Shown: positions 1 to 59,692 of the stretch, in pieces | Numbering within the stretch: the first letter of the stretch is position 1 | How the letters are laid out: every line of letters begins with the position of its first letter | DNA from: a virus | Taxonomy: Duplodnaviria > Caudoviricetes | IMG/VR virus record: IMGVR_UViG_3300042453_002905 | Location: 1 to 59,692 of that record | Reading direction: 5' to 3' (one strand) | Length of the DNA stretch: 59,692 nt | The notes under the pieces: generated by a model | What the model was told of the DNA's origin: nothing | What the model saw: only the letters and a program-made list of their open reading frames with translations | Database searches by the model: none | Position numbers and translations under genes: made by a program

Positions 1-127
1 GCGTTCGATTGGATGCCAGACCGGGCCGGCGTGCTTCGTGACTGGCACCGTGACGGCCTTGAATCGATACGGCGGCCGGTCAGGCGTCAACGTGGCGACG
101 GTGGCGTGGGATGACCCCAACGAGGGA
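1..127. repeat. Terminal direct repeat, copy 1 (assembly circularisation overlap)
   Basis: Identical to 59566-59692. 127 nt is a typical assembler k-mer overlap, and an ORF reads across the join. Confidence 0.95.
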
Positions 128-190
128 ACGGCCGTAAACGTGGCGAACCTCGTTCGCGTTGATGATATGCATCTTGAATCTGTTTTGTGA
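2..190 (+). CDS. Hypothetical protein, 3' part of the join-spanning ORF (...VNVANLVRVDDMHLESVL)
   Basis: Frame continuous with the ATG at 59513; TGA at 188-190. Confidence 0.8.
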   Translation, partial: RSIGCQTGPACFVTGTVTALNRYGGRSGVNVATVAWDDPNEGTAVNVANLVRVDDMHLESVL

Positions 191-271
191 TGATTGGCGA
201 CTGGACAGCACAACCGGCCGGGCGCGTTGCCCGACCGGCGAAACGATAACCCCGTAGAAGGAAACCCGACG

Positions 272-790
272 ATGAAAACGATGCTTGAAACCCTGGAGCC
301 GTACAGCGACGAGTACCGGGACGCGACGATTCACGGGAGGCGAATCGCGATTCCACTGGCCGACTCAATGACACGCGGCGACGACTTGGCCGAAATGGCA
401 CGCGAATGGATGACGACGAACGGCGTGAAAATGACCGCCAGCTTCGACAGTCACGGCAAGATGTTCTTCGATGACAAGAACTGCCGCGACATATGGAAGG
501 TGACCGTTCATCGCGGTCGGCGGTCATTCACCATCCGATTCGGTCAGTCGATTGTCGATTCTGACAACGGCATACCGCCGTGCGTGACCGACGTGCTTTC
601 CTGCCTGCCCAAGACCGAGCCGGAGAGCCTGGAGGACTTCATCGACTCCTACGGATCGTGCGACCCCGGGAGCATGACCGCGAAGGAGCGAGACTCACTG
701 CGGGCGTCGTGGCGAGAACTGCGGCGGCAATGGAGAGCGATGGAGCGTGTTCTGGCCGGCTGCGATCTCGACGGCCTGGAATTGTTTTGA
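272..790 (+). CDS. Hypothetical early-island protein
   Basis: AAGGAAAC RBS before MKTMLETLEP; preceded by the conserved leader cassette. Confidence 0.8.
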   Translation: MKTMLETLEPYSDEYRDATIHGRRIAIPLADSMTRGDDLAEMAREWMTTNGVKMTASFDSHGKMFFDDKNCRDIWKVTVHRGRRSFTIRFGQSIVDSDNGIPPCVTDVLSCLPKTEPESLEDFIDSYGSCDPGSMTAKERDSLRASWRELRRQWRAMERVLAGCDLDGLELF

Positions 791-901
791 CGTTGACCCC
801 CGGCACCCGCCCCGACTCGTGGAAACGCGACCGGGGCGGCTCCGGCGGCCACCGTGGCCCCGAACGTGGAAACGAGTAGACCCCGAAAGAGGAAACGAGA
901 A

Positions 902-1264
902 ATGAGCTACATGAAAAACGCGATCATTGAGATGGCCGAGGCGGGCGCGATTATGGCCGATCCGGCCGAGGTTGTGGCCTGGAGGAATGAGGGGCATGAC
1001 GTGCCCCTGCGATGGGTCGAGATCGACACCTACCGTGGCCGGCAGCCGATGCCGGCGATCGGCTTGGCGACGGCCGAGCGGCTGTCTCACACGATCGCCG
1101 ATGAGGCGGCCCGCGAGAATCTCCGGCAGGCCGTGGCCGACGCCACCGAATATCTCGATCTGATCGGCGGCCCCTGCCGCTGCGACGATTGCGGCTGCCG
1201 TGGGCAGTGGCACTTTTTCGTGAAGAGCCTGGGCGGCGAAACACTGTGCATCAATTGTGCGTGA
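902..1264 (+). CDS. Hypothetical protein with C-terminal CxxC...CxxC zinc ribbon
   Basis: GAGGAAAC RBS; CDDC and CINC motifs. Confidence 0.75.
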   Translation: MSYMKNAIIEMAEAGAIMADPAEVVAWRNEGHDVPLRWVEIDTYRGRQPMPAIGLATAERLSHTIADEAARENLRQAVADATEYLDLIGGPCRCDDCGCRGQWHFFVKSLGGETLCINCA

Positions 1265-1360
1265 CAACCCCGCCCCGGCGCGTTGCCGGGCCGGCGAAAC
1301 GATGAGAGGATGATTTCACCAGACCCCCGGACGGGGGAAAAGATACGAAAGGGAACAACG

Positions 1361-1597
1361 ATGCGACTTTTTGACAACGATGCGACGGCGAGCCTGACAG
1401 ACCGCGAACGGTCGCTGCTGGAGATGCTGGGGCGGTGCGAGCATTACCTGACCCAGCTTGTTCACTCCCGATTCATCGCCGGAAACGATCCGGCGTCGGC
1501 CGACATGCGTCAGCAGGCCGCGGGTCTTCAGAGGGCGGCCTTCAGCCTGATCGATAGCGACGACGCCACGCGGCGCGCCATGTACGCGGACGGCTGA
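1361..1597 (+). CDS. Hypothetical protein
   Basis: AAGGGAAC RBS; fills the gap between motif-bearing intergenic regions. Confidence 0.7.
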   Translation: MRLFDNDATASLTDRERSLLEMLGRCEHYLTQLVHSRFIAGNDPASADMRQQAAGLQRAAFSLIDSDDATRRAMYADG

Positions 1598-1701
1598 TCA
1601 CGACCCGCCCTGGTTTCCCCGGCCGGCGAAACGCTGACGGGGGCGACGGGCGGGCCGACGCGGCCCCGATCGTGGAAACCTGAAACCCTAGATGAGAGGA
1701 A

Positions 1702-2592
1702 ATGACTATGACTACCAAGACCCGATACCCAGTGGCCCGAAACTGCAAGTTCTCCACTCGTGAGGATGACCGCGGCAGGCTTGTCTGGAGGGCGATTGAG
1801 TGGGCCGATGCGGGCAAGTTCGATGCGAACGACCGCGACGAGGCGGCCGTGCTTGACGCCCTCGACGAACTGGAGGAGACGCTGGCCGAAAGTGCGGAGC
1901 AGGCTGGCCCAGACAATCCAGACGCCTGCGAGGCGTGCCATGCCGCCGAGGAGGCCGTGGCAGCCCGGCTCGTGGAAACGCGAGCCTGGTTCCTCGACGC
2001 CTTCAACGGGTCGCGGCTCGACGATCCCGATACGGTCGCCGCGCTGGAGAGGGTCGATTGGACTGATTACTACCCCGTGATCGACGGTGACCTGCGGCTC
2101 ACTGGCGAGTGGGTCTACGCAGACCAGGAGAATGCGGAAATGCTCAGCTACGACAACGAAGCGATGATCTCGCGGGACGACGCCGAGGCGGCCGGATGGA
2201 AGATCGACAGCGACGAGAGGACGGCCGAGCCGACGAAGCCAGTGATCGTCGAGTTTGCGGTAGCCACCGAGACGATCCGCGATCGTGGAGGCATCGACGA
2301 GTTCGCCGGGCTTGAGCACCCATACATGACCGAAGCCTGCGAAGCCTACCGGGCGGCGGCGGCGGAAGCCTTGGAGGACGATCACCGCGCTCGCCGGCTT
2401 GTGGTCGAACGCCCACAGGGGCAGCGGATTCTCCATTCAGCGTGGGCGGGCACCTACTGGAAGTATTCAAGCGGTGCAATCGGCACGATGGGCGACCTGA
2501 CCGATGACGAGAAGGCAGCCGTGTCGGCGGCCGACGATGCCGGCCGCGAGGCGGCGAGGAAGCTGATCGAGGAGGCCGACGCGGCTGAATGA
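1702..2592 (+). CDS. Highly acidic hypothetical protein (start 1702 or 1708)
   Basis: GAGAGGA RBS; 296 aa, visibly D/E-rich. Confidence 0.8.
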   Translation: MTMTTKTRYPVARNCKFSTREDDRGRLVWRAIEWADAGKFDANDRDEAAVLDALDELEETLAESAEQAGPDNPDACEACHAAEEAVAARLVETRAWFLDAFNGSRLDDPDTVAALERVDWTDYYPVIDGDLRLTGEWVYADQENAEMLSYDNEAMISRDDAEAAGWKIDSDERTAEPTKPVIVEFAVATETIRDRGGIDEFAGLEHPYMTEACEAYRAAAAEALEDDHRARRLVVERPQGQRILHSAWAGTYWKYSSGAIGTMGDLTDDEKAAVSAADDAGREAARKLIEEADAAE

Positions 2593-2664
2593 CCCCCTGA
2601 CCGTGGAAACGAGTGTTCGATAAACCCCTGCCGCCCAGAGCGGCGAAAACCGAGGAGAGGAACG

Positions 2665-3060
2665 ATGAAGATGAGCAAGAAAAAGCGAGCGGTCGCCGAC
2701 CGTATCAACGAGGCGACCAAATACTGCCGGGAGTTCGCCCCCGGCCTGGTGATGGCGAGGGCCACGCTCCTGCCATTCGAGGACGTGATCTACGGCGAGT
2801 CGGCTGGTCCGCAGCCTGCCGCCAAAGATTACGACCCCGACGAGGAGCCGTATTTCACGGTCGACATCGACGACCCCGGCAACCCCGGCGGCGAAACGTG
2901 GGCGAAGGTGACGGCCCACGGCGTGGTGATCTCGTACACGGTCAAAACGCCAGACGGCGAGACGTTCCTGGGCGACGAGATAAAGACCACACTTGACGGC
3001 TTGTGGGATTATCTGCGGCAACTGCCGCGATCGGCCGGCGGGTACTTTCGGAACAGGTGA
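2665..3060 (+). CDS. Hypothetical protein, acidic core
   Basis: GAGGAGAGGA RBS. Confidence 0.75.
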   Translation: MKMSKKKRAVADRINEATKYCREFAPGLVMARATLLPFEDVIYGESAGPQPAAKDYDPDEEPYFTVDIDDPGNPGGETWAKVTAHGVVISYTVKTPDGETFLGDEIKTTLDGLWDYLRQLPRSAGGYFRNR

Positions 3061-3132
3061 ACCCCATCGCCCCGGCGGCCCGCCGCCACCCCGGTGCGAC
3101 GAAACCCCGTGCGGCGAAATGAGAGGTGATTT

Positions 3133-3489
3133 ATGACAGCGAAACCAAAGGATGCGTATTCGATTGTGTTCACGCAGAAACGCACGATGGCGACCTGCCT
3201 GGCGTCATCCGTTGCAGACGGCGGAAACACTTACTACCTCAAGGCGAAGGGCGACCGATCCGCCGGCCACGTCGGCTATGCAATCATCGACAAGCCTGGT
3301 GAGGTGAAGGTATTCACGGCGAGTTGGAAACTCGTCGGCGTTGCGGCCACGCGGGCTGCGGCGGCCGAAATGATTGACTCGTATCACCGTAAGCACAACC
3401 GCGACCGCTACTGGTTGTGGCTCGACAAGCCATTTTGGTGCGGCGGAAAGCTGGCCCGGCCGGCGAAACGGAAGGGGGCGAAGAAATGA
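3133..3489 (+). CDS. Hypothetical protein
   Basis: GAGAGGTG RBS; ATGA overlap with the next gene. Confidence 0.75.
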   Translation: MTAKPKDAYSIVFTQKRTMATCLASSVADGGNTYYLKAKGDRSAGHVGYAIIDKPGEVKVFTASWKLVGVAATRAAAAEMIDSYHRKHNRDRYWLWLDKPFWCGGKLARPAKRKGAKK

Positions 3490-3680
3490 CGAATCGCATC
3501 ACCCCCTACGAAGCCGGCTGGCTCTCGATGCTGGTCGCCCGCGGACTGGCGACCGAGGCCGAGGCCCGCGAGGCCCAGCACCGGGTTGCCCGAGCCGCCA
3601 TCGACGAGATGGAGGCCCGCCGTGCGGCGAAACGGGAACTGAAAAAGAGGCTCAAGGGGCGTCGTCCGAAGGACGATTGA
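3486..3680 (+). CDS. Hypothetical protein
   Basis: ATGA translational coupling with the upstream gene. Confidence 0.65.
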   Translation: MTNRITPYEAGWLSMLVARGLATEAEAREAQHRVARAAIDEMEARRAAKRELKKRLKGRRPKDD

Positions 3681-3706
3681 CTACTGGCCGATAGTTTGCA
3701 TAGGCT
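3677..3706 (+). promoter_or_regulatory. Possible sigma70-type promoter TTGACT-N18-TAGGCT
   Basis: Near-consensus boxes. The spacer shares CTGGCCGA with the promoter at 58049. Confidence 0.35.
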
Positions 3707-3732
3707 TCACGCCGTCACAAGGAACCCCGATC

Positions 3733-4065
3733 GTGAAAACCCGAGAAGAACAGGAATACCGATTGTCGCCGCGGGTGACGCTGCGGGCCGGCGACACGAT
3801 CGCCGTGAGCCGTGGGCCGTACTGGCGGGCGGCCGGCGGCGAGAAGCTGCCGATGGCGGCGCGGGGGAAGTTCAGATTCCTCCACGCTCTCCACCGAGGG
3901 CGGCTCGTGTTGCTCGTGGCGGTTGGGAAACAGGGAGTCGCCATCCTTCACGTCGAGGGGCGGCGGCGAAACAAGTTGATACCGGAATTGGTTTGCCGTC
4001 CATATCGGGTGCGGAGAGTCGGCGGCGTTCGCCGGCCCCGTGCGAAGAAACGGCAGGAGGTCTGA
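3733..4065 (+). CDS. Basic hypothetical protein
   Basis: 110-aa ORF tiling the island. Confidence 0.65.
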   Translation: MKTREEQEYRLSPRVTLRAGDTIAVSRGPYWRAAGGEKLPMAARGKFRFLHALHRGRLVLLVAVGKQGVAILHVEGRRRNKLIPELVCRPYRVRRVGGVRRPRAKKRQEV

Positions 4066-4068
4066 GTT

Positions 4069-4374
4069 ATGGAAGATGGAACGACTGTGTACCTGGGGTC
4101 GGCGTATTTCTCGCCGACGAACGGCGATCTGGTGCATCACATTCAGCAGGTGAAGCGGTTCATCGGGCCGGGCGGGGCCGTGCTCTACGAACGCGAGGAC
4201 GGCAGCCGCGACCGGCAGTGGGGTTTCACCCATGAGTTTCCGGCGCTCGCCGAGGCCGAGGCGTGGTGCGCCGATGAACTGGAAAGGCTCATCGCCCCGA
4301 CCGTGGAAACGATTCGCACGCTCCGCGAGCAGGCCGCCGCCCGCGTTGCCTCCGAGGAGGTGGTGTCTGTATGA
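4069..4374 (+). CDS. Hypothetical protein
   Basis: CAGGAGG RBS. Confidence 0.75.
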   Translation: MEDGTTVYLGSAYFSPTNGDLVHHIQQVKRFIGPGGAVLYEREDGSRDRQWGFTHEFPALAEAEAWCADELERLIAPTVETIRTLREQAAARVASEEVVSV

Positions 4375-4655
4375 TTGTCATCGTTCGCGACACATGGCGT
4401 GCGGTGCTCGTGATCGTTGTAGTCACAGTGCTTCGGGGTCTGCCGGCCGAAAGGCCGGCGGCCCCGACCGTGGCAACGACGATGCCGCCGTCCCGGCAGA
4501 TGCCGTGGCAGCCGCCACCGCCGCCACCGCCGCCCCAGCCCCAGCCCCAGCAGATTGTCATTCACCAGCAACCCCAGCCCCCAGAGAGGCCGCTGCGGCG
4601 TGTAGCCGCGGCCCTCACAGAAGTCGGCGACAGCGTGATAGGAGTTTTCCGATGA
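4371..4655 (+). CDS. Membrane-anchored Pro/Gln-rich protein
   Basis: Hydrophobic N-terminus and poly-Pro tract; ATGA overlaps at both ends. Confidence 0.6.
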   Translation: MIVIVRDTWRAVLVIVVVTVLRGLPAERPAAPTVATTMPPSRQMPWQPPPPPPPPQPQPQQIVIHQQPQPPERPLRRVAAALTEVGDSVIGVFR

Positions 4656-4945
4656 AGATCGATCCTAGCGAGTTCCTGACGGCCGAGCAGGCCGCCCCAG
4701 AGATTGGCGCTCCGAATAAGAGGGCACTCTACCGGGCGATGAAGCGGGCGAGGGAGGCCGGCGAAACGGTAACCGTCGAGCTATTCGGCCGGTCGCTGAT
4801 CCCGAGGTCGAAACTCGCGGTGCTGAAACGGTATTACTACCCCTACTACTCTGACGCCCACCAGGCGATGGTGAAAGAGTGGGGCCGCCGGGGTGGCACG
4901 CAGAAGGGGAAGAACGCAGCCCGAGCGGCGAAACGAGCCACCTAG
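4652..4945 (+). CDS. Excisionase/MerR-like HTH DNA-binding protein with a KGG-like tail
   Basis: FLTAEQAAPEIG...ALYRAM helix pattern; WGRRGG tail; AGGAG RBS. Confidence 0.6.
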   Translation: MKIDPSEFLTAEQAAPEIGAPNKRALYRAMKRAREAGETVTVELFGRSLIPRSKLAVLKRYYYPYYSDAHQAMVKEWGRRGGTQKGKNAARAAKRAT

Positions 4946-5229
4946 CGGTTCTCGTGAGCCGTCTTCCGCGAGTGGCACTCGTGGTGCAGTAGTTGGAGAT
5001 TTTCGAGGCGGTCGGTGCCGCCTTGAGACTTCGGGACGACGTGATCGATATGGGGCTGCCCCGTTACGATCCTGCCACACGCTCGACACACACCCCCGTC
5101 CCTGGCAATGACTTGCTTCCGCAGTCGCCGCCACGCTGCCGAGCAGTAGCCACGGGCCGCGGCGGTCGGGCGGTTCTCTGGCGGGCGAACTTGCGATCTA
5201 GGACGAAACGTCGGGATTCTGCGAGGCAT
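4942..5229 (-). CDS. HNH endonuclease, HK97 gp74-like terminase partner
   Basis: RPTAAARGY...WRRLR...RD..CRAC...HIDHVVP...GG...NLQLLHHECHSRKT. Confidence 0.9.
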   Translation of the reverse strand: MPRRIPTFRPRSQVRPPENRPTAAARGYCSAAWRRLRKQVIARDGGVCRACGRIVTGQPHIDHVVPKSQGGTDRLENLQLLHHECHSRKTAHENR

Positions 5230-5557
5230 TGGCCCACCCTGCCATGAGGACACGGTGAGAGCCACGCTCCCACCACCATTCAAGCACGAGGCGAACGAGA
5301 TAGTTCGCCAGGACGCTGATCAGAAAACTGGCGAGCACGCCGGAGTAGCGTTCGCGGATGCGAACAGCCACCCGAGCGTGAACAACGTCGGGAATATGCT
5401 CCAGCGGGCAGTCGGTCGGCCACTCCTCGACGATCATTTCGACGATGCGATCACGCAGCCCCCCGTGGATCGCAAAGCGAACGCCAGCGCGTCTCGATAC
5501 GAACGATTTCAGGGGACGATACTTCGCGTCGGCCACTGGCAAGTGCCGTTCGGGCAT
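5198..5557 (-). CDS. Hypothetical protein, possible transmembrane segment (start uncertain)
   Basis: Tiles the operon; hydrophobic VLASFLISVLANYLV. Confidence 0.6.
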   Translation of the reverse strand: MPERHLPVADAKYRPLKSFVSRRAGVRFAIHGGLRDRIVEMIVEEWPTDCPLEHIPDVVHARVAVRIRERYSGVLASFLISVLANYLVRLVLEWWWERGSHRVLMAGWANASQNPDVSS

Positions 5558-5862
5558 GGGGCGACGCTCGCTTTCTTGATGGGGGCGGCGGGCTTCTTTG
5601 GCTTTCCAGTGCCATCGCACACAGGGCACTCCACGCTGACTCGTCCATCCGACACGCGGCCGACTCCGTTGCAGTTGGCGCACTTGTCGCCAGGCTGCGG
5701 CGCAGGCGTCGGGCCGGCGTCGGCCGACATCAGCGCATACGCCCCGGCAGCCGCAATCATCGGCTGAAGGTCTTGACGCTGAGTGACCTGAACGCACGAC
5801 ATCGGTGCCACGAGGGCAGCCAGCATGATTGTTGATCCGATGCTGTCGACGATCGCTTTCAT
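5509..5862 (-). CDS. Exported or lipoprotein-like protein with DnaJ-type CxxCxGxG zinc finger
   Basis: Signal-like N-terminus ending in C; CANCNGVG and CPVCDGTG motifs. Confidence 0.7.
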   Translation of the reverse strand: MKAIVDSIGSTIMLAALVAPMSCVQVTQRQDLQPMIAAAGAYALMSADAGPTPAPQPGDKCANCNGVGRVSDGRVSVECPVCDGTGKPKKPAAPIKKASVAPCPNGTCQWPTRSIVP

Positions 5863-6857
5863 ATGCGTCCCTTCGCTCCGTAGTCGGGAAGTTTTCTCGC
5901 CGGCCAGCCCGCAACGCTCGACAAGGCAATGCACGAGCATTTGTCGATGGTCGAGGCCAGCGCCCAGAAAGCACCGTGCGGGATATCAATGTTCGTGCCC
6001 ATCACCCGCCGCGGGCCTTTGTTCCAGATCGCCCACGAGTTTTGCCAGCCGACCAGAGCCTGGCCGTACTTGCGGATCGTCTCCGGCCGGTCGTCATACG
6101 AATGAAAAAGTTGGGCGTGGTGCCACACTCCGACCTGGCGACTCACGCCGTCTTCGTTCCGAGTTCGCTCGAATCCCAGAGCACTACAGTTGAAAACGGC
6201 ATAGCCGGCGGCGAGGAAATCTCTCACCTGCTCGCGGCCTTTCACGACCGTGGCCGTGCGGGCGACGTATTGATTCGACTCGTCGAGCCACTTCTGCGAC
6301 GGAGGCTTCGACCCGCCGAGGCGGATCGTGCGTTCGGTGTATCGGGTTAGGTCGATGCCAAGCTCTGGGTATGGCTTGCGAACCAAGAATCCTTGATTGG
6401 TCGCCACCTGGGCAGACTTCGAGCACACCCAGCCGTCGGAATCGTAGCCCCTCCACGCCCAAAGGCTCTCAGGAGCCACGACGCCTTGCGTGATCCCCTC
6501 GGCCGGCAACTCCGGCGGCCCCTCGATGACACCAGTCACCTCGTCGGGCTTGCCGTCATGGATTTCGCAGGCCATCGTCGTGAGCAGACAGTTCGCTGTG
6601 GCTCTGGCGACGCAGTCTCCGGTCAACTGGGTCGGGCCGGGGAACGAGCCAGGGAATACCTTCTCGACGAGTGGGAAGAGCAGCGTCAGCTTGCCGGCCC
6701 CTAGCCCCTCAAAGTCCCACTCAGAGGCCACGGTTCCGCCGTCTGGGTTTCCGCCATGCCGAATGATCGAATCGACGAACTCCTCGTCGGCGCGTAAATC
6801 CTGTCGGCACCCCATGAGGCCGCTGGAATACGCCTCTACGGGGTTGAAGCTACTCAT
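5859..6857 (-). CDS. Papain-like (C1) cysteine peptidase
   Basis: Q..GDC (QLTGDCVA), HA (WHHAQ) and QNSW catalytic motifs. Confidence 0.8.
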   Translation of the reverse strand: MSSFNPVEAYSSGLMGCRQDLRADEEFVDSIIRHGGNPDGGTVASEWDFEGLGAGKLTLLFPLVEKVFPGSFPGPTQLTGDCVARATANCLLTTMACEIHDGKPDEVTGVIEGPPELPAEGITQGVVAPESLWAWRGYDSDGWVCSKSAQVATNQGFLVRKPYPELGIDLTRYTERTIRLGGSKPPSQKWLDESNQYVARTATVVKGREQVRDFLAAGYAVFNCSALGFERTRNEDGVSRQVGVWHHAQLFHSYDDRPETIRKYGQALVGWQNSWAIWNKGPRRVMGTNIDIPHGAFWALASTIDKCSCIALSSVAGWPARKLPDYGAKGRI

Positions 6858-7332
6858 CCCGGTGTATCCCAAACGTCCACGAAAGAACCCCACACGCCGC
6901 CACCAGCTTCGTGCGGAGGTTGGCGTCGAGAGGCTTCACTTCAGCCCCGGCGGCGGCGAAAAAGACGCTGTCGATCGCCTCGGCCAGGCCGGGGTACTTC
7001 CCGACGTTTGCTTTGTCGATCGCCAGCCGCAGCGTGCCGCTATGGAAATTCACGAACTTCGCCGTGTCGGTGAGCACAGGCTGGTCATAGGTGCCATCAC
7101 GCAGCAGGACGAACGCCATCGAGTCATACAGGTTTTCAAGGTAGGCCCGATCCTTCGGCAGCATCGTCGCGACGACCGGCCGGAGGTCTTTCGCCCACAC
7201 GAGCAACTCCTTCGGTGGCCCCTCGCCGTCGATCACATGGTTCTGCGGGGGCCAAGGAATCTGTAGCTCGGCACCCTTCCACGCAAACAGCAGGAGAACC
7301 GCCACGGCGATGTACCTCACGGTCGAGTTCAC
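6850..7332 (-). CDS. Membrane-anchored hypothetical protein
   Basis: N-terminal hydrophobic helix; GTGA overlap. Confidence 0.75.
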   Translation of the reverse strand: MNSTVRYIAVAVLLLFAWKGAELQIPWPPQNHVIDGEGPPKELLVWAKDLRPVVATMLPKDRAYLENLYDSMAFVLLRDGTYDQPVLTDTAKFVNFHSGTLRLAIDKANVGKYPGLAEAIDSVFFAAAGAEVKPLDANLRTKLVAACGVLSWTFGIHRDE

Positions 7333-7595
7333 TTCTTGTCGCTCCCGTCGACCAGAGCAAGCGTCAAGGCGTCAATCGCCTGTCGCTGAGAGTCTTCGAG
7401 GTGGCCGGTCGCCACGATCCTCGTCCGAACCAGGCTCAACGCCTCGATCGCTTCCTTGAATGAAGGCATCGGCGAGGTTGTTGACGAGCCTGTCAGCGAC
7501 GGCCACGAAAAGCCGGCGAGCACTTCGCGAATCTTTGGCGAAGCGGCGATGACGATTGCCAAGATGACCGCCGCGTATTGAACCCATACGCTCAT
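7329..7595 (-). CDS. Small membrane protein (holin-like)
   Basis: N-terminal transmembrane segment; coupled overlaps. Confidence 0.6.
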   Translation of the reverse strand: MSVWVQYAAVILAIVIAASPKIREVLAGFSWPSLTGSSTTSPMPSFKEAIEALSLVRTRIVATGHLEDSQRQAIDALTLALVDGSDKK

Positions 7596-7876
7596 TCCTT
7601 ATCCCCCGTAATCTTTTCGGCAGCCCACTTGAAGAACGCCGCGCCTTCGGGGGTCTTCAGCACGGCCTCAAGGTGAAACAGCGCCTCGTCGTCGAGGGCC
7701 GTCAGGCTCTTCCCCGCGGCCCACTGAAGTGCCTTAACGATGGCGAGAGCCTGGTCATGTGGGGTCTGGGCAGAAGTCACCGCCTGAAGCCTGCCAAGAA
7801 GTGGTGCCCACTCCGCGAGCAGCTTCAACTTCTCAAACAGCGGGAACCCCGCGCCGTAGACTTCTTCATCCGTCAC
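7592..7876 (-). CDS. Hypothetical protein
   Basis: GTG start after an AAGGAGG RBS. Confidence 0.75.
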   Translation of the reverse strand: MTDEEVYGAGFPLFEKLKLLAEWAPLLGRLQAVTSAQTPHDQALAIVKALQWAAGKSLTALDDEALFHLEAVLKTPEGAAFFKWAAEKITGDKE

Positions 7877-8063
7877 GCTGCACCTCCTTGTGCTTTTTTC
7901 CGTAGAAGAACCGCAAATAGTCTTCACTCTCGAACCTGTTTCCGCTCGTCCGGTTGCCCCAGTGGCTTGGTGGCGGCTCAGGCACTTTGTTGAACAACGG
8001 CGGCGTGTCGTCTCCCCCGCGAGCGGGCAGTTCGGACTCCTCGATTCGCTCATTACTCGCCAT
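7866..8063 (-). CDS. Hypothetical protein
   Basis: Tiles the operon. Confidence 0.5.
   Translation of the reverse strand: MASNERIEESELPARGGDDTPPLFNKVPEPPPSHWGNRTSGNRFESEDYLRFFYGKKHKEVQRDG
7880..7893 (-). promoter_or_regulatory. CsrA-type site GCAC-AAGGAG-GTGC over the RBS
   Basis: Matches the ACANGGANGU consensus with an ANGGAN hexaloop. Confidence 0.55.
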
Positions 8064-8283
8064 CGCTATCGCCGTAAACGCTGTATTGCATCAGGTCGAA
8101 ACAGTCATCGAACATCGCTCTCGCGATCTCGCCCGCCTCAGTCCGAGACAGCTTCCCGTCGAACGTCCACAGCTCGTCCTCGACGATCGTCTCGCCTGTC
8201 TTGAACACGAGCCGCGCTTCTTTCTGCGCGACGATCAGACGTACTTCCGCCAGCATAGTTGTCTCGTCGTGTGCTCTTTCCAT
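8053..8283 (-). CDS. Acidic hypothetical protein
   Basis: Starts 1 nt after the upstream stop. Confidence 0.65.
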   Translation of the reverse strand: MERAHDETTMLAEVRLIVAQKEARLVFKTGETIVEDELWTFDGKLSRTEAGEIARAMFDDCFDLMQYSVYGDSDGE

Positions 8284-8284
8284 T

Positions 8285-8575
8285 CTAGTCGATGGGCCTG
8301 CCTCCCAGGCGTGATTCACGCTCGGCCTGAGTCCAGCCGGCGCGAAAGATCGCACACTGCAAACGAATCTCGTCACGCGACGGCAAATACTGCTCAGGCT
8401 CCGGTCGCTCCCCCAGCCCCAGCGAGTCGGCGAATGCTCGCACCTCGGCGGCTGTCATCGCCGTCTCGTCGCACAACTCGTCGAGCGTGCAGTCCGATGC
8501 CCAGAGGCGTCGAAACTGTCGTTTCTTATTCGCGGCGGCCTTGCCTTCGGGAGTGAGTTTCTTCCCTTCAGGCAT
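8285..8575 (-). CDS. Single-HTH protein, paralog of 10378-11067
   Basis: FRRLW...ELC...LGL and PSRDEI...W motifs shared with the 10378 protein. Confidence 0.65.
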   Translation of the reverse strand: MPEGKKLTPEGKAAANKKRQFRRLWASDCTLDELCDETAMTAAEVRAFADSLGLGERPEPEQYLPSRDEIRLQCAIFRAGWTQAERESRLGGRPID

Positions 8576-9440
8576 CCTCGCTCCCGTCGAGCCAGAACGC
8601 GATGTAGCGACAGCCGGGGTTCAGAAACATCTGCCAGCCGGCGTCGTGCATTCGCTTGTGGTGCGGGACGTGTTCACAGTCCTCGCCGGAATACCCGCCA
8701 GCCAGATATGCCCGCGTGTAGTAGACGCACAAGCCCCCGAAGGCCGAATTCATCGGCATCGGCCGCGAGCCGACGGGGGGGAGGAACATCGAGAACCAGC
8801 CCATGCCGATCTTGTGCCGGAGGTCATCCCACCAGCAGAGAGGCCGCGCAGCCCACGCATCGTAGTGAGCCACGCGAGGCGTGCCCTTGTCGTTGACCAT
8901 CCAGAGTGAGTAGCTCGCCATCCCTCCGGCCGAGAGGCCGCTGCACCGTAGCGACTCGCTCGCCAGGCACCCGATCGAGTTGAAAACGCCGTCCACGTCG
9001 AAGCCACCGTGGGGATCAAGGTCGAGCACGATCGTCCACGTTGTCTCTGAGGCGTGCTGCCGCACCCACTCTAGGCAGATGTTCCTGGCCCTCGCCAGCC
9101 GCTCCGTTCGCGACTTCTCAAACCCGCGGGTGTCTTCGACTCCAAGAAAATCATGCTGCACCGAGAGCCACGGGTTTCTCTGGGCGAATGCGTCGAGCAC
9201 CTGCGGCGTCGGGTCGGCCGAATCGTTCTCATAGATGAAACCCTTGAAGCTCCTGAACGCCGGGGCCACCTGCTCGACGAGGGCAAGGGTGTTCACGAGA
9301 TGGGGGCAGGCATTCCGGGCGATTCCGACGATGCAGGCGTCGAGGTCTTTTGCTGTCTCGCGGCCGATGCGAACCATCGCGTCGTACCTTTCTTGGTACG
9401 ACGGGTCGACGGGCCAGGCTTCGTTGATGTCAGTGATCAC
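8568..9440 (-). CDS. Glycosyltransferase, GT-A fold (Cap59/GT69-like)
   Basis: YENDS.D.T, RLARARN, DLD (DxD), SAFGGL and CEHV motifs. Confidence 0.85.
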   Translation of the reverse strand: MITDINEAWPVDPSYQERYDAMVRIGRETAKDLDACIVGIARNACPHLVNTLALVEQVAPAFRSFKGFIYENDSADPTPQVLDAFAQRNPWLSVQHDFLGVEDTRGFEKSRTERLARARNICLEWVRQHASETTWTIVLDLDPHGGFDVDGVFNSIGCLASESLRCSGLSAGGMASYSLWMVNDKGTPRVAHYDAWAARPLCWWDDLRHKIGMGWFSMFLPPVGSRPMPMNSAFGGLCVYYTRAYLAGGYSGEDCEHVPHHKRMHDAGWQMFLNPGCRYIAFWLDGSEDA

Positions 9441-10057
9441 GTGCCCTCCGAGAAAATCCAGAAGTGCTGCGGATGAGCACCAGGAATCGGGTGCTTCATG
9501 ATCCGAATGTCATCGCGGCAGAGACGGCGCAACTGCTGCCCGACGGCTTCGGCTGTGTCGTGAACCTCGATCAAAAACTTCGTGGAGCGAAACCACTCCG
9601 GCGTCGCCCCGGCCAGCACCAAAGCCTCGGCCCCCTCCACGTCGATCTTGACGAAATCAATCGCCGTCGAGCCACCGCGGTCGCCGCAAATGAATCGCAG
9701 GAAGTCGAGCGGCAGCGTCGTGATACCGACTGTTTCGACAACCGGAGCGTCGGCCTGGCCGCCCGCTCCGATCGGATGATCTACCAGCAGCGACGACTGA
9801 AGGGGGTCCGGCCGGAGGTGGAAATCAGCGACGCCGTGGCGTTCGGAGGCCGCAACATTCAGGCAATGGACATTCTCCGGCACGTTCGCCTGGAGCGTCG
9901 CGAACGCCCGCGGGTCAGGCTCGACGGCCAGCACGAAATCGAACCAGTCGGCCATCCATCGCGTCCACTCGCCGCGATTGGCTCCGATGTCGATGGCAAC
10001 TCGACGCTCGCCGTCAATCGCTCGTTCCTGAAACTCTGCCAGCCACGACTCGCTCAT
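9437..10057 (-). CDS. FkbM-family SAM methyltransferase
   Basis: DIGANRG, AVEP and KIDVEGAE motifs. Confidence 0.9.
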   Translation of the reverse strand: MSESWLAEFQERAIDGERRVAIDIGANRGEWTRWMADWFDFVLAVEPDPRAFATLQANVPENVHCLNVAASERHGVADFHLRPDPLQSSLLVDHPIGAGGQADAPVVETVGITTLPLDFLRFICGDRGGSTAIDFVKIDVEGAEALVLAGATPEWFRSTKFLIEVHDTAEAVGQQLRRLCRDDIRIMKHPIPGAHPQHFWIFSEGT

Positions 10058-10353
10058 TGCATAGCCTCCAAAAACTCTTTGGCATCACCAGCCGAACAGA
10101 CGACCGCCACCGGGCAGCCGAAACCGATAAGTTCTCGATGCCGGTGCGTCTGAATTCGCGTCGGCTCCTCGCCAGGGCGCTTGACCTCCATCCAGGCGAC
10201 GCGGCCGTCCTTGATGCACAAGACGTCAGGCAGGCCGACGACGCTGCCGTAGCCACCGCCGTGGGTCTTCATCACCCACCATCCGGCGGCTTTCGCGGTT
10301 GCCATAACCTTGGCTACGATCGTTCGCTCTAGCGGAGCTTTGCGACCGGGCAT
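10054..10353 (-). CDS. VRR-NUC nuclease (Holliday junction resolvase-like)
   Basis: E...GLPD...EVK.P...Q pattern. Confidence 0.9.
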   Translation of the reverse strand: MPGRKAPLERTIVAKVMATAKAAGWWVMKTHGGGYGSVVGLPDVLCIKDGRVAWMEVKRPGEEPTRIQTHRHRELIGFGCPVAVVCSAGDAKEFLEAMQ

Positions 10354-10359
10354 TTGTCT

Positions 10360-10379
10360 ATTGTGACGGCGCGTCGCCT
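10360..10379 (-). promoter_or_regulatory. Late-type promoter AGGCGAC-N7-CACAAT, probably leaderless
   Basis: Same spacing as three other copies; -10 box ends 6 nt before the ATG. Confidence 0.6.
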
Positions 10380-11067
10380 ATATGTCTACCGCAGTTTCTT
10401 CAAACGCAGCGTAGCGTCCGTCGTAGGAGTATGCCGGCATCTTCCACCTGCTGCGCCGGCCGCCGACCGCACGCTTCTCGGCCTCACCTGCCGGCCAAGA
10501 ACGCCGCACCTCGGCGGCCCGTTCGGCAATCTGCTCAGGAGTCGGATCATCGGGATGAACCGGATCGGCTTTCTCTCGTTTCGGCAATTTGTGTGCCTTC
10601 GCGAGCTTGTAGAGGTGCGACTGGCTGATGCCTCCCAGGCGTCGACAAATCTCGGCCACCGGCATGATCTCGGCCGGCTTGTGCCAGAGCCGAAACAGCG
10701 AGGGAATGTCGACGACGATCAAGTCGTTTCCCCGAGGGCGTCCGACACGCTCGCGATCGGGGAGCCTGAATCGCGACTTGAGCAGCGATGCGGTGCTTGG
10801 GCTGATGCGAAAATGCTGTGCTATCGCCTTTGTCGGCATCGTTGCCGGCGACATCTCCCAGAGGCGTCGAAACTCCGACTCGCTCACGTCGACCTTAATA
10901 CGGCCACGAAGCGGCGACAGTCGCCGCCGTGGCGGCAGCCCGAGACTTTGCCGCATCTCATGGACTTTCGACTCGCCGCACCGCAGCCGCTTCGCGATCT
11001 CGCACGTCGGCATCTCGATACGGTCACGGCTCCACAACTCAATCAGCATCTGCTCATCAGCACGCAT
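10378..11067 (-). CDS. Triple HTH-repeat protein (GcrA-HTH-like), candidate transcription regulator
   Basis: Three repeats of LW...MP...I.......S......(LG)LP.R; AAGGGAG RBS. Confidence 0.65.
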   Translation of the reverse strand: MRADEQMLIELWSRDRIEMPTCEIAKRLRCGESKVHEMRQSLGLPPRRRLSPLRGRIKVDVSESEFRRLWEMSPATMPTKAIAQHFRISPSTASLLKSRFRLPDRERVGRPRGNDLIVVDIPSLFRLWHKPAEIMPVAEICRRLGGISQSHLYKLAKAHKLPKREKADPVHPDDPTPEQIAERAAEVRRSWPAGEAEKRAVGGRRSRWKMPAYSYDGRYAAFEETAVDI

Positions 11068-11281
11068 TGTCAGCACTCCCTTCTTTCGGCAGCCGGCGTC
11101 GGTGGCACATGACACACATTTCCGCAGCCCCGAGCAATCGTTCCAGTTCCTCGATCCTGTCCGCCGCCTCCAGTAGGGCGGCTTTCTGCACGTCCTGCGT
11201 GTAGACGCAGGACTTAATTCGCTCGACTAAGTCGGTGCCGGCGTGGTAGCCGGCCACCTCACGAAGTTTTCTTGCGTCCAC
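11057..11281 (-). CDS. Hypothetical protein
   Basis: GTG start; LLEAADRIEELE motif common in phages. Confidence 0.6.
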   Translation of the reverse strand: MDARKLREVAGYHAGTDLVERIKSCVYTQDVQKAALLEAADRIEELERLLGAAEMCVMCHRRRLPKEGSADNAC

Positions 11282-11672
11282 GCTTGACTGCCTTCTTCGA
11301 TGTGGGCGTCGTCTCAGTGACAACCGGCTCTGGTGGCGCGGTGACGTCAGGCGTCGCGGCGTAGGCAAACAGCTTCGTCACGTCGACGTCGACGGCGACG
11401 GCCGTAGGCGTATCGCTGAAAACATCAACGACCTGCACCTGCTTCGCGAGGTCGCAGTGCTTAATGTCTGCAATGTGGGCGCGGGCCTCCTCGATCGTGT
11501 CGAAGCGTCGCGGGCTGTCGTAGCTCATCGCCACGGCCTCGCCGATATCAAGGACTTTCGTCGTCCACGGCCACGAGCAGTCCCACCGCCAGACGAAGCC
11601 GTAGCGGCTCGACTGCACCTGAAACCACACGTCTCCGTTGCCGTCCTGCATTTGGCAGACTCGATAACGCAT
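11259..11672 (-). CDS. Hypothetical protein
   Basis: TGATG coupling; GGAGAAGG RBS. Confidence 0.7.
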   Translation of the reverse strand: MRYRVCQMQDGNGDVWFQVQSSRYGFVWRWDCSWPWTTKVLDIGEAVAMSYDSPRRFDTIEEARAHIADIKHCDLAKQVQVVDVFSDTPTAVAVDVDVTKLFAYAATPDVTAPPEPVVTETTPTSKKAVKRGRKKTS

Positions 11673-11836
11673 CAGCCTTCTCCCCGTGGGTACTTTTCCT
11701 CAAACTCTTCAATAATTCGACGCATCGAACCCGTCTGGATCGCCCTGGCACACAGGTGCGCCGTGGCTCGGTAGCCGCAGATGCCGCCGCACGCAAAGCC
11801 GCCGATGAACCAGAGGATGCACAGCAGCAAAGTCAC
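11672..11836 (-). CDS. Small membrane protein (MTLLLCILWFIGGFACGG...)
   Basis: Not in the ORF track. GTGA overlap, GAGGAGG RBS, 54 aa. Confidence 0.6.
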   Translation of the reverse strand: MTLLLCILWFIGGFACGGICGYRATAHLCARAIQTGSMRRIIEEFEEKYPRGEG

Positions 11837-12069
11837 TTCTTCGCCTCCTCGTTCAAAAAACCCGTGGTAAACCGCGCCAACTCTTTGCTGAACACTTGGA
11901 TCGACTCAGCGAGCATGAACGTCGCCATCGCAAGCCCGTCGGCTCCGGCCTCCCGTGCGATCTTGCCATTCGCCTCGGCTAGGTCAGCGACGGTGCGAAG
12001 GGTCTTCATCATCACGAGGAGCCGCTGCAAGATGTCGGTGCGTTCTTCCGGGGTCACGATTGTCGCCAC
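11833..12069 (-). CDS. Hypothetical protein
   Basis: GTG after AAGGAGG. Confidence 0.65.
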   Translation of the reverse strand: MATIVTPEERTDILQRLLVMMKTLRTVADLAEANGKIAREAGADGLAMATFMLAESIQVFSKELARFTTGFLNEEAKK

Positions 12070-12491
12070 GACTGGCCCTCCTTGACGTACAGCGTCGGGT
12101 GGTAGCCGGCGGCGCGGGCGACGAGGAGCATGTGCGGATGAAACACCGCGACGGCGTGAGCCGCCTCCTCGTAGAGGTAATCGACGCCAAGAGCGGTCGC
12201 CGCCAGCCGGGAGACGCCGCGGCCACGGTAGTCCTCGTGGACGAACGACTCCAAGGTGTCCCAAGTGATGCCTGTCTCGTGATCCAGCCACTTCTCGGTT
12301 CTCGCCCAGCCGATTAGCCGGCCGTGGTCGCGCACCGTCGCGATCCAGAGTTCGTCGGCCGCGAAGCCGTCGCCGCGGATGATCCAGCCGAGCATCCGAT
12401 GGAAATCGCTGCCACGCTTGGTTAGGTGGCCTCGAAGATAGAGGAGGTCGCGCTCTTCGAGGTCGGCGAGGTGGAGGGTGCGGGTGATCAC
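12054..12491 (-). CDS. GNAT-family acetyltransferase
   Basis: FVHEDYRGRGV acetyl-CoA binding motif. Confidence 0.75.
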   Translation of the reverse strand: MITRTLHLADLEERDLLYLRGHLTKRGSDFHRMLGWIIRGDGFAADELWIATVRDHGRLIGWARTEKWLDHETGITWDTLESFVHEDYRGRGVSRLAATALGVDYLYEEAAHAVAVFHPHMLLVARAAGYHPTLYVKEGQSWRQS

Positions 12492-12949
12492 TTAGTCACC
12501 CTCCAAATCCTTGAACCCAACTCACTCATCGGCCGCAGCTTGTCTCGTGGAATGAACCGCGACGGGATGCCGTGACCTAGATCGCGAACCTCCGCTCGTT
12601 CGACCTGACTCTTCCACACCCAGCCAACGAGCGTGGCGTGGTCGCCGTGGTTGTCGGCGAGAACGTAGATGTCGGCGGCCACCGGCTTGTCCTGTCGGTG
12701 GATCAGATTCCTCCCAGCCTCCGCGGTCTTCACGTCGACCGTGTAGAGCAGCGGGATCACGAAATCGACGCCACCGTCGCCTTCGTGGCGGTCGAACGAG
12801 AAGTCAGGGCAGACACCACTGAAGTCGCCGAACGCGACCTCACCGAGCAGGCCGATGTCGTCGCAATTGCCGACGATCGCCCGATGCTTCTCGTGCCGGT
12901 CGTTGTGCGACTCGGTGCGCTTCGCGGCGAGGATTGAGATGACGTTCAC
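12488..12949 (-). CDS. PD-(D/E)xK nuclease-like protein
   Basis: G.LGE...DGGVDF...VDVKT pattern. Confidence 0.65.
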   Translation of the reverse strand: MNVISILAAKRTESHNDRHEKHRAIVGNCDDIGLLGEVAFGDFSGVCPDFSFDRHEGDGGVDFVIPLLYTVDVKTAEAGRNLIHRQDKPVAADIYVLADNHGDHATLVGWVWKSQVERAEVRDLGHGIPSRFIPRDKLRPMSELGSRIWRVTK

Positions 12950-13332
12950 TTCGACGCTTCCCATGTGTAGACCGCTTCTTTTGCGTCATCTCGCTGCTCC
13001 CGAAACAGCCGCTCGACGATCTCTGCCTTGTCGAGCTTCTCGACGAGTGCTTCCAGTGCCGTGGCGATGCGGTCGAGTGAGTCAGTCGTCACCTCGGCCT
13101 GCGACTTCTCTGGCCGGCTGCGTTCAGGCTGCGAAAGATGCTCGCGAATGTGGCTTTCGGCTTGCTCCTTGTTAACCAGCCACCGGCCGCTCGTCGAATG
13201 CTGGAAGCCGTCGACATCGCCGTCAGAAATGGCCTGGCGAAGCAGCTTGTATTGCGGCGAGTGCGCCGCCTTCTTGTCCCGCTGCGGGTAATCGAAATCA
13301 GCAAGACTGACATAGCCTGGAATCGTCGTCAC
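12946..13332 (-). CDS. Hypothetical protein flanked by a 37-nt direct repeat
   Basis: GTGA coupling; ends KEAVYTWEASK. Confidence 0.7.
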   Translation of the reverse strand: MTTIPGYVSLADFDYPQRDKKAAHSPQYKLLRQAISDGDVDGFQHSTSGRWLVNKEQAESHIREHLSQPERSRPEKSQAEVTTDSLDRIATALEALVEKLDKAEIVERLFREQRDDAKEAVYTWEASK

Positions 13333-13523
13333 TTTGTCACCTCCCATGTGTAAACAGCCTCTTTTCCTTCCTTGCGATAGCCAGTGAGTCGGTAGTGGCC
13401 GCCACGCAACCTCACGAACAGCTTGATCTGGTCGAACGGCATCGAGCACCAGTTGAGGCCATCCATCGGCCCGCCGAGAAAAATGGGCGTTTGGAAGTAC
13501 GCCGGCTTATCTCTGGCCTTCAC
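13329..13523 (-). CDS. Hypothetical protein (FLGGPMDG motif)
   Basis: GGAGG RBS, GTGA coupling; ends KEAVYTWEVTK. Confidence 0.7.
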   Translation of the reverse strand: MKARDKPAYFQTPIFLGGPMDGLNWCSMPFDQIKLFVRLRGGHYRLTGYRKEGKEAVYTWEVTK

Positions 13524-13804
13524 GTTGCCGACGCCTCCATGCGTACACACTCCTCCTCGTGACGCCACGAGAACATTGCGAAGCGATAAAACTGACGCAT
13601 CTCCGGCGTGAAGAACTCCTCGCCTCGCGTCCCCATTGCGTCGAAGAGCATGAACCAGTCCGACGTGTTCATATCGTCGAACCGCTGGTCGCGAACCAGC
13701 CTGACCGTCGTCGAATAGTCGCGACGAGAGATGCCGTCCTCTCGACAATACTCGCGGATGGCTGTGATGGCCGCTTCGATCAGCGTTTTCTTGAATATCT
13801 TCAT
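13520..13804 (-). CDS. Hypothetical protein
   Basis: AGGGA RBS; tiles the operon. Confidence 0.7.
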   Translation of the reverse strand: MKIFKKTLIEAAITAIREYCREDGISRRDYSTTVRLVRDQRFDDMNTSDWFMLFDAMGTRGEEFFTPEMRQFYRFAMFSWRHEEECVRMEASAT

Positions 13805-13881
13805 TGGTCAGTCCCTGGTCATGTACGGAATCAAACTGAGATAAAAACACCCACCCGCGATCACGAGGAGCGTGGCGATGT

Positions 13882-14070
13882 TCAGCCAGGCGTGGAGAGC
13901 GTCGTGCATGTGCCTTCCTCCTTGGGCTGAAGCTCGTTGCGAACGATCGCCACATTCGGCGGCGCTTTGATCGCGAGCCTGACGTTGCCGTCCACGATCC
14001 GCGTGACCATGACTTCGATGTCAGGGCCGATCCGAACCTTCTCGCCGCGGCGGCGGGTGATGACAAGCAT
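13882..14070 (-). CDS. csrA: Carbon storage regulator CsrA/RsmA homolog
   Basis: MLVITRRRGEKVRIG...VRLAIKAP..VAIVRNEL; RNA-binding R6 and R44 at the same positions as in E. coli CsrA. Confidence 0.93.
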   Translation of the reverse strand: MLVITRRRGEKVRIGPDIEVMVTRIVDGNVRLAIKAPPNVAIVRNELQPKEEGTCTTLSTPG

Positions 14071-14072
14071 TG

Positions 14073-14086
14073 CTGAGTCCTTTCAG
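14073..14086 (-). promoter_or_regulatory. GGA-loop hairpin CTGA-AAGGAC-TCAG over the csrA RBS (possible autoregulation)
   Basis: 4-bp stem with an ANGGAN loop, 2 nt before the ATG. Confidence 0.5.
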
Positions 14087-14107
14087 GCAGTTGTGTCGGT
14101 GCGTAGT

Positions 14108-14596
14108 TTAACGAGCGTTCGCGTTGGAGGCAAGCCAAGTTTTCGAGGCTTCTCGGACGGCGTCGATGCCGCACTTTTCAGCGGCCCATTTGATGTAGTC
14201 GACTCTGCCTGTTGCGGCGACCTCGTCGAGCGTCATGCCGACGAAGGTGTCCCGCACGCCTTGCGGCAGCCGGAACACGGCATCCTCGACGATCTCAGGC
14301 TCCTCCTCCTGCTCGATCGCGTCGACCCACTGGCCTGTCCCGCAGAAGCAGCACTCGATGTACCAGCGGCCTCTGGCCTTCTCCCAAATGTCGTGGCACT
14401 CGGCCTGGCACGTTTCGTCGAGGCACCGACAGGTGTTGTCGATCGTGCCTAAAGACTTCGGAATAGCTGCCTCCGACGTCTGCGGCCGATGCGTGAACGC
14501 AGGTTCCTCCGCGAGCGCCGGAGCCTCTTTTCGACGGCCCTTGGCCTTCTTCTTCTGCGGCTCCTCCGTCGGCGAGATGTCGAACAGCAGGCTCAT
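14108..14596 (-). CDS. Zinc-ribbon protein with DUF3820-like C-terminus
   Basis: Cys pairs; F.GMTL.EV....DYIKW motif. Confidence 0.6.
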   Translation of the reverse strand: MSLLFDISPTEEPQKKKAKGRRKEAPALAEEPAFTHRPQTSEAAIPKSLGTIDNTCRCLDETCQAECHDIWEKARGRWYIECCFCGTGQWVDAIEQEEEPEIVEDAVFRLPQGVRDTFVGMTLDEVAATGRVDYIKWAAEKCGIDAVREASKTWLASNANAR

Positions 14597-16230
14597 AGCG
14601 GCAGCCTCATCTTGTAGTCAGCACCTTGCTCCGTGGCGACGATCAGCTTCTTGCGTGCCCTCGTGACGCCGACGTACTCGATGCGCCGCTCCTCGTCGTG
14701 CTGGGCAGAGTCGATGCCTTGGGCCTCGTGGATGCGACGACTGATCGTCGTCGACAGCACGACCGTGTCGGCCTCCATCCCCTTCGCGGCGTGGATCGTG
14801 CCGACCCTAATGGCTGGACGTGTCGCCAATTCTGGGCCGTATTTTTCGGCGGCTCGACGCCAGCGGGCCGCGCCGTGGAACAGATCGCCCCATCCACCCT
14901 TTCGCAGTTTTTCGGCGAACTCAGGCTTCATGCCAGTATCTTCCAAGTCTGCCGGAAACACGACCTCCCACCGCTGGAGCGTATCATCACGCCCCCAGGC
15001 GGCCTTCGTGCCCTTGACCATGTTCCCGGTCGCCGGCAGGAGATCAACCGCCGCCGCGAAGTCCTCGGACGCCGCTGGGTTCCCGTGCTCGATATCCCAG
15101 AGGGCGTTTGCTGCCCGCAGAAACTTCGTATTGTCCTTGGCCTTGAGTTTCGCGAACGGCAGCCGCTTCTTCGCCAGCACCGCCTCCCAAATTTCGGCGG
15201 TGTAGTTGCAGCGGGCGATCACGAGTGTCTGGTCGGTCGCCGACAACCCGGCCGCGACCGTTTCGGCGTACCCGCCGCGAATGACCTCGCCCTCATGGTC
15301 GGCCGGCGAGATGCCTCGATCCCAGTAACCCTCCCGCATTCGCTTTAGGCATGATTCGCCAAGCTGAAGCACCGGAGCCGGGCATCGCCACGTTTTCGGC
15401 ATGATCCTTTGCTTGTGGACGTCCCATGCCATGAAAAGCCGCGAATCCGACCCGCCGAAGCCGAAGATGCTCTGCATCGGGTCGCCGGCCAGGTACACCC
15501 ACTTCACGTTCTCGCCGGCAGCCAGCCGCCGGCAGCACAGATCGACCAGCGGCGAGGCGTCTTGCTGCTCGTCCATCACCCATGCCTTCACACTCGGCGG
15601 CAACTCACCCTCTGGGTCTGTCTGCTCGAACCCCTCCGGCACGAACCGAATCCCCCCGAACCTCGCCAGAAGGTCGGTGAAATCGCAGCGGCGCTCCAGA
15701 CGCTTCGCCGACTCGTACTTCTCGATGTATTGCTTGCAGGCCGCGTAGGAGGGCATAGAATCGCCCAGGCGGGCCGCTCGCCGAATAGTCGACTCCAGAG
15801 GCTCCATCCTTGATCTGGCCTGCTCCCAGGCGTTCAAGGCCGCTGCGGCCGACTTCTCGCCCGTAAACCTCGCGTAGCCGCTGTCCTCGTCGATGATCGT
15901 CCTCACGTTGACGCCGAGAGCGTTGGCGATCCACTCGGCCGACCCCTTGGTGTCGTCGAGCAATTCCCCTTTCTTGACGCCAAGCTGCCTGTAGGCGATC
16001 GAGTGGACGGTTTTGAACCAACCATCTTTCGCCAGCACCTCCGGCGGCACGTTCCAGTTGGCACTAGCCCGCTCGACGGCCTCGGCACGGGCGGCGCGGG
16101 TGAAACTCGTGAACCCGATCGCAAAAGGGCTGCCACCGAGCTTTCCCTTCGCCGTGTCGATGACTCCCATGAGTTCGGTTGTTTTGCCGGTTCCGGCCCC
16201 GCCGACTAGCCGTGCTTTGATTGATTCCAT
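14593..16230 (-). CDS. UvrD/REP superfamily 1 helicase
   Basis: GGAGTGKT, DEQQD, AGDPMQSIFGF, TIHAAKGMEAD and YVGVTRAR motifs. Confidence 0.92.
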   Translation of the reverse strand: MESIKARLVGGAGTGKTTELMGVIDTAKGKLGGSPFAIGFTSFTRAARAEAVERASANWNVPPEVLAKDGWFKTVHSIAYRQLGVKKGELLDDTKGSAEWIANALGVNVRTIIDEDSGYARFTGEKSAAAALNAWEQARSRMEPLESTIRRAARLGDSMPSYAACKQYIEKYESAKRLERRCDFTDLLARFGGIRFVPEGFEQTDPEGELPPSVKAWVMDEQQDASPLVDLCCRRLAAGENVKWVYLAGDPMQSIFGFGGSDSRLFMAWDVHKQRIMPKTWRCPAPVLQLGESCLKRMREGYWDRGISPADHEGEVIRGGYAETVAAGLSATDQTLVIARCNYTAEIWEAVLAKKRLPFAKLKAKDNTKFLRAANALWDIEHGNPAASEDFAAAVDLLPATGNMVKGTKAAWGRDDTLQRWEVVFPADLEDTGMKPEFAEKLRKGGWGDLFHGAARWRRAAEKYGPELATRPAIRVGTIHAAKGMEADTVVLSTTISRRIHEAQGIDSAQHDEERRIEYVGVTRARKKLIVATEQGADYKMRLPL

Positions 16231-16330
16231 GTTTTCGACCAACTTTCCAAGGGGGGTGAAAAAACTTGGTAGACGTAAAGGGCTGTCACTCAATGACTTG
16301 CATCAAAAAAACCAACTTTCCACAAATCCA
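16231..16330. other. AT-rich intergenic region with repeated ACCAACTTTCCA; candidate replication origin
   Basis: 12-mer at 16238 and 16311; lies between primase and helicase. Confidence 0.4.
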
Positions 16331-18067
16331 TCACTTTTTTTCGATTTCAAAATCGACCTCCTCGTGAATAGAAAAGGCGGTAACGGATTCGGCCCCGAAT
16401 TCACCCGCCGCCAGGCTCTCCAGTGCCCGCAGGTGGGCCGCTGTGAACCGGATGAAGCGACGGCTGCTCCCGCCCTCTCCGGCCCCTCTTGAGGCCGGCA
16501 GAGCGTTCTGGCCGACGGCAGCGAGAATCATCTTCTTGATGGTCTTGATGTCGCCGTCTTCGAGCTTCCGCCGGCCGCGGTCGACCATCTCCCACGCTTT
16601 CATCCAGCCGAACCACAACTCCCAGACCCCGTCGCGACCTCGAACCCACGCTGGCATCCCGGTCACGTCGGGCGAGCCGTCCTCGTCGGCGTCGTCATCG
16701 GGCTTCGGCGACATCGAGAGCACCTCCAGCAGCCACCCAGCCACCGTCGCGAAGCGGCAGTTCTCCGCGGTCGCCGCCTCCTGCGACGCCTCGTCCATGA
16801 GCTTGGCCTTCAGCCCGCGAACCGCCTTCTGGCCCTTCTTCTTGCCCTGCCCGTTCCAAATCCCGAACCACTCCTCCGGCACGGCATCGACGATCACGGT
16901 GTGCGTCGCCTCAAGGATCGCCTGGGCCACCTTGGCCGCCGAGCGAAACGACTCGGCATTCAGCGGCACCGAAACCCGCACTGTCTTCTGCTCGCTGTTG
17001 ACCTCGCGAAAGACCGGCACCGTGAGGGCGTAGGACACCGGGTCGCCGTGGATGACCTTCAGGTGCCACTGCCCAGGCCACCACTCCTCGCCGTCGTACC
17101 GCAGGCCAATAGTCGTGAACGGCAGCGACTTGTCCTCGCCCTCCGTCGGTTGCTCGACACCGTTCTCCATCCGATCGGCCACCGCCTTCGACTTCTCAAC
17201 CTCATCAGCAACCCCTTGAGCACGCTTTCGCGTTGCCCATGACAGTTCGTGCCTGAAGATGTTCTCGATCTCGTCGTCACCCTTTGGTGGATTGCACCTC
17301 TGCTTGTTCATCGCCTTGATGAGTTCGAGCACGTCCTGCTGCTCGACGGCGTCATGCACGTTGAGCATATTGATGCACTGGCGTGCCGCGAACCGCACAA
17401 GCGAGTCGTGCCTATCGCCCTCGCCCATCGGCGTGTAGAGAATCTTGTTGGCCGACGGCTTCCGCTCGACGGCCTCGCCGCCACCGGACTTCTCGCCCAC
17501 CTCGTTGATGATCGCGACCAGTAACTCCTTCGGGATTTCTGCGACCTCGCAGTCCTCGCAACTCATCCCCTCCACCCACGAGTAGCTCGCGCCGCTGGAG
17601 TGCGAACTGGGAGGGAAGATCGACTGAGCACCGCGCTTCCCGCCGCCGATGCGAATCTCCAAGCCGGCGAGCTTGTAGACCGCCTGCTGCGGAAGCCTCC
17701 TGTCCCACTTGAAGAGTCGATGCGTCGAACGCTTCGAGGTGAACGTCGGCGTGTACGCCTTGTCGATGCCGAACCGCTCGGCCGTCTTCCGGCCCTGGTC
17801 GGTGTCAAACTCGATGTCGATGATGCCGCTCTTCTCGCCAAGCTGCACGCCGATGTTGTAGTTCTTGACACCGTCATACCAGTGCGACAGTTCGTCCTCG
17901 TCGGTCATGCTCTTGTGCTGCCATGCGTTCAGCACGGGATGCTTCCCAGGCGTCGAGCAGTTCTCGCTCCGGCAGGTGCATTTCTCGCCGTTCGACCCGT
18001 GGCACGGGACAATGTGCCACCCTTTGGCCGCATAGATGGCGGCCCACCTAAATCTCATATCGCTCAT
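16331..18067 (-). CDS. Bifunctional primase-polymerase (Prim-Pol) with PriCT-like domain
   Basis: CTC...C..PGKHP, NIGV.LG...IDIE, PPS.HSSG..Y.W and EGDRHDSL motifs. Confidence 0.88.
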   Translation of the reverse strand: MSDMRFRWAAIYAAKGWHIVPCHGSNGEKCTCRSENCSTPGKHPVLNAWQHKSMTDEDELSHWYDGVKNYNIGVQLGEKSGIIDIEFDTDQGRKTAERFGIDKAYTPTFTSKRSTHRLFKWDRRLPQQAVYKLAGLEIRIGGGKRGAQSIFPPSSHSSGASYSWVEGMSCEDCEVAEIPKELLVAIINEVGEKSGGGEAVERKPSANKILYTPMGEGDRHDSLVRFAARQCINMLNVHDAVEQQDVLELIKAMNKQRCNPPKGDDEIENIFRHELSWATRKRAQGVADEVEKSKAVADRMENGVEQPTEGEDKSLPFTTIGLRYDGEEWWPGQWHLKVIHGDPVSYALTVPVFREVNSEQKTVRVSVPLNAESFRSAAKVAQAILEATHTVIVDAVPEEWFGIWNGQGKKKGQKAVRGLKAKLMDEASQEAATAENCRFATVAGWLLEVLSMSPKPDDDADEDGSPDVTGMPAWVRGRDGVWELWFGWMKAWEMVDRGRRKLEDGDIKTIKKMILAAVGQNALPASRGAGEGGSSRRFIRFTAAHLRALESLAAGEFGAESVTAFSIHEEVDFEIEKK

Positions 18068-18783
18068 CGAATCGCTCCTTCTTCTCGCCAGCTTGTTTCG
18101 TTCTCCCTCGCCGAAACCAACCGCAATGTTTTGTTCGCGTCGTGATATCGCTCCCAGCGATCCCGAAGGTCTTCGTCCTGCATAGCCACGCCGCACTGTT
18201 CGTCTGATCGCGTCTGCACGTCGCCCAAGGAAACTCCGGCCCCTTCCAGAAACGAGTCCCGAAGAAACGCAAAGGTTTTCGGGTAGTGGTCAACGCGACT
18301 GTCGCCCCAAGTCAAAGGCTGCCCGCTGGCATCGCTGGTCACGCTGCCGGAGCCGGAAAGAAATCGGAGCCGCTTGTATTCGCAGACTTGGCCGTGAATG
18401 GCTCGACGCATTGCAGAGTTAGCGATTGCCTCCGGCTTGAAGCCTACGCAGCACTTCTTCCAACTGAAGTCGATTTCCATGCCGTTTTCGTAGGCCACAA
18501 ACAGGTGATTCACGTTCGTCGGCGAGTTGCCGTAGAACCGATATCCGTCGTTGTGGCGAACGCGGATGCCTATGACCTCGCCCTCAAGGCCAGGCAGTAT
18601 TTTCTCATGCGGCCTGTCGTGCCGTTCGATGATCAGCGACAGCAAAAACATCGCGTGCTCGGAAGACACAAGCTCACCGCTCGCGTAGCCGCCGATCATC
18701 TCGCGACATCTCCGTTCCAGTGCCGCCTTCGAGGCAAATGTCTCGCCGGCAACAATCACAGGGTTCCGTCCCAGTCTCGGCAT
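18064..18783 (-). CDS. DCL/DUF3223-domain protein with HNH-like C-terminus
   Basis: FL..L..RH....EK...IRV...F....G..IDFSWKKC, then VDH..KTF...W..YH...L.LV...EN. Confidence 0.7.
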   Translation of the reverse strand: MPRLGRNPVIVAGETFASKAALERRCREMIGGYASGELVSSEHAMFLLSLIIERHDRPHEKILPGLEGEVIGIRVRHNDGYRFYGNSPTNVNHLFVAYENGMEIDFSWKKCCVGFKPEAIANSAMRRAIHGQVCEYKRLRFLSGSGSVTSDASGQPLTWGDSRVDHYPKTFAFLRDSFLEGAGVSLGDVQTRSDEQCGVAMQDEDLRDRWERYHDANKTLRLVSARENETSWREEGAIR

Positions 18784-18805
18784 GGATCGAATGTCCTCTT
18801 GCTCG

Positions 18806-18856
18806 CAAGAAAATCCCCCTCCCCTCCAGCCTTGGGCTTGCTGGAGGGGAGGGAGG
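18806..18856 (-). terminator. Intrinsic terminator
   Basis: 14-bp stem CCCTCCCCTCCAGC/GCTGGAGGGGAGGG followed by GGATTTTCTT. Confidence 0.65.
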
Positions 18857-18859
18857 AAG

Positions 18860-18985
18860 AGTCGCCGGTCGTCATGCTGGAAAGGTGGCAGCAGAGGCTC
18901 GACCGACTTCCGCAGTTACGACGCCACGAGCGGCTAGGCGACCGGCCTGCGTTGCAGCAGGTTTCGGGCCGCCGGCCCAGCCGCA
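18860..18985 (-). ncRNA. Candidate structured RNA downstream of the SSB-like gene
   Basis: Several 5-10 bp helices and a GCAA-containing loop; followed by a terminator. Confidence 0.35.
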
Positions 18986-18988
18986 AGA

Positions 18989-19771
18989 TCACTCGTCGTC
19001 GTGGTCGCCTCCTGCCTCGACGACGGCACCGGCCGGGGGAGCGTTGAACATCCGCTTCAGAGGCTCGGCGTAGATGCGGTTTGCAACTTCGCCTTCCTCT
19101 TCGCTGATCGTTCCGACCATCCGAGGCACGATCTGGCTATAGGGCTGGCCGTTCTTGCCCTTCGCCTTTTCGAGCCGCAGCCCCACCACGCACTCGTAGT
19201 GGAAGCTCGCCAGCCCCGTCTTCTGGAACTTCATCCAGTTCTGGAGACTGCCAGGCCCGACCGTCACAAGGATCGGCCACGTCTCGCCGTCGCGAAGGAT
19301 CGCAAGAATGCGAGACTCCTTAACCCGCTTGCCGGCCCCGCCGCGAGCGGAGCCGTAGCCGAACTCAGGACTAGTCGACAATGCGTGCCAGTCATATCGC
19401 CGGTCGCCGATCCGGTACTTCTCCAAGGCCGCTGGGTCGATCGAGCCGAGGTCATCGCTGACCCGATAGCCGACCAACAGGTCGTTCGTCACGACCACCG
19501 GCCGCTGATCGGTCGGGTCTTCACTCGGCCAGAGCGTGCCCTGCTTTGCGATCGCCACGAGCAGCCCGACGATCTCACCGCACGTCTCCGTGTTGCCGGC
19601 GATCTCGACGTTCCACTGCGTGCCACCGCCGGCCGGGGTTTTCACCCGCACCAAATCCTGAATCTGAATCGGCTCGCCTTCCAGATTCGCCTCGATGATC
19701 CGCATCTGCCGCGAACCAGGCCGCAGAGCGGCAAAAGAAACACTTGGAACACTCAACGCTGTTGTAGTCAT
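18989..19771 (-). CDS. Probable ssDNA-binding or recombination protein
   Basis: Position in the replication module, acidic tail GGDHDDE, AAGGAG RBS. Confidence 0.55.
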   Translation of the reverse strand: MTTTALSVPSVSFAALRPGSRQMRIIEANLEGEPIQIQDLVRVKTPAGGGTQWNVEIAGNTETCGEIVGLLVAIAKQGTLWPSEDPTDQRPVVVTNDLLVGYRVSDDLGSIDPAALEKYRIGDRRYDWHALSTSPEFGYGSARGGAGKRVKESRILAILRDGETWPILVTVGPGSLQNWMKFQKTGLASFHYECVVGLRLEKAKGKNGQPYSQIVPRMVGTISEEEGEVANRIYAEPLKRMFNAPPAGAVVEAGGDHDDE

Positions 19772-19809
19772 GCTTTTACTCCTTGCATGAGAACCTCTCG
19801 AACCAAGCG

Positions 19810-20259
19810 TCACCCCACAGTGAGGTGACGCAGTTTCGGCTGGACGTATTCACCGACCAGCCCCTCAAACACCGTCCCTTGTGACCACGGCGTGCGGGCA
19901 TCCGTGCCCGCTTCAGTTGCCATCTCCTTCAGCAGGCTCTTCAGCCTCGCCGTGTTCACTTGCGTGACCGCATCCCGCAGCCCCGCACGCTCTGCGGCCT
20001 CCATGACCGCCTCTTTCCGCGCCTCCGGCACGGAGCACGAGTGAGTCCATTCCACTCGCCACGAACGCCCCGCGGTGCGAACACCGTCGAGACGCTGTGT
20101 TGTCAGTTCCTCGACGGCGATCGACTCCAAGTGATCCCGTCGCTTCTTGAGTTCGTCGATCTGGTCGTTGAGGGCCGCGACCTTCTTGTCGATCTCTGTG
20201 ATCTCAGAAAGCGCCGTTTGTAGCGGCGTGTCGACTAACGAATCCGTCAATGATGTCAC
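19810..20259 (-). CDS. Coiled-coil replication-module protein (Gam/gp33-like)
   Basis: N-terminal coiled coil; VNTARLKSL motif. Confidence 0.55.
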   Translation of the reverse strand: MTSLTDSLVDTPLQTALSEITEIDKKVAALNDQIDELKKRRDHLESIAVEELTTQRLDGVRTAGRSWRVEWTHSCSVPEARKEAVMEAAERAGLRDAVTQVNTARLKSLLKEMATEAGTDARTPWSQGTVFEGLVGEYVQPKLRHLTVG

Positions 20260-21595
20260 TCAAAACCTCCTTCCGCTCCCTAAGAGCCTGGTACACCCGG
20301 CCGTCCACCGTGGCGCGGCCGTTGATCGTTGCAACGAGATGGTAGATGTGCGTGGTGGCGGCCTGCCCCGGCCGGTGGAGGCGGGCGACGGCCTGTTCGT
20401 ACTCGCTCAGGCTGAAGCCGAGGCTGTAGAAAAAGCAGTAGCTCGCCCGCGTCAAATCAATTCCGATGCCGCCAGACTGAATCTGCGCGACGAGGGCATT
20501 CGTTCGGCCCGCCTGCCAGTCGGCCAGTTCGTTCGCGTGGCCGGATAGCTCGCTCACCGCCCGGTTGTTGTCTCGGCACGCAGCCTTTGCGGCGGCGATA
20601 TCACTGGTGAAGCGGCAAAAGATCACAACAGGCTCGTCGGCGGGAAGGTCTTCTAATCTATCAGACAGGACTGCCGCCTTAGACGCCTTCTCGCAAATTT
20701 GGGTGGCTGTCGACGCATCGTCGTATTTCACGCTGCCGCCGCATATCTGTTGGATGCGCAGCAGTTGCACCAGAGCGTTCGACGGTGTCACGGTGCCGGC
20801 CTCGCACACCGCACAAAATTCTGTCTCCACCTCGCGATACAGTCGAGCCTCGCGTGGGTCGAGTTCGCAGGGAATGTCGTCGAACATGATCGGCGGCAGA
20901 TCGAGCACGTCGCCAGACTTCACATGATGCGTCGTCGCGGCGATCTTCGCGTGGGCGTCTTCGAGATTCTTAAATCCCACGACGAACTTCTGTGGGCCGT
21001 TGGCGATAATCGCGTACCTTGCCTTATGGAGCGTGAACGAATCACCGAACGTGACCGGCGGATGCTCGACCGAGGCCCAGACCGCCCATGCGTCAAGGAT
21101 CGAGTGGGGGATCAGCGTTCCAGACAGCCCATAGCGTCGAGCCGTCGGGTTCTTCTTGGTCATTCGTCGTGCCCATCGGCTGGCCGCCCCGCTCGGAGCC
21201 TTGAGCCGGTGAACCTCGTCCCACACCAGCACGTCCCACTTTGCCTTCTCAAGCTCTGGGATTCGCCAAGCCGACTCGTAGTTCACGACGATGATGACCG
21301 GCGAGCGGTCGGCGAGAGCCGCGGCAAGCTGCTTCTGCTTCTTCGCCTTCGTCGAGCCGTCGAGCAGGACGACTCGGATTTCTGGGCACCAGAGGCCAAC
21401 CTGCTTCTTCCAGGCCGGCATCACTGCCTTCGGGCAGCAAACCAGAATGCGAGTCGCCATGAGTTCGGCGATGCAGCGGACGATCAGAGCCAGCGTGGTC
21501 TTCGTCTTGCCGCTGCCCATTCCGTGATTGAGCAAGGCCCAGATGCGGGGCCACGCCCAATCGAACGCTTCCTGCTGATGCTTCCACAAATCCAC
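20204..21595 (-). CDS. SNF2-family helicase
   Basis: MGSGKT, DEVH, LSGT, GIGIDL and QAVARLHRPGQ motifs. Confidence 0.92.
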   Translation of the reverse strand: MDLWKHQQEAFDWAWPRIWALLNHGMGSGKTKTTLALIVRCIAELMATRILVCCPKAVMPAWKKQVGLWCPEIRVVLLDGSTKAKKQKQLAAALADRSPVIIVVNYESAWRIPELEKAKWDVLVWDEVHRLKAPSGAASRWARRMTKKNPTARRYGLSGTLIPHSILDAWAVWASVEHPPVTFGDSFTLHKARYAIIANGPQKFVVGFKNLEDAHAKIAATTHHVKSGDVLDLPPIMFDDIPCELDPREARLYREVETEFCAVCEAGTVTPSNALVQLLRIQQICGGSVKYDDASTATQICEKASKAAVLSDRLEDLPADEPVVIFCRFTSDIAAAKAACRDNNRAVSELSGHANELADWQAGRTNALVAQIQSGGIGIDLTRASYCFFYSLGFSLSEYEQAVARLHRPGQAATTHIYHLVATINGRATVDGRVYQALRERKEVLSDIIDGFVSRHAATNGAF

Positions 21596-21644
21596 GCGCT
21601 CTCTCCTTGAGGCTGCGTGAATCTATCGGCGATCAGGCGACTCG

Positions 21645-22232
21645 TCAACACAACTTTTTTCGAGGCCGCCCAATTTTCTTGCCGGCGGCTTCGATGGAGC
21701 GAACTTGCTTGACGTTTTCGACGCACGATTGACGGGAGATGATGTAGATTCTCGCCGACGAGCCTCGCCTGCTCCACGGCCGCCGGCCGACGATATCACC
21801 GCGGGCGACGAGCCGCGGGATAAAGCTCACGACGACCTTCAAAATCTTCGCAGCCTCGGCGACGCCGATCGCGTCGTTGAAGGCGATCGGCGTCTTCACG
21901 GCCTTCAGGTGCCGGATCGCCTCCGGCCGGAGGTGGAGCCACGCCCGCGGGCGTTTGCCGTGCTCGCCGGAGTCCATGAGGTCTTCGTATTCCTCGAAGT
22001 CCTTCTCGCACTCCCGGCTGTCGTATATGGCCTGGTACTTCGTCAGCTTCGCAACGTGGACACTTTCCTCCACGCGGTGAGCAGACAGCACCCCCTTCTC
22101 GACGAGCTTCTGGGGGCGGCTGTAATGGACGCCCATGAGGGCGGCGGCCTCGTAAGCTCCGACGGCCTGGGGTTCGTAAAGGTGTCCTTTCTGCGTCCTT
22201 GCCGGTTTTACCCGTTTTTCCGGCTTTTTCAT
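21645..22232 (-). CDS. Tandem excisionase-like HTH protein with AT-hook tail
   Basis: VGAYEAAALMGV and IGVAEAAKILKV; C-terminal GRPRK. Confidence 0.7.
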   Translation of the reverse strand: MKKPEKRVKPARTQKGHLYEPQAVGAYEAAALMGVHYSRPQKLVEKGVLSAHRVEESVHVAKLTKYQAIYDSRECEKDFEEYEDLMDSGEHGKRPRAWLHLRPEAIRHLKAVKTPIAFNDAIGVAEAAKILKVVVSFIPRLVARGDIVGRRPWSRRGSSARIYIISRQSCVENVKQVRSIEAAGKKIGRPRKKLC

Positions 22233-22324
22233 CTTCGGCCCTTTTGCACTTGCCTCGAAATGGAGGATAGGGGATTCTACATCGCAGGCGGTTACGAAAA
22301 CCACGAAACGGAGTTTTGCCTGCA

Positions 22325-22531
22325 ATGCACAGGAAGCACTTGGTAATCATCGACTGGATTGATCGCGATGTCGAGGACTCTGACGAAATTATGGTTTTTG
22401 CCGATTCTCCGGCAGAGGCAATTCGCAAGGCTCGTGAAAAATGGCGAGTGACCATCGGTGCCCAGTGGCCGCAATGTCGGATTGTAGAGTCCAAAATTTT
22501 GAAGCAGGGGACGCCCCACCCATTTGCGTGA
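22325..22531 (+). CDS. Hypothetical protein
   Basis: Divergent from the HTH gene, upstream of the integrase. Confidence 0.55.
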   Translation: MHRKHLVIIDWIDRDVEDSDEIMVFADSPAEAIRKAREKWRVTIGAQWPQCRIVESKILKQGTPHPFA

Positions 22532-22577
22532 TGCTCTTTCGGGTGGCATTGTCCCTCCAAGGCCACGAGAGATAACC

Positions 22578-23426
22578 GTGAAACTGCTCGATGTAGTCCG
22601 CGACTTGTACGCGCCGCTGAGAGGGATCAGCGACCGCACGGTCGAGATTTACGCCGGCACGTTTCGGCGCTTCGGCGAATTTCTCGGCCACGAGCCGACG
22701 ACCGCCGATCTCGACGAGATCACGCTGGCGAAATACCTCGCCCATAGGGTTCGCACGTCGTCGCCAGGCAGCGCAGCGAAATGCAGGGCCTGCCTGCGGG
22801 CCGTCTGGGAATTCTGTGCGAAACGCAAATTGACCGAAACCTGGCCGGAGGTTCGGACGATTCGCGTGCCGGAGCGAGTTCCGCGGGCTTGGCTGATCGA
22901 GGAGTTTCAGCGGCTGCTCGGAGCCTGCGAGACAGAATACGGCGAAGTCGTCGGCGTGCCGGCGAGGCTCTGGTTTCGAGCGATCGTGCTCACGGCGTAC
23001 TGGACCGGCGAGCGGATCGGCGCGTTGCTGACGCTAGAGTGGGCAGACGTCGAGCCGGAGGCGATCCTGTTTCGAGCCGAAACAAGGAAAGGGCAGCGAG
23101 AAGACATTTACCGACCGATCCCGCCGGAGTGCTATGCAGCGATCCAGGCTATTCGCAGCAAACGCAAGCTGGTCTTCGACTGGGATAGGTCATACACGCT
23201 GATCTGGGGCCGACTCGGCAAAATCTGCGAGCGGGCGGGGTTGCCGAATGACAGGATGAGCAAATTTCATCGCGTCAGAAAAACGTCGGCGAGTTATTTC
23301 CAGGCCGGTGGTGGTTCGGCCCAGGCTCTGATGGGGCATCGGAATCCTGCGACGACCCGGCGATACCTCGACCCTCGGATCGTCAAGACACCGGCCGCGC
23401 CGGAGATTCTGCCGCGAGTTGGCTAG
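22578..23426 (+). CDS. Tyrosine recombinase/integrase
   Basis: TGERIG (R), K, FHRVR (HxxR), MGH and TTRRY catalytic residues. Confidence 0.9.
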   Translation: MKLLDVVRDLYAPLRGISDRTVEIYAGTFRRFGEFLGHEPTTADLDEITLAKYLAHRVRTSSPGSAAKCRACLRAVWEFCAKRKLTETWPEVRTIRVPERVPRAWLIEEFQRLLGACETEYGEVVGVPARLWFRAIVLTAYWTGERIGALLTLEWADVEPEAILFRAETRKGQREDIYRPIPPECYAAIQAIRSKRKLVFDWDRSYTLIWGRLGKICERAGLPNDRMSKFHRVRKTSASYFQAGGGSAQALMGHRNPATTRRYLDPRIVKTPAAPEILPRVG

Positions 23427-23450
23427 GTTCTCTATGTGACGGCAGTAGGG

Positions 23451-23612
23451 TCACTTGGCCCGCGTCTTCTTCCTATTCTCGCGGTAGCCGCAAGCCTTGC
23501 ACTTCCCCGTCTGACCGACGAGGTTCCCGTCGCACCCGCTGCACCAAAACAGGCCGCGCTTTGCCGTCCGGCTTTTCTGCCTGTTTGTCAGCGGAAACTC
23601 TTGCCTCGCCAT
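23451..23612 (-). CDS. 53-aa zinc-ribbon protein
   Basis: Not in the ORF track. CSGC...CKAC; GCAGGTG upstream. Confidence 0.6.
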   Translation of the reverse strand: MARQEFPLTNRQKSRTAKRGLFWCSGCDGNLVGQTGKCKACGYRENRKKTRAK

Positions 23613-23777
23613 GTCTGCACCTGCGGCGTGTAACGTCGGGGCGTCATTCTACCCGGTCGGCAATCGGGCGCAATCGGCTTTCCAGTTTCGCGAAAACGGA
23701 AAGGCCGGATGCTTGTGCGATAGCGCAACTATTCGGAAATCCCGAATGGTTCCCGACGCTCTCTAAGGTGAGTAGTG

Positions 23778-24005
23778 TCATTCGGCAGGCGGCGACGGCA
23801 GTGGCATCCAGTGGGTGACGTACTCAGCGTCACCGTCGCCACCGTAGAACCGTGGCAGCGACCCACCTCCGGTCATGAAGCCGCAGGAAAACACCCCGGC
23901 CCCGTCATACGCCAGAACGTTACACGTCTTTTCGGGGAGCCTGTCCGCGACGGCAACCCATTGATCCGTGAGCGTGTACATCTTGCCGCTGATGACTTCC
24001 ATCAC
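23778..24005 (-). CDS. DUF551-family protein
   Basis: WVAVADRLP...VTHWMPLP. Confidence 0.85.
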   Translation of the reverse strand: MMEVISGKMYTLTDQWVAVADRLPEKTCNVLAYDGAGVFSCGFMTGGGSLPRFYGGDGDAEYVTHWMPLPSPPAE

Positions 24006-24364
24006 GTCACCTCCGGCGGCGCTGGTAGAGGCATCCAGTGGGTCACGTCCTTGAGGTCTTCGCCGCCGTAGTCATCCGCGAAGCGGGGGTCGGCGGGTTC
24101 ATGCGGCAGGCTCCAGTCAACGAACAGCACCTCTTTGACAACTACTTCGCCGTCCTTCCGCCGTACGGAAATCAAAACGCTTGTGTCATGTTCTGGCAGC
24201 CGCTCACTAACGGGAATCCAGCGTGGCAGCATTGCTTCCAGTTTGTCCACCCTGTCTTCAAGTTCGCTGATCTCGTTGTCAGCGTCTGCTAACTCGCTGG
24301 TCGGATTGCGAACGAAATCGTAGTTGCGGTCGCTCATGTCCCTACTCTCCGTCGGTAGCGTCAC
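24002..24364 (-). CDS. DUF551-family protein
   Basis: WIPVSERLP...VTHWMPLP. Confidence 0.85.
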   Translation of the reverse strand: MTLPTESRDMSDRNYDFVRNPTSELADADNEISELEDRVDKLEAMLPRWIPVSERLPEHDTSVLISVRRKDGEVVVKEVLFVDWSLPHEPADPRFADDYGGEDLKDVTHWMPLPAPPEVT

Positions 24365-24738
24365 TTCGTTCGTTCCAGCAACCCCCGCAGCGTGGCGGCA
24401 ACCCCAGACGGGAACCCGTCCATCTCGTCGTCGTAGGAATCCGTGATTCGGACGGCCGCATCAATCGCCACACGCTCCGCGTCGGTGAGCGATTGCTGGC
24501 GGTAGAGCGGCTCCACGCTCCAGTTCATCTCGTCGGCTGCGGTGCGGGCCTGCTCGTACAGCGAGTAGACCGACTCGCTGCCGTCAGTGTCGTAGACGCG
24601 CCATGCGACAGGCCCCTGCTTCCGCTCATATGCGGCCCAATCGTACCGGCTGCCGTCAGGATTTTGTCGGCAATACCCTGCGGCTGGACTCATGATCCAT
24701 CGGGCAAACAACACCTGTTTTTTTTCGGAATCGCCCAT
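24361..24738 (-). CDS. Hypothetical protein (PVAWR...EPLY)
   Basis: GAGGA RBS; motif pattern common in phages. Confidence 0.7.
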   Translation of the reverse strand: MGDSEKKQVLFARWIMSPAAGYCRQNPDGSRYDWAAYERKQGPVAWRVYDTDGSESVYSLYEQARTAADEMNWSVEPLYRQQSLTDAERVAIDAAVRITDSYDDEMDGFPSGVAATLRGLLERTK

Positions 24739-24771
24739 CGTTTTTTATGTCCTCACCTTCCGCCTCTAGCG

Positions 24772-25209
24772 TCAGTCGGATGGAGGCTCAAACAGCGGCT
24801 TCCAGTTCGGCGGCTCGGGCGGAAGCGGCATCCAGTGCGTCACGCCAGGGTATTCGTCTGCCTCATCCTGCTCACGCCACTTGCCGTCCCTGTAACAACA
24901 GATTTGGTACCACGCCCAAGGCTTCAGGCAGTAGCCACCGGAGTTCCACACCAGCACCGACTGGTCGCTGTCGGGCGTGTCGTCGTTCACCGAAATCCAC
25001 GGCGACCTCAACGTGGCAATTTCGTCTCGGCACTCAATCAGCAAGTTCGCTGGAAAGCCAACGTCTTCCCAGCCAGCCGTCTCGGCGTCCTCAACGCACT
25101 TATTGATGCGGGCGATGATGTCTTCCATGCCCGCCATTGTACCCCCGTCCACCAGCGCGAGCCACCGACATTCCACCAGGCGCGACCACACTTTGCTGGT
25201 GTAGGGCAC
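24772..25209 (-). CDS. DUF551-family protein (start uncertain)
   Basis: WISVNDDTP...VTHWMPLP. Confidence 0.8.
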   Translation of the reverse strand: MPYTSKVWSRLVECRWLALVDGGTMAGMEDIIARINKCVEDAETAGWEDVGFPANLLIECRDEIATLRSPWISVNDDTPDSDQSVLVWNSGGYCLKPWAWYQICCYRDGKWREQDEADEYPGVTHWMPLPPEPPNWKPLFEPPSD

Positions 25210-26001
25210 TCAGCCAACCGGATGAGCCACGGTGCTCGGCGTGAAGTTTGCGGTGTACCGCGCGACGCCCTTTGTTATTCGGTAGTCGTCCAGGTGTCCT
25301 GAAAACGCATTCCCGCTAGGCTCGCCGCCGATCGTCACGGCAGCGGTTGAGCCAGTGCCAATAGTCGCGGACGATGTTGCCAGCGAAGTGCCGACACCAT
25401 CACGGTAGCCCGTGAACGAATTGCCGTTGCGAACGACGGCAATGTGATACCACGTATCTAGCGAAGCAGCGCCAAACGTCACGCCGTTAACGATGTCCCA
25501 TGAAGAAGTTGCGGTAGCCGCCCAAAACGTGAAGTTTCCTGCATTGACCGCCAGCGCCATGTGAGCTATGCCAGCCGTGCGCTTGACATAGATGAGGCGC
25601 AGGTTCGCCGTCGATGTCGTCGGCCTGACCCACGCCTCCAGCGTGAAGTTCCCGCTGCCAACGTCAAATACAGAGTTATTGGCGATCGACAAATAATCGC
25701 CAGAGCCATCGAACAGTCCCGATTGACCGAACTTCGCCTGAGCAGTGCTGATTTGGGCGTTACCGACCGCCGTCACGCTGAGTGCATTGCTGGAGGAATC
25801 GGTAAACGTCGTCGACCCATTGCTGCCGTCCATTTGCAGGAGCAGCGAGACATTGGACCATGACGGATCACCGTTGACCGGCCACTGGCCATCGCGCCGG
25901 CTGCGAAACTGCGACCGAGAATCCCACCAGCCGCTCGCCACTGATGTCGACGGCCCTGTAGGACGAGGCCCGAAATACCCGCCGTTCGATCGCCAACTCA
26001 T
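25210..26001 (-). CDS. LamG/concanavalin-like receptor-binding protein
   Basis: LLLQMDGSNGST.F.DSS, FT.EAW, WYHIAVVR and DDYRITKGVARY motifs. Confidence 0.88.
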   Translation of the reverse strand: MSWRSNGGYFGPRPTGPSTSVASGWWDSRSQFRSRRDGQWPVNGDPSWSNVSLLLQMDGSNGSTTFTDSSSNALSVTAVGNAQISTAQAKFGQSGLFDGSGDYLSIANNSVFDVGSGNFTLEAWVRPTTSTANLRLIYVKRTAGIAHMALAVNAGNFTFWAATATSSWDIVNGVTFGAASLDTWYHIAVVRNGNSFTGYRDGVGTSLATSSATIGTGSTAAVTIGGEPSGNAFSGHLDDYRITKGVARYTANFTPSTVAHPVG

Positions 26002-26477
26002 GTGACGTTACTCGGAGGGATCACCGGGCCAGCAGACAACGCGGCACGAGCCGCACCATACGCGAGCATGATCTGCTCAAACTCAGCGAACGTCATCTGA
26101 TGCGTGACGCCGGCCATGTCGGTGACGATCACCGGCTGCGTGACGCCTAGTTCAGCGGCGCGGCTCGCGAGGACATAGAGTCCGGTGAGCAGGGCCACGT
26201 CATCGGGTTGCCAGCCAAGCCGCCAGCCTAAGCCGGTGTCGAATCCCGCTTCATACGGCGTCGGCAGCGGAGCCGGGGGAGGCGGCGGAAACAATCGATC
26301 CAGATCGTCCTGCGTCAACGTCGAACGGCTCCAGCCGGTTGCCGCCAGCACGGCCTCGTCATTGCCCCACTGGCTCGGATCGGTGCGAGTCGACCCGTCA
26401 GGAAGCCGCACGCGGAACGGGAGATCGATGGCGGCAACGCCGCCCTGACGCCAACAGGGATCACCAATCGCAGCCAT
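25998..26477 (-). CDS. Tail fibre assembly-like protein
   Basis: Context; LPFRVRLPDGSTRT N-terminus and a DUF4376-like C-terminus. Confidence 0.55.
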   Translation of the reverse strand: MAAIGDPCWRQGGVAAIDLPFRVRLPDGSTRTDPSQWGNDEAVLAATGWSRSTLTQDDLDRLFPPPPPAPLPTPYEAGFDTGLGWRLGWQPDDVALLTGLYVLASRAAELGVTQPVIVTDMAGVTHQMTFAEFEQIMLAYGAARAALSAGPVIPPSNVT

Positions 26478-26849
26478 TTATCCAACCTCCTCATAAGAAA
26501 CAACAATGTGCAGATCGCCCCCGGCGGATGCCTGGGCGGTGATTCGACGGTCTTCCTCCAGCCAGAGGCTCATATCGCGCCCGAACGGAGCGAACGTGGA
26601 GTCGGCGGGAACGACAAGCGTGGACGCCAACGAGTACGCGGTGCCCGCCGTGTCGTCGTTGTAGATTTTCAGCGTTACGTCGCAGTTCGCTGTGCCGTCG
26701 ATGTTGCAGACTGAAAGAAACGTGACTTTCATCGCCTTACCAGAGGAGGCGGTGTTGGTCAGCACCGCCGTCTCGTTGGTGTCGGCGAGGGCGACGAATG
26801 CCGTTTTGCCGACGATCGGCTCGTCACTGTTTAAGTTTGGAGCAGCCAT
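26478..26849 (-). CDS. Virion adaptor, MAAPN paralog 3
   Basis: NIDG...DVT, VPADS and SYEE motifs shared with 28294 and 33472. Confidence 0.75.
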   Translation of the reverse strand: MAAPNLNSDEPIVGKTAFVALADTNETAVLTNTASSGKAMKVTFLSVCNIDGTANCDVTLKIYNDDTAGTAYSLASTLVVPADSTFAPFGRDMSLWLEEDRRITAQASAGGDLHIVVSYEEVG

Positions 26850-26856
26850 TGATTTG

Positions 26857-27072
26857 TCACCCGAATAGAAGTTTTGCGCCGTAGCCAGTAAGGCCCGGCG
26901 TGGAACTGCCGCCCTCACCGCTCACATACGGCAGAGAGTTGTACGCGGTCACGCCGTCGCCGACCTTGAGTTTGTTGGTGTCCGATTCCCAGACGATCTC
27001 GCCAGCCGCAGGCGTCGGATTGACGCTGGCGAGAGCGGATGCGGTGCCTCGTTTTTGCTGGACTCTTGGCAT
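26857..27072 (-). CDS. Mini fibre with Mtd/hyaluronidase-type N-terminal domain
   Basis: RGTA....NP..AAGE..E.DTNKLKVGDG.T..NSLPY; ends LLFG. Confidence 0.8.
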   Translation of the reverse strand: MPRVQQKRGTASALASVNPTPAAGEIVWESDTNKLKVGDGVTAYNSLPYVSGEGGSSTPGLTGYGAKLLFG

Positions 27073-27093
27073 TAGGTTTGTTGTGTAGCGAAC

Positions 27094-27222
27094 TCAGGGC
27101 GAGTAGGGGGCACAAAACCACGCCACGGACCAGCGGACGAGCCAGACGCCAAACGCACCGCTCACCATGCCGATAGGTATGGCGGCGATCAGCAGGCCGG
27201 CAGCGAAGGCGTCATTGTTCAT
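27094..27222 (-). CDS. 42-aa membrane peptide
   Basis: ATGA overlap with the upstream gene; one hydrophobic helix. Confidence 0.5.
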   Translation of the reverse strand: MNNDAFAAGLLIAAIPIGMVSGAFGVWLVRWSVAWFCAPYSP

Positions 27223-28268
27223 GCGTTAGGAAACGCTGCAGTGGGTGGAGTGAAGTTTGCGGTGTATCGCGACACGCCGGGGGTGAATCTAAATTCATCC
27301 ATCGCAGCATCCGCCGGGCCTGAATTGTTCACAGGGTCGCGCAATAGGAAAATAGATGTTTGCAAAAATGGCGCAGCGCCACCTAAATCGTTAGTCAAAG
27401 CTAGCTGTCCGTCTACGAAGGTCTTTATCTCATTGACCTGTCGAACCCAGGCAACGTGGTGCCATGTGCCAGCCGATAGTGGCTGTCCGCTTGCGTCTGC
27501 ACCAAGGCAAAGAACAACACCGGACGAGAGCAGTCGGAGCGTTGCTAACGCCCCTTGGCCGTCATCCCACAAGGCAAAAAGTCCATTCCCAACCGGCGAG
27601 CCACTGATGGTGTTAAATCGCACCCATGCCTCTATCGTCCAGTTGTATCCGACGTTAAACACGCTTCCTGAGCCGCCGCCGTCAGACATTCGCAGCCAGC
27701 CGCCAGATAAACCGCCGGCGCCGAACTTCGCTGCACTTGCGGCCGTCACAGCCCCTGCGCTGGTGGTGAAAGTTAATGAAGTGGACGCTGTATTCGTAAA
27801 CACCGTGCCGCCGTCTGCTCCGTCAAATCGCATCAGGGCGCGGACGGAACTCCAATTTGGGTCTGGCGGCGTTGAGCTTGGTGTCGCCGTCACGCTGCTG
27901 CTGAAATCACCTCGCGTGTGATTCACCGCTGCCACGCGAATGGTGTACTCGGTGCCGTTGGTCAGTCCCGTTAGTGTGTACGACGCAGCAGTGGAGCCGG
28001 TAGCGACAACAGTCGGCGAACCAGCGTTGGGCGTGTATTCAACAATGTAATCCGTAATCGTCCCGTGCGTGGTCGCCGGTGCAGTCCACGTCAGAGCCAC
28101 CTGCCCATCAGTGCCGGTGCCTGCGAGATTTGTGGGAGCAATCGGGCCGCGAGGCCACTGCGCCGCCGCCTTCAAGCCGGCAACGTCGCCGAGCGAGAAA
28201 ATCCCGCTGGTCGCCGTCGTTGTCCAAGTGGGCTTCGGTCCGATGATTCCGCCGGTTCGTCGGCTCAT
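27219..28268 (-). CDS. FN3 + LamG receptor-binding protein
   Basis: LTWTAP...TGLTNGTEY..RVAAVN (FN3); WTIEAW and WHHVA (LamG). Confidence 0.88.
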   Translation of the reverse strand: MSRRTGGIIGPKPTWTTTATSGIFSLGDVAGLKAAAQWPRGPIAPTNLAGTGTDGQVALTWTAPATTHGTITDYIVEYTPNAGSPTVVATGSTAASYTLTGLTNGTEYTIRVAAVNHTRGDFSSSVTATPSSTPPDPNWSSVRALMRFDGADGGTVFTNTASTSLTFTTSAGAVTAASAAKFGAGGLSGGWLRMSDGGGSGSVFNVGYNWTIEAWVRFNTISGSPVGNGLFALWDDGQGALATLRLLSSGVVLCLGADASGQPLSAGTWHHVAWVRQVNEIKTFVDGQLALTNDLGGAAPFLQTSIFLLRDPVNNSGPADAAMDEFRFTPGVSRYTANFTPPTAAFPNA

Positions 28269-28293
28269 GTGTCGCTACCGTTGTGAGGTGGGG

Positions 28294-28650
28294 TCAGGTG
28301 ATCTTTTCGTAGGAGATGACCGCTTCGAGGTCGCCCGCAGCCGAGGCGGTCGCGGTGAGCGAGTCGCCTTCCTTGAGATACAGGGGGCGTCCAGAAACGA
28401 CCTCGACGGTCGCATCGGCAGGGACGCTCACGGTGCTCGCGATGCTCCAGGCGTTCGTGCCGGTCGCCAGCTTCACCGTAACGTCAGCGGCAGATGAGCC
28501 GTCGATGTTCGCAACGTACATCGAGACGATTCGGATCGTCGCGCTCGACGCCGTGCCGTTCGACACGATTGTGGTCGCCGACGTGCCTACGGCTGTCGCC
28601 AGCGACAAGCCCTCCACGTTCGTCGGGTCGTTCAGGTTGGGGTGTGCCAT
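28294..28650 (-). CDS. Virion adaptor, MAHPN paralog 2
   Basis: ANIDGSSAADVT, VPADA and SYEKI motifs. Confidence 0.75.
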   Translation of the reverse strand: MAHPNLNDPTNVEGLSLATAVGTSATTIVSNGTASSATIRIVSMYVANIDGSSAADVTVKLATGTNAWSIASTVSVPADATVEVVSGRPLYLKEGDSLTATASAAGDLEAVISYEKIT

Positions 28651-28653
28651 TTA

Positions 28654-28899
28654 TCAATCGCTCCAGTGCCAGTTGCCGTCGAGTGCCTCAGCCCGCCATA
28701 GCGAGAGCGTCGATCCGCCGCCCGGAGACGAGTCGACAATCTCGCCGCAATCCAGATCGAGCAGGCTTGCGATCTGATCGGACGCATCGAGGTAATACAA
28801 GTCGCCGTCCGCACGGTTGATCGCCAACTCGCCCGCCACGAGCGACGACGGAACCGCACCCGGCGTCGAACTCCGCTTGATCTTGATTACGTTTGCCAT
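28654..28899 (-). CDS. Mini tail-fibre-like protein (MANVIKIKR)
   Basis: PSSL.AGELA.N..DG.LY motif. Confidence 0.75.
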   Translation of the reverse strand: MANVIKIKRSSTPGAVPSSLVAGELAINRADGDLYYLDASDQIASLLDLDCGEIVDSSPGGGSTLSLWRAEALDGNWHWSD

Positions 28900-28905
28900 G
28901 CGTCG

Positions 28906-29076
28906 TCATGCCACGATCTCGCCACAATCAATCGCCACGATGCTCACGATGTTGTTCGACTCGTCAAGGAAATACAGTTCGCCGTCTTGGCGGTTCAGGC
29001 CCAGTTCTCCAGCCGCGAGCGACGAAGGCTTGGCGCCAGAAACGTCGGAGGATTTCACGAGAACTGTGTTCGCCAT
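28906..29076 (-). CDS. 56-aa mini tail-fibre-like protein (MANTVLVKSS), paralog of 28654
   Basis: Not in the ORF track. PSSLAAGELGLNRQDGELY...DCGEIV; TGATG coupling. Confidence 0.75.
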   Translation of the reverse strand: MANTVLVKSSDVSGAKPSSLAAGELGLNRQDGELYFLDESNNIVSIVAIDCGEIVA

Positions 29077-30074
29077 CAGCTATACGTCCCGCCATCAATG
29101 GTCACGCCGGAGATCGTGCCGCCCGTGATCGCGACGTTGTTTGCTGCCTGTGTCGCAATGCTGCCTAAGCCCAAGTTCGTGCGGGCTGTCGAGGCTGTTG
29201 CCGTCAGTTCCGACAGGTTGTTTGCCGTCGTCAGCTTCCCGCCGAGGCTCGTCGAGATCGTCGTGGCGAAGTTGGCATCATCGCCAAGGGCCGCCGCCAA
29301 CTCGTTGAGCGTGTTGAGGGCAGCGGGGGCAGCGTCGACCAGAGAAGAGACGGCACTGTCGACATACGCCGTCGTCGCGATCTGCGTCGAGTTTGTTCCG
29401 GCGTTCGCCGTCGGGGCCGTCGGGGTGCCTGACAGAGCCGGCGACGCCAGCGGTGCGTAGGTGCTGGCAGCCGAGGTCTGCGTCAAGTAGGTACTGCTCG
29501 CCGACGACACCGTCAGGTAGGTTCCTGAAAGGTCTGGAATGTCGGCGGCCACGAGAGCACGGAACGTCGGCGAGCCGTTGGTCCCGTTTGGGGCAGCGAA
29601 GATGCGGTTCGCGGTCTGGCTGGCGAGCGTCGCCGCGAGCGTTCCGCTCGATGTGACGGGAGAACCAGAAACGCTGAAAATATCGGGCAGCGACAAGCCG
29701 ACGCTCGACACGCTGCCGACGCCGAGGGCCGCGATCTCACCCTGAACGTATGCCGTAGTCGCCACGCGAGTCGAGTTGTCGTCGGCGGCTGGCGTCGTGG
29801 CCGTCGCCGCGCCCAGCGAGGTCGTGCCAGAGAATGTCGCCGTGCCGGTAAATGTGTAGTTGCCGGCCGCTGTCTGCGTCAGAGAGTTCGACAGGCCAAG
29901 AAACGCGCCGACGCCACCGATGTCCACGATGCTAGTGGCGCTGCCACCGGCGCCACCGGTGCCTGTCCCGTACACGAGGATATTGCTACCCTCGATGTAG
30001 GCAAGCTCCGCATTTGCGAGGCTCGCAGGACGGTTGCTGGTTGTGGTGCGCTTGATGCGAATCGTGTTAGCCAT
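29076..30074 (-). CDS. Tail fibre protein
   Basis: APLASPALSGTPTAPT, IATTAYV and AP.ALNTLNELAAALG fibre motifs. Confidence 0.88.
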   Translation of the reverse strand: MANTIRIKRTTTSNRPASLANAELAYIEGSNILVYGTGTGGAGGSATSIVDIGGVGAFLGLSNSLTQTAAGNYTFTGTATFSGTTSLGAATATTPAADDNSTRVATTAYVQGEIAALGVGSVSSVGLSLPDIFSVSGSPVTSSGTLAATLASQTANRIFAAPNGTNGSPTFRALVAADIPDLSGTYLTVSSASSTYLTQTSAASTYAPLASPALSGTPTAPTANAGTNSTQIATTAYVDSAVSSLVDAAPAALNTLNELAAALGDDANFATTISTSLGGKLTTANNLSELTATASTARTNLGLGSIATQAANNVAITGGTISGVTIDGGTYS

Positions 30075-30086
30075 TTCCGCTCCCTG

Positions 30087-30368
30087 TTAAAAATTCCCGC
30101 CATCCGTGAGTTTCGTTTCGGCGTAGTTTCGCCACCTGCTCGACGAGTACCGCAGCACGTCGCCGTCAGCGAGGCCGCTGAATGCCACGTCCGTCGCACT
30201 GCCGATCGCCAGGCTGGCGGCACTGCCCGCCGGCCCCTGCGGTCCCGCCGGCCCGACGCCACCAGAGATCGTCGCACTGACTCTTGACGCGCCGACGCTG
30301 GCCGACACCGACGAGCCGGAGACTCGTGCCGTGATCGGGCTGCTATTCACGCTCGCGGTAATGCTCAT
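30087..30368 (-). CDS. Short fibre or linker protein with collagen-like triplets
   Basis: GPAGPQGPAG; ends DGGNF. Confidence 0.7.
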   Translation of the reverse strand: MSITASVNSSPITARVSGSSVSASVGASRVSATISGGVGPAGPQGPAGSAASLAIGSATDVAFSGLADGDVLRYSSSRWRNYAETKLTDGGNF

Positions 30369-30679
30369 CGCGTCACCTCGACGAATCCTTCGAGGGCGGT
30401 GCGCTTGGCTCCGTTGTCCCACTCCAGCCGCCAGCCGTAGGTGCCGGCGGCCAGGGCCGCCGTCTGGGCCTCCGAAAGGCCGACGTTGACCTGGCCCGCC
30501 GCTGCATCGACAAGCGTCGTCGTCACCGAGGCCACCGTGGCCCCCGTCACGAGGCTGACGATGTTCGACGAGACGGTAAAACCAGAGAGCGTCGTGTCGA
30601 AGTCGATCAACGAACTGAACTCGTCGCCGGCTCGAAACGCCAGACTGAGCGGGCCGGGGAGGTTCGAGACAGTGGGCAT
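30365..30679 (-). CDS. Fibre anchor (BppU-like), paralog of 37291
   Basis: LPG.LSL.F..GD...DFD and GLSEAQTA.L motifs. Confidence 0.7.
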   Translation of the reverse strand: MPTVSNLPGPLSLAFRAGDEFSSLIDFDTTLSGFTVSSNIVSLVTGATVASVTTTLVDAAAGQVNVGLSEAQTAALAAGTYGWRLEWDNGAKRTALEGFVEVTR

Positions 30680-30682
30680 GGC

Positions 30683-30928
30683 TTAGTTTTTGTCGTCGGT
30701 CGGGATCGGACTGCCGGCGGTGCGTGGCTGGAGGGCGTACAAGAGTCTGGTTTGTTCCTGAATCGCCTGGCTGATTTCTTTCTGCGTCTCGGTGATGCCC
30801 TTGAGCGTGTCTCGGTGACTCTCCAGCAACGGCAAAATCACGTCCTGGCGAAGAAAATAGCCAAGTGCAATCGCCACGAGCGTAGGGAATCCCCAACGCT
30901 CCAATATGTGCTTGGAAAAGTCGCTCAT
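30683..30928 (-). CDS. Holin-like membrane protein (start 30928 or 30937)
   Basis: One transmembrane helix followed by a coiled coil. Confidence 0.55.
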   Translation of the reverse strand: MSDFSKHILERWGFPTLVAIALGYFLRQDVILPLLESHRDTLKGITETQKEISQAIQEQTRLLYALQPRTAGSPIPTDDKN

Positions 30929-30932
30929 CTCA

Positions 30933-30944
30933 GCCATCCGTGGC
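30933..30944 (-). promoter_or_regulatory. CsrA-type hairpin GCCA-CGGA-TGGC
   Basis: Contains CACGGATG (CANGGAYG) immediately before the start. Confidence 0.55.
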
Positions 30945-30948
30945 CCTG

Positions 30949-31518
30949 CTAAACCTCTATTCTATCGTTCCGTAGCCTTTTAATGGCGGCATCGACCCTG
31001 CCTCGGAGGGCGTCCAGAGTGCCTGTGTTGTCGATTACTGTGTCAATCAGAAACTCAGGAATGCCCGCCTCGCTGGAGTGCTGGGCTGCGTCGTCGGCGA
31101 GGCACCGCTGTCGCCGCTCCACTCGCCATATCTGACCGCCTGCGGCCTTGATGACCTCGACCTCGTTGATGAATCGCACGTCCGTCAGGGCGACGCCGCC
31201 GGCCCCCCGGAGGTACTTCTGGCACGCCTCGACCTGCCGCATGGCGATCGTGATCCAGATGTCCTGGCTGATCGTGTCGCGCCCCCACTCAGTCCCGAGG
31301 GTCTGGAGAAGCTCGCGGGGAGATTTCCCGAGCCACTCGATCTTCTGCTCCTTCGTCGACCGCTCGCGGAGCCGAGGCACGGGGATGCCTGTGATCGACG
31401 AGACTGCCGCGTAGACGGGGTCGGCGAACCCGAACTGAATCCAGCCGTAGCGGGCCTGGAGATGGTCGGCGATCGTGTTCTTGCCGCAGCCAGCAGGGCC
31501 GCACAGTCCAATCAGCAT
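30949..31518 (-). CDS. Deoxynucleoside monophosphate kinase
   Basis: GPAGCGKNT, FADP, PRELLQTLGTEWGR, DVRF.NE and HSSE motifs. Confidence 0.92.
   Translation of the reverse strand: MLIGLCGPAGCGKNTIADHLQARYGWIQFGFADPVYAAVSSITGIPVPRLRERSTKEQKIEWLGKSPRELLQTLGTEWGRDTISQDIWITIAMRQVEACQKYLRGAGGVALTDVRFINEVEVIKAAGGQIWRVERRQRCLADDAAQHSSEAGIPEFLIDTVIDNTGTLDALRGRVDAAIKRLRNDRIEV
30959..30978 (-). promoter_or_regulatory. Late-type promoter AGGCTAC-N7-TAGAAT
   Basis: Conserved motif and spacing. Confidence 0.65.
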
Positions 31519-31739
31519 CAGTTTCCTCCGTCGATCTCGTAGGGTGGTGTGCGCCGCTCCAGCCACTCTGGAGCCGGCCTGGCGTTTTCCATGTACGCGA
31601 CGCGGCAGGTGAGCCGCTCAATCTGCTCTAGCGCCCTGCCGAGGGCCGCCGCAAGCGTGCCAGCGTCGCCTGTCCAGCAGTTCGCTGGGCCGTATTTGTT
31701 GACGAGCGTCCAGGCTCGTTGGATTTCGTCGTGGGTCAC
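31518..31739 (-). CDS. Hypothetical protein
   Basis: GTGA and TGATG coupling. Confidence 0.65.
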   Translation of the reverse strand: MTHDEIQRAWTLVNKYGPANCWTGDAGTLAAALGRALEQIERLTCRVAYMENARPAPEWLERRTPPYEIDGGN

Positions 31740-32902
31740 GGCTTCACTCCGGCGATGTGCATACTCACGAGGCCGCCTTCGGGGTCGTACAGAAACGACT
31801 CCATCGCCTGCCTCGATCCGATGAAGCCCATCTGAGAATGCCAGTCGTCTGGAGGACATATGGCAGGGGCTGTCCGCACGATCACGCCATCGAGCGTCTC
31901 GATCGGCCTCTGCCACTCCGCAGCCTGCGAGTGATAGTGGCCGGTGTGAATCTCGCGGTAGGGGCATTTGCTCCACGCATCTGCGGCCTCAAGGGCCATG
32001 ATCTGCGGAAGTTTCTTTTTTGCCCTGTGGCCGTGCGCAAAACCGATCAGGCACTTGCCGGATGTCAGGTACTTTCTGCCCGTGAAGCGACCATCGACGC
32101 TGACTCGCTTGTCGTTGCGGAACCGCTCTTGCATGATCCGTTGCAGCGACCACGTCAGAGCCTCGTCGTGATTTCCATTTACTATGAGCACGTCTGTCTG
32201 GCACGTTTCGGCCGAACGCTCGACGACGCCGATGATCGAGTCGCACCCTGTTTCGATCATCTTTTGCAGCCGGCCGTCGCGGTCAAGCGCAGTGCCGCTG
32301 GTCGTCGTGCCGTGCGGCGAGTCGTAGTGAAAAACGTCACCGAGGAGTGCGATCGTTCGCCTGGCAGGCTTGCCGCTGGCTGCCAGCAATTTCTGCGAAG
32401 CCTCGTTCACCCGCGTGGCGGCAATCTCCAGATCGTAGTCAGCGTCGCCCGTCGTCTTCTGCCACCCATACTTCCCAAAATGAGGGTCGGCGATGATGAG
32501 AACCTGCCAGAGGCCGCTCTTCTGCGGATGCTTCTTCGCCGCTGGACGACGCATCTGCTTCGTGGCCGAAGAGATCATCGCCTCGACTACCTTGATGACA
32601 GTCGGCCCAGCCTTTGGCTTCAGCCTGACGAAGACACGGTGAAGCTCGGTGACAGTCGGCTCGCCGTTGGCGTCGGCTGTCGCCACCTCCCATTTGGTGG
32701 CTTCACTGGCTGCTACATCGAAGCGCTCTAAGTCAGCCTCTATGTGAGCCAGCAAGTCTTCGACGGTCTTGATGCGTCGAGACGTGGATCGCGCCTCAAG
32801 CACGTCTCCATCGCGTTTTTGCGTAATCTGCTCGGCGTCTCGTGGCGGCGAAGGCGCAGGCATTTTTGCGGCGACGCTCTGCGCTATCGTCGTGTCAGCC
32901 AC
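31736..32902 (-). CDS. Calcineurin-like metallophosphoesterase
   Basis: DPH, GD, GNHD, HGH and GHYH motifs. Confidence 0.9.
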   Translation of the reverse strand: MADTTIAQSVAAKMPAPSPPRDAEQITQKRDGDVLEARSTSRRIKTVEDLLAHIEADLERFDVAASEATKWEVATADANGEPTVTELHRVFVRLKPKAGPTVIKVVEAMISSATKQMRRPAAKKHPQKSGLWQVLIIADPHFGKYGWQKTTGDADYDLEIAATRVNEASQKLLAASGKPARRTIALLGDVFHYDSPHGTTTSGTALDRDGRLQKMIETGCDSIIGVVERSAETCQTDVLIVNGNHDEALTWSLQRIMQERFRNDKRVSVDGRFTGRKYLTSGKCLIGFAHGHRAKKKLPQIMALEAADAWSKCPYREIHTGHYHSQAAEWQRPIETLDGVIVRTAPAICPPDDWHSQMGFIGSRQAMESFLYDPEGGLVSMHIAGVKP

Positions 32903-33126
32903 GCGATGACTCCTTGAATGCCTGCCGTCTCCCAGCCACGGTCGCGGGCCGCCTCCATGATTGCCTTGCAGTAGGCCCGCTTTTGATGAATCGCCGGATT
33001 GAACTGACGCTTCGCTTCCTCAAGTTCTCGCTGCACTTCATCCGGCAGGCGATCGAACCACGTCTTGAATCCCGGCTTGCTGCGCCCGGTGCGAGAGATC
33101 ACTTCATCAGCGAATGTCGCCATCAT
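32884..33126 (-). CDS. Hypothetical protein
   Basis: GGAGGA RBS; ATGA overlap. Confidence 0.65.
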   Translation of the reverse strand: MMATFADEVISRTGRSKPGFKTWFDRLPDEVQRELEEAKRQFNPAIHQKRAYCKAIMEAARDRGWETAGIQGVIAWLTRR

Positions 33127-33416
33127 TCCTCCGTGATTCTGTAACCGAGCGCCCAAAGAATTCGTGCGATGTCGGCCCCCGCCATCGTGACGGATTCCTC
33201 GCTCATCTGAGGAAACGCGCAGTGGATCGCCTCGTGGACTTCCGTTTCAAGGCGGGTGCGACCTTTGAGCTTCTGGTCGATCAGTACCTTGCGAGTCCCT
33301 TGGTCTGGCTTGCTGGGGTCGGGGAGATACGCCCACCCAGCGGCGCGACCGCGGAGGCGGGTGTACCTCCAGAGCCACTTAATCCCGGCGATCTTGAAGT
33401 GGTGGTCGCTCGCCAT
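33123..33416 (-). CDS. Minimal zincin-like HEXXH protein
   Basis: TEVHEAIH...EE. Confidence 0.7.
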   Translation of the reverse strand: MASDHHFKIAGIKWLWRYTRLRGRAAGWAYLPDPSKPDQGTRKVLIDQKLKGRTRLETEVHEAIHCAFPQMSEESVTMAGADIARILWALGYRITEE

Positions 33417-33422
33417 GGCTAC

Positions 33423-33442
33423 ATAGTATCGGCCGGTAGCCT
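33423..33442 (-). promoter_or_regulatory. Late-type promoter AGGCTAC-N7-TACTAT, probably leaderless
   Basis: Conserved motif; 6 nt from the -10 box to the ATG. Confidence 0.65.
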
Positions 33443-33471
33443 GTTGAGGTCAAGAGAAAATGCCTGTAAAA

Positions 33472-33828
33472 CTAGGCAATTTCTTCGTAGGAGCCGACGA
33501 TATGGAGAACGCCGGTTGCGGAGGCCGTCACTTGCAACGCCTGCCCCTCCTCAAGGTACACGGGGCTGTTACGGTCGACGATGATGAGCGAGGCGTCGGC
33601 CGGCACCGAAACCGTCGAGCAGATCGCGTGGGTCGTCCCGGCGACGTCGATCCTGGCCGACACGTCGGCGGCATTGCTGCCGTGAATGTTGGCGGCATAG
33701 AGCGTGCTGATTTTCAAAGCGCGATCGGTCGCGCAGGTCACGAGCGTGACGGCAGACGTGCCGACCGTCGAGCGGAGGCTTTTGAGCGTAATCGTAGTCG
33801 ATGATGAGTTGACGTTTGGGGCTGCCAT
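33472..33828 (-). CDS. Virion adaptor, MAAPN paralog 1
   Basis: ANIHGSNAADVS, VPADAS and SYEEI motifs; AAGGAG RBS. Confidence 0.75.
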   Translation of the reverse strand: MAAPNVNSSSTTITLKSLRSTVGTSAVTLVTCATDRALKISTLYAANIHGSNAADVSARIDVAGTTHAICSTVSVPADASLIIVDRNSPVYLEEGQALQVTASATGVLHIVGSYEEIA

Positions 33829-33839
33829 ATTTTTGCTCC

Positions 33840-35303
33840 TTAGATCACCGTGAGTGTTGCTGGCGACGATATGACCGGCTCGGCTCCGCTGGCTGTCACG
33901 ACGCAGCGATACTGGCTGCCGTTGAATGCGGTCGTCGGCTCTCGCACGGTCATCGTCGGCGTTTGCACGCCCGTGGCCGATTGATTGAGCAATACTGTCA
34001 TGTCGGTCCACTCGCCGTTTAACAGACGCTGCCACGAATACGACAGACTGCCACCAGTAACGGATGCGGAAACAGAAAACGTCACGTCATTTCTCACACC
34101 AGCGATTTGCAGGACGCGGAATGCGTTGCTGCCGTTCGTGTCACACGCGAACGTGTACGCCCGCGTTCGTGTGCCGCCGCTGGCAGAAACCGTGTACGAT
34201 TTCGATCGAGGGAACAGCCTGTCTGTCAGGCACGAGGTAGACCGCGTGAACTGCTGCCACGAAGCGCCATCTGCGGACCCAACGAGATACCTGCTCTCTG
34301 TGCCGGCCACGCTCCCCAGCATTAGAAAAAACCTACCTGCCGCGTTCCACAGCGTTCCTCGCCGACCAGATGAAAGAGCTGCTGGTAGCGTCGCTTCCGT
34401 CCACGTTGCTCCGTCCGACGAATAGTTCACGGTGCCGTTGCGCGAGTATGCCACGAGCGCTTGACCAGAAACAGCAACCTGACTGCCGTATGAATAGAGG
34501 CTGCTAATTCCAGAGGCTACAGCCGATGTCAGCAAGTCGGTTTTTTGTAGAGCGCCATCAGCCGTTGCGACGTACCAGTATCCGCCAAATTTTACAACCG
34601 ACTCAATGTTGCCACCGACGCCACCGGCTCCGCGATTTTTGATTTTGATGAACGTCTGCCCATCGGCAGATGCGTACAGCCCGCCCACCGAACTGGCGCT
34701 GCCTGATGGTGGATCGACAGCAAAAAACCAACCGCCGTCCGCATGTCCAAAACTAACACTGCCAGAGTCGAGCGCCGTGGTCGAGGCGAGCGTCCACGTC
34801 GCCGCGTCCGCTGAGTAGTGGACTCCCTGTGCGTCAGACCGGAAAAGCAAGCCACCGCCGAAAAACACATCCCCAGTGCTGCCGCTTCGCGTTTGAGATG
34901 TCCACGAATTGCCACCGTTAGAGGAGACGGCGATTTGCTGGCCTGCCTGCGTGGCGAGTACCGATGACGAATACTGAATATCGCTCCAGCCATTCGTTCC
35001 AGCCAAGGCAGACACACCATCAGTTTTCGCCGAGAATGTCAGTGATGGCGATTCATCGTCTGGGCCGTCCCAAAAAGCCGTCGCCAGAAAATCGCTGTCG
35101 CCATCGTTACCGCTAGCAGCAAAAAATGTGTCGGCGAAACTGCCGGCCAGATTCCATGACGCAACCGGCGAGGGCAATGCTGTCGAAAACTCAGACACAA
35201 CCGGAGCGATGGACGATGTCGCGTCCTGCGGCTGCGACAGAATTGTAATCGTCGGTGGAGGCGGTCGCCGTGTCGGGCGGGCCAGCAGCATTGAGTAGTT
35301 CAT
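33840..35303 (-). CDS. Receptor-binding protein: BNR/Asp-box propeller plus Ig-like domain
   Basis: Repeated S.DG.TW motifs; C-terminal YSWQ...YRCVV Ig pattern. Confidence 0.8.
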   Translation of the reverse strand: MNYSMLLARPTRRPPPPTITILSQPQDATSSIAPVVSEFSTALPSPVASWNLAGSFADTFFAASGNDGDSDFLATAFWDGPDDESPSLTFSAKTDGVSALAGTNGWSDIQYSSSVLATQAGQQIAVSSNGGNSWTSQTRSGSTGDVFFGGGLLFRSDAQGVHYSADAATWTLASTTALDSGSVSFGHADGGWFFAVDPPSGSASSVGGLYASADGQTFIKIKNRGAGGVGGNIESVVKFGGYWYVATADGALQKTDLLTSAVASGISSLYSYGSQVAVSGQALVAYSRNGTVNYSSDGATWTEATLPAALSSGRRGTLWNAAGRFFLMLGSVAGTESRYLVGSADGASWQQFTRSTSCLTDRLFPRSKSYTVSASGGTRTRAYTFACDTNGSNAFRVLQIAGVRNDVTFSVSASVTGGSLSYSWQRLLNGEWTDMTVLLNQSATGVQTPTMTVREPTTAFNGSQYRCVVTASGAEPVISSPATLTVI

Positions 35304-35311
35304 GGTAATGG

Positions 35312-37294
35312 CTATCCAAACAGAAACGAGAAACCCGCGCCGCCGCCGCCACTTCCACCCTGCGACGCTACCTCGTCGGTCAAGACACGCCACCGCCCGC
35401 TGATGCCGTCGTACCACACACTCGCCGAGTCGCCGTCGCCTAGCTCGATGTTGCCAGAGGAAATGGTAAAGCGATTCGTCTCCGCAGAACTGGTGCTCCC
35501 GGTCGCCAGCGTGACAACGTGCGTGCTGACATTGTAGAGCAGACGCACCACGCCGTCCTCGCCCCCGGCGATTCCGGTGAGCGTGACGTTCGCGGACGGA
35601 TTGAGCCGAATGATATTGCCGCTGCCGATCGCGTAGTCGTTCTGGCTGGTCGATAGCGACTTTGTTTCTACCAGGGCTGCTGTCGTGCCGACGATTCCGC
35701 CGTTCGCGCCGATCGTGATCTCGCCCGCCGCCGTATTTCGACTGATCGCAATCCCAGCCCCTGCGACCACGACGGGATCGACGACGCTGTACCGCGTTGC
35801 CCACGAGGCATTGGTGCCATCGGTCGTGAGGAGCCTTGTCGAGTTGCCGCCCTGCGAGGGGAGTGCATCGCCCAGAGCGATCGTCACCACGCCGGTCTGC
35901 CCGTTGACGCTGACCACATTCGCGACGCTGGTCAGGTTCGTGATGTCGCCGGCGACGTGAGTATGGACCGCCGAGGCGGCCGAAACATCAACACTTGTCA
36001 GCGAAACAGTGCCGGTCTTGCCGTTGACGGAGCTAACAGGAAAAGCCAGATCAGTCACGTTAGCCATGACGTGGGTGTGGACGGCCGAGGCGGCCGAAAC
36101 ATCAACGCTTGTCAGCGAAACAGTGCCGGTCTTGCCGTTGACGGAGTTGACCGGAAACGCGAGGTCTGTCACGTCGGCCATGACGTGGGTGTGGACGGCC
36201 GAGGCGGCCGAAACATCAACACTTGTCAGCGAAACAGTGCCGGTCTTGCCGTTGACGGAGCTAACAGGAAAAGCCAGATCAGTCACGTTAGCCATGACGT
36301 GAGTGTGTACTGCCGAGGCGGCCCCAACATCGGCCGCAGATGGCATCTGATGGACGTGATCGGATCGCGCCGCCAATCCGCTGATGCCAGCCGTCGGCGA
36401 GCCAAGAGCCTGGGGGAGTGCGTCAGACAGATCGGCCCCGCCGCCTCCCGTGCCTCCGCTGGCTTCGATGGTGATGCTTGAGCCAGATGTGCTCACGGTC
36501 ACGCCTACGCCACCGACGATTACAGGGGTGCCGGTGATGCCGTTGACAGATACGACGTTCGCGACGCTTGTCAGGTTTGTGATGTCGCTGGCGACGTGAG
36601 TATGGACCGCCGAGGCCGCCGAAACGTCGACGCTCGTAAGGGAGACCGTGCCGGTCTTGCCGTTGACGGAGTTGACCGGAAACGAGAGGTCTGTCACGTC
36701 GGCCATGACGTGAGAATGCACGGCCGACGCCGCCGACACGTCGACACTCGTCAGCGATACTGTGCCGGTCTTGCCGTTGACGGAGTTGACCGGAAACGCA
36801 AGGTCTGTGATTTGGATGACCGAGTGCGTGTGCGATGCTGGCGTGAAGCTGTTGGGAATATTGGAGAGCGACGTGTAGGAGCCACTGGTCGCGACGGGAG
36901 CCAGCCCGCTCACGTCGCCGGCCACCAGCGAGACGACACCCGTGCGGCCTGCCACCGACTGCACCGGAGCGGCTGCCGAGGCAGCGGCAGTGAACCCGAC
37001 GACGTCGGTTGTGCTGTGAGTATGGGCGGCCAGGGCTGCGGTGAGATCAGAGGCGGTCAGGCTGACTGCGCCGGTCTTGCCATTGACGCTCTGCACTGGA
37101 ACGTCGCGGCCGACGATCGTGAAGACGCCAGAAGTCGTCGTGACCGTGATATTCGCGCCGGCTGCCACCTGCAACGACGGCACGCCACCGCCGTTGCCGA
37201 CAAACGTCGTGCCGATCGCGACCTGCACGCCGTCGCTGCTGCCGATCGTCGCGTTGATGCCGGTCGACCCGACGACAGTGACATTAATGCTCAT
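35312..37294 (-). CDS. Long tail fibre with 38-aa HxH/VNGKTG repeats
   Basis: Repeated HTHVMA.VTDLAFPV.SVNGKTGTVSLTSVDVSAASAV; ends FSFLFG. Confidence 0.88.
   Translation of the reverse strand: MSINVTVVGSTGINATIGSSDGVQVAIGTTFVGNGGGVPSLQVAAGANITVTTTSGVFTIVGRDVPVQSVNGKTGAVSLTASDLTAALAAHTHSTTDVVGFTAAASAAAPVQSVAGRTGVVSLVAGDVSGLAPVATSGSYTSLSNIPNSFTPASHTHSVIQITDLAFPVNSVNGKTGTVSLTSVDVSAASAVHSHVMADVTDLSFPVNSVNGKTGTVSLTSVDVSAASAVHTHVASDITNLTSVANVVSVNGITGTPVIVGGVGVTVSTSGSSITIEASGGTGGGGADLSDALPQALGSPTAGISGLAARSDHVHQMPSAADVGAASAVHTHVMANVTDLAFPVSSVNGKTGTVSLTSVDVSAASAVHTHVMADVTDLAFPVNSVNGKTGTVSLTSVDVSAASAVHTHVMANVTDLAFPVSSVNGKTGTVSLTSVDVSAASAVHTHVAGDITNLTSVANVVSVNGQTGVVTIALGDALPSQGGNSTRLLTTDGTNASWATRYSVVDPVVVAGAGIAISRNTAAGEITIGANGGIVGTTAALVETKSLSTSQNDYAIGSGNIIRLNPSANVTLTGIAGGEDGVVRLLYNVSTHVVTLATGSTSSAETNRFTISSGNIELGDGDSASVWYDGISGRWRVLTDEVASQGGSGGGGAGFSFLFG
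35957..36830. repeat. 114-bp coding repeats (tandem block 35957-36303 and second block about 36596-36830)
   Basis: GCGAAACAGTGCCGG recurs at 36001, 36115 and 36229. Confidence 0.9.
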
Positions 37295-37662
37295 GGGTTA
37301 CGCACCGTCACGGTGCCGGAGAGGACGGTGCGGGTGAACAGCGTCGTATCAACCCAGCGCATATACCAGCGGTAGGCAATAGACGGCGACAGGAGGGCCG
37401 TCTGGGCCTCCGAGAGGCCGATGGTGATCTGGCCGGCAGCGAGGTTATTGTTTGAGATCGAAAAGACTGCGGCCGTGGACCCCACTGTTTCGACAAAACC
37501 GGCCCCGCCGAGGCCGGCGGCGTACACGGCGTTGACATAGATTTTCGTCTCGATCTGAAAGCCCGTAAGGTCGCGGTCGAAATCCAACGCGACCGCCAGT
37601 TCGTCCCCTTGGACGAATTCCAACGATAGCTCTCCCGGTAGCTGGCGGAAAATCTCGCTCAT
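37291..37662 (-). CDS. Fibre anchor (BppU-like), paralog of 30365
   Basis: LPGELSLEF.QGD and GLSEAQTALL motifs. Confidence 0.7.
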   Translation of the reverse strand: MSEIFRQLPGELSLEFVQGDELAVALDFDRDLTGFQIETKIYVNAVYAAGLGGAGFVETVGSTAAVFSISNNNLAAGQITIGLSEAQTALLSPSIAYRWYMRWVDTTLFTRTVLSGTVTVRNP

Positions 37663-37670
37663 AAGCCTCT

Positions 37671-37690
37671 ATTGTACCCTTCAGTAGCCT
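37671..37690 (-). promoter_or_regulatory. Late-type promoter AGGCTAC-N7-TACAAT
   Basis: Conserved motif; 8 nt from the -10 box to the ATG. Confidence 0.65.
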
Positions 37691-37691
37691 G

Positions 37692-38138
37692 TTACTCAGC
37701 GGCTTCTGCCTTCCGTGCATTCTTGATCGCCCGCTTGACCAGCATCCGGCCCGCCATATCGATGAACGGAAGCCCGCGCTTCGTCGCCTCCTCGCGGAGC
37801 CAGCCGACGATTTCGTCGAGGTTCGCCTCGCACCAATCGCAGCCCTTCTCGTCCATCGTGCGGGCGCGGGCGTTGCAGGAGCAGTCTGGAGATGCCGTGA
37901 TGCCGACGCGGGCAAGGAGTTTCTTCAGTTCGCTGCCTGGCCCGTGCATCGTTGCTGGCGGTGCCTCTGGCGGCGGCTCGTGCCCCGGCTTCGGCGTGGC
38001 GGGATACGCCGGATGCTCGGTGTCAATCGTCCACGAGTCGCCGTCCTGAGCGACCACGCAGGGCATCACCTCGTCAAGCGTGTAGCCACGCTCGCGGCAG
38101 CGGAACTCCAAAAAACTACGGTGGCAAGTGTGGTTCAT
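37692..38138 (-). CDS. Cys-containing hypothetical protein (GPGSEL...CSC...WC)
   Basis: ATGA coupling with the upstream Cys-rich gene. Confidence 0.75.
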   Translation of the reverse strand: MNHTCHRSFLEFRCRERGYTLDEVMPCVVAQDGDSWTIDTEHPAYPATPKPGHEPPPEAPPATMHGPGSELKKLLARVGITASPDCSCNARARTMDEKGCDWCEANLDEIVGWLREEATKRGLPFIDMAGRMLVKRAIKNARKAEAAE

Positions 38139-39187
38139 GGTAGGGGGTTGCAGTCGCAACCATTGAGGCAAACAAAACTAAAGCTCCATGATGGACTGTT
38201 AACGGGCGTGCCGCCGGGAGTGCCGTCGAACTGGGTAAAAGTAAAACAGTCGCATTCAGGGCCAACCAAAGATTCTGCGCCTTCGTTGCATGGCCCAATG
38301 TATTGCATGACTGCCCCAATCCTAACAGTGATAGTCGCCACCCCGTTTGGCTTGCAAAAGTCCAGCGTGCCCGGCAGTGGCACTTCGCCTTCGCCGTAGT
38401 CTATGGTCACATTCAGCGGGTCGGTTTCGTGTACCCTGGCTTGTCCGATTCGCAATCGTGCGCCACTCACAAAGACACGCGCCGTAAACGGCCCTGACTC
38501 AACGCTGAATGTCACCGTTCGGCCCGTGCCGGCGTTGCACGGGCTGAACGACTGATCGTTAAGTCCGCACGGAGTCGGCGGGACGGATTGGCACTGACGC
38601 TGATTCGGAAAGACGCCAGCGGAGCCGCTTGGGGTGCAGCAAAACGGCTTGCTGTCGGGGCAGCATGACCCGTTTATAGCGCCAGACGCAGGCGACCCAC
38701 TTTGATTTGTGCAGCATATCGTTTGGCAGCACGCACCAGTGCCGTCGTCGACATACGTTGCACGGCAGCACGTACCAGACCATTGCTTTGTTTGCTGGTT
38801 GTAAACGTATGGGTCGCAGGTGGGGCAGCACGGGTTAGGTGAGCAGGGGATATTGTCACCGACGAACACGCCTTGCCTAATAATCGGCGCGAATATTGTG
38901 CCGACATTAAACCCAACTTCGCACTGCTCCTCGCTTTTCTGGTAGCACGTTGGCCCAACGCAGCACGCTCCAACGTTGCATGGATTCGGGCTGCACGAAG
39001 TGCCGACGCCTTGAAAACCAAACCCCTGCGATTCGTCACACTGACACTGCGGCTTGACGCTGCACGTCGTGCCGTTGCAGCAGGCACCCTCCTTGCAGGC
39101 TTCGAGGCACTCGGCTTCGGTGGCGAAGCCTCCGGTGCCAATTTTGCCGTGGCCGGATGGGACGTTGTTGGATTGGTAGCAGGGCAT
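38135..39187 (-). CDS. Cys-rich virion-associated protein with GACC repeats; ends NPLP
   Basis: Three GACC motifs and many CC pairs. Confidence 0.8.
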   Translation of the reverse strand: MPCYQSNNVPSGHGKIGTGGFATEAECLEACKEGACCNGTTCSVKPQCQCDESQGFGFQGVGTSCSPNPCNVGACCVGPTCYQKSEEQCEVGFNVGTIFAPIIRQGVFVGDNIPCSPNPCCPTCDPYVYNQQTKQWSGTCCRATYVDDGTGACCQTICCTNQSGSPASGAINGSCCPDSKPFCCTPSGSAGVFPNQRQCQSVPPTPCGLNDQSFSPCNAGTGRTVTFSVESGPFTARVFVSGARLRIGQARVHETDPLNVTIDYGEGEVPLPGTLDFCKPNGVATITVRIGAVMQYIGPCNEGAESLVGPECDCFTFTQFDGTPGGTPVNSPSWSFSFVCLNGCDCNPLP

Positions 39188-39211
39188 TGTGCGTTTATCG
39201 GTGGCAGGTGG

Positions 39212-40105
39212 TCATGGGAGGGGGTTGGCGGTTATTCTAACACTGGCGCTCCCGCTCATGCCGCCGATGGTCACTTCAGGGAGTTGCACATTCCACATAT
39301 CTGACTCTGTTATCTCCTTCGAGAAGTTGACGCTGATGTTGTCGCAGCCAGGTGGCCTTGGTGAGCGAGCCTCTCCAACAGTTACAAATCCATACAATGT
39401 TCTCGTTCCAAGGCACGGCGCAACTGACTCCACCTGCCAGCCATTTACGTTGTCTATGTCAGAGACATACTGAGCTGACAGCCTCCACTCGTCCTGGCAT
39501 TGATTTCCGTCAAGTAGGGCATGTGAGTAGCTGGCTGTCAGAAACGTAAAGTCTCCGGTGTTGTTTTGTCCGCAGGTTCCTACTACATATCTTGCACACT
39601 GCCCGAAGGAGTCGACGCGAGTGAGTGTGTACGAGCCAGAAACCGCAAGCGATGATCCTAAGTTAGTCTTGTATAGGCCGTTGATAAACGTTCGACCCCC
39701 GATAACCAAGTCTTGTACGTTGATGGAAACTTCTAGGTTTAATGTATTCGGAAAGTCGTAGCAGCACACGTCGCATGGAAGGCACGGCGAGGTTCCCGAG
39801 CATGGTATTGGCCGGTAGATACCGCCGCTTTCTGCACACTGCTCTTGTGTTTTTGAGGTGCAGACAAAGGAGGTTCCATTCCATTCGCAGCAAGATGAAC
39901 ACGCAATTCCCCCACACGTCGTCCCCACCCCTTTAAACACCTCCCCATTCTCCGTATCGCAATCGCACCGCTGCACAACGCGGCATTCCGTCCCGTCGCA
40001 GCACGCCCCAGCGTCAGGGGCGTAGCACGACCAGCCGCAGCAAGTACAGGTTGTCTGAAGCGACCCGCCTTTGACCAACAGTGCTCCATTGCGGACGTTT
40101 AGCAC
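39212..40105 (-). CDS. Cys-rich virion-associated protein with a GACC repeat; ends NPLP
   Basis: GACCDGTEC...C.C...F.GVGTTC; probable GTG start. Confidence 0.75.
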   Translation of the reverse strand: MLNVRNGALLVKGGSLQTTCTCCGWSCYAPDAGACCDGTECRVVQRCDCDTENGEVFKGVGTTCGGIACSSCCEWNGTSFVCTSKTQEQCAESGGIYRPIPCSGTSPCLPCDVCCYDFPNTLNLEVSINVQDLVIGGRTFINGLYKTNLGSSLAVSGSYTLTRVDSFGQCARYVVGTCGQNNTGDFTFLTASYSHALLDGNQCQDEWRLSAQYVSDIDNVNGWQVESVAPCLGTRTLYGFVTVGEARSPRPPGCDNISVNFSKEITESDMWNVQLPEVTIGGMSGSASVRITANPLP

Positions 40106-40554
40106 GCTGTCGTCCCCACTGTCTGAACGCTTGCCGTCGCCGTCGCCACGACAGTGACAACGGCCCGCGTGAACTGGAGGCCCGCCGTAGTCAATGTTGC
40201 CCCAGTAATGACGGTCATCGTCGTGTGAACGTCTTGCACCAGATACCACGCCGTGCCGTCTTTCGCGATGGCGCAGGTGCTGTTGCCGTTGTTGGGCAGA
40301 TCGTAGAAAAGATTTACCGCCGACACCGTATTCGGCGTCGATGTCACGCCGCGAAACGTCACCGTCTTCGAGGCGTTGATCGACCACGAGCCGGTGAAGG
40401 TGCAGATGCGGAAGGTCTTGGATTGGGGCTGCTGCAAAGTCTCGAAGCGTGTCTGAATCAGCGTCGTCTTCTGCTGCGACGGCATCCCCTCCACGGTCGC
40501 CAGCGCATTGTCGACTCGCTGCTTATACGGCTCGCTGAGTATGTAGGAGGGCAT
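40099..40554 (-). CDS. Minor tail protein
   Basis: Position after the tail-tip gene; Thr-rich. Confidence 0.65.
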   Translation of the reverse strand: MPSYILSEPYKQRVDNALATVEGMPSQQKTTLIQTRFETLQQPQSKTFRICTFTGSWSINASKTVTFRGVTSTPNTVSAVNLFYDLPNNGNSTCAIAKDGTAWYLVQDVHTTMTVITGATLTTAGLQFTRAVVTVVATATASVQTVGTTAC

Positions 40555-40556
40555 GG

Positions 40557-41810
40557 CTAAAAGGGTGGGAGGCGAAGGTTGAGCGCGCCAAAATTAAAGT
40601 GATCGTGAACGCCGAAGCGGTTTATGATTGGAAACAGCGTGTGCTTCCTTGGGTGGCCGCTGTCGTCCAGAAGCACGGGTTGTGCAGATGGGGTTTGCGA
40701 TGCGCCGCCGCCCTGGTAGGAAAAGACCTTAACCATTGCCCTGTGAATCTCCCCGGCGTCAACTCCCTCAGGAAGCGACAGCGGTTCCTCGATCTTGCCA
40801 TAGTATTCGGTGCCTTCCTTGCCGTGCTTGAGCGGCTGGCCGAAGACGTCTCGCTTGTCGGCGTCCAGAAGGTTTGCAGCAGGCGGGACGTATGTTTTCA
40901 CATTAAATCCTGTCTGCGGCATCGCTATGTCCCAGCCGATAGCGACGTCATGGTCTGGCTCGGCAGGCGCAGGGGGGAATCCCAAGAGGTTAATCGTTAT
41001 GTGCTGGAAGTTCTTTCTGTAAGCGAACTCATACGAAACCATGTATCCGCGATATAGCGTCCCGCCCCATGACTCAACGTGCTGCTCAATGTTGCACGCT
41101 TTGAATAGCGTCGACCTAGGGAATAGGTTCAAGCTGCCGAATGACCCCTGATTCCCGTTTACCATGCCGACTAGGTGGAGCTTCCATGTCGGGTCTGCTA
41201 TCTCAAACTGCCTGAATGAAAAGTTGACGACAGGCTCGTATCGTGAAACCCCATCATAAATGTCTTTGTTTGGGTTCGCCGCTGCCGTTCGCTCGCTTGC
41301 GATGGTGCTGTTCTCAACCCGAAGGGCTTTATTCTCTGCCCCGAAAGGCCCAGCGCCAGGCGGTAGCCACGGTATTTCGGTGATTACAGTTGCCCTGGTG
41401 TACTCGTACCAACTGTACGCCGGCATCTCCATGTACGACGTGCTCACCGAGAACGACGCGAAGCGGAGGTCGGGAGCCGTGGCCCTTGGGTCGCCGCCAC
41501 CACCACCGCCACCACCGCCACCTCCTCCGCTGCTGCCAACGCCAGCCGACGACCGATACTGCGCCGTCACGATCCGCACCAGCCGGCTCTCGCCGTCGGC
41601 TCTGCCCTCGACGCTCACGCACGGGATCGGATTCGACGCTGAATACACGTCGCCGATGTTCACGCCGATCGCGGAGAAAATGTCGAGAGCCTCGTTCGGC
41701 TCATTCAGGATGATTTTGAACGTGCGAGTCGCCGAATCGGCGAGCGCGCCGCCGTCGGATGACCGCGAGAAGGTGTTGCCTTGGGCGAGTTCTGAGACGA
41801 GTTTTGGCAT
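40557..41810 (-). CDS. Minor tail / tail-tip protein
   Basis: Directly after the tape measure; poly-Gly loop. Confidence 0.7.
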   Translation of the reverse strand: MPKLVSELAQGNTFSRSSDGGALADSATRTFKIILNEPNEALDIFSAIGVNIGDVYSASNPIPCVSVEGRADGESRLVRIVTAQYRSSAGVGSSGGGGGGGGGGGGDPRATAPDLRFASFSVSTSYMEMPAYSWYEYTRATVITEIPWLPPGAGPFGAENKALRVENSTIASERTAAANPNKDIYDGVSRYEPVVNFSFRQFEIADPTWKLHLVGMVNGNQGSFGSLNLFPRSTLFKACNIEQHVESWGGTLYRGYMVSYEFAYRKNFQHITINLLGFPPAPAEPDHDVAIGWDIAMPQTGFNVKTYVPPAANLLDADKRDVFGQPLKHGKEGTEYYGKIEEPLSLPEGVDAGEIHRAMVKVFSYQGGGASQTPSAQPVLLDDSGHPRKHTLFPIINRFGVHDHFNFGALNLRLPPF

Positions 41811-41812
41811 GG

Positions 41813-44800
41813 TTAGACTGCTGCTTTCACTCCGTTGACTCCGTCCTTCACGGTGCGGAGCATTTCTTCAAGTACCGTCGACTGCCGTTGCAGTTCGACG
41901 AGGTTCTGGTCGCGGGCGGCGTCCTCTCCTCGCAGGAGCCGGTTCAGTTCGCGAGCACCCTCTTGCGTCGAGATGTCGGAGACGTTCAGGGCGGCTCGGC
42001 TCAGCCCTTGGAGGATCGCGTTCTCAACGGAGTCGGCGAGGCCGAAGATGGCCGGGGCGGCCTGCCTCGCCTGCTGATTCACGAACCTGTCGATCGCCAC
42101 CTGCTGTGCGGCGAAGTCGACGAGTCCACCGCCCTCGACGGCATCCTGGCCGAACGCCTGGCGAATGTCCTCGATTCCACGAGCCAAGTCTTCGGCCGCC
42201 TGCTGGGCAGGGGTCAGCGAGAGCCGTCGACCACGGGCTGCGGCTTGCCGCTGCTCCTCTTCTTGCGTCGAGGCGTCGCGAGCAGCGACCGCGGCGGGGT
42301 CGGCTGCGATCTGTGCGTCGATGGATGCCTCCAGCGCGGCTCTCTCCTGACGCAGTTGGGCCTGCGCTGAAGCGTCCAATGCGCCAGAAGCCAGTTGCTC
42401 ATTTATCTCACGGATGCGATTAAACGTGCCTTGGAGGGCCGGGTCGTTCTGTGCCTGCTCCTCAAGCCGCGCCCGTGCGTTGGCGATCTCCACCTGAGCC
42501 TGACGCTCCAGTTCGATCTGCCGCTGGAGGGCTGCATCGGCTGCGGCCCGCTCCTCGCGAGTCCTTGGAGTGCTAAATCCAAGGTCTTGCCGGCGAGCAT
42601 CGTCGGCCGCCTGCTGGGCCGACTGAAGGTTTTGGGCTGCTTCCTGAGACGCACGATTGAGTGCTTCGGCAAAACGATTGACGGCGAGTGTTGCCGCCTC
42701 GATGGCGGCGGCCTCGACGGCGAACGCCTGCTCGGCACGCTCTGCCCTTCGGGCGGCGAAGGGATTGTTCGGATCACGCTGGGCTGCTCGCGCCAGGGCG
42801 TCCCGGTTGGCCTGCAACTCGCGGAGGCGTCGAGCCAGTTGGCCCTCGGCTAGGCCAGCACCGGCGAGGTTTTGCTGGGCACGCTCCACGCGGGCCTGAA
42901 GCTGCCGCTGCGGGTCGACCGTGATCTCGCGACGCAGGGCGTCCGTGCGGGCGATGACATCGGCCTGGCGGGCACGGACTCGGTCGATACGGGCTTGGGC
43001 TTCGCCCTGCCGTCGAGTACGTTCATCGACTCCTTCGATTCGCCGAGCCGCCTCAAGGTCGATGAACGCTTGCCGCAGTTGCTCGCCAAGGAAGTTGGCT
43101 TGGGCCTCGAAGATTCTTGCTGAAGGTACTCCGAGCAGAATCGCGTCGGCGACGGCCTGCTGGGCTTGCTCGATTGCAATTGACGACCTGTTCCCAGACC
43201 GAATGATGGCGAGGGCTGCCTGGTCAAGCGCCCCACGAAGCGGGAGTTCAAGAGACGCCAACTGCTGCTGGAGGACATTGAGCCTGGCGGCGGCCCGATT
43301 GGCCTCTGGTGCGAAAAACCCTGCCCCCTCTGCGTCTGGCCGCAGGTTGGCGATTTCTGCTTCAAGAGCGCGACGCTGGGACTGGATCGCTTCCGCGGTG
43401 TCGCCTACATCAATGCCTGCGACCGACTGCTGAACTCTTGCCTCAATCGCCTCCGGAGTGAAGAGCCGCGGGTCAGCCCCCGTCCTCCGCCCTCTGTCGA
43501 ACTCGACGGTGCGCCTGGCCTCTGCAATGGCGTCTCTGATTTCGACGCCAGTGAACCGCCTGCTAAGTGCTGCCTGGGCCGCCTCGCGTTCCCTTCGGCG
43601 AGACTCCTCGACGCTTGCCTGAATAGCGGTCCTGGCACCGATGTCAGTCTGATCCTGTAGCTGACGTTGAAGCTGATTTTGCTGCGCTCGCTCTCGCTGC
43701 ACGGTCGGGTCATTGCCAAAGACAATTTCTTCTCGAAGCTCTCGCTGCTGATCGGCAAATCCAGACAACTGCCCCTCAAACGCCTGCGCCGCCCTCGCAG
43801 ACTCAGAGAAAGCGCGGTCTGAGATCGAGACTCCCAGCGTTGCGAAGGCGTCGGCTAGTTCCTCGACAAGCGTCTTCTGCCTTGCCAGCGAGTCATTCAG
43901 CGCCTTCGTCTGGTCTTCCGCCGTGCGGCCGTTGTTAATGTATTTAACGATCGCGACGGCTGCTTGGCCGGCAAGAACGGCACCGAGGGCGACGAACAGC
44001 CCAGTCGTGCCGCCAGCGACGAAGCCTAGCTGCGTAATGTTATTGCTGATCGCCCGCAGCTTTTGTTCGGGGCCGCCCACGGCTGAGAAGAAGTCGTCGA
44101 TCGCGAACGCCGCCTGGTTCAAGGCCAGGCTGATGTTGTCGGCACCGAAGCGGCCAACGTCGCCGGCTCGCCGAAGCTGGCCGCGAATGCGTCGCTGGGA
44201 GCCGGCACCACGAAGTTGCGACGTGGCTGCGATGGCCTCGTTTCTGGCAGTGTCGACGGCCGCACTTAGTTCGGCGTTGCCTGGATTTTCCAACGACAAC
44301 GCGACGGCCTCGCGAAAGCGGTTGAACGCCTGCACCGCCGGGCCGCTGGCCTGCGCCCCGACACGGCCGAGGATGTTGCGAAGCACCTCAAGCTCGCCAG
44401 CAGCGGAGCGGATGCGGCTGGCATTGATGAACTCGTCGAAATTGCCGAACTGGTCGCGAAGACCTTGAACCGACGAGGCCCGTCGAACGCCCGTCTCGAT
44501 GTCACGAACGCGGGCGGCTGCGGCGGCGATCTGCTCCTCCGTCGCGTCGGCGCTGTTGCGGAGATCAAGAAGCTCTTGTCGAGCCGCGGTCAGGGCAGGG
44601 ACGAAGCGGGACTGAATCGGGGCAGGCAGGCGGTCGAGGGCTGACTCCAGGGAGTTCACCTGGCCGACGATGACGCCGATCTGGCGGGTTGGGTCGGTGA
44701 GTGGCAGGCCGAGGCCGATTTGGTCTGGCGTCAGTGGAGGCGGTGGAGGCGGCGGCAGCGGCGGCCCTTGCGGGCCTTCGGCGATTCCGGCGATCCTGTT

Positions 44801-46507
44801 AAGCCGGTCTGTGTTTCTGGCGAGAGCCGCCGAAACGCGAGGGTCGCCGATCGGCAGGCCGGCGAACCTTTCAGCATCACGCTGCTGAAATCTCCCTGTC
44901 GCCTGCAACTGCCGCTCAAGCTGCGACCGCAGAAAATTGTCTTGTACGTTTGCGACTGCTGATTCCGCGCGTCGCCTCGCAGAGATCATCTCGTCGCCGG
45001 GCGACGGCCCTCTCTGGAGAAGAATCGCAGCCTCGGATGCGAAAACGTCGCGAGTTTGCCTAACGACGCGCAGCCGACGCTCTTCTGCGGCGACGAGGCC
45101 GTTCACCTTGTTCGTCTGCTCGGCGATCGCCAAATCGGCCGCAGCAAGCTCACGCGCATATCGTTCTCGCCCAAGCCTTCCGAATGCCGGCCCCTCGGCG
45201 AAGATTCCATCGCGGCGAGATTGCAATTCCGCGAGGGCCTGCAACTCCTGGGCGATGACGCCCGACCTAAACGCAAACTGCCCCTGACGCTGCTCCTGCG
45301 GAGACAGCTTGAGGGCGTCATCCTGAAGTGCCTTCGCCCGATTGATGGCGGCAAGTGCTTCGGGCTGCGTGAACGCGAACGATGTGCCGGCATTGAAACC
45401 AGCAAGGGCTTGCGTCACCTCGCCGATCCTGTCGACCGCCTCGACGACGCGAAGAGCCGACGCCGCGAGGGCGTTGAACCGTTGCTCGCCGACGGCGACA
45501 CCAGCCTCGATGTCGGCGCGAAGTCTTTCCGCCTGCTCTGAGATAGCATTGAAAGCCGGAGAGAACGCGGCCTGCACGTCGAGGCTGAACGACTCTAGCC
45601 GCTGCCCTGCTTGCGCAAGAGGCTCGCCGATCTGCTTGGCAGCCGAGAACAACGCTCGGACGCGGTTCGTCGCCGCGATGATGTCCTGCTCGCCAAGAAC
45701 ATTGATGACCGCATTGATCTGCTCTGGCGTCGCTCCGCGGAACTTCTCAAGTACCGCATCCAGTTCTGGGACGCCGCCAATCTTGATGAGGGCGTTCAGC
45801 GAGGTGGAACTGACTCCTTGAAGCTCCTCGACGACGCGATCAAGCTGCTCGACGCCGCCAATGCGGAGCAGGAGTCGCAGGTCTTTGCGACTCAGGCCGA
45901 GAGCCTGTTCCTCGACCGTATTGAGTGCCTCTGAGCCGCCGACACGCAGAGCCAAGGCAAGCCGCTCGCCCGAGAGCGAGCGCACTTCCTCCTGAATCTC
46001 ACGAAGCCTCGCCAGACCGCCGGGGCCGGCGTTGACTACCGCTCCGATCGACTGCTGGCTCAGGCTGCCAAGCTCGCGACGAATGTCACGGAGAGCACCA
46101 AGGCCGCCGAAGCGGACGGCGATGTCAAGATCGCGGCCGTCGATGCCCTCGATGGCACGGCGGAACTCGTCCAGCGACCGCATCCCGCTGGCCCGAACCA
46201 CAAGCCCGACCTGGCTCTGCTTGAGCGTTGCCAGTCTCTGCTTGAGGCCGTCGATGTCCTTGATCGCCCCTGCGAACCCGCGGAACGACAACTTCATCGA
46301 CGACGCAGCCTGCAACGCCCGCTCCAGCCGCTGCACCCGCGGGATCATCCCATCGAACGCCTTATTGGCGTCGTTGGTCGCCCGAGTGATGTCACGCTCG
46401 ACGCTGGTGGCGAACCGCCGGAGATCGTTGGCGGCACCGTTCAGGCTCCGACTGAAGCCCGAGGTGTTCGCCGAGACGATCGCCGAGATTTTGCCGAGGT
46501 AACTCAT
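41813..46507 (-). CDS. Tape measure protein
   Basis: About 1564 aa, Ala/Gln/Arg-rich; follows the tail assembly chaperones. Confidence 0.9.
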   Translation of the reverse strand: MSYLGKISAIVSANTSGFSRSLNGAANDLRRFATSVERDITRATNDANKAFDGMIPRVQRLERALQAASSMKLSFRGFAGAIKDIDGLKQRLATLKQSQVGLVVRASGMRSLDEFRRAIEGIDGRDLDIAVRFGGLGALRDIRRELGSLSQQSIGAVVNAGPGGLARLREIQEEVRSLSGERLALALRVGGSEALNTVEEQALGLSRKDLRLLLRIGGVEQLDRVVEELQGVSSTSLNALIKIGGVPELDAVLEKFRGATPEQINAVINVLGEQDIIAATNRVRALFSAAKQIGEPLAQAGQRLESFSLDVQAAFSPAFNAISEQAERLRADIEAGVAVGEQRFNALAASALRVVEAVDRIGEVTQALAGFNAGTSFAFTQPEALAAINRAKALQDDALKLSPQEQRQGQFAFRSGVIAQELQALAELQSRRDGIFAEGPAFGRLGRERYARELAAADLAIAEQTNKVNGLVAAEERRLRVVRQTRDVFASEAAILLQRGPSPGDEMISARRRAESAVANVQDNFLRSQLERQLQATGRFQQRDAERFAGLPIGDPRVSAALARNTDRLNRIAGIAEGPQGPPLPPPPPPPLTPDQIGLGLPLTDPTRQIGVIVGQVNSLESALDRLPAPIQSRFVPALTAARQELLDLRNSADATEEQIAAAAARVRDIETGVRRASSVQGLRDQFGNFDEFINASRIRSAAGELEVLRNILGRVGAQASGPAVQAFNRFREAVALSLENPGNAELSAAVDTARNEAIAATSQLRGAGSQRRIRGQLRRAGDVGRFGADNISLALNQAAFAIDDFFSAVGGPEQKLRAISNNITQLGFVAGGTTGLFVALGAVLAGQAAVAIVKYINNGRTAEDQTKALNDSLARQKTLVEELADAFATLGVSISDRAFSESARAAQAFEGQLSGFADQQRELREEIVFGNDPTVQRERAQQNQLQRQLQDQTDIGARTAIQASVEESRRREREAAQAALSRRFTGVEIRDAIAEARRTVEFDRGRRTGADPRLFTPEAIEARVQQSVAGIDVGDTAEAIQSQRRALEAEIANLRPDAEGAGFFAPEANRAAARLNVLQQQLASLELPLRGALDQAALAIIRSGNRSSIAIEQAQQAVADAILLGVPSARIFEAQANFLGEQLRQAFIDLEAARRIEGVDERTRRQGEAQARIDRVRARQADVIARTDALRREITVDPQRQLQARVERAQQNLAGAGLAEGQLARRLRELQANRDALARAAQRDPNNPFAARRAERAEQAFAVEAAAIEAATLAVNRFAEALNRASQEAAQNLQSAQQAADDARRQDLGFSTPRTREERAAADAALQRQIELERQAQVEIANARARLEEQAQNDPALQGTFNRIREINEQLASGALDASAQAQLRQERAALEASIDAQIAADPAAVAARDASTQEEEQRQAAARGRRLSLTPAQQAAEDLARGIEDIRQAFGQDAVEGGGLVDFAAQQVAIDRFVNQQARQAAPAIFGLADSVENAILQGLSRAALNVSDISTQEGARELNRLLRGEDAARDQNLVELQRQSTVLEEMLRTVKDGVNGVKAAV

Positions 46508-46827
46508 CAATCATCCTGAGGTGGTTGCGACAACTTAATCAACTCGCTGATCATCTGATCGCCCGACTGCTCAGGACGCACCGCGGTCGGGATGAAGACG
46601 TTTTCGTCAGGCACCCGTTTGTAGTTCCCGCTTGCCGCCATGACAGTCCTGCAAATCCGTGCGGTCTGCTGCCAGCCATCGGAGATCGGCCACCGCTGGT
46701 CGTAGGCAAACCACTCGCTGAGTTCCTCGCTATCCACCTCCTGAAGCAACCGCTTGACCGACATCCCCAGCGCGAGCGCTAGGCGGAAGTAGAAGCGTCG
46801 CTCTGGTCGGTCGCGGAATCTTTTCCC
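46507..46827 (-). CDS. Tail assembly chaperone, -1 frameshift extension (gpGT-like)
   Basis: The -1 frame from the slippery site reads RFRDRPERRFYFRLALALGMSVKRLL...EW.AY. Confidence 0.8.
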   Translation of the reverse strand, partial: GKRFRDRPERRFYFRLALALGMSVKRLLQEVDSEELSEWFAYDQRWPISDGWQQTARICRTVMAASGNYKRVPDENVFIPTAVRPEQSGDQMISELIKLSQPPQDD

Positions 46828-47150
46828 AGCGTGTCGATGTCCTCGTTACGGAGGGCGTTGAGCGACCACGCCTTATCGAAAATCTTTGCGATCACGACCG
46901 ACGACTTTTTGCCCAGTTCGTTCATCTCTTCGTCGGTGAACAGACGCTGGCCCTTCTCGTCACAGAGGGTCATCACGAGAAACCGCGCCCGAAAGTTCTT
47001 CATCTTCTCGGTCGAGTAGGCATCCTCGAACTTGTCGCGGTCGGTGCCCGAAAGCACCTTCACGAACACCGAGCCGCCCCACTCAGGCACGGCGACCTCT
47101 TCGAGCTTCACGTCTTCTGCGGCGAGAATCTTTGCTTTGTTCAGAGCCAT
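46779..47150 (-). CDS. Tail assembly chaperone (gpG-like)
   Basis: VPEWGG.V.V..LSG..RD and LCDE.G.RLF motifs. Confidence 0.85.
   Translation of the reverse strand: MALNKAKILAAEDVKLEEVAVPEWGGSVFVKVLSGTDRDKFEDAYSTEKMKNFRARFLVMTLCDEKGQRLFTDEEMNELGKKSSVVIAKIFDKAWSLNALRNEDIDTLGKDSATDQSDASTSA
46821..46827 (-). other. -1 ribosomal frameshift site G GGA AAA
   Basis: X XXY YYZ heptamer in the correct frame near the end of the chaperone gene. Confidence 0.85.
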
Positions 47151-47156
47151 TAAAAA

Positions 47157-47531
47157 TCAACTCCCGTAGTAATCCGTCATCCGAAATCGCAAAGTCCCTC
47201 GCACGATGTCGCCAACCCTGGCTTCTGTCGTTGCCGATTCAAGAATCACGTTTCGGCCAATGCTGTAACCGGGCGACACAAACAGTAGTCTTCCTGTCTG
47301 TCGCACGAGCGACTGCGGGTCGGCCTGCAACGGGCCGGCGTGGATGTAATCCACGGAGATGGTGCCGCCAGACCACTCGCCGGTCGGAACCATGCCGATT
47401 GTGCCGACGGGGTCGACCGCGGAGGCCATATCCGTGACCTCCGCGGTCGGTGTCTCGACGCTGACTCCAGACACGATGGCCTGGACGCCCATGAACGTAA
47501 ATGTCGCGCCGTGGGCAGAGACGCCAGCCAT
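47157..47531 (-). CDS. Tail tube-like protein, paralog 2
   Basis: MAGVSAHGATFTF...VGDIVRGTLRF. Confidence 0.7.
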   Translation of the reverse strand: MAGVSAHGATFTFMGVQAIVSGVSVETPTAEVTDMASAVDPVGTIGMVPTGEWSGGTISVDYIHAGPLQADPQSLVRQTGRLLFVSPGYSIGRNVILESATTEARVGDIVRGTLRFRMTDYYGS

Positions 47532-47537
47532 GTCGCG

Positions 47538-47873
47538 TTACGCGACGCGGAAGGTCGCGCTCCCCTTGATGAGGTCCCCGACGGAACCGCCGATCGAGGC
47601 AGACGAGCAAGTCGCGTTCCCCGTAAACGAAATCGGCCCGCTGATGGCAAGCGCACCGGACGTGCCGGCCGCCAGGATCGTCGTCGAGATGTAGTCGATC
47701 TGCACTTCGCGATCGGTGGCGAAACCGCCAACGTACTCACGACGCTGATTCGGGCCAATGCCCAGGTGGCTGCCATCAATGAGGTCTTGCGTGTCGTTGA
47801 CCTGCACCGACGTGACCGTCAGTGCCGAGCCGCCGAAGGTAAAGGTGAGTCCCTGTGCCGAAACGCCTGCCAT
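47538..47873 (-). CDS. Tail tube (major tail) protein, paralog 1
   Basis: MAGVSAQGLTFTF...VGDLIKGSATF; follows the tail terminator. Confidence 0.75.
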   Translation of the reverse strand: MAGVSAQGLTFTFGGSALTVTSVQVNDTQDLIDGSHLGIGPNQRREYVGGFATDREVQIDYISTTILAAGTSGALAISGPISFTGNATCSSASIGGSVGDLIKGSATFRVA

Positions 47874-47877
47874 AAGT

Positions 47878-47915
47878 GCGCCTCCTTGCGCTATAAGCCC
47901 TCAAGCGTCCTGCTT
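47878..47915 (-). promoter_or_regulatory. Two GGA-loop hairpins in the tail-tube leader
   Basis: AAGC-AGGAC-GCTT (47903-47915) and GCGC-AAGGAG-GCGC (47878-47891). Confidence 0.6.
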
Positions 47916-47941
47916 TCAGGCGGTGTTGTCTTGTCCAGTCG

Positions 47942-48361
47942 CTAAACACTCCAGCGTAATCGGTACAACTGCCTGACCTCATACGCTGGGGGTAGTTGCG
48001 AACTGCTCTGGATGGGGTCGAGGAAGTCGTCCACCTCCGAGGTCAGCCGCATATCTTGTATTGTAACGCTGGCGAGAGTGCCGCTGTGACCATCAAGGCA
48101 CTGCCAGACCTCGTAGGCGACCTCACGAACGGCGTCATATGTCGGCCCCCAGATCGACAGTTGCATATTCACAAGCGGCTTGATGTCGAGGCCCGCCAAC
48201 TCCGAATCCCGCGAGATGCCGGAACGCCGGTAGATCACAAACGGCATTGCCGCGCCGGTCTTCGGCACCGCCATCGGGTAGACGCCGAAACCGATGTGCC
48301 TCGCCACCGCAGGTGTGGTCACGAGCCGCAGATAGATGTGTTTTTCGGGCAAAAGCAGCAT
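47942..48361 (-). CDS. Tail terminator (DUF3168-like)
   Basis: VYP...P....PFVIY pattern; gene order. Confidence 0.75.
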   Translation of the reverse strand: MLLLPEKHIYLRLVTTPAVARHIGFGVYPMAVPKTGAAMPFVIYRRSGISRDSELAGLDIKPLVNMQLSIWGPTYDAVREVAYEVWQCLDGHSGTLASVTIQDMRLTSEVDDFLDPIQSSSQLPPAYEVRQLYRLRWSV

Positions 48362-49113
48362 CAGCGAGACGCCTTGTTTATCAGTTGGATCAGTTCCCCC
48401 TCCAGAATCGACTTAACCTGAGCCTGTTTTTGCGCGATGGTCTTCTGCATCAGCCCGAGGGCAGGCATCCCGCCGTAGGTTTCTCCGGGGTGCAATGTCA
48501 TCGGACGCATCTCGTCGTCACCGGCAAGCCGCATGAAGTCGTGCGTGTACCCGCGGCCCATCCTCGCCTGCCTGGTCGGCTCGTTGCGAGAACCCATCAA
48601 AAAGTAATAACCGGCTCCCATCCGGCTGAAGTTTTCGTCGTTCGTCGAGGAGTGCCGAGACATCTTCCCGTTGATGCGTTGGTGGACGTTGATGTACGCC
48701 CGACGATTCTGCGAACCGGGCTTGCGAGGCTTCGATCCGAACTCGACCAGCCAGGCGTGATTGCCACTGGCCCGCTTGATGCTGGCCCCAGCGCTGCCGG
48801 TCTGCTCCGGCCCCGTCACCGCGACGGCGACCTCGCCGCTGCGGTACTTTCTGGGAAGCGTCTTCGTGCTGCGGGCGAGGTTGCCGGTGGCCTCGATGGC
48901 TCGTGCCCTCTGCTTGTAGCCCTCCAGAATCGGCACGCTGGCCTTCTTCACGGCTGCGGCCTTCTCGGCATACGAGACGCTCTGCTCGATCTCGTAGAAC
49001 CGCTTCAGCACCTCGTCCATGCCGTCCATGCCGATGCGGACGAACGCATTGGCAATCTGCTTGCCGGTGCGTCCGTTGAAGTCGATCGGCGTCGGTGTGC
49101 CGCGGTTGATCAC
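48361..49113 (-). CDS. HK97 gp10-like tail completion protein
   Basis: TGNLARS and HAWLVEFGS motifs. Confidence 0.75.
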   Translation of the reverse strand: MINRGTPTPIDFNGRTGKQIANAFVRIGMDGMDEVLKRFYEIEQSVSYAEKAAAVKKASVPILEGYKQRARAIEATGNLARSTKTLPRKYRSGEVAVAVTGPEQTGSAGASIKRASGNHAWLVEFGSKPRKPGSQNRRAYINVHQRINGKMSRHSSTNDENFSRMGAGYYFLMGSRNEPTRQARMGRGYTHDFMRLAGDDEMRPMTLHPGETYGGMPALGLMQKTIAQKQAQVKSILEGELIQLINKASR

Positions 49114-49442
49114 TGCTTTTCCCTCGTCATAATCTCAAGGACTGCACGATCCTCTCTGCCATACGAACTGGGACGCTCCATCACGGTGGTGATCTCCAGA
49201 ATCCGGCCCCGCCACAACAGCCGGTGCTCCGGGGTGATCCCGTCTCGATACCGGATATACACCTTGTGACTAATAATCATGTTCACCTGCATCGCCTGGA
49301 GCACGTCGCGGCCCGAGTAGGCGTAGACGTTCGCCCACACGGTCGCCACGTCGTCCCACTGAAGCGTCGTCTCGCCGAGCGTGCTCCGCACGTCGCGAGG
49401 CGCTTGAATCGTCACTCGCTCGCGGAACCTTCCGGCTTCCAT
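49110..49442 (-). CDS. Head closure / head-tail adaptor (SPP1 gp16-like)
   Basis: AG.FRERVTIQ, W.DVATVWA and IRYR motifs. Confidence 0.85.
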   Translation of the reverse strand: MEAGRFRERVTIQAPRDVRSTLGETTLQWDDVATVWANVYAYSGRDVLQAMQVNMIISHKVYIRYRDGITPEHRLLWRGRILEITTVMERPSSYGREDRAVLEIMTREKQ

Positions 49443-49445
49443 GCC

Positions 49446-49775
49446 TCACCCGATCCAGATGGCGGAATACGCTGAACTCGACGCCGTCGTTCGCACGGTG
49501 ATCGTGGCTGTCACTGGCAGCACCGCCATTCGGCCTGGCTGGATCGCCATTGCGCCGGCCAGCACGATCGGCTCGGTGCCTGTGTTCTTCACGGCTAGCG
49601 TCGTGAGCGGGCCGCTTCCGACGATTGAAGATGATTGCGTCGTTGCGTTGCCGCTGATGAGTTGAGCCGTCGATGGCGACGAGAAAACGTGATCCGAGAG
49701 CGCCCCCACTGTGAATGCGCTGTCGGTGCGATTGTGAAATACAACATCGGAGTGGATTCTGGCCTGGATGCTCAT
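49446..49775 (-). CDS. Hypothetical virion protein
   Basis: ATGA coupling within the head-tail module. Confidence 0.65.
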   Translation of the reverse strand: MSIQARIHSDVVFHNRTDSAFTVGALSDHVFSSPSTAQLISGNATTQSSSIVGSGPLTTLAVKNTGTEPIVLAGAMAIQPGRMAVLPVTATITVRTTASSSAYSAIWIG

Positions 49776-50437
49776 CGGTACGACCCCCACCTGGCTGACG
49801 CCAGCAGCGTCTTCACCGTGTACGGAATATCCATTGCGCTGATGCCCTGGCCGTAAGTCACCGGCTCGCGAGACTCGTACCAGTGACCAGCCAGCATGAT
49901 CACGAGGTGGCGAACGTCGGCCGGCACCTCGTGCGGGTTGCCGTAGCCGGCCACCCAGCGGACGCGAACGCTGTTTTCGTCGCCTCTGGCCGGCGGCCAC
50001 GTCGCCGTGTAGTTCGGGTAGACGCGGCCGGGGATCGAGTAGTGGTCGACGCGGAAGTTTCCGGCGGCTGACGTGATCGTCGTTTCCTGACCACTCACTC
50101 CGCTGACGTAGGTGATTGTCACGCTCGTCGGCTGGATCGGCGGGCGCGGCAGGACGAAGTCCCATGACGGAAAGTCGTCGTAGGTGGCCTCAAGCGTGGT
50201 CGTGATAAGCGTCTGGTCGGTCTGCTCCTCGGCCCACGTCGAGGCAGCCGCGATCAGCCCCATGATGTATGAGTCGTCTTCAGAGATGTCGACGCGGCAA
50301 TGGCTTTTCACGTCGGTGAGCGCGACGGGCCACACCGTCGGCTGCACCACCTTGCGGAGGCTCCTGTACCTCGTGGCGATTGGCGAGAGCGGAGGGGTCG
50401 CCTCGTGGCGGCCGTCCCAGATGCGTCCTGTGATCAT
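49772..50437 (-). CDS. Head-tail connector (HK97 gp6 / phiE125 gp8-like)
   Basis: PV.L.DVK.HCRVD..EDD, AGYG and HWYE.RE motifs. Confidence 0.88.
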   Translation of the reverse strand: MITGRIWDGRHEATPPLSPIATRYRSLRKVVQPTVWPVALTDVKSHCRVDISEDDSYIMGLIAAASTWAEEQTDQTLITTTLEATYDDFPSWDFVLPRPPIQPTSVTITYVSGVSGQETTITSAAGNFRVDHYSIPGRVYPNYTATWPPARGDENSVRVRWVAGYGNPHEVPADVRHLVIMLAGHWYESREPVTYGQGISAMDIPYTVKTLLASARWGSYR

Positions 50438-50625
50438 TTGCGCCGTTTCCTTGGCTTGCTGTCGATCGATGCGTGCTCGACCTCTGGCTCGACCGTCGCC
50501 GTCTCATCCTCGGCCACCGGCTCGACCAGGCCGCGGGCCACGAAAATGCGGGCCATCCCGTCGGGCCAGTCAAACTCCTGGCCTCGCTTGTACGCCTGAA
50601 ACGCCTGAACGACCCGAATCTTCAT
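50434..50625 (-). CDS. Small virion-module protein with L9-N-terminus-like pattern
   Basis: MKIRVV...GQ....DGMAR....RGLV. Confidence 0.6.
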   Translation of the reverse strand: MKIRVVQAFQAYKRGQEFDWPDGMARIFVARGLVEPVAEDETATVEPEVEHASIDSKPRKRRK

Positions 50626-51350
50626 TTTATCGCCCCCCATGCTGCCTCTGGCGGGATGCGACCGCCGTTCCAAAACTCCGTCGTGTGCTGCTGCACCTTG
50701 CCGCCTTCGACCGAGCGGCTGGGCCAGGTGATCATCAGTTCGGCGTGGCCGACGCTGATGTTCGTCGCGAGGCCCAGCTTGTTGCCAGACTTCGCAAACA
50801 ATTTCCAGAATGCGATGTCCTCATCAACGTGACCGCCGTCGAATTCGCCCCTGTCATTCGCCGCAGCGATGAACCAAGGCTTCGGCATCTTCTTGATCGC
50901 CGCAGTGCGGAGGAACGTCAGGCCGAAGTGGGCCGTCTCCACCGGCTGCACCGGCTTCGTGAAGAATTCCGCCTCGACGCTGGTCTTCTCTTCGGGAGCC
51001 ACGCCTGGCAAGGCGAACATGACCGCGTTGGCCTCCCGCTTCGTCTGGAGCGGTGCAATCGCGTCGTAGCCCGAATACATGAGGAGGGCCAGGAGAGCCT
51101 CGACCGTCTTACTCGTAAAAACGGTGTCGTAGTCGATCGTCAGGATCACGTCGTGCGTGTCGACGACGGTTTCCATCGCCCTTTGGAGGCACTGGCCCCA
51201 GAAGGCTCCGGTCACTTTGATCGGGGCGATGCCGTGCGGAGCCAGAGCGCTCGACACACAGAAGAAGTTGTCGGTGAAGCCCAGCCGCGGGGTGCTCATC
51301 ACCGCTGCGACTTTGACCTCGGCCTCACATGATCCGACTCTGACCAGCAT
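50622..51350 (-). CDS. Glycosyltransferase (GT2-like) directly after the major capsid gene
   Basis: IDYD (DxD), FGLT, PKPWF, EDI.F and VGH motifs. Confidence 0.75.
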   Translation of the reverse strand: MLVRVGSCEAEVKVAAVMSTPRLGFTDNFFCVSSALAPHGIAPIKVTGAFWGQCLQRAMETVVDTHDVILTIDYDTVFTSKTVEALLALLMYSGYDAIAPLQTKREANAVMFALPGVAPEEKTSVEAEFFTKPVQPVETAHFGLTFLRTAAIKKMPKPWFIAAANDRGEFDGGHVDEDIAFWKLFAKSGNKLGLATNISVGHAELMITWPSRSVEGGKVQQHTTEFWNGGRIPPEAAWGAIK

Positions 51351-51356
51351 ATCGAT

Positions 51357-51421
51357 CGCTCCTATGTAAAAGGAGCGGGCGCGCCTCCTTGCGCCTATTT
51401 GGTCATCCTGACCATCCCGCT
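51357..51421 (-). promoter_or_regulatory. Three-way junction with two GGA loops, competing with an RBS-sequestering hairpin
   Basis: AGCGGG/CCCGCT encloses TGGTC-AGGAT-GACCA and GCGC-AAGGAG-GCGC; alternative helix CGCTCCT/AGGAGCG. Confidence 0.6.
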
Positions 51422-51430
51422 ATACGGGGC

Positions 51431-51468
51431 GATGCCCGGCGGGGGCTGATTGCTCCCCGCCGGGCATC
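51431..51468 (-). terminator. 14-bp hairpin after the capsid gene, no U-tract (stabiliser, pause or weak terminator)
   Basis: GATGCCCGGCGGGG/CCCCGCCGGGCATC. Confidence 0.55.
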
Positions 51469-51488
51469 TTGACTTCATTGGCTATTGA

Positions 51489-52847
51489 TCAGCTACCAGC
51501 GACGGCGGCGGTCTTCAGAGCCACCACGGGGCCGACTTCAGTCGTCGAGCCGAGCGAGTGATGGTTGATGTCGAACCGCATCGTGCCCTGCATCAGAAGC
51601 TGATCGGTGGTCGCGTAGACCTGATCGAAGAGCTTCATGCTGAACTCGCGACGAGCCGCGTAGATGCTGGAGAGGCCCAGGTTGCCGAAGAGCACCTTGA
51701 TCGCACTGCCGTCAGCACCCAGCGTGCTGTTGAGGACGTGTACCAAGGTCACTGGATATCCCATGAATGAGAGTCCAGCGTCGCCTGAGAGGTCGCCAAC
51801 GGCGTTGCCGCCGAGAGCGTACTTCAGGCGAGCGATCGACGCGGCGTAGCCAGCGGGGCTGACGTACCACCGAGCACCACTGCGAGCGTAGATCGGCAGC
51901 TTGCCGATCACGGCGAGGAAGTCCTCGACGTCGAGCGTCTCGAAGCCCGTGTTGCCGGAGGCGGCGGTCACGACCGAAGCGGTCGTGGCGTTGCTGCCGA
52001 TGGCACCCACGATGCCAGTGATCGAACCGTCGCCGGAGGTGCCGGCACCATTCCAGCCCACGGAATCGATCTTAAACGCGAGGCTCGTCCCGAATTCCTG
52101 CGTGACTTGATCGGCGATGTTCACATAGCTGGCCGAGTCCTCCAGCACTTCGCTCGACAGGCGGCAAGCCACCGCGAGCTTCTTGCTGTTGAGGGTCACG
52201 ACGTTCCATGCTGGATCGCTCTCGGTGATCGAGCCGCCTTCGGAGACGAAGTAGGCCGTCGTGCCGGTCGTCCGCTTCGGGATCGTCATCACGTCCCGAG
52301 CCAGCGTCACACGCTCGCAAGCCCCCGGCATGGTGCCGAAGGTTTCGACGAGTCGGATCACGCGGGCGGCGAACTCCTGCGGCACGAGATAGCCACCGGC
52401 CGAGTTCGATCCCTCGGAGAGGGCACGAGCCTCGACGCCGTGGTCACGGCACCACCGGATGTCGTCCTGATTCTTGAACACCGTCGCCCGAATCCACCGG
52501 CCGGTGCGATAGGCGTCTTCCACCGCCTGGGGGCCGTCGTTGAACGCCCGCAGTTCGGTGTGGTGTGGCAGCATGTGCCGAATCTCGACCTTCTTCTCGG
52601 CCGGAGCCTCGGCGACCGGAGCAGCCTTCGCAGGGGCGGCGGTTTCCACCACGGCCCGCAGTTCGGCTTCCTTCGCGGCGAGCTTGTGCTCGAAATCAAG
52701 GTCGGTCTTGACGACATCGGCCTCGTCGGAGAGCTTGCGGAGTTCCGCGGTCTGGTCGTCCGAACGCTCGGAGACATCGGTAAGTTCGGTCATCCGAGCA
52801 GCGATGGCCGCTGCACGATCCTGAAGACGCTTGAGATTGCTAGCCAT
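51489..52847 (-). CDS. Major capsid protein, HK97 fold with delta domain
   Basis: Coiled-coil N-terminus; GGYLVP and A.FV.EG motifs; AGGAG RBS. Confidence 0.95.
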   Translation of the reverse strand: MASNLKRLQDRAAAIAARMTELTDVSERSDDQTAELRKLSDEADVVKTDLDFEHKLAAKEAELRAVVETAAPAKAAPVAEAPAEKKVEIRHMLPHHTELRAFNDGPQAVEDAYRTGRWIRATVFKNQDDIRWCRDHGVEARALSEGSNSAGGYLVPQEFAARVIRLVETFGTMPGACERVTLARDVMTIPKRTTGTTAYFVSEGGSITESDPAWNVVTLNSKKLAVACRLSSEVLEDSASYVNIADQVTQEFGTSLAFKIDSVGWNGAGTSGDGSITGIVGAIGSNATTASVVTAASGNTGFETLDVEDFLAVIGKLPIYARSGARWYVSPAGYAASIARLKYALGGNAVGDLSGDAGLSFMGYPVTLVHVLNSTLGADGSAIKVLFGNLGLSSIYAARREFSMKLFDQVYATTDQLLMQGTMRFDINHHSLGSTTEVGPVVALKTAAVAGS

Positions 52848-52926
52848 AGTGGCCTTGCTCCTAAATGTGAGCCGGCCACGGGGCAAAAAGATGCTCGACG
52901 GCCGGCGGGTGAAAAAGTCCCGCAAG

Positions 52927-52991
52927 CACGCCGAGCGACGCAGTCCGCGTCACCCTCGCACTGTTCCTCGCAACGTCCGTCGCGAGGCGTG
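52927..52991 (-). promoter_or_regulatory. Capsid leader with two GGA-loop hairpins
   Basis: CCTCGCGAC-GGAC-GTTGCGAGG (52966-52987) and GACGC-GGACT-GCGTC (52937-52951), enclosed by CACG/CGTG. Confidence 0.6.
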
Positions 52992-53010
52992 TATTGTCTA
53001 CCCTTGTATC

Positions 53011-54126
53011 CTAGCGGGCGCGGCGGGGGCCGTGCAAGTTAGTCAGCATGAGTGTCTTCTTCAGTTGAGCGATCTTGCCCACGAAGTCGGTCGTGTCGAC
53101 GGCGACTTCGACAGTCACGTTCGGCTCGCTTCGCTCTTCGACAGCCGGCTCCTCGCTGCGGTCGGCTTCCATCGCCGCGACCTTCCGAGTGGCCCAGTTC
53201 TTCGCCGGCGTCCCGCCCCACAAGAGCCACGCCACAAATCCCGGCTTCTCTTCGCCCGGCGTGTCCCAGCCGGGCGACTTGCTCGCCGACTCGTGTCGTG
53301 CGAACCAGGCCCGCATCTCGCGGACGTGGTCGTCGGTGAGTTCCTCGCGAGCGGCGATCTTATTGGCACGAGCCACCGTCTCCGGCTTCAGACCGTCGCC
53401 GCTCTTGCCCTCTTTGTGCAGCCGGAGGCCACGCTTCGCCGCGGACGCCATGCCCGTGGTGGGCTTCAGGCTCACCGCACGCTCTTCTTCCTCGTCATCG
53501 ACGAAGCCCTCGATCTCAGTGTCGACGAGAGTGTCGTCAGCATCCTCGACCACAGGGCTATCCTCTCGCTGCTCACTTGTTTCCTCCACATTTTCTCCGC
53601 GGGCAATTTCCATCGCCCGCTTCGACACATACGTCTCGGTGGCGAGGTATGCAGGCTGGTCGACCGGCCCGGCGTCGCCCAGGAACGAGAAAGACCGGAT
53701 GCGTCGAACCTGCCGGCCCTTCGAGTCCTTCTCCCAAACCTCGTCCTTCGGATTCGTGCGGAAGGCGAAGCTCGATCCGCGGACGTCGCCACGCTCGATG
53801 AGTTCGACCACGTCGGCCGCCGAATGGGGCGGGTCGATCTCGTACCGCAGACCGCGATCGTCGACCATGAGTCGCATCGTGCCGCTGCTGGTTCGCCCGA
53901 TCACCCGCTCGTGGTTGTATTTGCCGAACACGTCGGGGCTTGACCGCATGACATTATCGAATGCGCCGCGTTCCACGATCTCGACGAAACCCCCCAAGTC
54001 CTGCGATTCGGACTCAAAGACGGCCGCGTACCCGCGAATGACCGTACGGCCACTCTCGTCCTTCTTTACCTCAAGGCCGGGAGCCTCGGCGAACATCCGG
54101 CGTTCTAGTTCGTGCGATCCGTCCAT
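53011..54126 (-). CDS. HK97-family prohead protease with C-terminal extension
   Basis: GYAAVF, F.E....GAF, NH...IGRT, SFAF and V..PAY motifs. Confidence 0.92.
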   Translation of the reverse strand: MDGSHELERRMFAEAPGLEVKKDESGRTVIRGYAAVFESESQDLGGFVEIVERGAFDNVMRSSPDVFGKYNHERVIGRTSSGTMRLMVDDRGLRYEIDPPHSAADVVELIERGDVRGSSFAFRTNPKDEVWEKDSKGRQVRRIRSFSFLGDAGPVDQPAYLATETYVSKRAMEIARGENVEETSEQREDSPVVEDADDTLVDTEIEGFVDDEEEERAVSLKPTTGMASAAKRGLRLHKEGKSGDGLKPETVARANKIAAREELTDDHVREMRAWFARHESASKSPGWDTPGEEKPGFVAWLLWGGTPAKNWATRKVAAMEADRSEEPAVEERSEPNVTVEVAVDTTDFVGKIAQLKKTLMLTNLHGPRRAR

Positions 54127-55712
54127 GATTCCGTAACCTCCTCGTATGCCTTGCCACTGCGGTGGCAGTCCAGTAGCAGATCGCGGGACTTCTCGCCCCA
54201 CGCTGCCACGAAGTCGTCAATGTCTCGGCCCGTCGCCTGTGCGGCGTCGCACAGTTCCGTCCGCATCCGCTGCTCGTGGGCCTCTAGCCAGGCCGTTAGT
54301 TTGGCCGGTTTCTTGCGCCGCTCCAGAATCCCGTCAGCCTCGATCGCGGCGAGGCGTCGAAGGGTCGACGTCCACAAAAGTTCTGCGGCGTCGCGGCCCT
54401 CGGAGCCTGGTGACGGCTCGCTCGCCGGGTCTGGCGACCCAGACGGCTCGACGGGTGCTTCGACAGGAGCCACGTCCGGTTCCTCGACCGCCATGCCGGC
54501 CGTCGGGTTCTCCAGCGTGAAGGCGTCGAGGAGTTGCATATTGACTTGGATGAATCGCTTGTCTCCTCGCTCGTCGGGCAGCGGGTTGTATCCGATGGCC
54601 GCGCGAACCTCGTCGACACTGAGGCAGCCCATGTGGAACATTTCACGCAGAAACTGCGAGCGGGCGGCATAATCGCCCGCCATCAGCGAATTGATATCGA
54701 ATTCCACGAAATAAGTTCGATCGTCGGCGATTAAATCCCTCCGAAACACGCCCTGCCAACGCCGCAAATGCGGCATGAGCGAAAACGTGACGAAGTCGAT
54801 CGCGGCCTGCTCGACGGTGGAGTGGCGAACGTCCTGTAGTTCGCCAATTAAATGGGCCGGCACGCGGTAGACCCTCGCCACCTCAAGGCACTGATAGCGC
54901 CTTGTCTCGATAAGCTGGGCGTTGACGTTGTTCGTCGTCAGTTCCTTGACGCTCATGCCATGCGGGAGCACGGCCGTCTTGAACGCCTTGTCGCTGCCGC
55001 GGTGCATATCCTCCCACGACTGCCGAAGCCGCTGGAGCGTTTCCGGCTTGTGTGGCTCACTGGTTTCGATCACCGTGCCGGCCCGAGCACCGTTGCCGAA
55101 GTACGCACCAGAGTGCAACTCAGTCGCCCGAGCCAGGGCAATCGCATCCCGCGATAAGGTCGTCGGGACGTAGCCCGTGACGCCGTCCTGCGAGAGCCAC
55201 CGCAAATGCAGAATCTGGTCTTGGGTGTATTTGTCGGGAACGACCTTATCGGGCGGCGTGTATTCGTAGCGTAGCCGGCCGTTTTCGAGTCGCTTAACCT
55301 CCATCCGCGAGGGATGCAGGGGGATCAGTTCCGTCACCGCCCCGCGCCGGCCTGACTTGATGAAGGCGTAGGCGTTGCCCCACAAGAGCAGCCACGACTG
55401 CATCAATTCGCGAAACTCGAACGAGGTCATCCACGAGTTTGGCTGATGCGCGATAACCTCCTGTAACGGAAGCTCGTCGGCGATCTCCTTGCCGCCACCC
55501 GGCAGCCGCCGGTAGACATTGAGCGGCAGGCTCGCGACGCTCTCGCTGATCACTCGAACGCAGGCCAGCACGGCCGTGCATTCAAGCGAGGTTTCCGGCG
55601 AGATATACACGCCGGCCGTGGTCTGTCGCGTTTCGCGAATCTCCTCGAAGACTCGCGACATTGAGCCGCTTCGCAATTCGACCATATCCTCGGCCACGGC
55701 GTCTTCTGGCAC
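54105..55712 (-). CDS. HK97-family portal protein
   Basis: V.ACV..I.E.VASLPL, PN..MT, L.GNAY and L.PL.P.R motifs. Confidence 0.95.
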   Translation of the reverse strand: MPEDAVAEDMVELRSGSMSRVFEEIRETRQTTAGVYISPETSLECTAVLACVRVISESVASLPLNVYRRLPGGGKEIADELPLQEVIAHQPNSWMTSFEFRELMQSWLLLWGNAYAFIKSGRRGAVTELIPLHPSRMEVKRLENGRLRYEYTPPDKVVPDKYTQDQILHLRWLSQDGVTGYVPTTLSRDAIALARATELHSGAYFGNGARAGTVIETSEPHKPETLQRLRQSWEDMHRGSDKAFKTAVLPHGMSVKELTTNNVNAQLIETRRYQCLEVARVYRVPAHLIGELQDVRHSTVEQAAIDFVTFSLMPHLRRWQGVFRRDLIADDRTYFVEFDINSLMAGDYAARSQFLREMFHMGCLSVDEVRAAIGYNPLPDERGDKRFIQVNMQLLDAFTLENPTAGMAVEEPDVAPVEAPVEPSGSPDPASEPSPGSEGRDAAELLWTSTLRRLAAIEADGILERRKKPAKLTAWLEAHEQRMRTELCDAAQATGRDIDDFVAAWGEKSRDLLLDCHRSGKAYEEVTESWTDRTN

Positions 55713-55713
55713 G

Positions 55714-57216
55714 CTAGATCACCATGATTTCTGGTTCGATGTCGGGGCCGCGAGGGTCGGCGCTCGCCAGGCCAATCGCCATGACGAGGGCCACGGCAGC
55801 GTCGATGCGGTATGTCGAGTTCGAGTGTTCTTTCGTGGGCTTTACATTCCCCGCTTCGTCAACCTTTACCTGCACGTTGCTCATCTGCCAAGCCAAGGCG
55901 GGGTTCCCCGCGTGCCTTAATTTTTGGGCCAGAATGAGCGCCTCAAGCGCCTTCGTCGGCGAACTTAAACTCGCGTACCCTTGTCCAAAAGGCTTAACGT
56001 CAATGCCCTCAGTGACCAACTGGGTGGTCAGATGCGTAGCATTCCATCGGTCGATGGCTACGGAACGGACGGAATTCTGCTCGCAGAACGAGAGAACGTG
56101 GTTCCGAATCGTGTCGTAGCAAACGATATTTCCTTCTGTCAGTGTAACAAATCCCTCTTTCTGCCATTGGCGATAAGGCACGCGGTCGGCCTTGCTGGCG
56201 CGATCGGCGTTCTCTTCTGGGACGAAGAGGTGCGCGTAGATGTCGTAGGTGCCGTCATCGTCAGGCCACACCGCCACGAACGCCGTCGTGTCCTGCGTGC
56301 TCGACAAGTCGAGGCCGCAGAAGGCGATTCGATCCGCCGTCGGCCGGAGTTCGCCGCTGTTCGCTTCCCAGGCACCGTGCCGGAGCCACTTGGATTCGGA
56401 ATTGACCCATTGGTTCAGGTGGAGCGTGCGGAAGACGACTTCCTCGGAGGGGGATTGCTTCGCCCTGGTCGACATCTGGTGGAAGTAGTCGGGCTTCAGC
56501 GTCACGTTGTAGTTCGGATTCGCACGCTTCCAAGTGATTTCAGAAAAAGGGTCATCGGAATCGTCGGCCGCGTAGATGCACGGCAGGAACGTCTCATCCT
56601 TGAGCACGCCGTCGCGAATCTTCTCGGCCCGCTGCCAGTCCTTGTAGCAGGGGCCAAGTTTGTCGGTGCCGGCCGTCGTGATGTAGATCGTCAGCGGCTG
56701 CGACCTGGCACCCATGCCCGTTTCGAGGACGTCGACTAGCTCTCGGTCGGGGAAGACGTGGTACTCGTCGATAAGGACACAGCTTGGGTTGTAACCATGC
56801 TTCGTGGCCGAATCACGACTCACCGTAATCATCGTCGAATTGGTTTCAGGGTAGACAATGCTGTTTCGGTATATCCGGCATCGCCTGGCAAGCGAAGGGC
56901 AGCTTTCCACGAACTGCTTCGCTGCGGTGTGAAGAAGGGCGGCCTGCGCCCTGTCGCCGGCCGCAACGATCACTTCAGCCCCGATGTCGTCGCAGCACAT
57001 CATGTAGAGGCCGACGGCGGCTGAAATCGCAGACTTTCCGTTCTTTCGAGGCAGGGCGAGGAGGCTCGTGCGATACTGCCGAAGGCCATCTGGCCGCTTC
57101 GTATTGAGCAGCTTGTCGAGGTACTCATCCTGCCACTGCTCCAGAACGAAGGGCTTCCCGGCGAAGTCTCCGCGGGAGTGCTTGAGCAGGGCGATGAAAT
57201 CGCGGATATCAACCAC
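55714..57216 (-). CDS. terL: Terminase large subunit
   Basis: PRKNGKS Walker A, DE.H, ITTAG, GLDLSS..D and IDAAVA motifs. Confidence 0.95.
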   Translation of the reverse strand: MVDIRDFIALLKHSRGDFAGKPFVLEQWQDEYLDKLLNTKRPDGLRQYRTSLLALPRKNGKSAISAAVGLYMMCCDDIGAEVIVAAGDRAQAALLHTAAKQFVESCPSLARRCRIYRNSIVYPETNSTMITVSRDSATKHGYNPSCVLIDEYHVFPDRELVDVLETGMGARSQPLTIYITTAGTDKLGPCYKDWQRAEKIRDGVLKDETFLPCIYAADDSDDPFSEITWKRANPNYNVTLKPDYFHQMSTRAKQSPSEEVVFRTLHLNQWVNSESKWLRHGAWEANSGELRPTADRIAFCGLDLSSTQDTTAFVAVWPDDDGTYDIYAHLFVPEENADRASKADRVPYRQWQKEGFVTLTEGNIVCYDTIRNHVLSFCEQNSVRSVAIDRWNATHLTTQLVTEGIDVKPFGQGYASLSSPTKALEALILAQKLRHAGNPALAWQMSNVQVKVDEAGNVKPTKEHSNSTYRIDAAVALVMAIGLASADPRGPDIEPEIMVI

Positions 57217-57691
57217 GCTTCTTCAGCAACTCGTCCATCGGATCGAGGACGACCTTCTCGGCGTGATAGCCAAGGCGGGTGCGGTCGGCCGGCGTGAGGC
57301 CGAGAACTGTTTCCAGTTGCCGCAGTTGCTCGTGGCAGTGATTGCTCTGGGACTGCCACTTGGTCGGGCGGCAGAACCGCAGAGAGCCGTCGGGAGCAAG
57401 AATCTCCCGCCAGCACTCACCCGACTTGGCTAGGTTCTTTTCAGCCTCCTGCCACTTGTCCCAAATGATCGCGTATCTCGCGATGACTTGGAGATCGGAT
57501 TCGGCGAGCGTTCCCATTCGCTGCGTGTGCTCGCAGACTTGGGTGAACATCTCGCGGGCCGGCTCTCGCATCCACTCCGGTGCCGGAGGCAGCGACTCAA
57601 GAGGCGTTCCGAGTTCCTCTCGGTAGTTCGCCTCTTTGCTGCCTCGTATCTGGAGGACGTGCTTCGGGAGTGGTGCCGGGCCTTTTGCCAT
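57209..57691 (-). CDS. terS: Terminase small subunit, P27 family
   Basis: GP.P.P, P.APEW and LGLTP..R.RL motifs. Confidence 0.9.
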   Translation of the reverse strand: MAKGPAPLPKHVLQIRGSKEANYREELGTPLESLPPAPEWMREPAREMFTQVCEHTQRMGTLAESDLQVIARYAIIWDKWQEAEKNLAKSGECWREILAPDGSLRFCRPTKWQSQSNHCHEQLRQLETVLGLTPADRTRLGYHAEKVVLDPMDELLKKRG

Positions 57692-57894
57692 GCCATCTAG
57701 TCTAGTCGCGTCGCCTGTGCGACGGCAAAGGAGTCTGGAGAGGCGTTTTCTCCAAATCGCCGAAAACCGATTTCCCAGGTGATTGGTAGTACTGTCGCTC
57801 GCGGCAGCCTCGGGGAACAGGCGGTCTGCCCGTCGAACGCCCCCCAACGGTGGGGGGCCATCCTTAGGGGGGGGGGTGCGATTTGGCCGGGCTG

Positions 57895-57959
57895 GGCCGG
57901 CGTCGTGGCCGGCGTCGTGGCCGGCGTCGTGGCCGGCGTCGTGGCCGGCGTCGTGGCCG
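57895..57959. repeat. 12-bp tandem repeat GGCCGGCGTCGT, five full copies plus a partial copy
   Basis: Read directly from the sequence. Confidence 0.95.
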
Positions 57960-57986
57960 AGTCTCTCAGCGTACCAAATGTCCAAA

Positions 57987-58032
57987 CACAATATTTTGTG
58001 GCGTTGGCGACAGGCCGCCACAAAATATTGTG
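57987..58032. repeat. Perfect 17-bp inverted repeat CACAATATTTTGTGGCG with a 12-nt spacer
   Basis: Arms at 57987-58003 and 58016-58032. Confidence 0.92.
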
Positions 58033-58048
58033 CTTCTCAACTCTACCA

Positions 58049-58077
58049 TTGACACTGGCCGACCACAACGGTACAAT
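58049..58077 (+). promoter_or_regulatory. Sigma70-type promoter TTGACA-N17-TACAAT
   Basis: Near-perfect consensus at the head of the plus-strand island. Confidence 0.85.
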
Positions 58078-58224
58078 GCCACAACCGCGGCCGGAAAACC
58101 GCGGTCACCACAACGTAGGGACAGGAACAATACCATGTCATGCCACACTATCCACAACCGATCGACCGCAAAAACTCATCGGAAAAACAGCCGGAAACGA
58201 CCGGAAGAAAAGGCTTCCACGATC

Positions 58225-59148
58225 ATGCAAGCTAGTGTAACGGTTGCACGTTACAACGGCCGTTTTCCCGTATTCTCGATCACATATACAACCGGGCAGG
58301 GCAAGACGTTCACGGGAGAATGGGATTCACGCCGGCCGATACTTTCAGCCAACAGCAAACTGAAAAAGGGATTCAAACGATTCCGAGCTATCGGGTTGGC
58401 CATGGCCCCATGGAAGTTTGCGGGTGGCGGGAATCTCTGTGCCATGGCATCGGCCGGTTGTATCGATGCATGCAATGGTTTGTGGGCTGGAATGAATGTG
58501 ACACTGTCAACACGGTTGGCGCTGATCGGCCGCGCCCGGTTGTACCTTGAATTCCGTCAGCTATTTCTCGAAAAGCTGACGGAAGAATTGCGGAATTTTG
58601 AAAAGCTTTGTCTACGTACCGGCAGAATTCCGGCCGTCCGTTTAAACGTATCAACCGATATTCCATGGGAGAAGGTAGCGCCCGGAATTTTTGCGGAATT
58701 CCGCCGCATTCGATTCTACGATTATTCCGCATATGCGGCCGATGTTCGCAGTTCGCTTCCAGCGAACTACCAGCTATGCCATAGCTGGAAGGAGCACACT
58801 ACTTTTGCATACGTTGAGAGTGTAATTTCCGCCGGCCGAAACATCGTTGTTCCGTTTGATTCCGCCTACGCTCCATCTCGGAAATTGTTTGGATCGCTCC
58901 CCGAGACGGTCGTTTTCCGCTGCAAGGATACCGGCCGGGAAATCGTTGTTTCCGTCGCGAATGGGGACAAGCATGATTTCAGACTGTCGGAAAATGACGG
59001 CCACGGCGTGTGTGTTGGCTTGCACGGGAAATCCGGCCGGTCGAAGGTAAATTCGGCCGTCGACTCTGGTTTCATGCGTCACCATGCCGAGGGTAAAACG
59101 CTGCGACGGAAAACTCTGCATATTGGAACGGTTGTGGTGCCATGCTAG
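58225..59148 (+). CDS. Gp88-like protein with a three-Cys motif (start 58135 or 58225)
   Basis: NLC...S.GC...C, RLNV.TD..WE and FYDY motifs; lower GC than the flanks. Confidence 0.7.
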   Translation: MQASVTVARYNGRFPVFSITYTTGQGKTFTGEWDSRRPILSANSKLKKGFKRFRAIGLAMAPWKFAGGGNLCAMASAGCIDACNGLWAGMNVTLSTRLALIGRARLYLEFRQLFLEKLTEELRNFEKLCLRTGRIPAVRLNVSTDIPWEKVAPGIFAEFRRIRFYDYSAYAADVRSSLPANYQLCHSWKEHTTFAYVESVISAGRNIVVPFDSAYAPSRKLFGSLPETVVFRCKDTGREIVVSVANGDKHDFRLSENDGHGVCVGLHGKSGRSKVNSAVDSGFMRHHAEGKTLRRKTLHIGTVVVPC

Positions 59149-59201
59149 GGGATCGACCGCCTCGTGTGGCCGGCGTGCTCGAGGATCAGCAGCCGTCGCA
59201 G

Positions 59202-59392
59202 CCCCCTGGACCATGGAAACCCGAACCATCCCCCGGCCGGCGAAACTCCACGCCCCCGACCATGGAAACCCGAACCATCCCCCGACCGGAGAAACGACAC
59301 GCCCCCGACCGGCGAAACGAGCGCAACCCCCGACCATGCAAACCCAAATTCTCACAATCCCAACTGTCCAACGAACCCCCGATCGTGGAAAC
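59202..59392 (+). repeat. Array of seven copies of the CCCCCGACCnnnGAAAC-type motif
   Basis: Copies start at 59202, 59230, 59253, 59279, 59302, 59327 and 59376. Confidence 0.9.
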
Positions 59393-59423
59393 CAGCGCAG
59401 AAACCGAGAAAAAGATTTTACAC

Positions 59424-59451
59424 TTGACCCGACTTGTGCCGATGCTACTCT
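59424..59451 (+). promoter_or_regulatory. Sigma70-type promoter TTGACC-N16-TACTCT with extended -10 TG and an AT-rich upstream tract
   Basis: Lies just downstream of the motif array and upstream of 59513. Confidence 0.65.
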
Positions 59452-59512
59452 TGTGATGTGGCCGGGCGACCCCGGCCGTGGAAACGAAAACCCCGAATGA
59501 GGAAACGCGACG

Positions 59513-59692
59513 ATGAAACGAGACATTCAATCCGGCGACCGCGTGAAGTATGCCGCAAAATTCCTGCGTTCGATTGGATGCCAGACCGGGCCGGCGTGCT
59601 TCGTGACTGGCACCGTGACGGCCTTGAATCGATACGGCGGCCGGTCAGGCGTCAACGTGGCGACGGTGGCGTGGGATGACCCCAACGAGGGA
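59513..59692 (+). CDS. Hypothetical protein, 5' part (continues across the circular join to 190)
   Basis: ATG at 59513 after GAGGAAAC. Reads MKRDIQSGDRVKYAAKFLRSIGCQTG... without a stop through the join. Confidence 0.8.
   Translation, partial: MKRDIQSGDRVKYAAKFLRSIGCQTGPACFVTGTVTALNRYGGRSGVNVATVAWDDPNEG
59566..59692. repeat. Terminal direct repeat, copy 2
   Basis: Identical to 1-127. Confidence 0.95.

Follow-up and report, generated by a model that had tools for sequence, protein, structure and literature searches.

In cluster A mycobacteriophages stoperators serve as roadblocks. Repressors of the L5 type are described as monomers on asymmetric 13-mers at which reversal of the site abolishes repression (PMC9283540). 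The small MerR-like repressor Gp36 of phage D29 binds direct repeats that are rich in GC and lie 21 bp apart (PMC12266134). Cluster K mycobacteriophages have SAS and ESAS motifs; published SAS motifs are asymmetric and start-linked, and they are more conserved than pairing with rRNA would account for (PMC3203893, PMC7302621, PMC12699233). Microbacterium phages of cluster EC carry an asymmetric 18-bp motif and encode a sigma factor (PMC7302621), and T4-type phages have PeSL cassettes (PMC2839356, PMC4122927). Here we describe a 16-nt word, CCCCGRYCGKSGAAAC, of an uncultivated lake phage and its relatives, which is start-linked and asymmetric like the SAS motifs and for whose copies we tentatively propose the roadblock role of the cluster A stoperators.

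Occurrence of this word is strongly non-random in the window, that is, in the whole stretch of 59,692 nt that was analysed. The exact IUPAC pattern gave seven plus-strand matches and none on the minus strand, where 100 dinucleotide shuffles predict 0.00. With at most two mismatches there were 19 matches on the plus strand and two on the minus strand, compared with 1.17 expected and no more than 4 in any shuffle, and 20 of the 21 fall within 59231..4934. One of the two minus matches (1613-1628) overlaps the 1617 copy palindromically; the other lies at 9732-9747. A PWM made from 18 copies and applied at a threshold of at least 12 bits found 24 plus-strand matches, 24/24 inside 59205..4934 and six of them absent from the seed set (811, 881, 1227, 4919, 59205 and 59491), next to two minus-strand matches (1628 and 9747), whereas Markov-1 simulated genomes held 1.97 on average over both strands and 6 at most (n=100). 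The assembly is circular, the two ends of the record overlapping by 127 bp (IMG/VR class: direct terminal repeats), and 59205..4934 is therefore one contiguous stretch of 5,361 nt, or 9.0% of the 59,565 unique bases. The polar, non-palindromic, multi-copy motif that an earlier note had seen in a plus-strand island is thus borne out, and its coordinates were right within 1-2 nt at 229, 811, 858, 1285, 1617, 1664, 1964, 2595, 3454, 3725, 4295, 4462 and 59470, as were its seven array copies and its description of 3089 and 3105 as degenerate, both being weak; its list lacked 4919, 1227, 4036 and the SD-bearing copies 59491, 250 and 881. The suggestion that the motif marks one genome end is not supported, as the ends of the record are the cut point of the circular assembly and the two "ends" form one region.

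In the related loci conservation falls sharply beyond ~20 nt and is weaker at positions 7 and 11 of the motif. Two blocks of the site are conserved, CCCCGA and GAAAC, with centres ~10.5 bp apart, a shape that one face of B-DNA would present. No conserved flank was found at a fixed distance from the motif in the related loci, which argues that the motif is not a bipartite promoter, and a search for a class-specific upstream partner found none.

The island, between terS and HNH, is one co-directional operon that consists of GP88, the seven-copy tandem array, a sigma70-like promoter and then 12 small ORFan genes (Table 1). Promoter P1 would start the plus-strand unit, and no plus-strand terminator-like site was found from P1 and GP88 to the array and g1, so that every copy, array included, could be transcribed; no RNA run was found to contain the phage. 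The GP88 gene g0, whose start at 58135 was inferred from homologue lengths, has homologues in 95 clusters and adjoins the array in the relatives that cover the region (L015/L021, L031, L022 and L023; tblastn). Array periods are 23-26 nt with one of 49 nt, and relatives carry equivalent arrays; taken together, the phage and its relatives have arrays of 4-8 tandem copies with periods of 15, 21, 23, 25 and 26 nt and without helical phasing, which is unusual for cooperative DNA binders and compatible with independent monomers. The AATTCTCACnnTCCCAACTGTCCA box recurs in L012, L017, L019, L028, L029, L032 and L035, and P2 is conserved as TTGACT/TTGACA-16-TAnnnT in G002, G003, G004, G005 and L017, with a motif copy 12-21 nt downstream of its inferred start site in five of six genomes checked. 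Further tandem and inverted repeats occur in the region.

Table 1. Island features in transcription order across the join of the circular record, and the 226-aa gene.
Feature	Position	Strand	Remarks
P1, sigma70-like promoter TTGACA-17-TACAAT	58049..58077	+	11/12 consensus positions; upstream of GP88
g0, GP88 family (PF17338)	58135..59148	+	Pfam E 1.7e-21; directly upstream of array, co-oriented
Tandem array, 7 motif copies	59205..59392	+	starts 59205, 59231, 59254, 59280, 59303, 59328, 59377
Conserved box AATTCTCACnnTCCCAACTGTCCA	59347..59370	+	between array and array's last copy
P2, sigma70-like promoter TTGACC-16-TACTCT	59424..59451	+	read from sequence
Promoter-proximal motif copy	59470-59485	+	~+10 to +25 from inferred P2 start site
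SD-bearing copy CCCCGAATGAGGAAAC	59491-59506	+	ends 6 nt before g1 ATG (59513)
Motif copy 229-244 and SD-bearing copy 250-265	229..265	+	upstream of g2 (ATG 272)
Copies 811-826, 858-873 and SD-bearing copy 881-896	811..896	+	upstream of g3 (ATG 902)
Copies 1227-1242 (in g3 3' end), 1285-1300	1227..1300	+	upstream of g4 (ATG 1361)
Copies 1617-1632, 1664-1679	1617..1679	+	upstream of g5 (ATG 1708); second ends 28 nt before ATG
Copy within g5 coding sequence, away from gene starts	1964..1979	+	
Copy 3 nt past g5 stop codon	2595..2610	+	upstream of g6 (ATG 2665)
15-nt copy, one base missing	2883	+	PWM gives no score
Two weak copies	3089..3120	+	upstream of g7 (ATG 3133); 3105 = 9.1 bits
Copy in g7 3' end	3454..3469	+	ends 16 nt before g8 ATG (3486)
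Copy ahead of g9, which starts at 3733 or 3763	3725..3740	+	
Weak copy, g9 3' end	4036..4051	+	8.8 bits; ends 17 nt before g10 ATG (4069)
Copy within g10	4295..4310	+	ends 60 nt before g11
Copy within g11	4462..4477	+	
g12, last operon gene, 97 aa	4652..4945	+	convergent with HNH (5283-4942)
Copy within g12	4919-4934	+	16.9 bits
226-aa double-HTH protein	21645-22325		adjoins integrase; conserved

Conservation in relatives was confirmed, the same word, polarity and layout recurring in ~30 related IMG/VR and MAG contigs. The 22 related loci hold 359 matches on the major strand versus 10 on the minor one, and three complete relatives hold 9/0, 13/0 and 0/16 (forward/reverse), each within one region of 5-10 kb and each with 0 matches to reversed-pattern controls. 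The 16-mer is identical across phages whose island proteins share just 40-70% identity, and copies in coding sequence are kept across homologues that are 67-80% identical; the 4295 copy stands at the same place in the g10 homologues of L010/L053 and L042. Gene content of the island is mosaic among relatives and its boundary sequences are constant. A sister lineage has a diverged word, GACCCG-N6-7-GCAA, in which only the two outer blocks are kept, with arrays of its own; here a copy adjoins elements of sigma54-type promoters or overlaps them, such promoters precede several island genes, and promoter function is probably supplied by these separate sigma54-like elements.

The gene closing the operon, g12, had been put forward as an HTH candidate binder, a proposal strengthened by its family being the only one present in 20/20 island sets (HMM), always on the motif strand, and by its AlphaFold (AF2) model (pLDDT 87.9; beta-alpha-alpha-beta-beta wing), which predicts a MerR/Xis-like winged helix; a Pfam HTH match was not obtained even at E 10, nor was a PDB sequence match. 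MerR/Xis-like winged helices are known to bind direct repeats. VIA matches comprise ParA N-terminal wHTH domains (Z 7.6-6.6), pSK1 Par bound to centromere DNA (6.3), RacA-DNA (5.7), Pukovnik Xis (5.3) and BldC-DNA (4.3-4.4), for which Foldseek gives probabilities of 0.75-0.97; small-terminase HTH domains are also among the fold matches. The matches are modest (Foldseek E 0.1-1, Z below 8, such Z values being common per tool). The gene adjoins HNH wherever tblastn found both, and in G003/L022, L014 and L023 a g12 copy lies directly after the array. Variant-motif phages have a distinct g12 subtype, and subtypes A and B differ in recognition-helix sequence yet share the same motif, so that co-variation of protein and site is coarse at best.

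That the word acts in mRNA, as an SAS/ESAS-like element that the ribosome itself, or else a factor of host or phage, recognises beside or across the Shine-Dalgarno sequence to tune early-gene translation, with the transcribed tandem array as loading pad or decoy for the factor, is unlikely but the most serious competitor of a DNA site. A single T-to-A change turns the motif copy into a ribosome-binding site at many gene starts: CCC..RGGAAAC-N4-8-ATG, often reading aACCCCGaAcGAGGAAACGAGAcgATG, is found at 45/265 island gene starts in the phage and its relatives versus 0/71 non-island genes of the window. The earlier statement that the motif is no RBS thus applies to canonical copies, which have GTGG or GGCG rather than GAGG and so no proper Shine-Dalgarno, and fails for the one-base variant. 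The distances from motif end to start codon, which peak at 5-6, 13-15 and 26-29 nt, and the conservation of the SD-type copy up to the ATG favour a role in translation, and the likeness to published SAS motifs, the sense orientation of all copies in one transcription unit with no terminator found before the array, and variable array spacing as in RNA protein-sponges point the same way. Against it, 90 of 353 copies, about a quarter, lie inside coding sequence, some far from starts (1964, 4462 and 4919 in the window); the array stands upstream of conserved P2 and would enter RNA only by read-through from P1; canonical copies lack the Shine-Dalgarno; no RNA structure was detected (upstream complementarity 4.86 versus 4.77 in controls, n=212); and the sole universal island protein has a predicted DNA-binding fold. 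If the word is a DNA operator, its binder might instead be a host factor or the 226-aa protein as immunity repressor, which we consider improbable: this protein has two HTH_17-like repeats and occurs in 5/5 related records searched, the phage carries an integrase gene and a lysogenic repressor of a toxic early operon would be expected, and constancy of the 16-mer amid such divergent proteins fits a very conserved or host binder, but nothing links the 226-aa gene with the array and the protein of variant-motif phage G001 is not set apart from those of canonical-motif phages, its 46% identity being the highest of five.

It is more doubtful still that the word is mostly an evolutionary footprint, an upstream word with no dedicated binder in a conserved regulatory cassette, made up of a ribosome-binding region and an upstream copy, that spreads with ORFan genes and promotes their recombinational shuffling. 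Mosaic content between constant boundaries, the longer similarity shared by some intergenic cassettes (such as GCGTTGCC before GGCGAAAC copies) and the precedent of the PeSL cassettes would suit this, but it leaves unexplained the tandem arrays, the coding-sequence copies kept across homologues, the sharp edge of conservation and the parallel diverged word of the sister lineage with its own arrays. Signals on entering or replicating DNA (Chi-like protection of the end injected first, sites for terminase or for packaging, iterons of replication, a centromere for partition) we consider very improbable. In HK97-like phages the cos site is expected between HNH and terS, where the island lies amid other repeats, the array looks like iterons or the repeats of a centromere, and the matches of the predicted g12 fold include ParA N-terminal domains, pSK1 Par and HTH domains of small terminases; against this, the word is 16-20 nt long with three quarters of its copies intergenic and tied to gene starts, replication genes are ~10-17 kb from the island, and no ParA gene was found among ~40 proteins scanned. 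Three MAG bins with relatives, which may not be the host, hold 1, 1 and 1 copies outside the phage contig in 3.0, 1.8 and 1.7 Mb, and the Chi-like, packaging and antitermination readings raised earlier found no specific support. Least probable of all is that the word is a promoter, or a key element of one, for an alternative or phage-directed RNA polymerase holoenzyme, with a transcript for each small gene. With its polarity and its place 22-30 nt before start codons it recalls the promoter-like motifs of some phages, such as the 18-bp motif of Microbacterium cluster EC, its 3' block GGAAAC resembles an ECF-type -35 element, and sigma54-type promoters stand before several variant-lineage island genes; yet these are separate elements beside the word, a conserved partner at any fixed distance is missing, tandem periods go down to 15 nt and the proteins scanned included neither an RNA polymerase nor a sigma factor.

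The reading that we prefer, at a little short of even confidence, is that the copies are stoperator-like DNA operators and roadblocks for the g12 protein; among the four options raised earlier the stoperator-like one fits best, the motif being asymmetric, co-oriented with transcription and mainly intergenic, with one copy just past the promoter. Of 353 copies 263 (75%) are intergenic, versus 2285 of 7060 random positions. Statistics, polarity, placement and conservation of the motif are shown here, as are the universality and the modelled fold of g12, whereas we infer the action of the word at the DNA level, its recognition by g12 and a repressive effect of binding. The extended word aCCCCGACCGTGGAAACGAnA would be bound in double-stranded DNA by a phage protein that acts as a monomer, most likely g12. 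Bound array copies upstream of P2, together with the copy just downstream, would hinder initiation or promoter escape, copies before nearly every gene would, depending on orientation, form roadblocks in the path of elongating RNA polymerase, and SD-doubling copies would be sites fitted into intergenic gaps that are very short. A repressor encoded in its own target operon cannot alone hold a stable lysogenic off-state, which counts against the operator reading. The shared cassette may also provide homology for the swapping of ORFan genes between relatives. Being the last product of the early ORFan operon, the binder would switch this operon off as it builds up, and g12, if also produced in the lysogen, would keep it silent there, so that the motif may constitute the off-switch of the small-gene operon in this phage and its relatives.

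Scanning the window with the exact degenerate pattern of the 16-nt word found seven plus-strand matches and none on the minus strand, with 0.00 expected from 100 shuffles, and allowing up to two mismatches gave 21 matches (19 plus, 2 minus) against 1.17 expected by shuffling, with 20 of the 21 falling within 59231 to 4934. A position weight matrix (PWM) was then built from 18 copies in the window and applied to both strands at a threshold of 12 bits. This gave 24 plus-strand matches, every one of them inside a 5,361-nt stretch making up 9.0% of the unique genome, and two on the minus strand, one (1628) a palindromic overlap and the other at 9747. Simulated genomes held a mean of 1.97 matches, both strands summed; a matrix of this kind favours its own consensus, and six of the 24 plus-strand matches are non-seed copies. 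The strand-polar, non-random motif confined to the plus-strand island that an earlier note had described is thus borne out by shuffles and simulations alike, its density being similar neither on the two strands nor across the genome. That note also had the motif mark one genome end, which does not hold: the record is of the direct-terminal-repeat class with a terminal overlap of 127 bp, so that its two ends join and the copies at 59.2–59.5 kb and 0.2–4.9 kb form a single contiguous region. The word is a genuine, conserved and strand-polar one, the regulatory word of a single early operon in a widespread group of uncultivated phages, and does not mark a genome end.

The motif region is the sole long plus-strand unit of the window; the minus strand also encodes terL, portal, capsid and tail genes, as well as the replication genes for an SNF2 helicase, a PrimPol and a UvrD-like helicase. 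The features are collected in the table below.

Features of the motif-bearing operon and its surroundings in the window
Feature	Position (nt)	Strand	Remark
HNH endonuclease	5283-4942	minus	
226-aa protein	21645-22325	minus	two HTH_17-like repeats
Integrase	22524-23426	plus	tyrosine type
15-nt tandem repeat	about 57880-57965		encodes GHDAG x5 in the long terS ORF
terS	58021-57209	minus	
15-nt inverted repeat	57987-58001 and 58018-58032		CACAATATTTTGTGG / CCACAAAATATTGTG
P1	58049-58077	plus	near-consensus sigma70-like promoter
GP88-family gene	58135-59148	plus	PF17338
Tandem array	59205-59392	plus	7 copies
24-nt box	59347-59370	plus	AATTCTCACnnTCCCAACTGTCCA, conserved, between array and array's last copy
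P2	59424-59451	plus	second promoter
g1 to g12	end at 4945	plus	twelve small genes
g8	3486-3680	plus	64 aa, helical
g9	3763-4065	plus	100 aa

No terminator-like site was found on the plus strand between GP88 and g1. Among the 11 of the genes g1–g12 that were scanned (g11 against Pfam only, g1 with its first 60 residues only) no Pfam family was found, and the scanned island genes gave only three marginal PHROGs matches (E 0.007-0.009), all to families without a known function. Apart from g12, the island genes with the widest distribution are g8, present in 13 loci, and g9, present in 11 and also in the variant-motif phages at about 50% identity; neither received a family assignment. Several repeats accompany the operon. 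The arms of the inverted repeat directly upstream of P1 are perfect and 16 nt apart, and from sequence this element could serve as an operator or belong to a cos region. The GHDAG stretch lies in the N-terminal part of the long terS ORF; the Terminase_4 domain begins only at residue 155, so the true start of terS is probably later and the stretch non-coding repeat DNA. The 24-nt box is kept in at least seven relatives, and in relatives the interval from GP88 to the array holds tandem repeats of different, phage-specific kinds: (CA)n, runs of GGGCGCG type and units of 20-30 nt.

Within the island, at least one sense-oriented copy lies at nearly all gene boundaries as far as g10. Ahead of g1, g2, g3 and g5 the motif ends 27–28 nt upstream of the ATG and is followed by a second motif-like copy, CCCCGnnnGAGGAAAC, within which GAGGA is the Shine-Dalgarno sequence. 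This SD-type copy, a one-base (T-to-A) variant, ends 6 nt (g1, g2), 5 nt (g3) or, in a degenerate version, 6 nt (g5) from the ATG, and the word itself recurs as a direct repeat 21–23 nt upstream of it. Of 265 gene starts in the islands of this phage and its relatives, 45 have such a copy; among the window's 71 other genes there is none. At directly adjoining genes the copy is embedded in the 3' part of the preceding gene (3454, 4036, 4295), and those at 1964, 4462 and 4919 lie away from any start.

Conservation in relatives, which the earlier note had made essential to its reading, is evident: the exact 16-mer is present in 28 IMG/VR stretches, 20 of which are multi-copy, on one strand each and usually with a tandem array. 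By tblastn the relatives, whose terL is 74-82% identical, share a common layout of terS, GP88, array, mosaic small genes, g12-like gene and HNH. More relatives were gathered via a conserved neighbouring protein and MAG contigs, and across 22 loci the major strand has 359 PWM matches and the minor strand 10, counts that are not independent events since some loci are near-duplicates (L015/L021/L020, L017/L030, L019/L042, L010/L053). In the complete relatives, three genomes of 57.6, 63.8 and 71.5 kb, forward/reverse copies number 9/0, 13/0 and 0/16, each set within a single 5-10 kb region, with reversed-pattern controls at 0. Conservation drops to background 2-5 nt outside the word, giving the extended consensus aCCCCGACCGTGGAAACGAnA, and over 376 copies no fixed-distance partner of the -10 type was found, all positions beyond +5 or before -2 staying below 0.25 bit. 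Copies are intergenic in 263 of 353 cases (75%) compared with 2285 of 7060 (32%) positions drawn at random from the same ranges, and the distance from motif to next start peaks at 5-6, 13-15 and 26-29 nt, figures that are approximate because the relatives' genes were called by a simple GC3- and SD-based script. Neighbouring copies lie 15, 21, 23, 25 or 26 nt apart, with helical phasing absent. P2 is conserved, and in five of six genomes its inferred start site is followed, 12-21 nt downstream, by a copy.

A sister lineage carries a diverged word. In L050/L051 (record G001) and L052, whose neighbouring protein is about 70% identical to that of the window, the canonical word is absent and a variant, (A/G)GACCCG-N6-7-G(C/A)AA(G), occurs on the island strand in tandem arrays that repeat every 17-19 nt, with a few more copies scattered or overlapping starts; intermediates, for example AGACCCGACCATGGCAAAG vs CCCCCGACCATGGAAACC, connect the two words. 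Here the arrays adjoin sigma54-type promoters, TGGCAC-N5-TTGCA, of which there are six in L065 (G001, 14485-17820, minus strand) against 0.30 expected and three in L052 (7421-11447, minus strand) against 0.20 expected, all on the island strand. These promoters stand before small early genes. Since the promoter is thus a separate element in this lineage, the word is argued to be a regulator site and not itself a promoter. The sigma54-type promoters of the variant relatives imply an RpoN-bearing host and an early operon needing an enhancer-binding activator; in the window, seven one-mismatch matches against 4.79 expected are not above chance.

The phage group is remote from cultured ones. No near DNA match was found among 50,697 phage records, the terL is at most 42% identical to that of any cultured phage, and the window holds no tRNA gene. 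A scan of MAG contigs yielded only four, binned to three different families; the bins of L037-L040 are labelled Chakrabartia (Sphingomonadaceae), Solirubrobacteraceae and Microbacteriaceae, and being mutually discordant these labels are probably binning artefacts and unreliable on host. All listed runs holding the phage are DNA runs (lake, freshwater and other metagenomes), with no RNA run among them. In a full-text literature search neither the word nor its reverse complement was found, only unrelated 12-mer matches, and no relevant paper on GP88 or PF17338 turned up. The 226-aa two-HTH protein is present in all five related records searched (33-46% identity); its neighbour is the tyrosine integrase, which makes a temperate phage probable. 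Between this protein and the sites, co-variation was not seen.

Clustering of the island ORFs from 20 sets revealed mosaic gene content, with the g12 family (97 aa in the window) the sole family detected in 20 of 20 sets, on the motif strand every time. This count comes from an HMM seeded from 16 of the 20 sets, its new matches being L014, L029, L044, L053 and a second copy in G003 (E 1e-8 to 1e-32). By tblastn a g12 homologue adjoins HNH wherever both are found, and a family copy lies directly 3' of the array in G003/L022 and L014 and, by reading, likewise in L023. Three subtypes can be told apart: A in the window and most relatives, B in G005, L014, L044, L053 and the first G003 copy, and V, with two HTH repeats, in the variant-motif phages. 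Types A and B have one motif in common, so protein and site co-vary only coarsely. Sequence searches with g12 matched no Pfam family even at E 10 (including HTH_17, MerR and Phage_AlpA) and no PDB entry, and of 41 homologous clusters, all unnamed, one has PF13384/PF13551. An AlphaFold (AF2) model made from a 13-sequence alignment (pLDDT 87.9) predicts a winged helix of beta-alpha-alpha-beta-beta order and, after it, a long C-terminal helix with the conserved sequence YYPYYSxAHQxMVKxWG. Foldseek matched this model to TraN, RacA-DNA, Pukovnik Xis, BldC-DNA and the pSK1 Par-centromere complex (E 0.1-1, probability 0.75-0.97), and VIA-align to ParA N-terminal wHTH domains (Z 7.6-6.6), pSK1 Par (6.3), RacA (5.7), a MerR protein (5.7), Xis (5.3), RdfS (4.9) and BldC (4.3-4.4), NmlR being among these matches, at Z 7.6-4.3 and rmsd 2.1-3.6 Å over 49-64 residues. 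These scores are modest for a small domain, yet mutually consistent, and several of the matched proteins bind direct repeats head-to-tail. The model is consistent with g12 being a MerR/Xis-like winged-helix protein, and g12 is a concrete and testable candidate binder. GP88 was rejected for this role, its fold search returning only weak radical-SAM-like matches and the Atlas the GP88 family alone. Its gene lies directly upstream of the array in all relatives covering the region, with 95 homologous clusters in metagenomes. The GP88 AF2 model (pLDDT 82) matches spore photoproduct lyase (Z 6.1) and QueE (5.9), with many radical-SAM chains in the top 25, and C102, C109 and C113 (CX6CX3C) are invariant across 21 homologues; GP88 could be an Fe-S enzyme.

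We tentatively read the copies as stoperator-like DNA sites with g12 as their putative binder, for which the chances are close to balanced. A DNA site is suggested by the two-block shape of the word, with blocks one helical turn apart that are retained in the variant word, by copies that are promoter-proximal or promoter-overlapping, by the array upstream of P2, by copies within genes, by the failure to find RNA structure and by the predicted DNA-binding fold of the only universal island protein. Precedents, as far as the available text of both reports goes, are the L5-type repressors with their stoperators (PMC9283540) and D29 Gp36 (PMC12266134). That the sites are of this kind and bound by a protein other than g12 is decidedly improbable. 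An element acting at the RNA level, which we hold to be unlikely, would account for the tight linkage to start codons, with the SD-type copy conserved as far as the ATG, and fits with all copies being potentially transcribed, with the variable array spacing and with the likeness to SAS/ESAS and related motifs. Against RNA structure, upstream complementarity is on a par with that of the reversed-sequence control (4.86 vs 4.77 for solo copies, 4.75 vs 4.46 for the array) and a class-specific upstream partner was not found. CsrA-type GGA sites are rejected on account of GGCGAAAC copies without GGA, and mimicry of CRISPR repeats on account of the conserved part being 16 nt only and the spacers -1 to 10 nt long (periods 15-26).

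The two levels may also be joined, and we consider it quite improbable that one 16-20-nt word acts as both DNA and RNA in a self-contained early-gene cassette. At the DNA level a new family of monomeric Xis/MerR-like proteins would use it as an orientation-dependent operator; at the RNA level a single T-to-A change would turn it into a ribosome-binding site, at which the same or a second factor could gate translation, while the transcribed tandem array could serve as a cis-encoded sponge or loading pad. The common cassette would then drive modular swapping of anti-host ORFans across a widespread lake phage group, with word and promoter type re-tuned in sister lineages (sigma70 to sigma54). Beside the DNA-site readings and the RNA-level one, the remaining probability is shared by a passive recombination cassette, by DNA-end, packaging or replication signals and by a promoter. 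Compared with iterons and centromeres, the array abuts a g12-type gene in G003/L022, L014 and L023; its spacing varies from 15 to 26 nt, and the majority of copies are scattered at gene starts. A Chi-type comparison gave one copy outside the phage contig in each of three MAG bins, which are of different families and maybe not the host's.

Among described systems, the motif is of the stoperator and start-associated-sequence kind, as a new variant. Going by the available parts of PMC9283540, it shares with the cluster A stoperators (L5 gp71, TipsytheTRex repressor) asymmetric, non-palindromic, multi-copy sites whose orientation tracks transcription (here 24 vs 2 in the window, 359 vs 10 in relatives) and which lie at the promoter and in short intergenic spaces (here 75% against 32%); monomeric repressor binding has been proposed there. 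It differs in that the stoperator consensus is 13 bp, whereas the present word has an unrelated sequence of 16-20 nt, and in that stoperators are spread genome-wide over both arms, whereas the copies here keep to one operon, 9% of the genome (5-10 kb in complete relatives), with tandem arrays upstream of the promoter. The stoperator repressor is a 183-aa immunity repressor with HTH and stoperator domains, in contrast to a 97-aa predicted winged-helix candidate encoded within the regulated operon; by annotation, no gp71-type immunity repressor is named among the proteins scanned. SAS/ESAS of cluster K and cluster EF Microbacterium phages and the 18-bp EC motif are likewise, in the portions of PMC3203893 and PMC7302621 at hand, asymmetric words in one orientation, at or 22-30 nt upstream of the starts of a subset of genes, conserved across relatives even before unrelated genes and beyond what 16S rRNA pairing explains. 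A SAS-like word in RBS position precedes g1, g2, g3 and g5 in the window. The SAS consensus, GGGATAGGAGCCC in cluster K and GGGAAAGGACCCC in cluster EF, differs from CCCCGnnnGAGGAAAC, and ESAS are 17-bp imperfect inverted repeats upstream of SAS, whereas here a direct repeat is found with inverted complementarity not in excess; tandem arrays, copies inside genes and restriction to one operon also set the present motif apart.

With BldC (Streptomyces), D29 Gp36, phage Xis, pSK1 Par and RacA the likeness is in the predicted fold of the first ~60 residues of g12; sequence similarity is undetectable, and the conserved C-terminal helix is g12's own. Such small MerR/Xis-like winged-helix proteins form head-to-tail multimers on GC-rich or direct-repeat DNA. 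According to the accessible sections of the reports, D29 Gp36, a small MerR-like repressor, acts on GC-rich direct repeats 21 bp apart and represses phage genes downstream of its own site (PMC12266134; PMC5859096), a single mapped repeat pair there against about 25 polar sites here. The T4-type PeSL cassettes, in the part of their description available, also place repeated conserved regulatory sequences around small ORFans; the early region concerned is hyper-variable, and its genes are shuffled among relatives. PeSLs are promoter-plus-stem-loop units, whereas neither a stem-loop nor a promoter is evident for the present word.

Repeated asymmetric words aligned with transcription are known from a few actinobacteriophage groups, as stoperators, SAS/ESAS and the cluster EC motif, and to our knowledge binder and mechanism are known for stoperators only. 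The same design is now found in an uncultivated, environmentally widespread phage group without a close cultured relative, with the added features of promoter-associated tandem arrays, a single base that switches a copy between site and ribosome-binding site, and one universal small gene, predicted to encode a winged-helix protein, that provides a testable candidate binder. The sister lineage, with its diverged word, diverged protein subtype and sigma54 promoters, offers a specificity swap made by nature. Should g12 prove to bind the word, orientation-dependent silencing would have been solved a second time by structurally unrelated means, and a compact, portable repressor/operator pair would be at hand.

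Follow-up and report, generated by a model that had tools for sequence, protein, structure and literature searches.

Published CsrA and RsmE binding sites comprise an ANGGAN hexaloop, with a SELEX consensus that places GGA in a hairpin loop; such sites may overlap the ribosome-binding site (RBS) or adjoin a hairpin that sequesters it, and a CsrA dimer bridges sites 10–63 nt apart (available excerpts of PMC7652899, the source also for the following cases). In the E. coli glgC leader, one dimer bridges an upstream high-affinity GGA hairpin and a second site over the RBS, and E. coli csrA represses its own translation. RsmE and RsmA recognise an ANGGAN hexaloop closed by a short stem (hcnA, RsmZ); on pslA, a target of RsmA, a hairpin pairs the RBS with an anti-site beside the binding site. 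Two sites close to a 5' end, or next to a hairpin that sequesters the RBS, can open that RBS or stabilise the message, as in the activation of ymdA and moaA and the 5'-end protection of flhDC. Phage-borne csrA is also known: a 2020 survey found it in 30 of 2517 phage genomes (PMC7366521), and in phage JC1 it directly precedes the capsid gene (PMC9144972). In the excerpts available, these two papers class csrA as a moron or leave its role undefined, and name no phage targets. Legionella integrative conjugative elements carry CsrT and other CsrA paralogues, thought to control functions of the element (PMC7366521, excerpts).

The window analysed here, 59.7 kb in length, is a whole freshwater phage genome (62% GC) that carries its own csrA, an RNA-binding regulator (62 aa; 13882–14070, minus strand, as are all features below). 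Its product matches the Pfam CsrA family (PF02599; E = 8.1e-18, 64.6 bits, cut-off 27), and residues 1–52 align without gaps to RsmE (2JPP, E = 3.7e-7), among RsmE/CsrA chains. The gene had been called intact with R6 and R44 in a first-pass annotation; both residues are present, and judged by its sequence the product is a bona fide CsrA-family protein. Of 15 long contigs from relatives that bear the capsid leader described below, 12 carry a csrA homologue, and the three without one are 54–60% complete; csrA belongs to the core genes of the lineage. Co-occurrence of csrA and the leaders within one lineage may reflect common descent alone.

Four messages of this phage, encoding the major capsid protein, a glycosyltransferase, the tail tube protein and CsrA, open with structured RNA in which a hairpin loop presents GGA, for the most part as A-N-GGA-N, a motif that fits the published CsrA/RsmE sites; these hairpins are conserved throughout a lineage in which capsid identity falls to 64%. 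As in E. coli glgC and csrA, there is a GGA hairpin upstream, a candidate site at the RBS and probable self-control of csrA; here, however, the regulator is phage-encoded and the candidate targets are phage virion genes, known from sequence. The likeness to RsmE covers both the gapless protein alignment and the ANGGAN hexaloop with a short stem, whereas the capsid hairpins are tetraloops. Unlike the arrangement on pslA, the glycosyltransferase hexaloop hairpin stands next to the sequestering hairpin rather than within it. The capsid leader resembles ymdA, moaA and flhDC in having two candidate sites near the 5' end and an RBS-sequestering hairpin, but forms a four-step chain of alternative helices. 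Lessieviruses JC1 and Bcep22 and the Pseudomonas rsmM-type phages share with this phage an annotated csrA, and what the present analysis adds to the earlier papers on such phages is a set of conserved candidate targets on phage late genes. In an unrelated lineage (Bcep22, JC1, DC1, Cimandef and GP4) csrA adjoins the capsid gene; the leaders of four of these five phages carry two GGA motifs 17–19 nt apart, and that of JC1 a CAGGA motif only. CsrT, compared by description only, likewise belongs to a mobile element with its own CsrA, in that case a conjugative element and not a virus.

The major capsid gene (452 aa, 51489–52847; PHROG 10 major head protein, E = 4e-46) starts at ATG 52847, a start confirmed by relatives that rules out TTG 52925, so that the leader is ~150 nt long. 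This 5'UTR (52848–53005) is a conserved structured RNA (fold z-score −4.45), preceded by a promoter-like site, TTGCAC-N18-TAGGAT (53006–53037, pattern scan); 43 of 46 leaders have TTGNNN-N16-19-TANNNT 5' of the first hairpin, P1, and TTGCAC is present in 40. Across an alignment of 46 distinct sequences, 95.2% of cells were paired, against 35–45% when partners were slid, and the observed value was reached in 0/500 shuffles. Compensatory changes occur at 17 of 32 pairs, and G-U pairs are confined to this strand, which points to a structure of RNA rather than of DNA.

P1 (52966–52987) is a 9-bp stem with the tetraloop GGAC, starting some 10 nt from where the message is inferred to begin; 8/8 pairs changed on both sides among the 46 leaders, and the loop reads GGA(U/C/A/G), counted by column, in 44. 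P2 (GACGC-GGACU-GCGUC, 52937–52951) has compensatory changes at four of five pairs and GGA in 43/46 leaders; the other three lack P2 or its GGA, as do a handful of additional contigs (L133, L187, L205). The spacing between the two GGAs stays at 31–32 nt while the stems change. Both loops hold GGA at positions 1–3 of a tetraloop, the canonical form being a hexaloop, and GGA is followed by U or C, where an RBS mimic would be expected to have G. The first-pass description of these two hairpins as present and distinct from the RBS holds, and both are conserved.

P2 is enclosed by a further helix (CAGUGCGAG with CGGCGUGCU, 52925–52963; 8 pairs, 97.3% paired, 3 changed on both sides), followed at 52899–52923 by P3 (GCGGG...CCCGC) and by GCCGGCCG, which supplies the 5' strand of P4; for these elements, pair 124:157 is G-C in 35 leaders and A-U in 11. 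The strand GUGGCCGGCUC (52869–52879) is shared, closing P4 as its 3' strand or opening P5 as its 5' strand, and both helices covary with it. The 3' strand of P5 comprises the RBS AGGAGC and GGCCAC (52849–52862). A P5-type hairpin folds in 46/46 leaders, with a mean of 9.46 of 10 pairs versus 8.99 with partners permuted (0/500), and this RBS-hidden state is more stable than P4 in 44/46, by a mean of 8 kcal/mol. Just 3' of the capsid stop codon lies another strong hairpin (51431–51468; region z-score −7.17), at whose position two relatives (L004, L005) have a stem plus U-run.

The gene at 50622–51350 (242 aa) encodes a GT-A fold glycosyltransferase (model pLDDT 79.5), with STIV A197 as best Foldseek match (E = 1e-8), collagen galactosyltransferases also matching, and a sub-threshold Pfam match only. 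Its RBS is sequestered by hairpin c (CGCUCCU...AGGAGCG, 51357–51377; 5 pairs, nearly invariant). Hairpin b (GGCGC-AAGGAGGC-GCGCC, 51378–51395, with the core GCGC-AAGGAG-GCGC) is not the RBS and lies 2–3 nt upstream of hairpin c; its ANGGAN loop is kept by 42 of 44 leaders, the exceptions being L007 and L022, and its stem reads GUGC/GCAC in L069. Hairpin a (UGGUCA-GGA-UGACCA, 51400–51414) keeps its stem, mostly CGGCC/GGCCG, around a loop ANGAY, with GGA in just 17/44 by hand count. The two sites noted earlier in this leader therefore part company: 51381 is conserved and distinct from the RBS, whereas at 51400 only the stem is kept.

The tail tube gene (111 aa, 47538–47873) was assigned by gene order, between the tail terminator and chaperone genes, and by a structure model matching GTA, SPP1 and lambda tail tubes (TM ~0.6). 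Its RBS forms the loop of GCGC-AAGGAG-GCGC (47878–47891), and a stem of at least 4 bp surrounds A(A/U)GGAG in 25/25 distinct leaders, with compensatory forms GAGC/GCUC (L038, L041) and UGAA/UUCA (L004, L005). The second loop noted in this leader, at 47903, is not conserved in 24 aligned relatives. The 14-mer of the tail tube RBS hairpin, GCGCAAGGAGGCGC, does occur twice as annotated, at 47878–47891 and 51381–51394; for these GCGC stems and the glycosyltransferase leader, structure is backed by few compensatory changes because sequence is conserved more than it covaries. At csrA, the hairpin reported at 14073 is present and conserved: the RBS lies within CUGA-AAGGAC-UCAG (14073–14086), and an A(A/C)GGA(G/C) hexaloop holds it across relatives, with a flanking stem in 11/11 relatives shown (at least 4 bp in 10) that covaries (GCUGA/UCAGC, AACGG/CCGUU, ACGGA/UCCGU, UCCGA/UCGGA). 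The three chromosomal csrA genes of one MAG (G011) had no such RBS hairpin. A promoter-like TTGCCT-N17-TAAACT (14103–14133, pattern scan) lies 5' of csrA, with TAGGCTAC in the equivalent spot in relatives.

These conserved leader hairpins point to phage-run translational control of virion building, and we consider a phage CsrA regulon over the major virion genes, with autoregulation, the best reading and a reasonably probable one. CsrA, that of the phage and possibly also of the host, would bind these loops and govern how the most abundant virion proteins are translated. Most likely it represses where its site lies inside the RBS: at the tail tube it would compete directly with the ribosome, and at csrA negative autoregulation is expected. 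The glycosyltransferase message would present a candidate CsrA hexaloop beside the hairpin that locks its RBS. The capsid message, with its putative promoter and long leader, would offer P1 and P2 near the 5' end at a spacing that one dimer could bridge; in the chain of mutually exclusive helices that follows, GGCYGGC would pair either upstream (P4, RBS free) or with the RBS region (P5, RBS hidden), the hidden state being thermodynamically favoured in the predicted folds. We lean weakly towards activation here, as clamping of the 5' domain would favour P4.

An alternative that we regard as unlikely, though the strongest of those considered, is that the hairpins are CsrA-independent devices for translation or stability. 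Hexaloops could simply keep the RBS accessible and single-stranded in GC-rich mRNA, making initiation efficient on those virion messages that are most abundant; upstream stem-loops might serve as standby sites for ribosomes or as 5'-end protection, and the P4/P5 switch might work by co-transcriptional folding alone. The tail tube, csrA and 7876-gene sites are indeed the RBS themselves, the genes concerned include those of the most abundant virion proteins, P1 is close to the inferred 5' end, and the 5'-to-3' order of helices permits kinetic folding into the open state even though the closed one is stabler. Against this, P1, P2 and hairpin b are conserved GGA loops far from any start codon, in which GGA is near-invariant as stems vary, and the U or C after GGA gives no extended pairing to the anti-Shine-Dalgarno sequence. 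Moreover, the protease, terminator, chaperone and neck genes are well translated from a plain RBS without hairpins in all relatives, whereas csrA, hardly an abundant virion component, bears the same device.

Somewhat less likely still is that the capsid leader, perhaps with that of the glycosyltransferase, serves as operator for something other than CsrA, such as another phage RNA-binding protein, capsid or scaffold feedback, or a small-molecule riboswitch, its GGA loops being coincidental to csrA. Long invariant stretches (CAGUGCGAG, GCGGCGYGCU, GCGGGA...CCCGCC) exceed the needs of a CsrA site, P1 and P2 depart from the canonical hexaloop, and the capsid leader matched no Rfam family. The regulon reading is favoured over this one by the recurrence of one loop motif on four separate messages, including csrA's own, by the fixed P1–P2 spacing within dimer-bridging range, and by the lack of an identified alternative binder.

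All 11 coordinates named in the first-pass annotation carry the hairpin or motif reported, on the minus strand. Its loose definition (stem of at least 4 bp, loop of 3–8 nt) admits 184 of 1664 GGAs, counting both strands (11%). Leaders held 8/75, 11/107 and 14/131 such loops within 20, 40 and 60 nt, ~10.7% versus ~11.1% elsewhere (Fisher p = 0.60–0.65), so that by simple count neither a regulon nor a general enrichment in leaders is borne out. A strict definition chosen after the data had been seen, an ANGGAN hexaloop closed by at least four Watson-Crick pairs, gave a modest whole-genome enrichment over shuffled controls: 7/319 ANGGAN qualify against 0.57% of all hexamers, and 300 dinucleotide shuffles gave a mean of 2.25 (sd 1.44), with 7 reached in 1/300. 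A scan of seven genomes without preselected genes recovered the tail tube, glycosyltransferase-leader and csrA hexaloops in 7/7. The csrA-positive temperate phage phi297, of matched composition, has only 2/307 ANGGAN in hexaloops, so that composition is not the source of the pattern. Decisive support for the core hairpins comes from the comparison with relatives, in which 52966, 52937, 51381, 47878 and 14073 are conserved; stems covary at the capsid, csrA and tail tube hairpins, conservation of the glycosyltransferase leader is chiefly one of sequence, and GGA is nearly invariant across all four elements. Chance formation of weak 4-bp hairpins around GGA-rich RBSs in a 62% GC genome, as the unenriched leaders and the sites at 47903, 30933, 33127 and 46511 might suggest, is very improbable overall and refuted for the core elements (0/500 shuffles; 95% versus ~40% paired), which are conserved and covary over dozens of diverged relatives and include the duplicated 14-mer.

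The remaining sites fared less well. Of five loops said to be distinct from the RBS, 52966, 52937 and 51381 are conserved, and 47903 and 51400 fall short as described above. The compensatory variant GCAC-AAGGAG-GTGC is present as GCACAAGGAGGTGC at 7880–7893, forming the RBS hairpin GCAC-AAGGAG-GUGC of a 94-aa gene (GTG 7876), and is conserved in one of three orthologues found (G002, as GCGC-AAGGAG-GCGC), the other two having 2-bp stems. The tape-measure site at 46511 is a 3-bp triloop here and takes a hexaloop form in some relatives only. The consensus TCACGGAGGA occurs at 33127–33136, but the one relative found for comparison does not keep it; the site at 30933 has a similar form in 1/3 relatives, and the 84-aa 'holin-like' protein had no match in Pfam or PHROG. 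Given the little or no comparative support at 47903, 46511, 30933 and 33127, the suggested lysis-region targets fall away. Separately, a hairpin GCGGGC-ACGGAU-GCCCGC lies within the end of gene 19810–20259 (19894–19911); a hairpin of like form, with covarying stems and similar sequence after it, occurs in five relatives (G001–G005).

The window is a complete IMG/VR virus record of 59,692 bp that carries direct terminal repeats, has its completeness estimated at 100 and a GC content of ~62%, and encodes most of its genes on the minus strand. A search of phage records found no near-identical isolate phage. PHROG matches identified minus-strand genes for the large terminase (55714–57216), portal (54105–55712), prohead protease (53011–54126), major capsid protein (51489–52847), head-tail adaptor (49772–50437), neck (48361–49113), tail terminator (47942–48361) and tail assembly chaperone (46779–47150), while the tape measure (41813–46507, minus; 1,564 aa), which had no PHROG match, was assigned from its length and its place in the gene order. 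Starts of genes elsewhere were called heuristically. The csrA gene (13882–14070, minus) lies in the replication module, directly after a UvrD-type helicase gene and ~39 kb from the capsid gene. As first annotated, it is intact: the product matches Pfam CsrA (PF02599) with E = 8.1e-18 and 64.6 bits (cut-off 27), residues 1–49 covering profile positions 1–49 of 53, and both R6 and R44 are present. Residues 1–52 align without gaps to RsmE (2JPP) and CsrA chains, and the RNA-binding region retains M1, L2, T5 and R6 as well as V-R44-x-E-(L/I), with I rather than L at position 4; L4 and R44 are named as RNA-binding residues of strands beta1/beta5 in a figure legend of a review (PMC7652899).

The first-pass annotation had proposed that this CsrA governs a regulon of GGA-loop hairpins on virion and lysis-region genes, and every coordinate it listed does hold the sequence described. 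Using a loose criterion (stem of at least 4 bp, loop of 3–8 nt), loops held 184 of the window's 1664 GGAs (both strands counted), and leaders were not enriched (8/75, 11/107 and 14/131 for leaders of 20, 40 and 60 nt versus ~11.1% elsewhere; p = 0.60–0.65, Fisher test); since the count was no higher in leaders, genome-wide enrichment was dropped as evidence for a regulon. A strict criterion, chosen post hoc after a repeated 14-mer had been seen, demanded an ANGGAN hexaloop closed by at least four Watson–Crick pairs. It was satisfied by 7 of 319 ANGGAN motifs, a modest enrichment over the background of 0.57% for all hexamers and 0.26–0.71% for five control motifs; dinucleotide shuffles (n = 300) gave 2.25 ± 1.44, and only one of them reached 7. 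A regulon claim built on the window genome alone would be weak.

Scanning the window and six long relatives with the strict criterion, without preselecting genes, returned 7, 11, 7, 5, 6, 6 and 6 matches, nearly all on the coding strand. Hexaloops of the tail tube gene, the glycosyltransferase leader and csrA were recovered in 7/7 genomes, and further ribosome-binding-site hexaloops with covarying stems appeared on other small genes; the site at 7880 had an orthologue in one relative. No such hairpin was present in the protease, terminator, neck or chaperone leaders of any relative. Several other initial candidates fell away on comparison: the loop at 47903 is not conserved among relatives, that at 46511 (tape measure) is a 3-bp triloop in the window and a hexaloop in some relatives only, the one at 30933 (a 'holin-like' gene whose protein lacks a family match) has a similar form in one of three relatives, and the consensus at 33127 does not recur in the single relative found. 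Two strict hexaloops of the window, ACGC-AUGGAG-GCGU at 13531–13544 (minus) and UUCG-AUGGAG-CGAA at 21694 (plus), were without comparative support, their number equalling the chance expectation of ~2.

Comparative support was also obtained for the major-capsid 5'UTR (52848–53005, minus). Both hairpins attributed to the capsid gene do precede it, although the gene start had to be moved: the long ORF opens at TTG 52925, but the ribosome-binding site AGGAGC and relatives aligning from residue 1 place the true start at ATG 52847, so that the protease–capsid spacer becomes a ~150-nt leader holding both hairpins. Searching IMG/VR with the capsid protein gave 101 confirmed related stretches; we retained 80 loci, whose capsids are 64–98% identical to that of the window, and aligned 46 distinct leader sequences. 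RNAalifold predicted five helices (P1, P2, a helix enclosing P2, P3 and P4). Standard pairs occupied 95.2% of cells, compared with 35–45% when partners were slid by 1–3 columns, and 146 cells were changed on both sides, compared with 12–32 (cells here being sequences, not independent events). Such both-side changes affected 17 of 32 pairs, none of 500 shuffles reached any observed measure, and frequent G-U pairs assign the structure to the sense RNA.

Hairpin P1 (52966–52987, minus) shows compensatory change in all 8 pairs and presents the loop GGAU in 28 leaders, GGAC in 11, GGAA in 4 and GGAG in 1, the two exceptions being L006 and, through a one-column shift, L012. In P2 (52937–52951, minus), compensatory change affects four of the five pairs and the loop carries GGA in 43/46 leaders; the hairpin is absent in two and reads UGAU in one. 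The spacing between the two GGAs, by alignment column, is invariably 31 or 32 nt. Around P2, an enclosing helix pairs the linker CAGUGCGAG with GCGGCGYGCU, and is followed by P3 and then P4 (GCCRGCCG with YGGCYGGC), in which pair 124:157 is G-C in 35 leaders and A-U in 11. Five natural variants (L133, L205, L187, L032 and L049) keep P1 and have lost P2 or its GGA.

A promoter-like site (TTGNNN-N16-19-TANNNT) lies upstream of P1 in 43/46 leaders, 40 of them reading TTGCAC, and the distance from the end of its -10 element to P1 is 16–18 nt; a site of the same type precedes csrA. The form common to capsid (53006–53037, minus) and csrA (14103–14133, minus) is TTGC(A/C)N-N17-18-TA(G/A)(G/A)(A/C)TAC, reading TAGGCTAC in most relatives, and few others occur in the window (58256, minus; 39566, 58004 and 58049, plus). 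In two RNA-library runs, contigs of relatives span the 5' end of the capsid gene and reach into the leader as far as 52946 and 52897; as evidence of leader transcription they were set aside, because transcript starts cannot be read from contigs and such libraries may contain DNA.

Rfam 15 covariance models gave no match at gathering score over the window and one chance-level match (E = 4.1) in 51300–53100, and the Csr/Rsm sRNA models had no match in the window. Scanning IMG/VR for the leader-core pattern retrieved at least 120 stretches; among the 115 new loci listed, 80 had the full feature set and ~27 were chance matches, and the structured 5'UTR is present on at least 125 IMG/VR contigs. 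In the species-genome collection, the sole close capsid relative resides on a contig of 9.9 kb in the bin of a Planctomycetaceae MAG with 4 CsrA matches, while 400 other genomes of that phylum contained only capsid homologues of 24–35% identity.

The 3' strand of P4 has an alternative partner in the ribosome-binding-site region, forming helix P5, in which GGCY pairs with RGCC right before the AUG and GCUC with the GAGC of AGGAGC. As MAFFT and RNAalifold misregister this short region, P5 was evaluated by our own register search with permuted controls: the leaders averaged 9.46 of 10 pairs versus 8.99 ± 0.06 with permuted 3' halves, no permutation out of 500 reached the observed value, and each of the 46 leader tails taken alone formed a P5-type fold. 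In 11 leaders the Y of the shared strand is U, and precisely these leaders have A as both its P4 partner and its P5 partner. P4 and P5 are mutually exclusive, yet both are conserved. When helices were enforced during folding, the sequestered state was more stable than the open one in 44/46 leaders (mean difference 8.0 kcal/mol), and it comes with an extended P3 that uses a strand otherwise paired around P2. As predicted from the aligned leaders, the capsid leader is a chain of exclusive helices (1:2, 2:3, 3:4, 4:5); what flips this chain we can only infer.

In the tail tube and csrA messages, the ribosome-binding site itself sits in the loop. The tube gene (47538–47873, minus; 111 aa) lies between terminator and chaperone, and its structural model (pLDDT 79.5) matches GTA, SPP1 and lambda tail tubes with a TM of ~0.6. 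Its ribosome-binding site is contained in GCGC-AAGGAG-GCGC, and a stem of at least 4 bp around A(A/U)GGAG is found in 25/25 distinct leaders, with compensatory stems such as GAGC/GCUC (L038, L041) and UGAA/UUCA (L004, L005), while the flanks vary freely. The csrA ribosome-binding site lies within an A(A/C)GGA(G/C) hexaloop in the window and in 11/11 relatives compared; stems are at least 4 bp in ten of these and 3 bp in the eleventh, with at least four distinct stem sequences. Three of three chromosomal csrA genes of a MAG had no such leader hairpin.

The glycosyltransferase gene (50622–51350, minus) encodes a protein with only a sub-threshold Pfam match, modelled with a GT-A fold (pLDDT 79.5) whose best structural match is STIV A197 (E = 1e-8) and in which a DYD motif is invariant; as the model stands, it may glycosylate virion proteins. 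The gene is part of the head module and conserved in all relatives. The leader, conserved across 44 distinct sequences even when another gene intervenes after the capsid gene, forms three hairpins. Hairpin a (51400–51414, minus) keeps its stem and a loop ANGAY, with GGA in only 17/44. Hairpin b (51378–51395, minus) has an ANGGAN loop in 42/44 and is followed by no start codon, and in hairpin c (51357–51377, minus) CGCUCC is paired with the ribosome-binding site GGAGCG, the GGA of which is ~28 nt from that of hairpin b. The leader is kept mainly in sequence, with compensatory change in only 2/14 pairs. Pairing of the hairpin b AAGGAG with CUCCUU, as an anti-anti-site or terminator, was rejected, as the loop variants AAGGAU, AUGGAA and ACGGAG break it. 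Directly after the capsid stop, a near-perfect and very strong hairpin occupies 51431–51468 (minus; region z-score -7.2), and at this position two lower-GC relatives (L004, L005) have a stem and U-run resembling an intrinsic terminator.

According to a review of CsrA and RsmE (PMC7652899), these proteins bind GGA in hairpin loops, with ANGGAN hexaloops as the high-affinity targets of RsmE, and a single CsrA dimer bridges sites 10–63 nt apart. They repress a message by covering its ribosome-binding site (glgC, csrA itself) or by making a sequestering hairpin more stable (psl), and activate one by opening such a hairpin (ymdA) or protecting the 5' end (flhDC) (PMC7652899). The csrA, tube, 7880 and hairpin b sites match the hexaloop rule exactly, on stems of 4–5 bp. 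The distances from P1 to P2 and from hairpin b to its ribosome-binding site lie within the bridging range, the tube and csrA sites being ribosome-binding sites themselves. P1 and P2 resemble CsrA sites in their spacing and their near-invariant loop GGA, but differ in form, the loop being a GGAY tetraloop on a 5–9 bp stem, and very stable stems may, according to the same review, disfavour CsrA sites (PMC7652899).

We consider it probable that the phage CsrA has a regulon with candidate sites on the csrA, tube, glycosyltransferase and capsid messages. Under such a scheme, csrA would be autoregulated and the tube ribosome-binding site occluded, while the glycosyltransferase and capsid leaders would be controlled via the adjoining sequestering helices. 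If CsrA clamped P1 and P2, it would hold a strand otherwise drawn into the extended P3, so that P4 and the open state would be favoured; this direction of control is a weak inference. Alternatively, the leaders might display the ribosome-binding site and carry 5' stabilisers independently of CsrA, an account that we regard as unlikely. That some other protein or ligand acts on these leaders seems slightly more improbable still. Chance hairpins can be dismissed almost entirely, and are refuted for the core elements.

The csrA gene was detected in 12/15 long contigs bearing the capsid leader, including all 12 with an estimated completeness of at least 67%, the three contigs without it being only 54–60% complete; because leader-bearing contigs form one lineage, this shows csrA as a core gene, not as an independently associated one. 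A 2020 survey records csrA in 30 of 2517 phage genomes, its text giving no function (PMC7366521), and across the accounts of that survey and of phage JC1 the gene is annotated in ~1% of phage genomes with function unassigned (PMC7366521, PMC9144972). The JC1 paper describes its csrA, directly before the capsid gene, as a moron with possible virion association (PMC9144972). In the openly accessible literature searched, no paper ties phage CsrA to capsid or tail leaders. Judged by sequence comparison, what appears new is the proposed CsrA-type control that a phage exerts over its own virion genes, and an uncatalogued structured 5'UTR; phage-borne csrA and CsrA-type control are known. Concrete, conserved candidate targets can now be named on messages of the phage itself, those for capsid, tail tube and glycosyltransferase, which makes the question of phage CsrA function directly testable. 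If true, tailed phages would possess an extra post-transcriptional layer of late-gene control with a regulator borrowed from bacteria, and would supply a compact, portable protein/RNA-operator pair.

Phages Bcep22, JC1, DC1, Cimandef and GP4 (L114:7366–7463; L241, L242, L243, L244) carry a CsrA-like gene one or two genes before the capsid gene. The GGA motifs AUCGGACC and GCAGGAKG stand 17–19 nt apart in the capsid leaders of four of these five phages (Bcep22, DC1, Cimandef, GP4), JC1 having a CAGGA motif only, and the second motif (CAGGAUG or CAGGAGU) of this group enters a long helix closing on the ribosome-binding site. This hints that the CsrA/capsid-leader theme may extend beyond one lineage. 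More speculatively, and with doubt prevailing, phage CsrA might be no host-directed 'moron' but the trans-acting partner in a self-contained switch of late-gene translation, one that arose or spread in several unrelated phage lineages, here the freshwater siphovirus-like lineage and the Bcep22/Cimandef/GP4 group with csrA beside the capsid gene. The capsid 5'UTR would then be a protein-responsive riboregulator, in which one CsrA dimer clamped on two 5' GGA hairpins retains the upstream strand and drives the downstream helices from the stable state with a hidden ribosome-binding site to the open one, licensing capsid synthesis once autoregulated CsrA accumulates, with tail-tube and glycosyltransferase output trimmed by direct ribosome-binding-site occupation. 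In phi297, a csrA-positive temperate phage of 62% GC, only 2/307 ANGGAN motifs lie in hexaloops, so composition does not create the hexaloop pattern, and not every phage csrA is accompanied by it.

Some further hexaloops were observed in passing. A GCGGGC-ACGGAU-GCCCGC hairpin lies at window 19894–19911 (minus), inside the 3' end of gene 19810–20259 and ~120 nt before the next start codon; hairpins of this form with similar downstream sequence and covarying stems occur in five relatives (G001–G005), orthology of the positions not being implied. Two small plus-strand gene families of relatives (L096:1958, L099:5509, L103:5504, L104:16034) have the ribosome-binding-site hexaloops AAGGAG or AAGGAA on stems that differ wholly between orthologues. 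In the csrA-positive Escherichia phage Bas95 (L113), strict hexaloops hold 6/137 minus-strand ANGGAN motifs, on early genes, against 0.39% of all hexamers and 0/132 plus-strand ANGGAN; one lies in the leader of the operon with its CsrA-like gene, and one is the ribosome-binding site at 32415.
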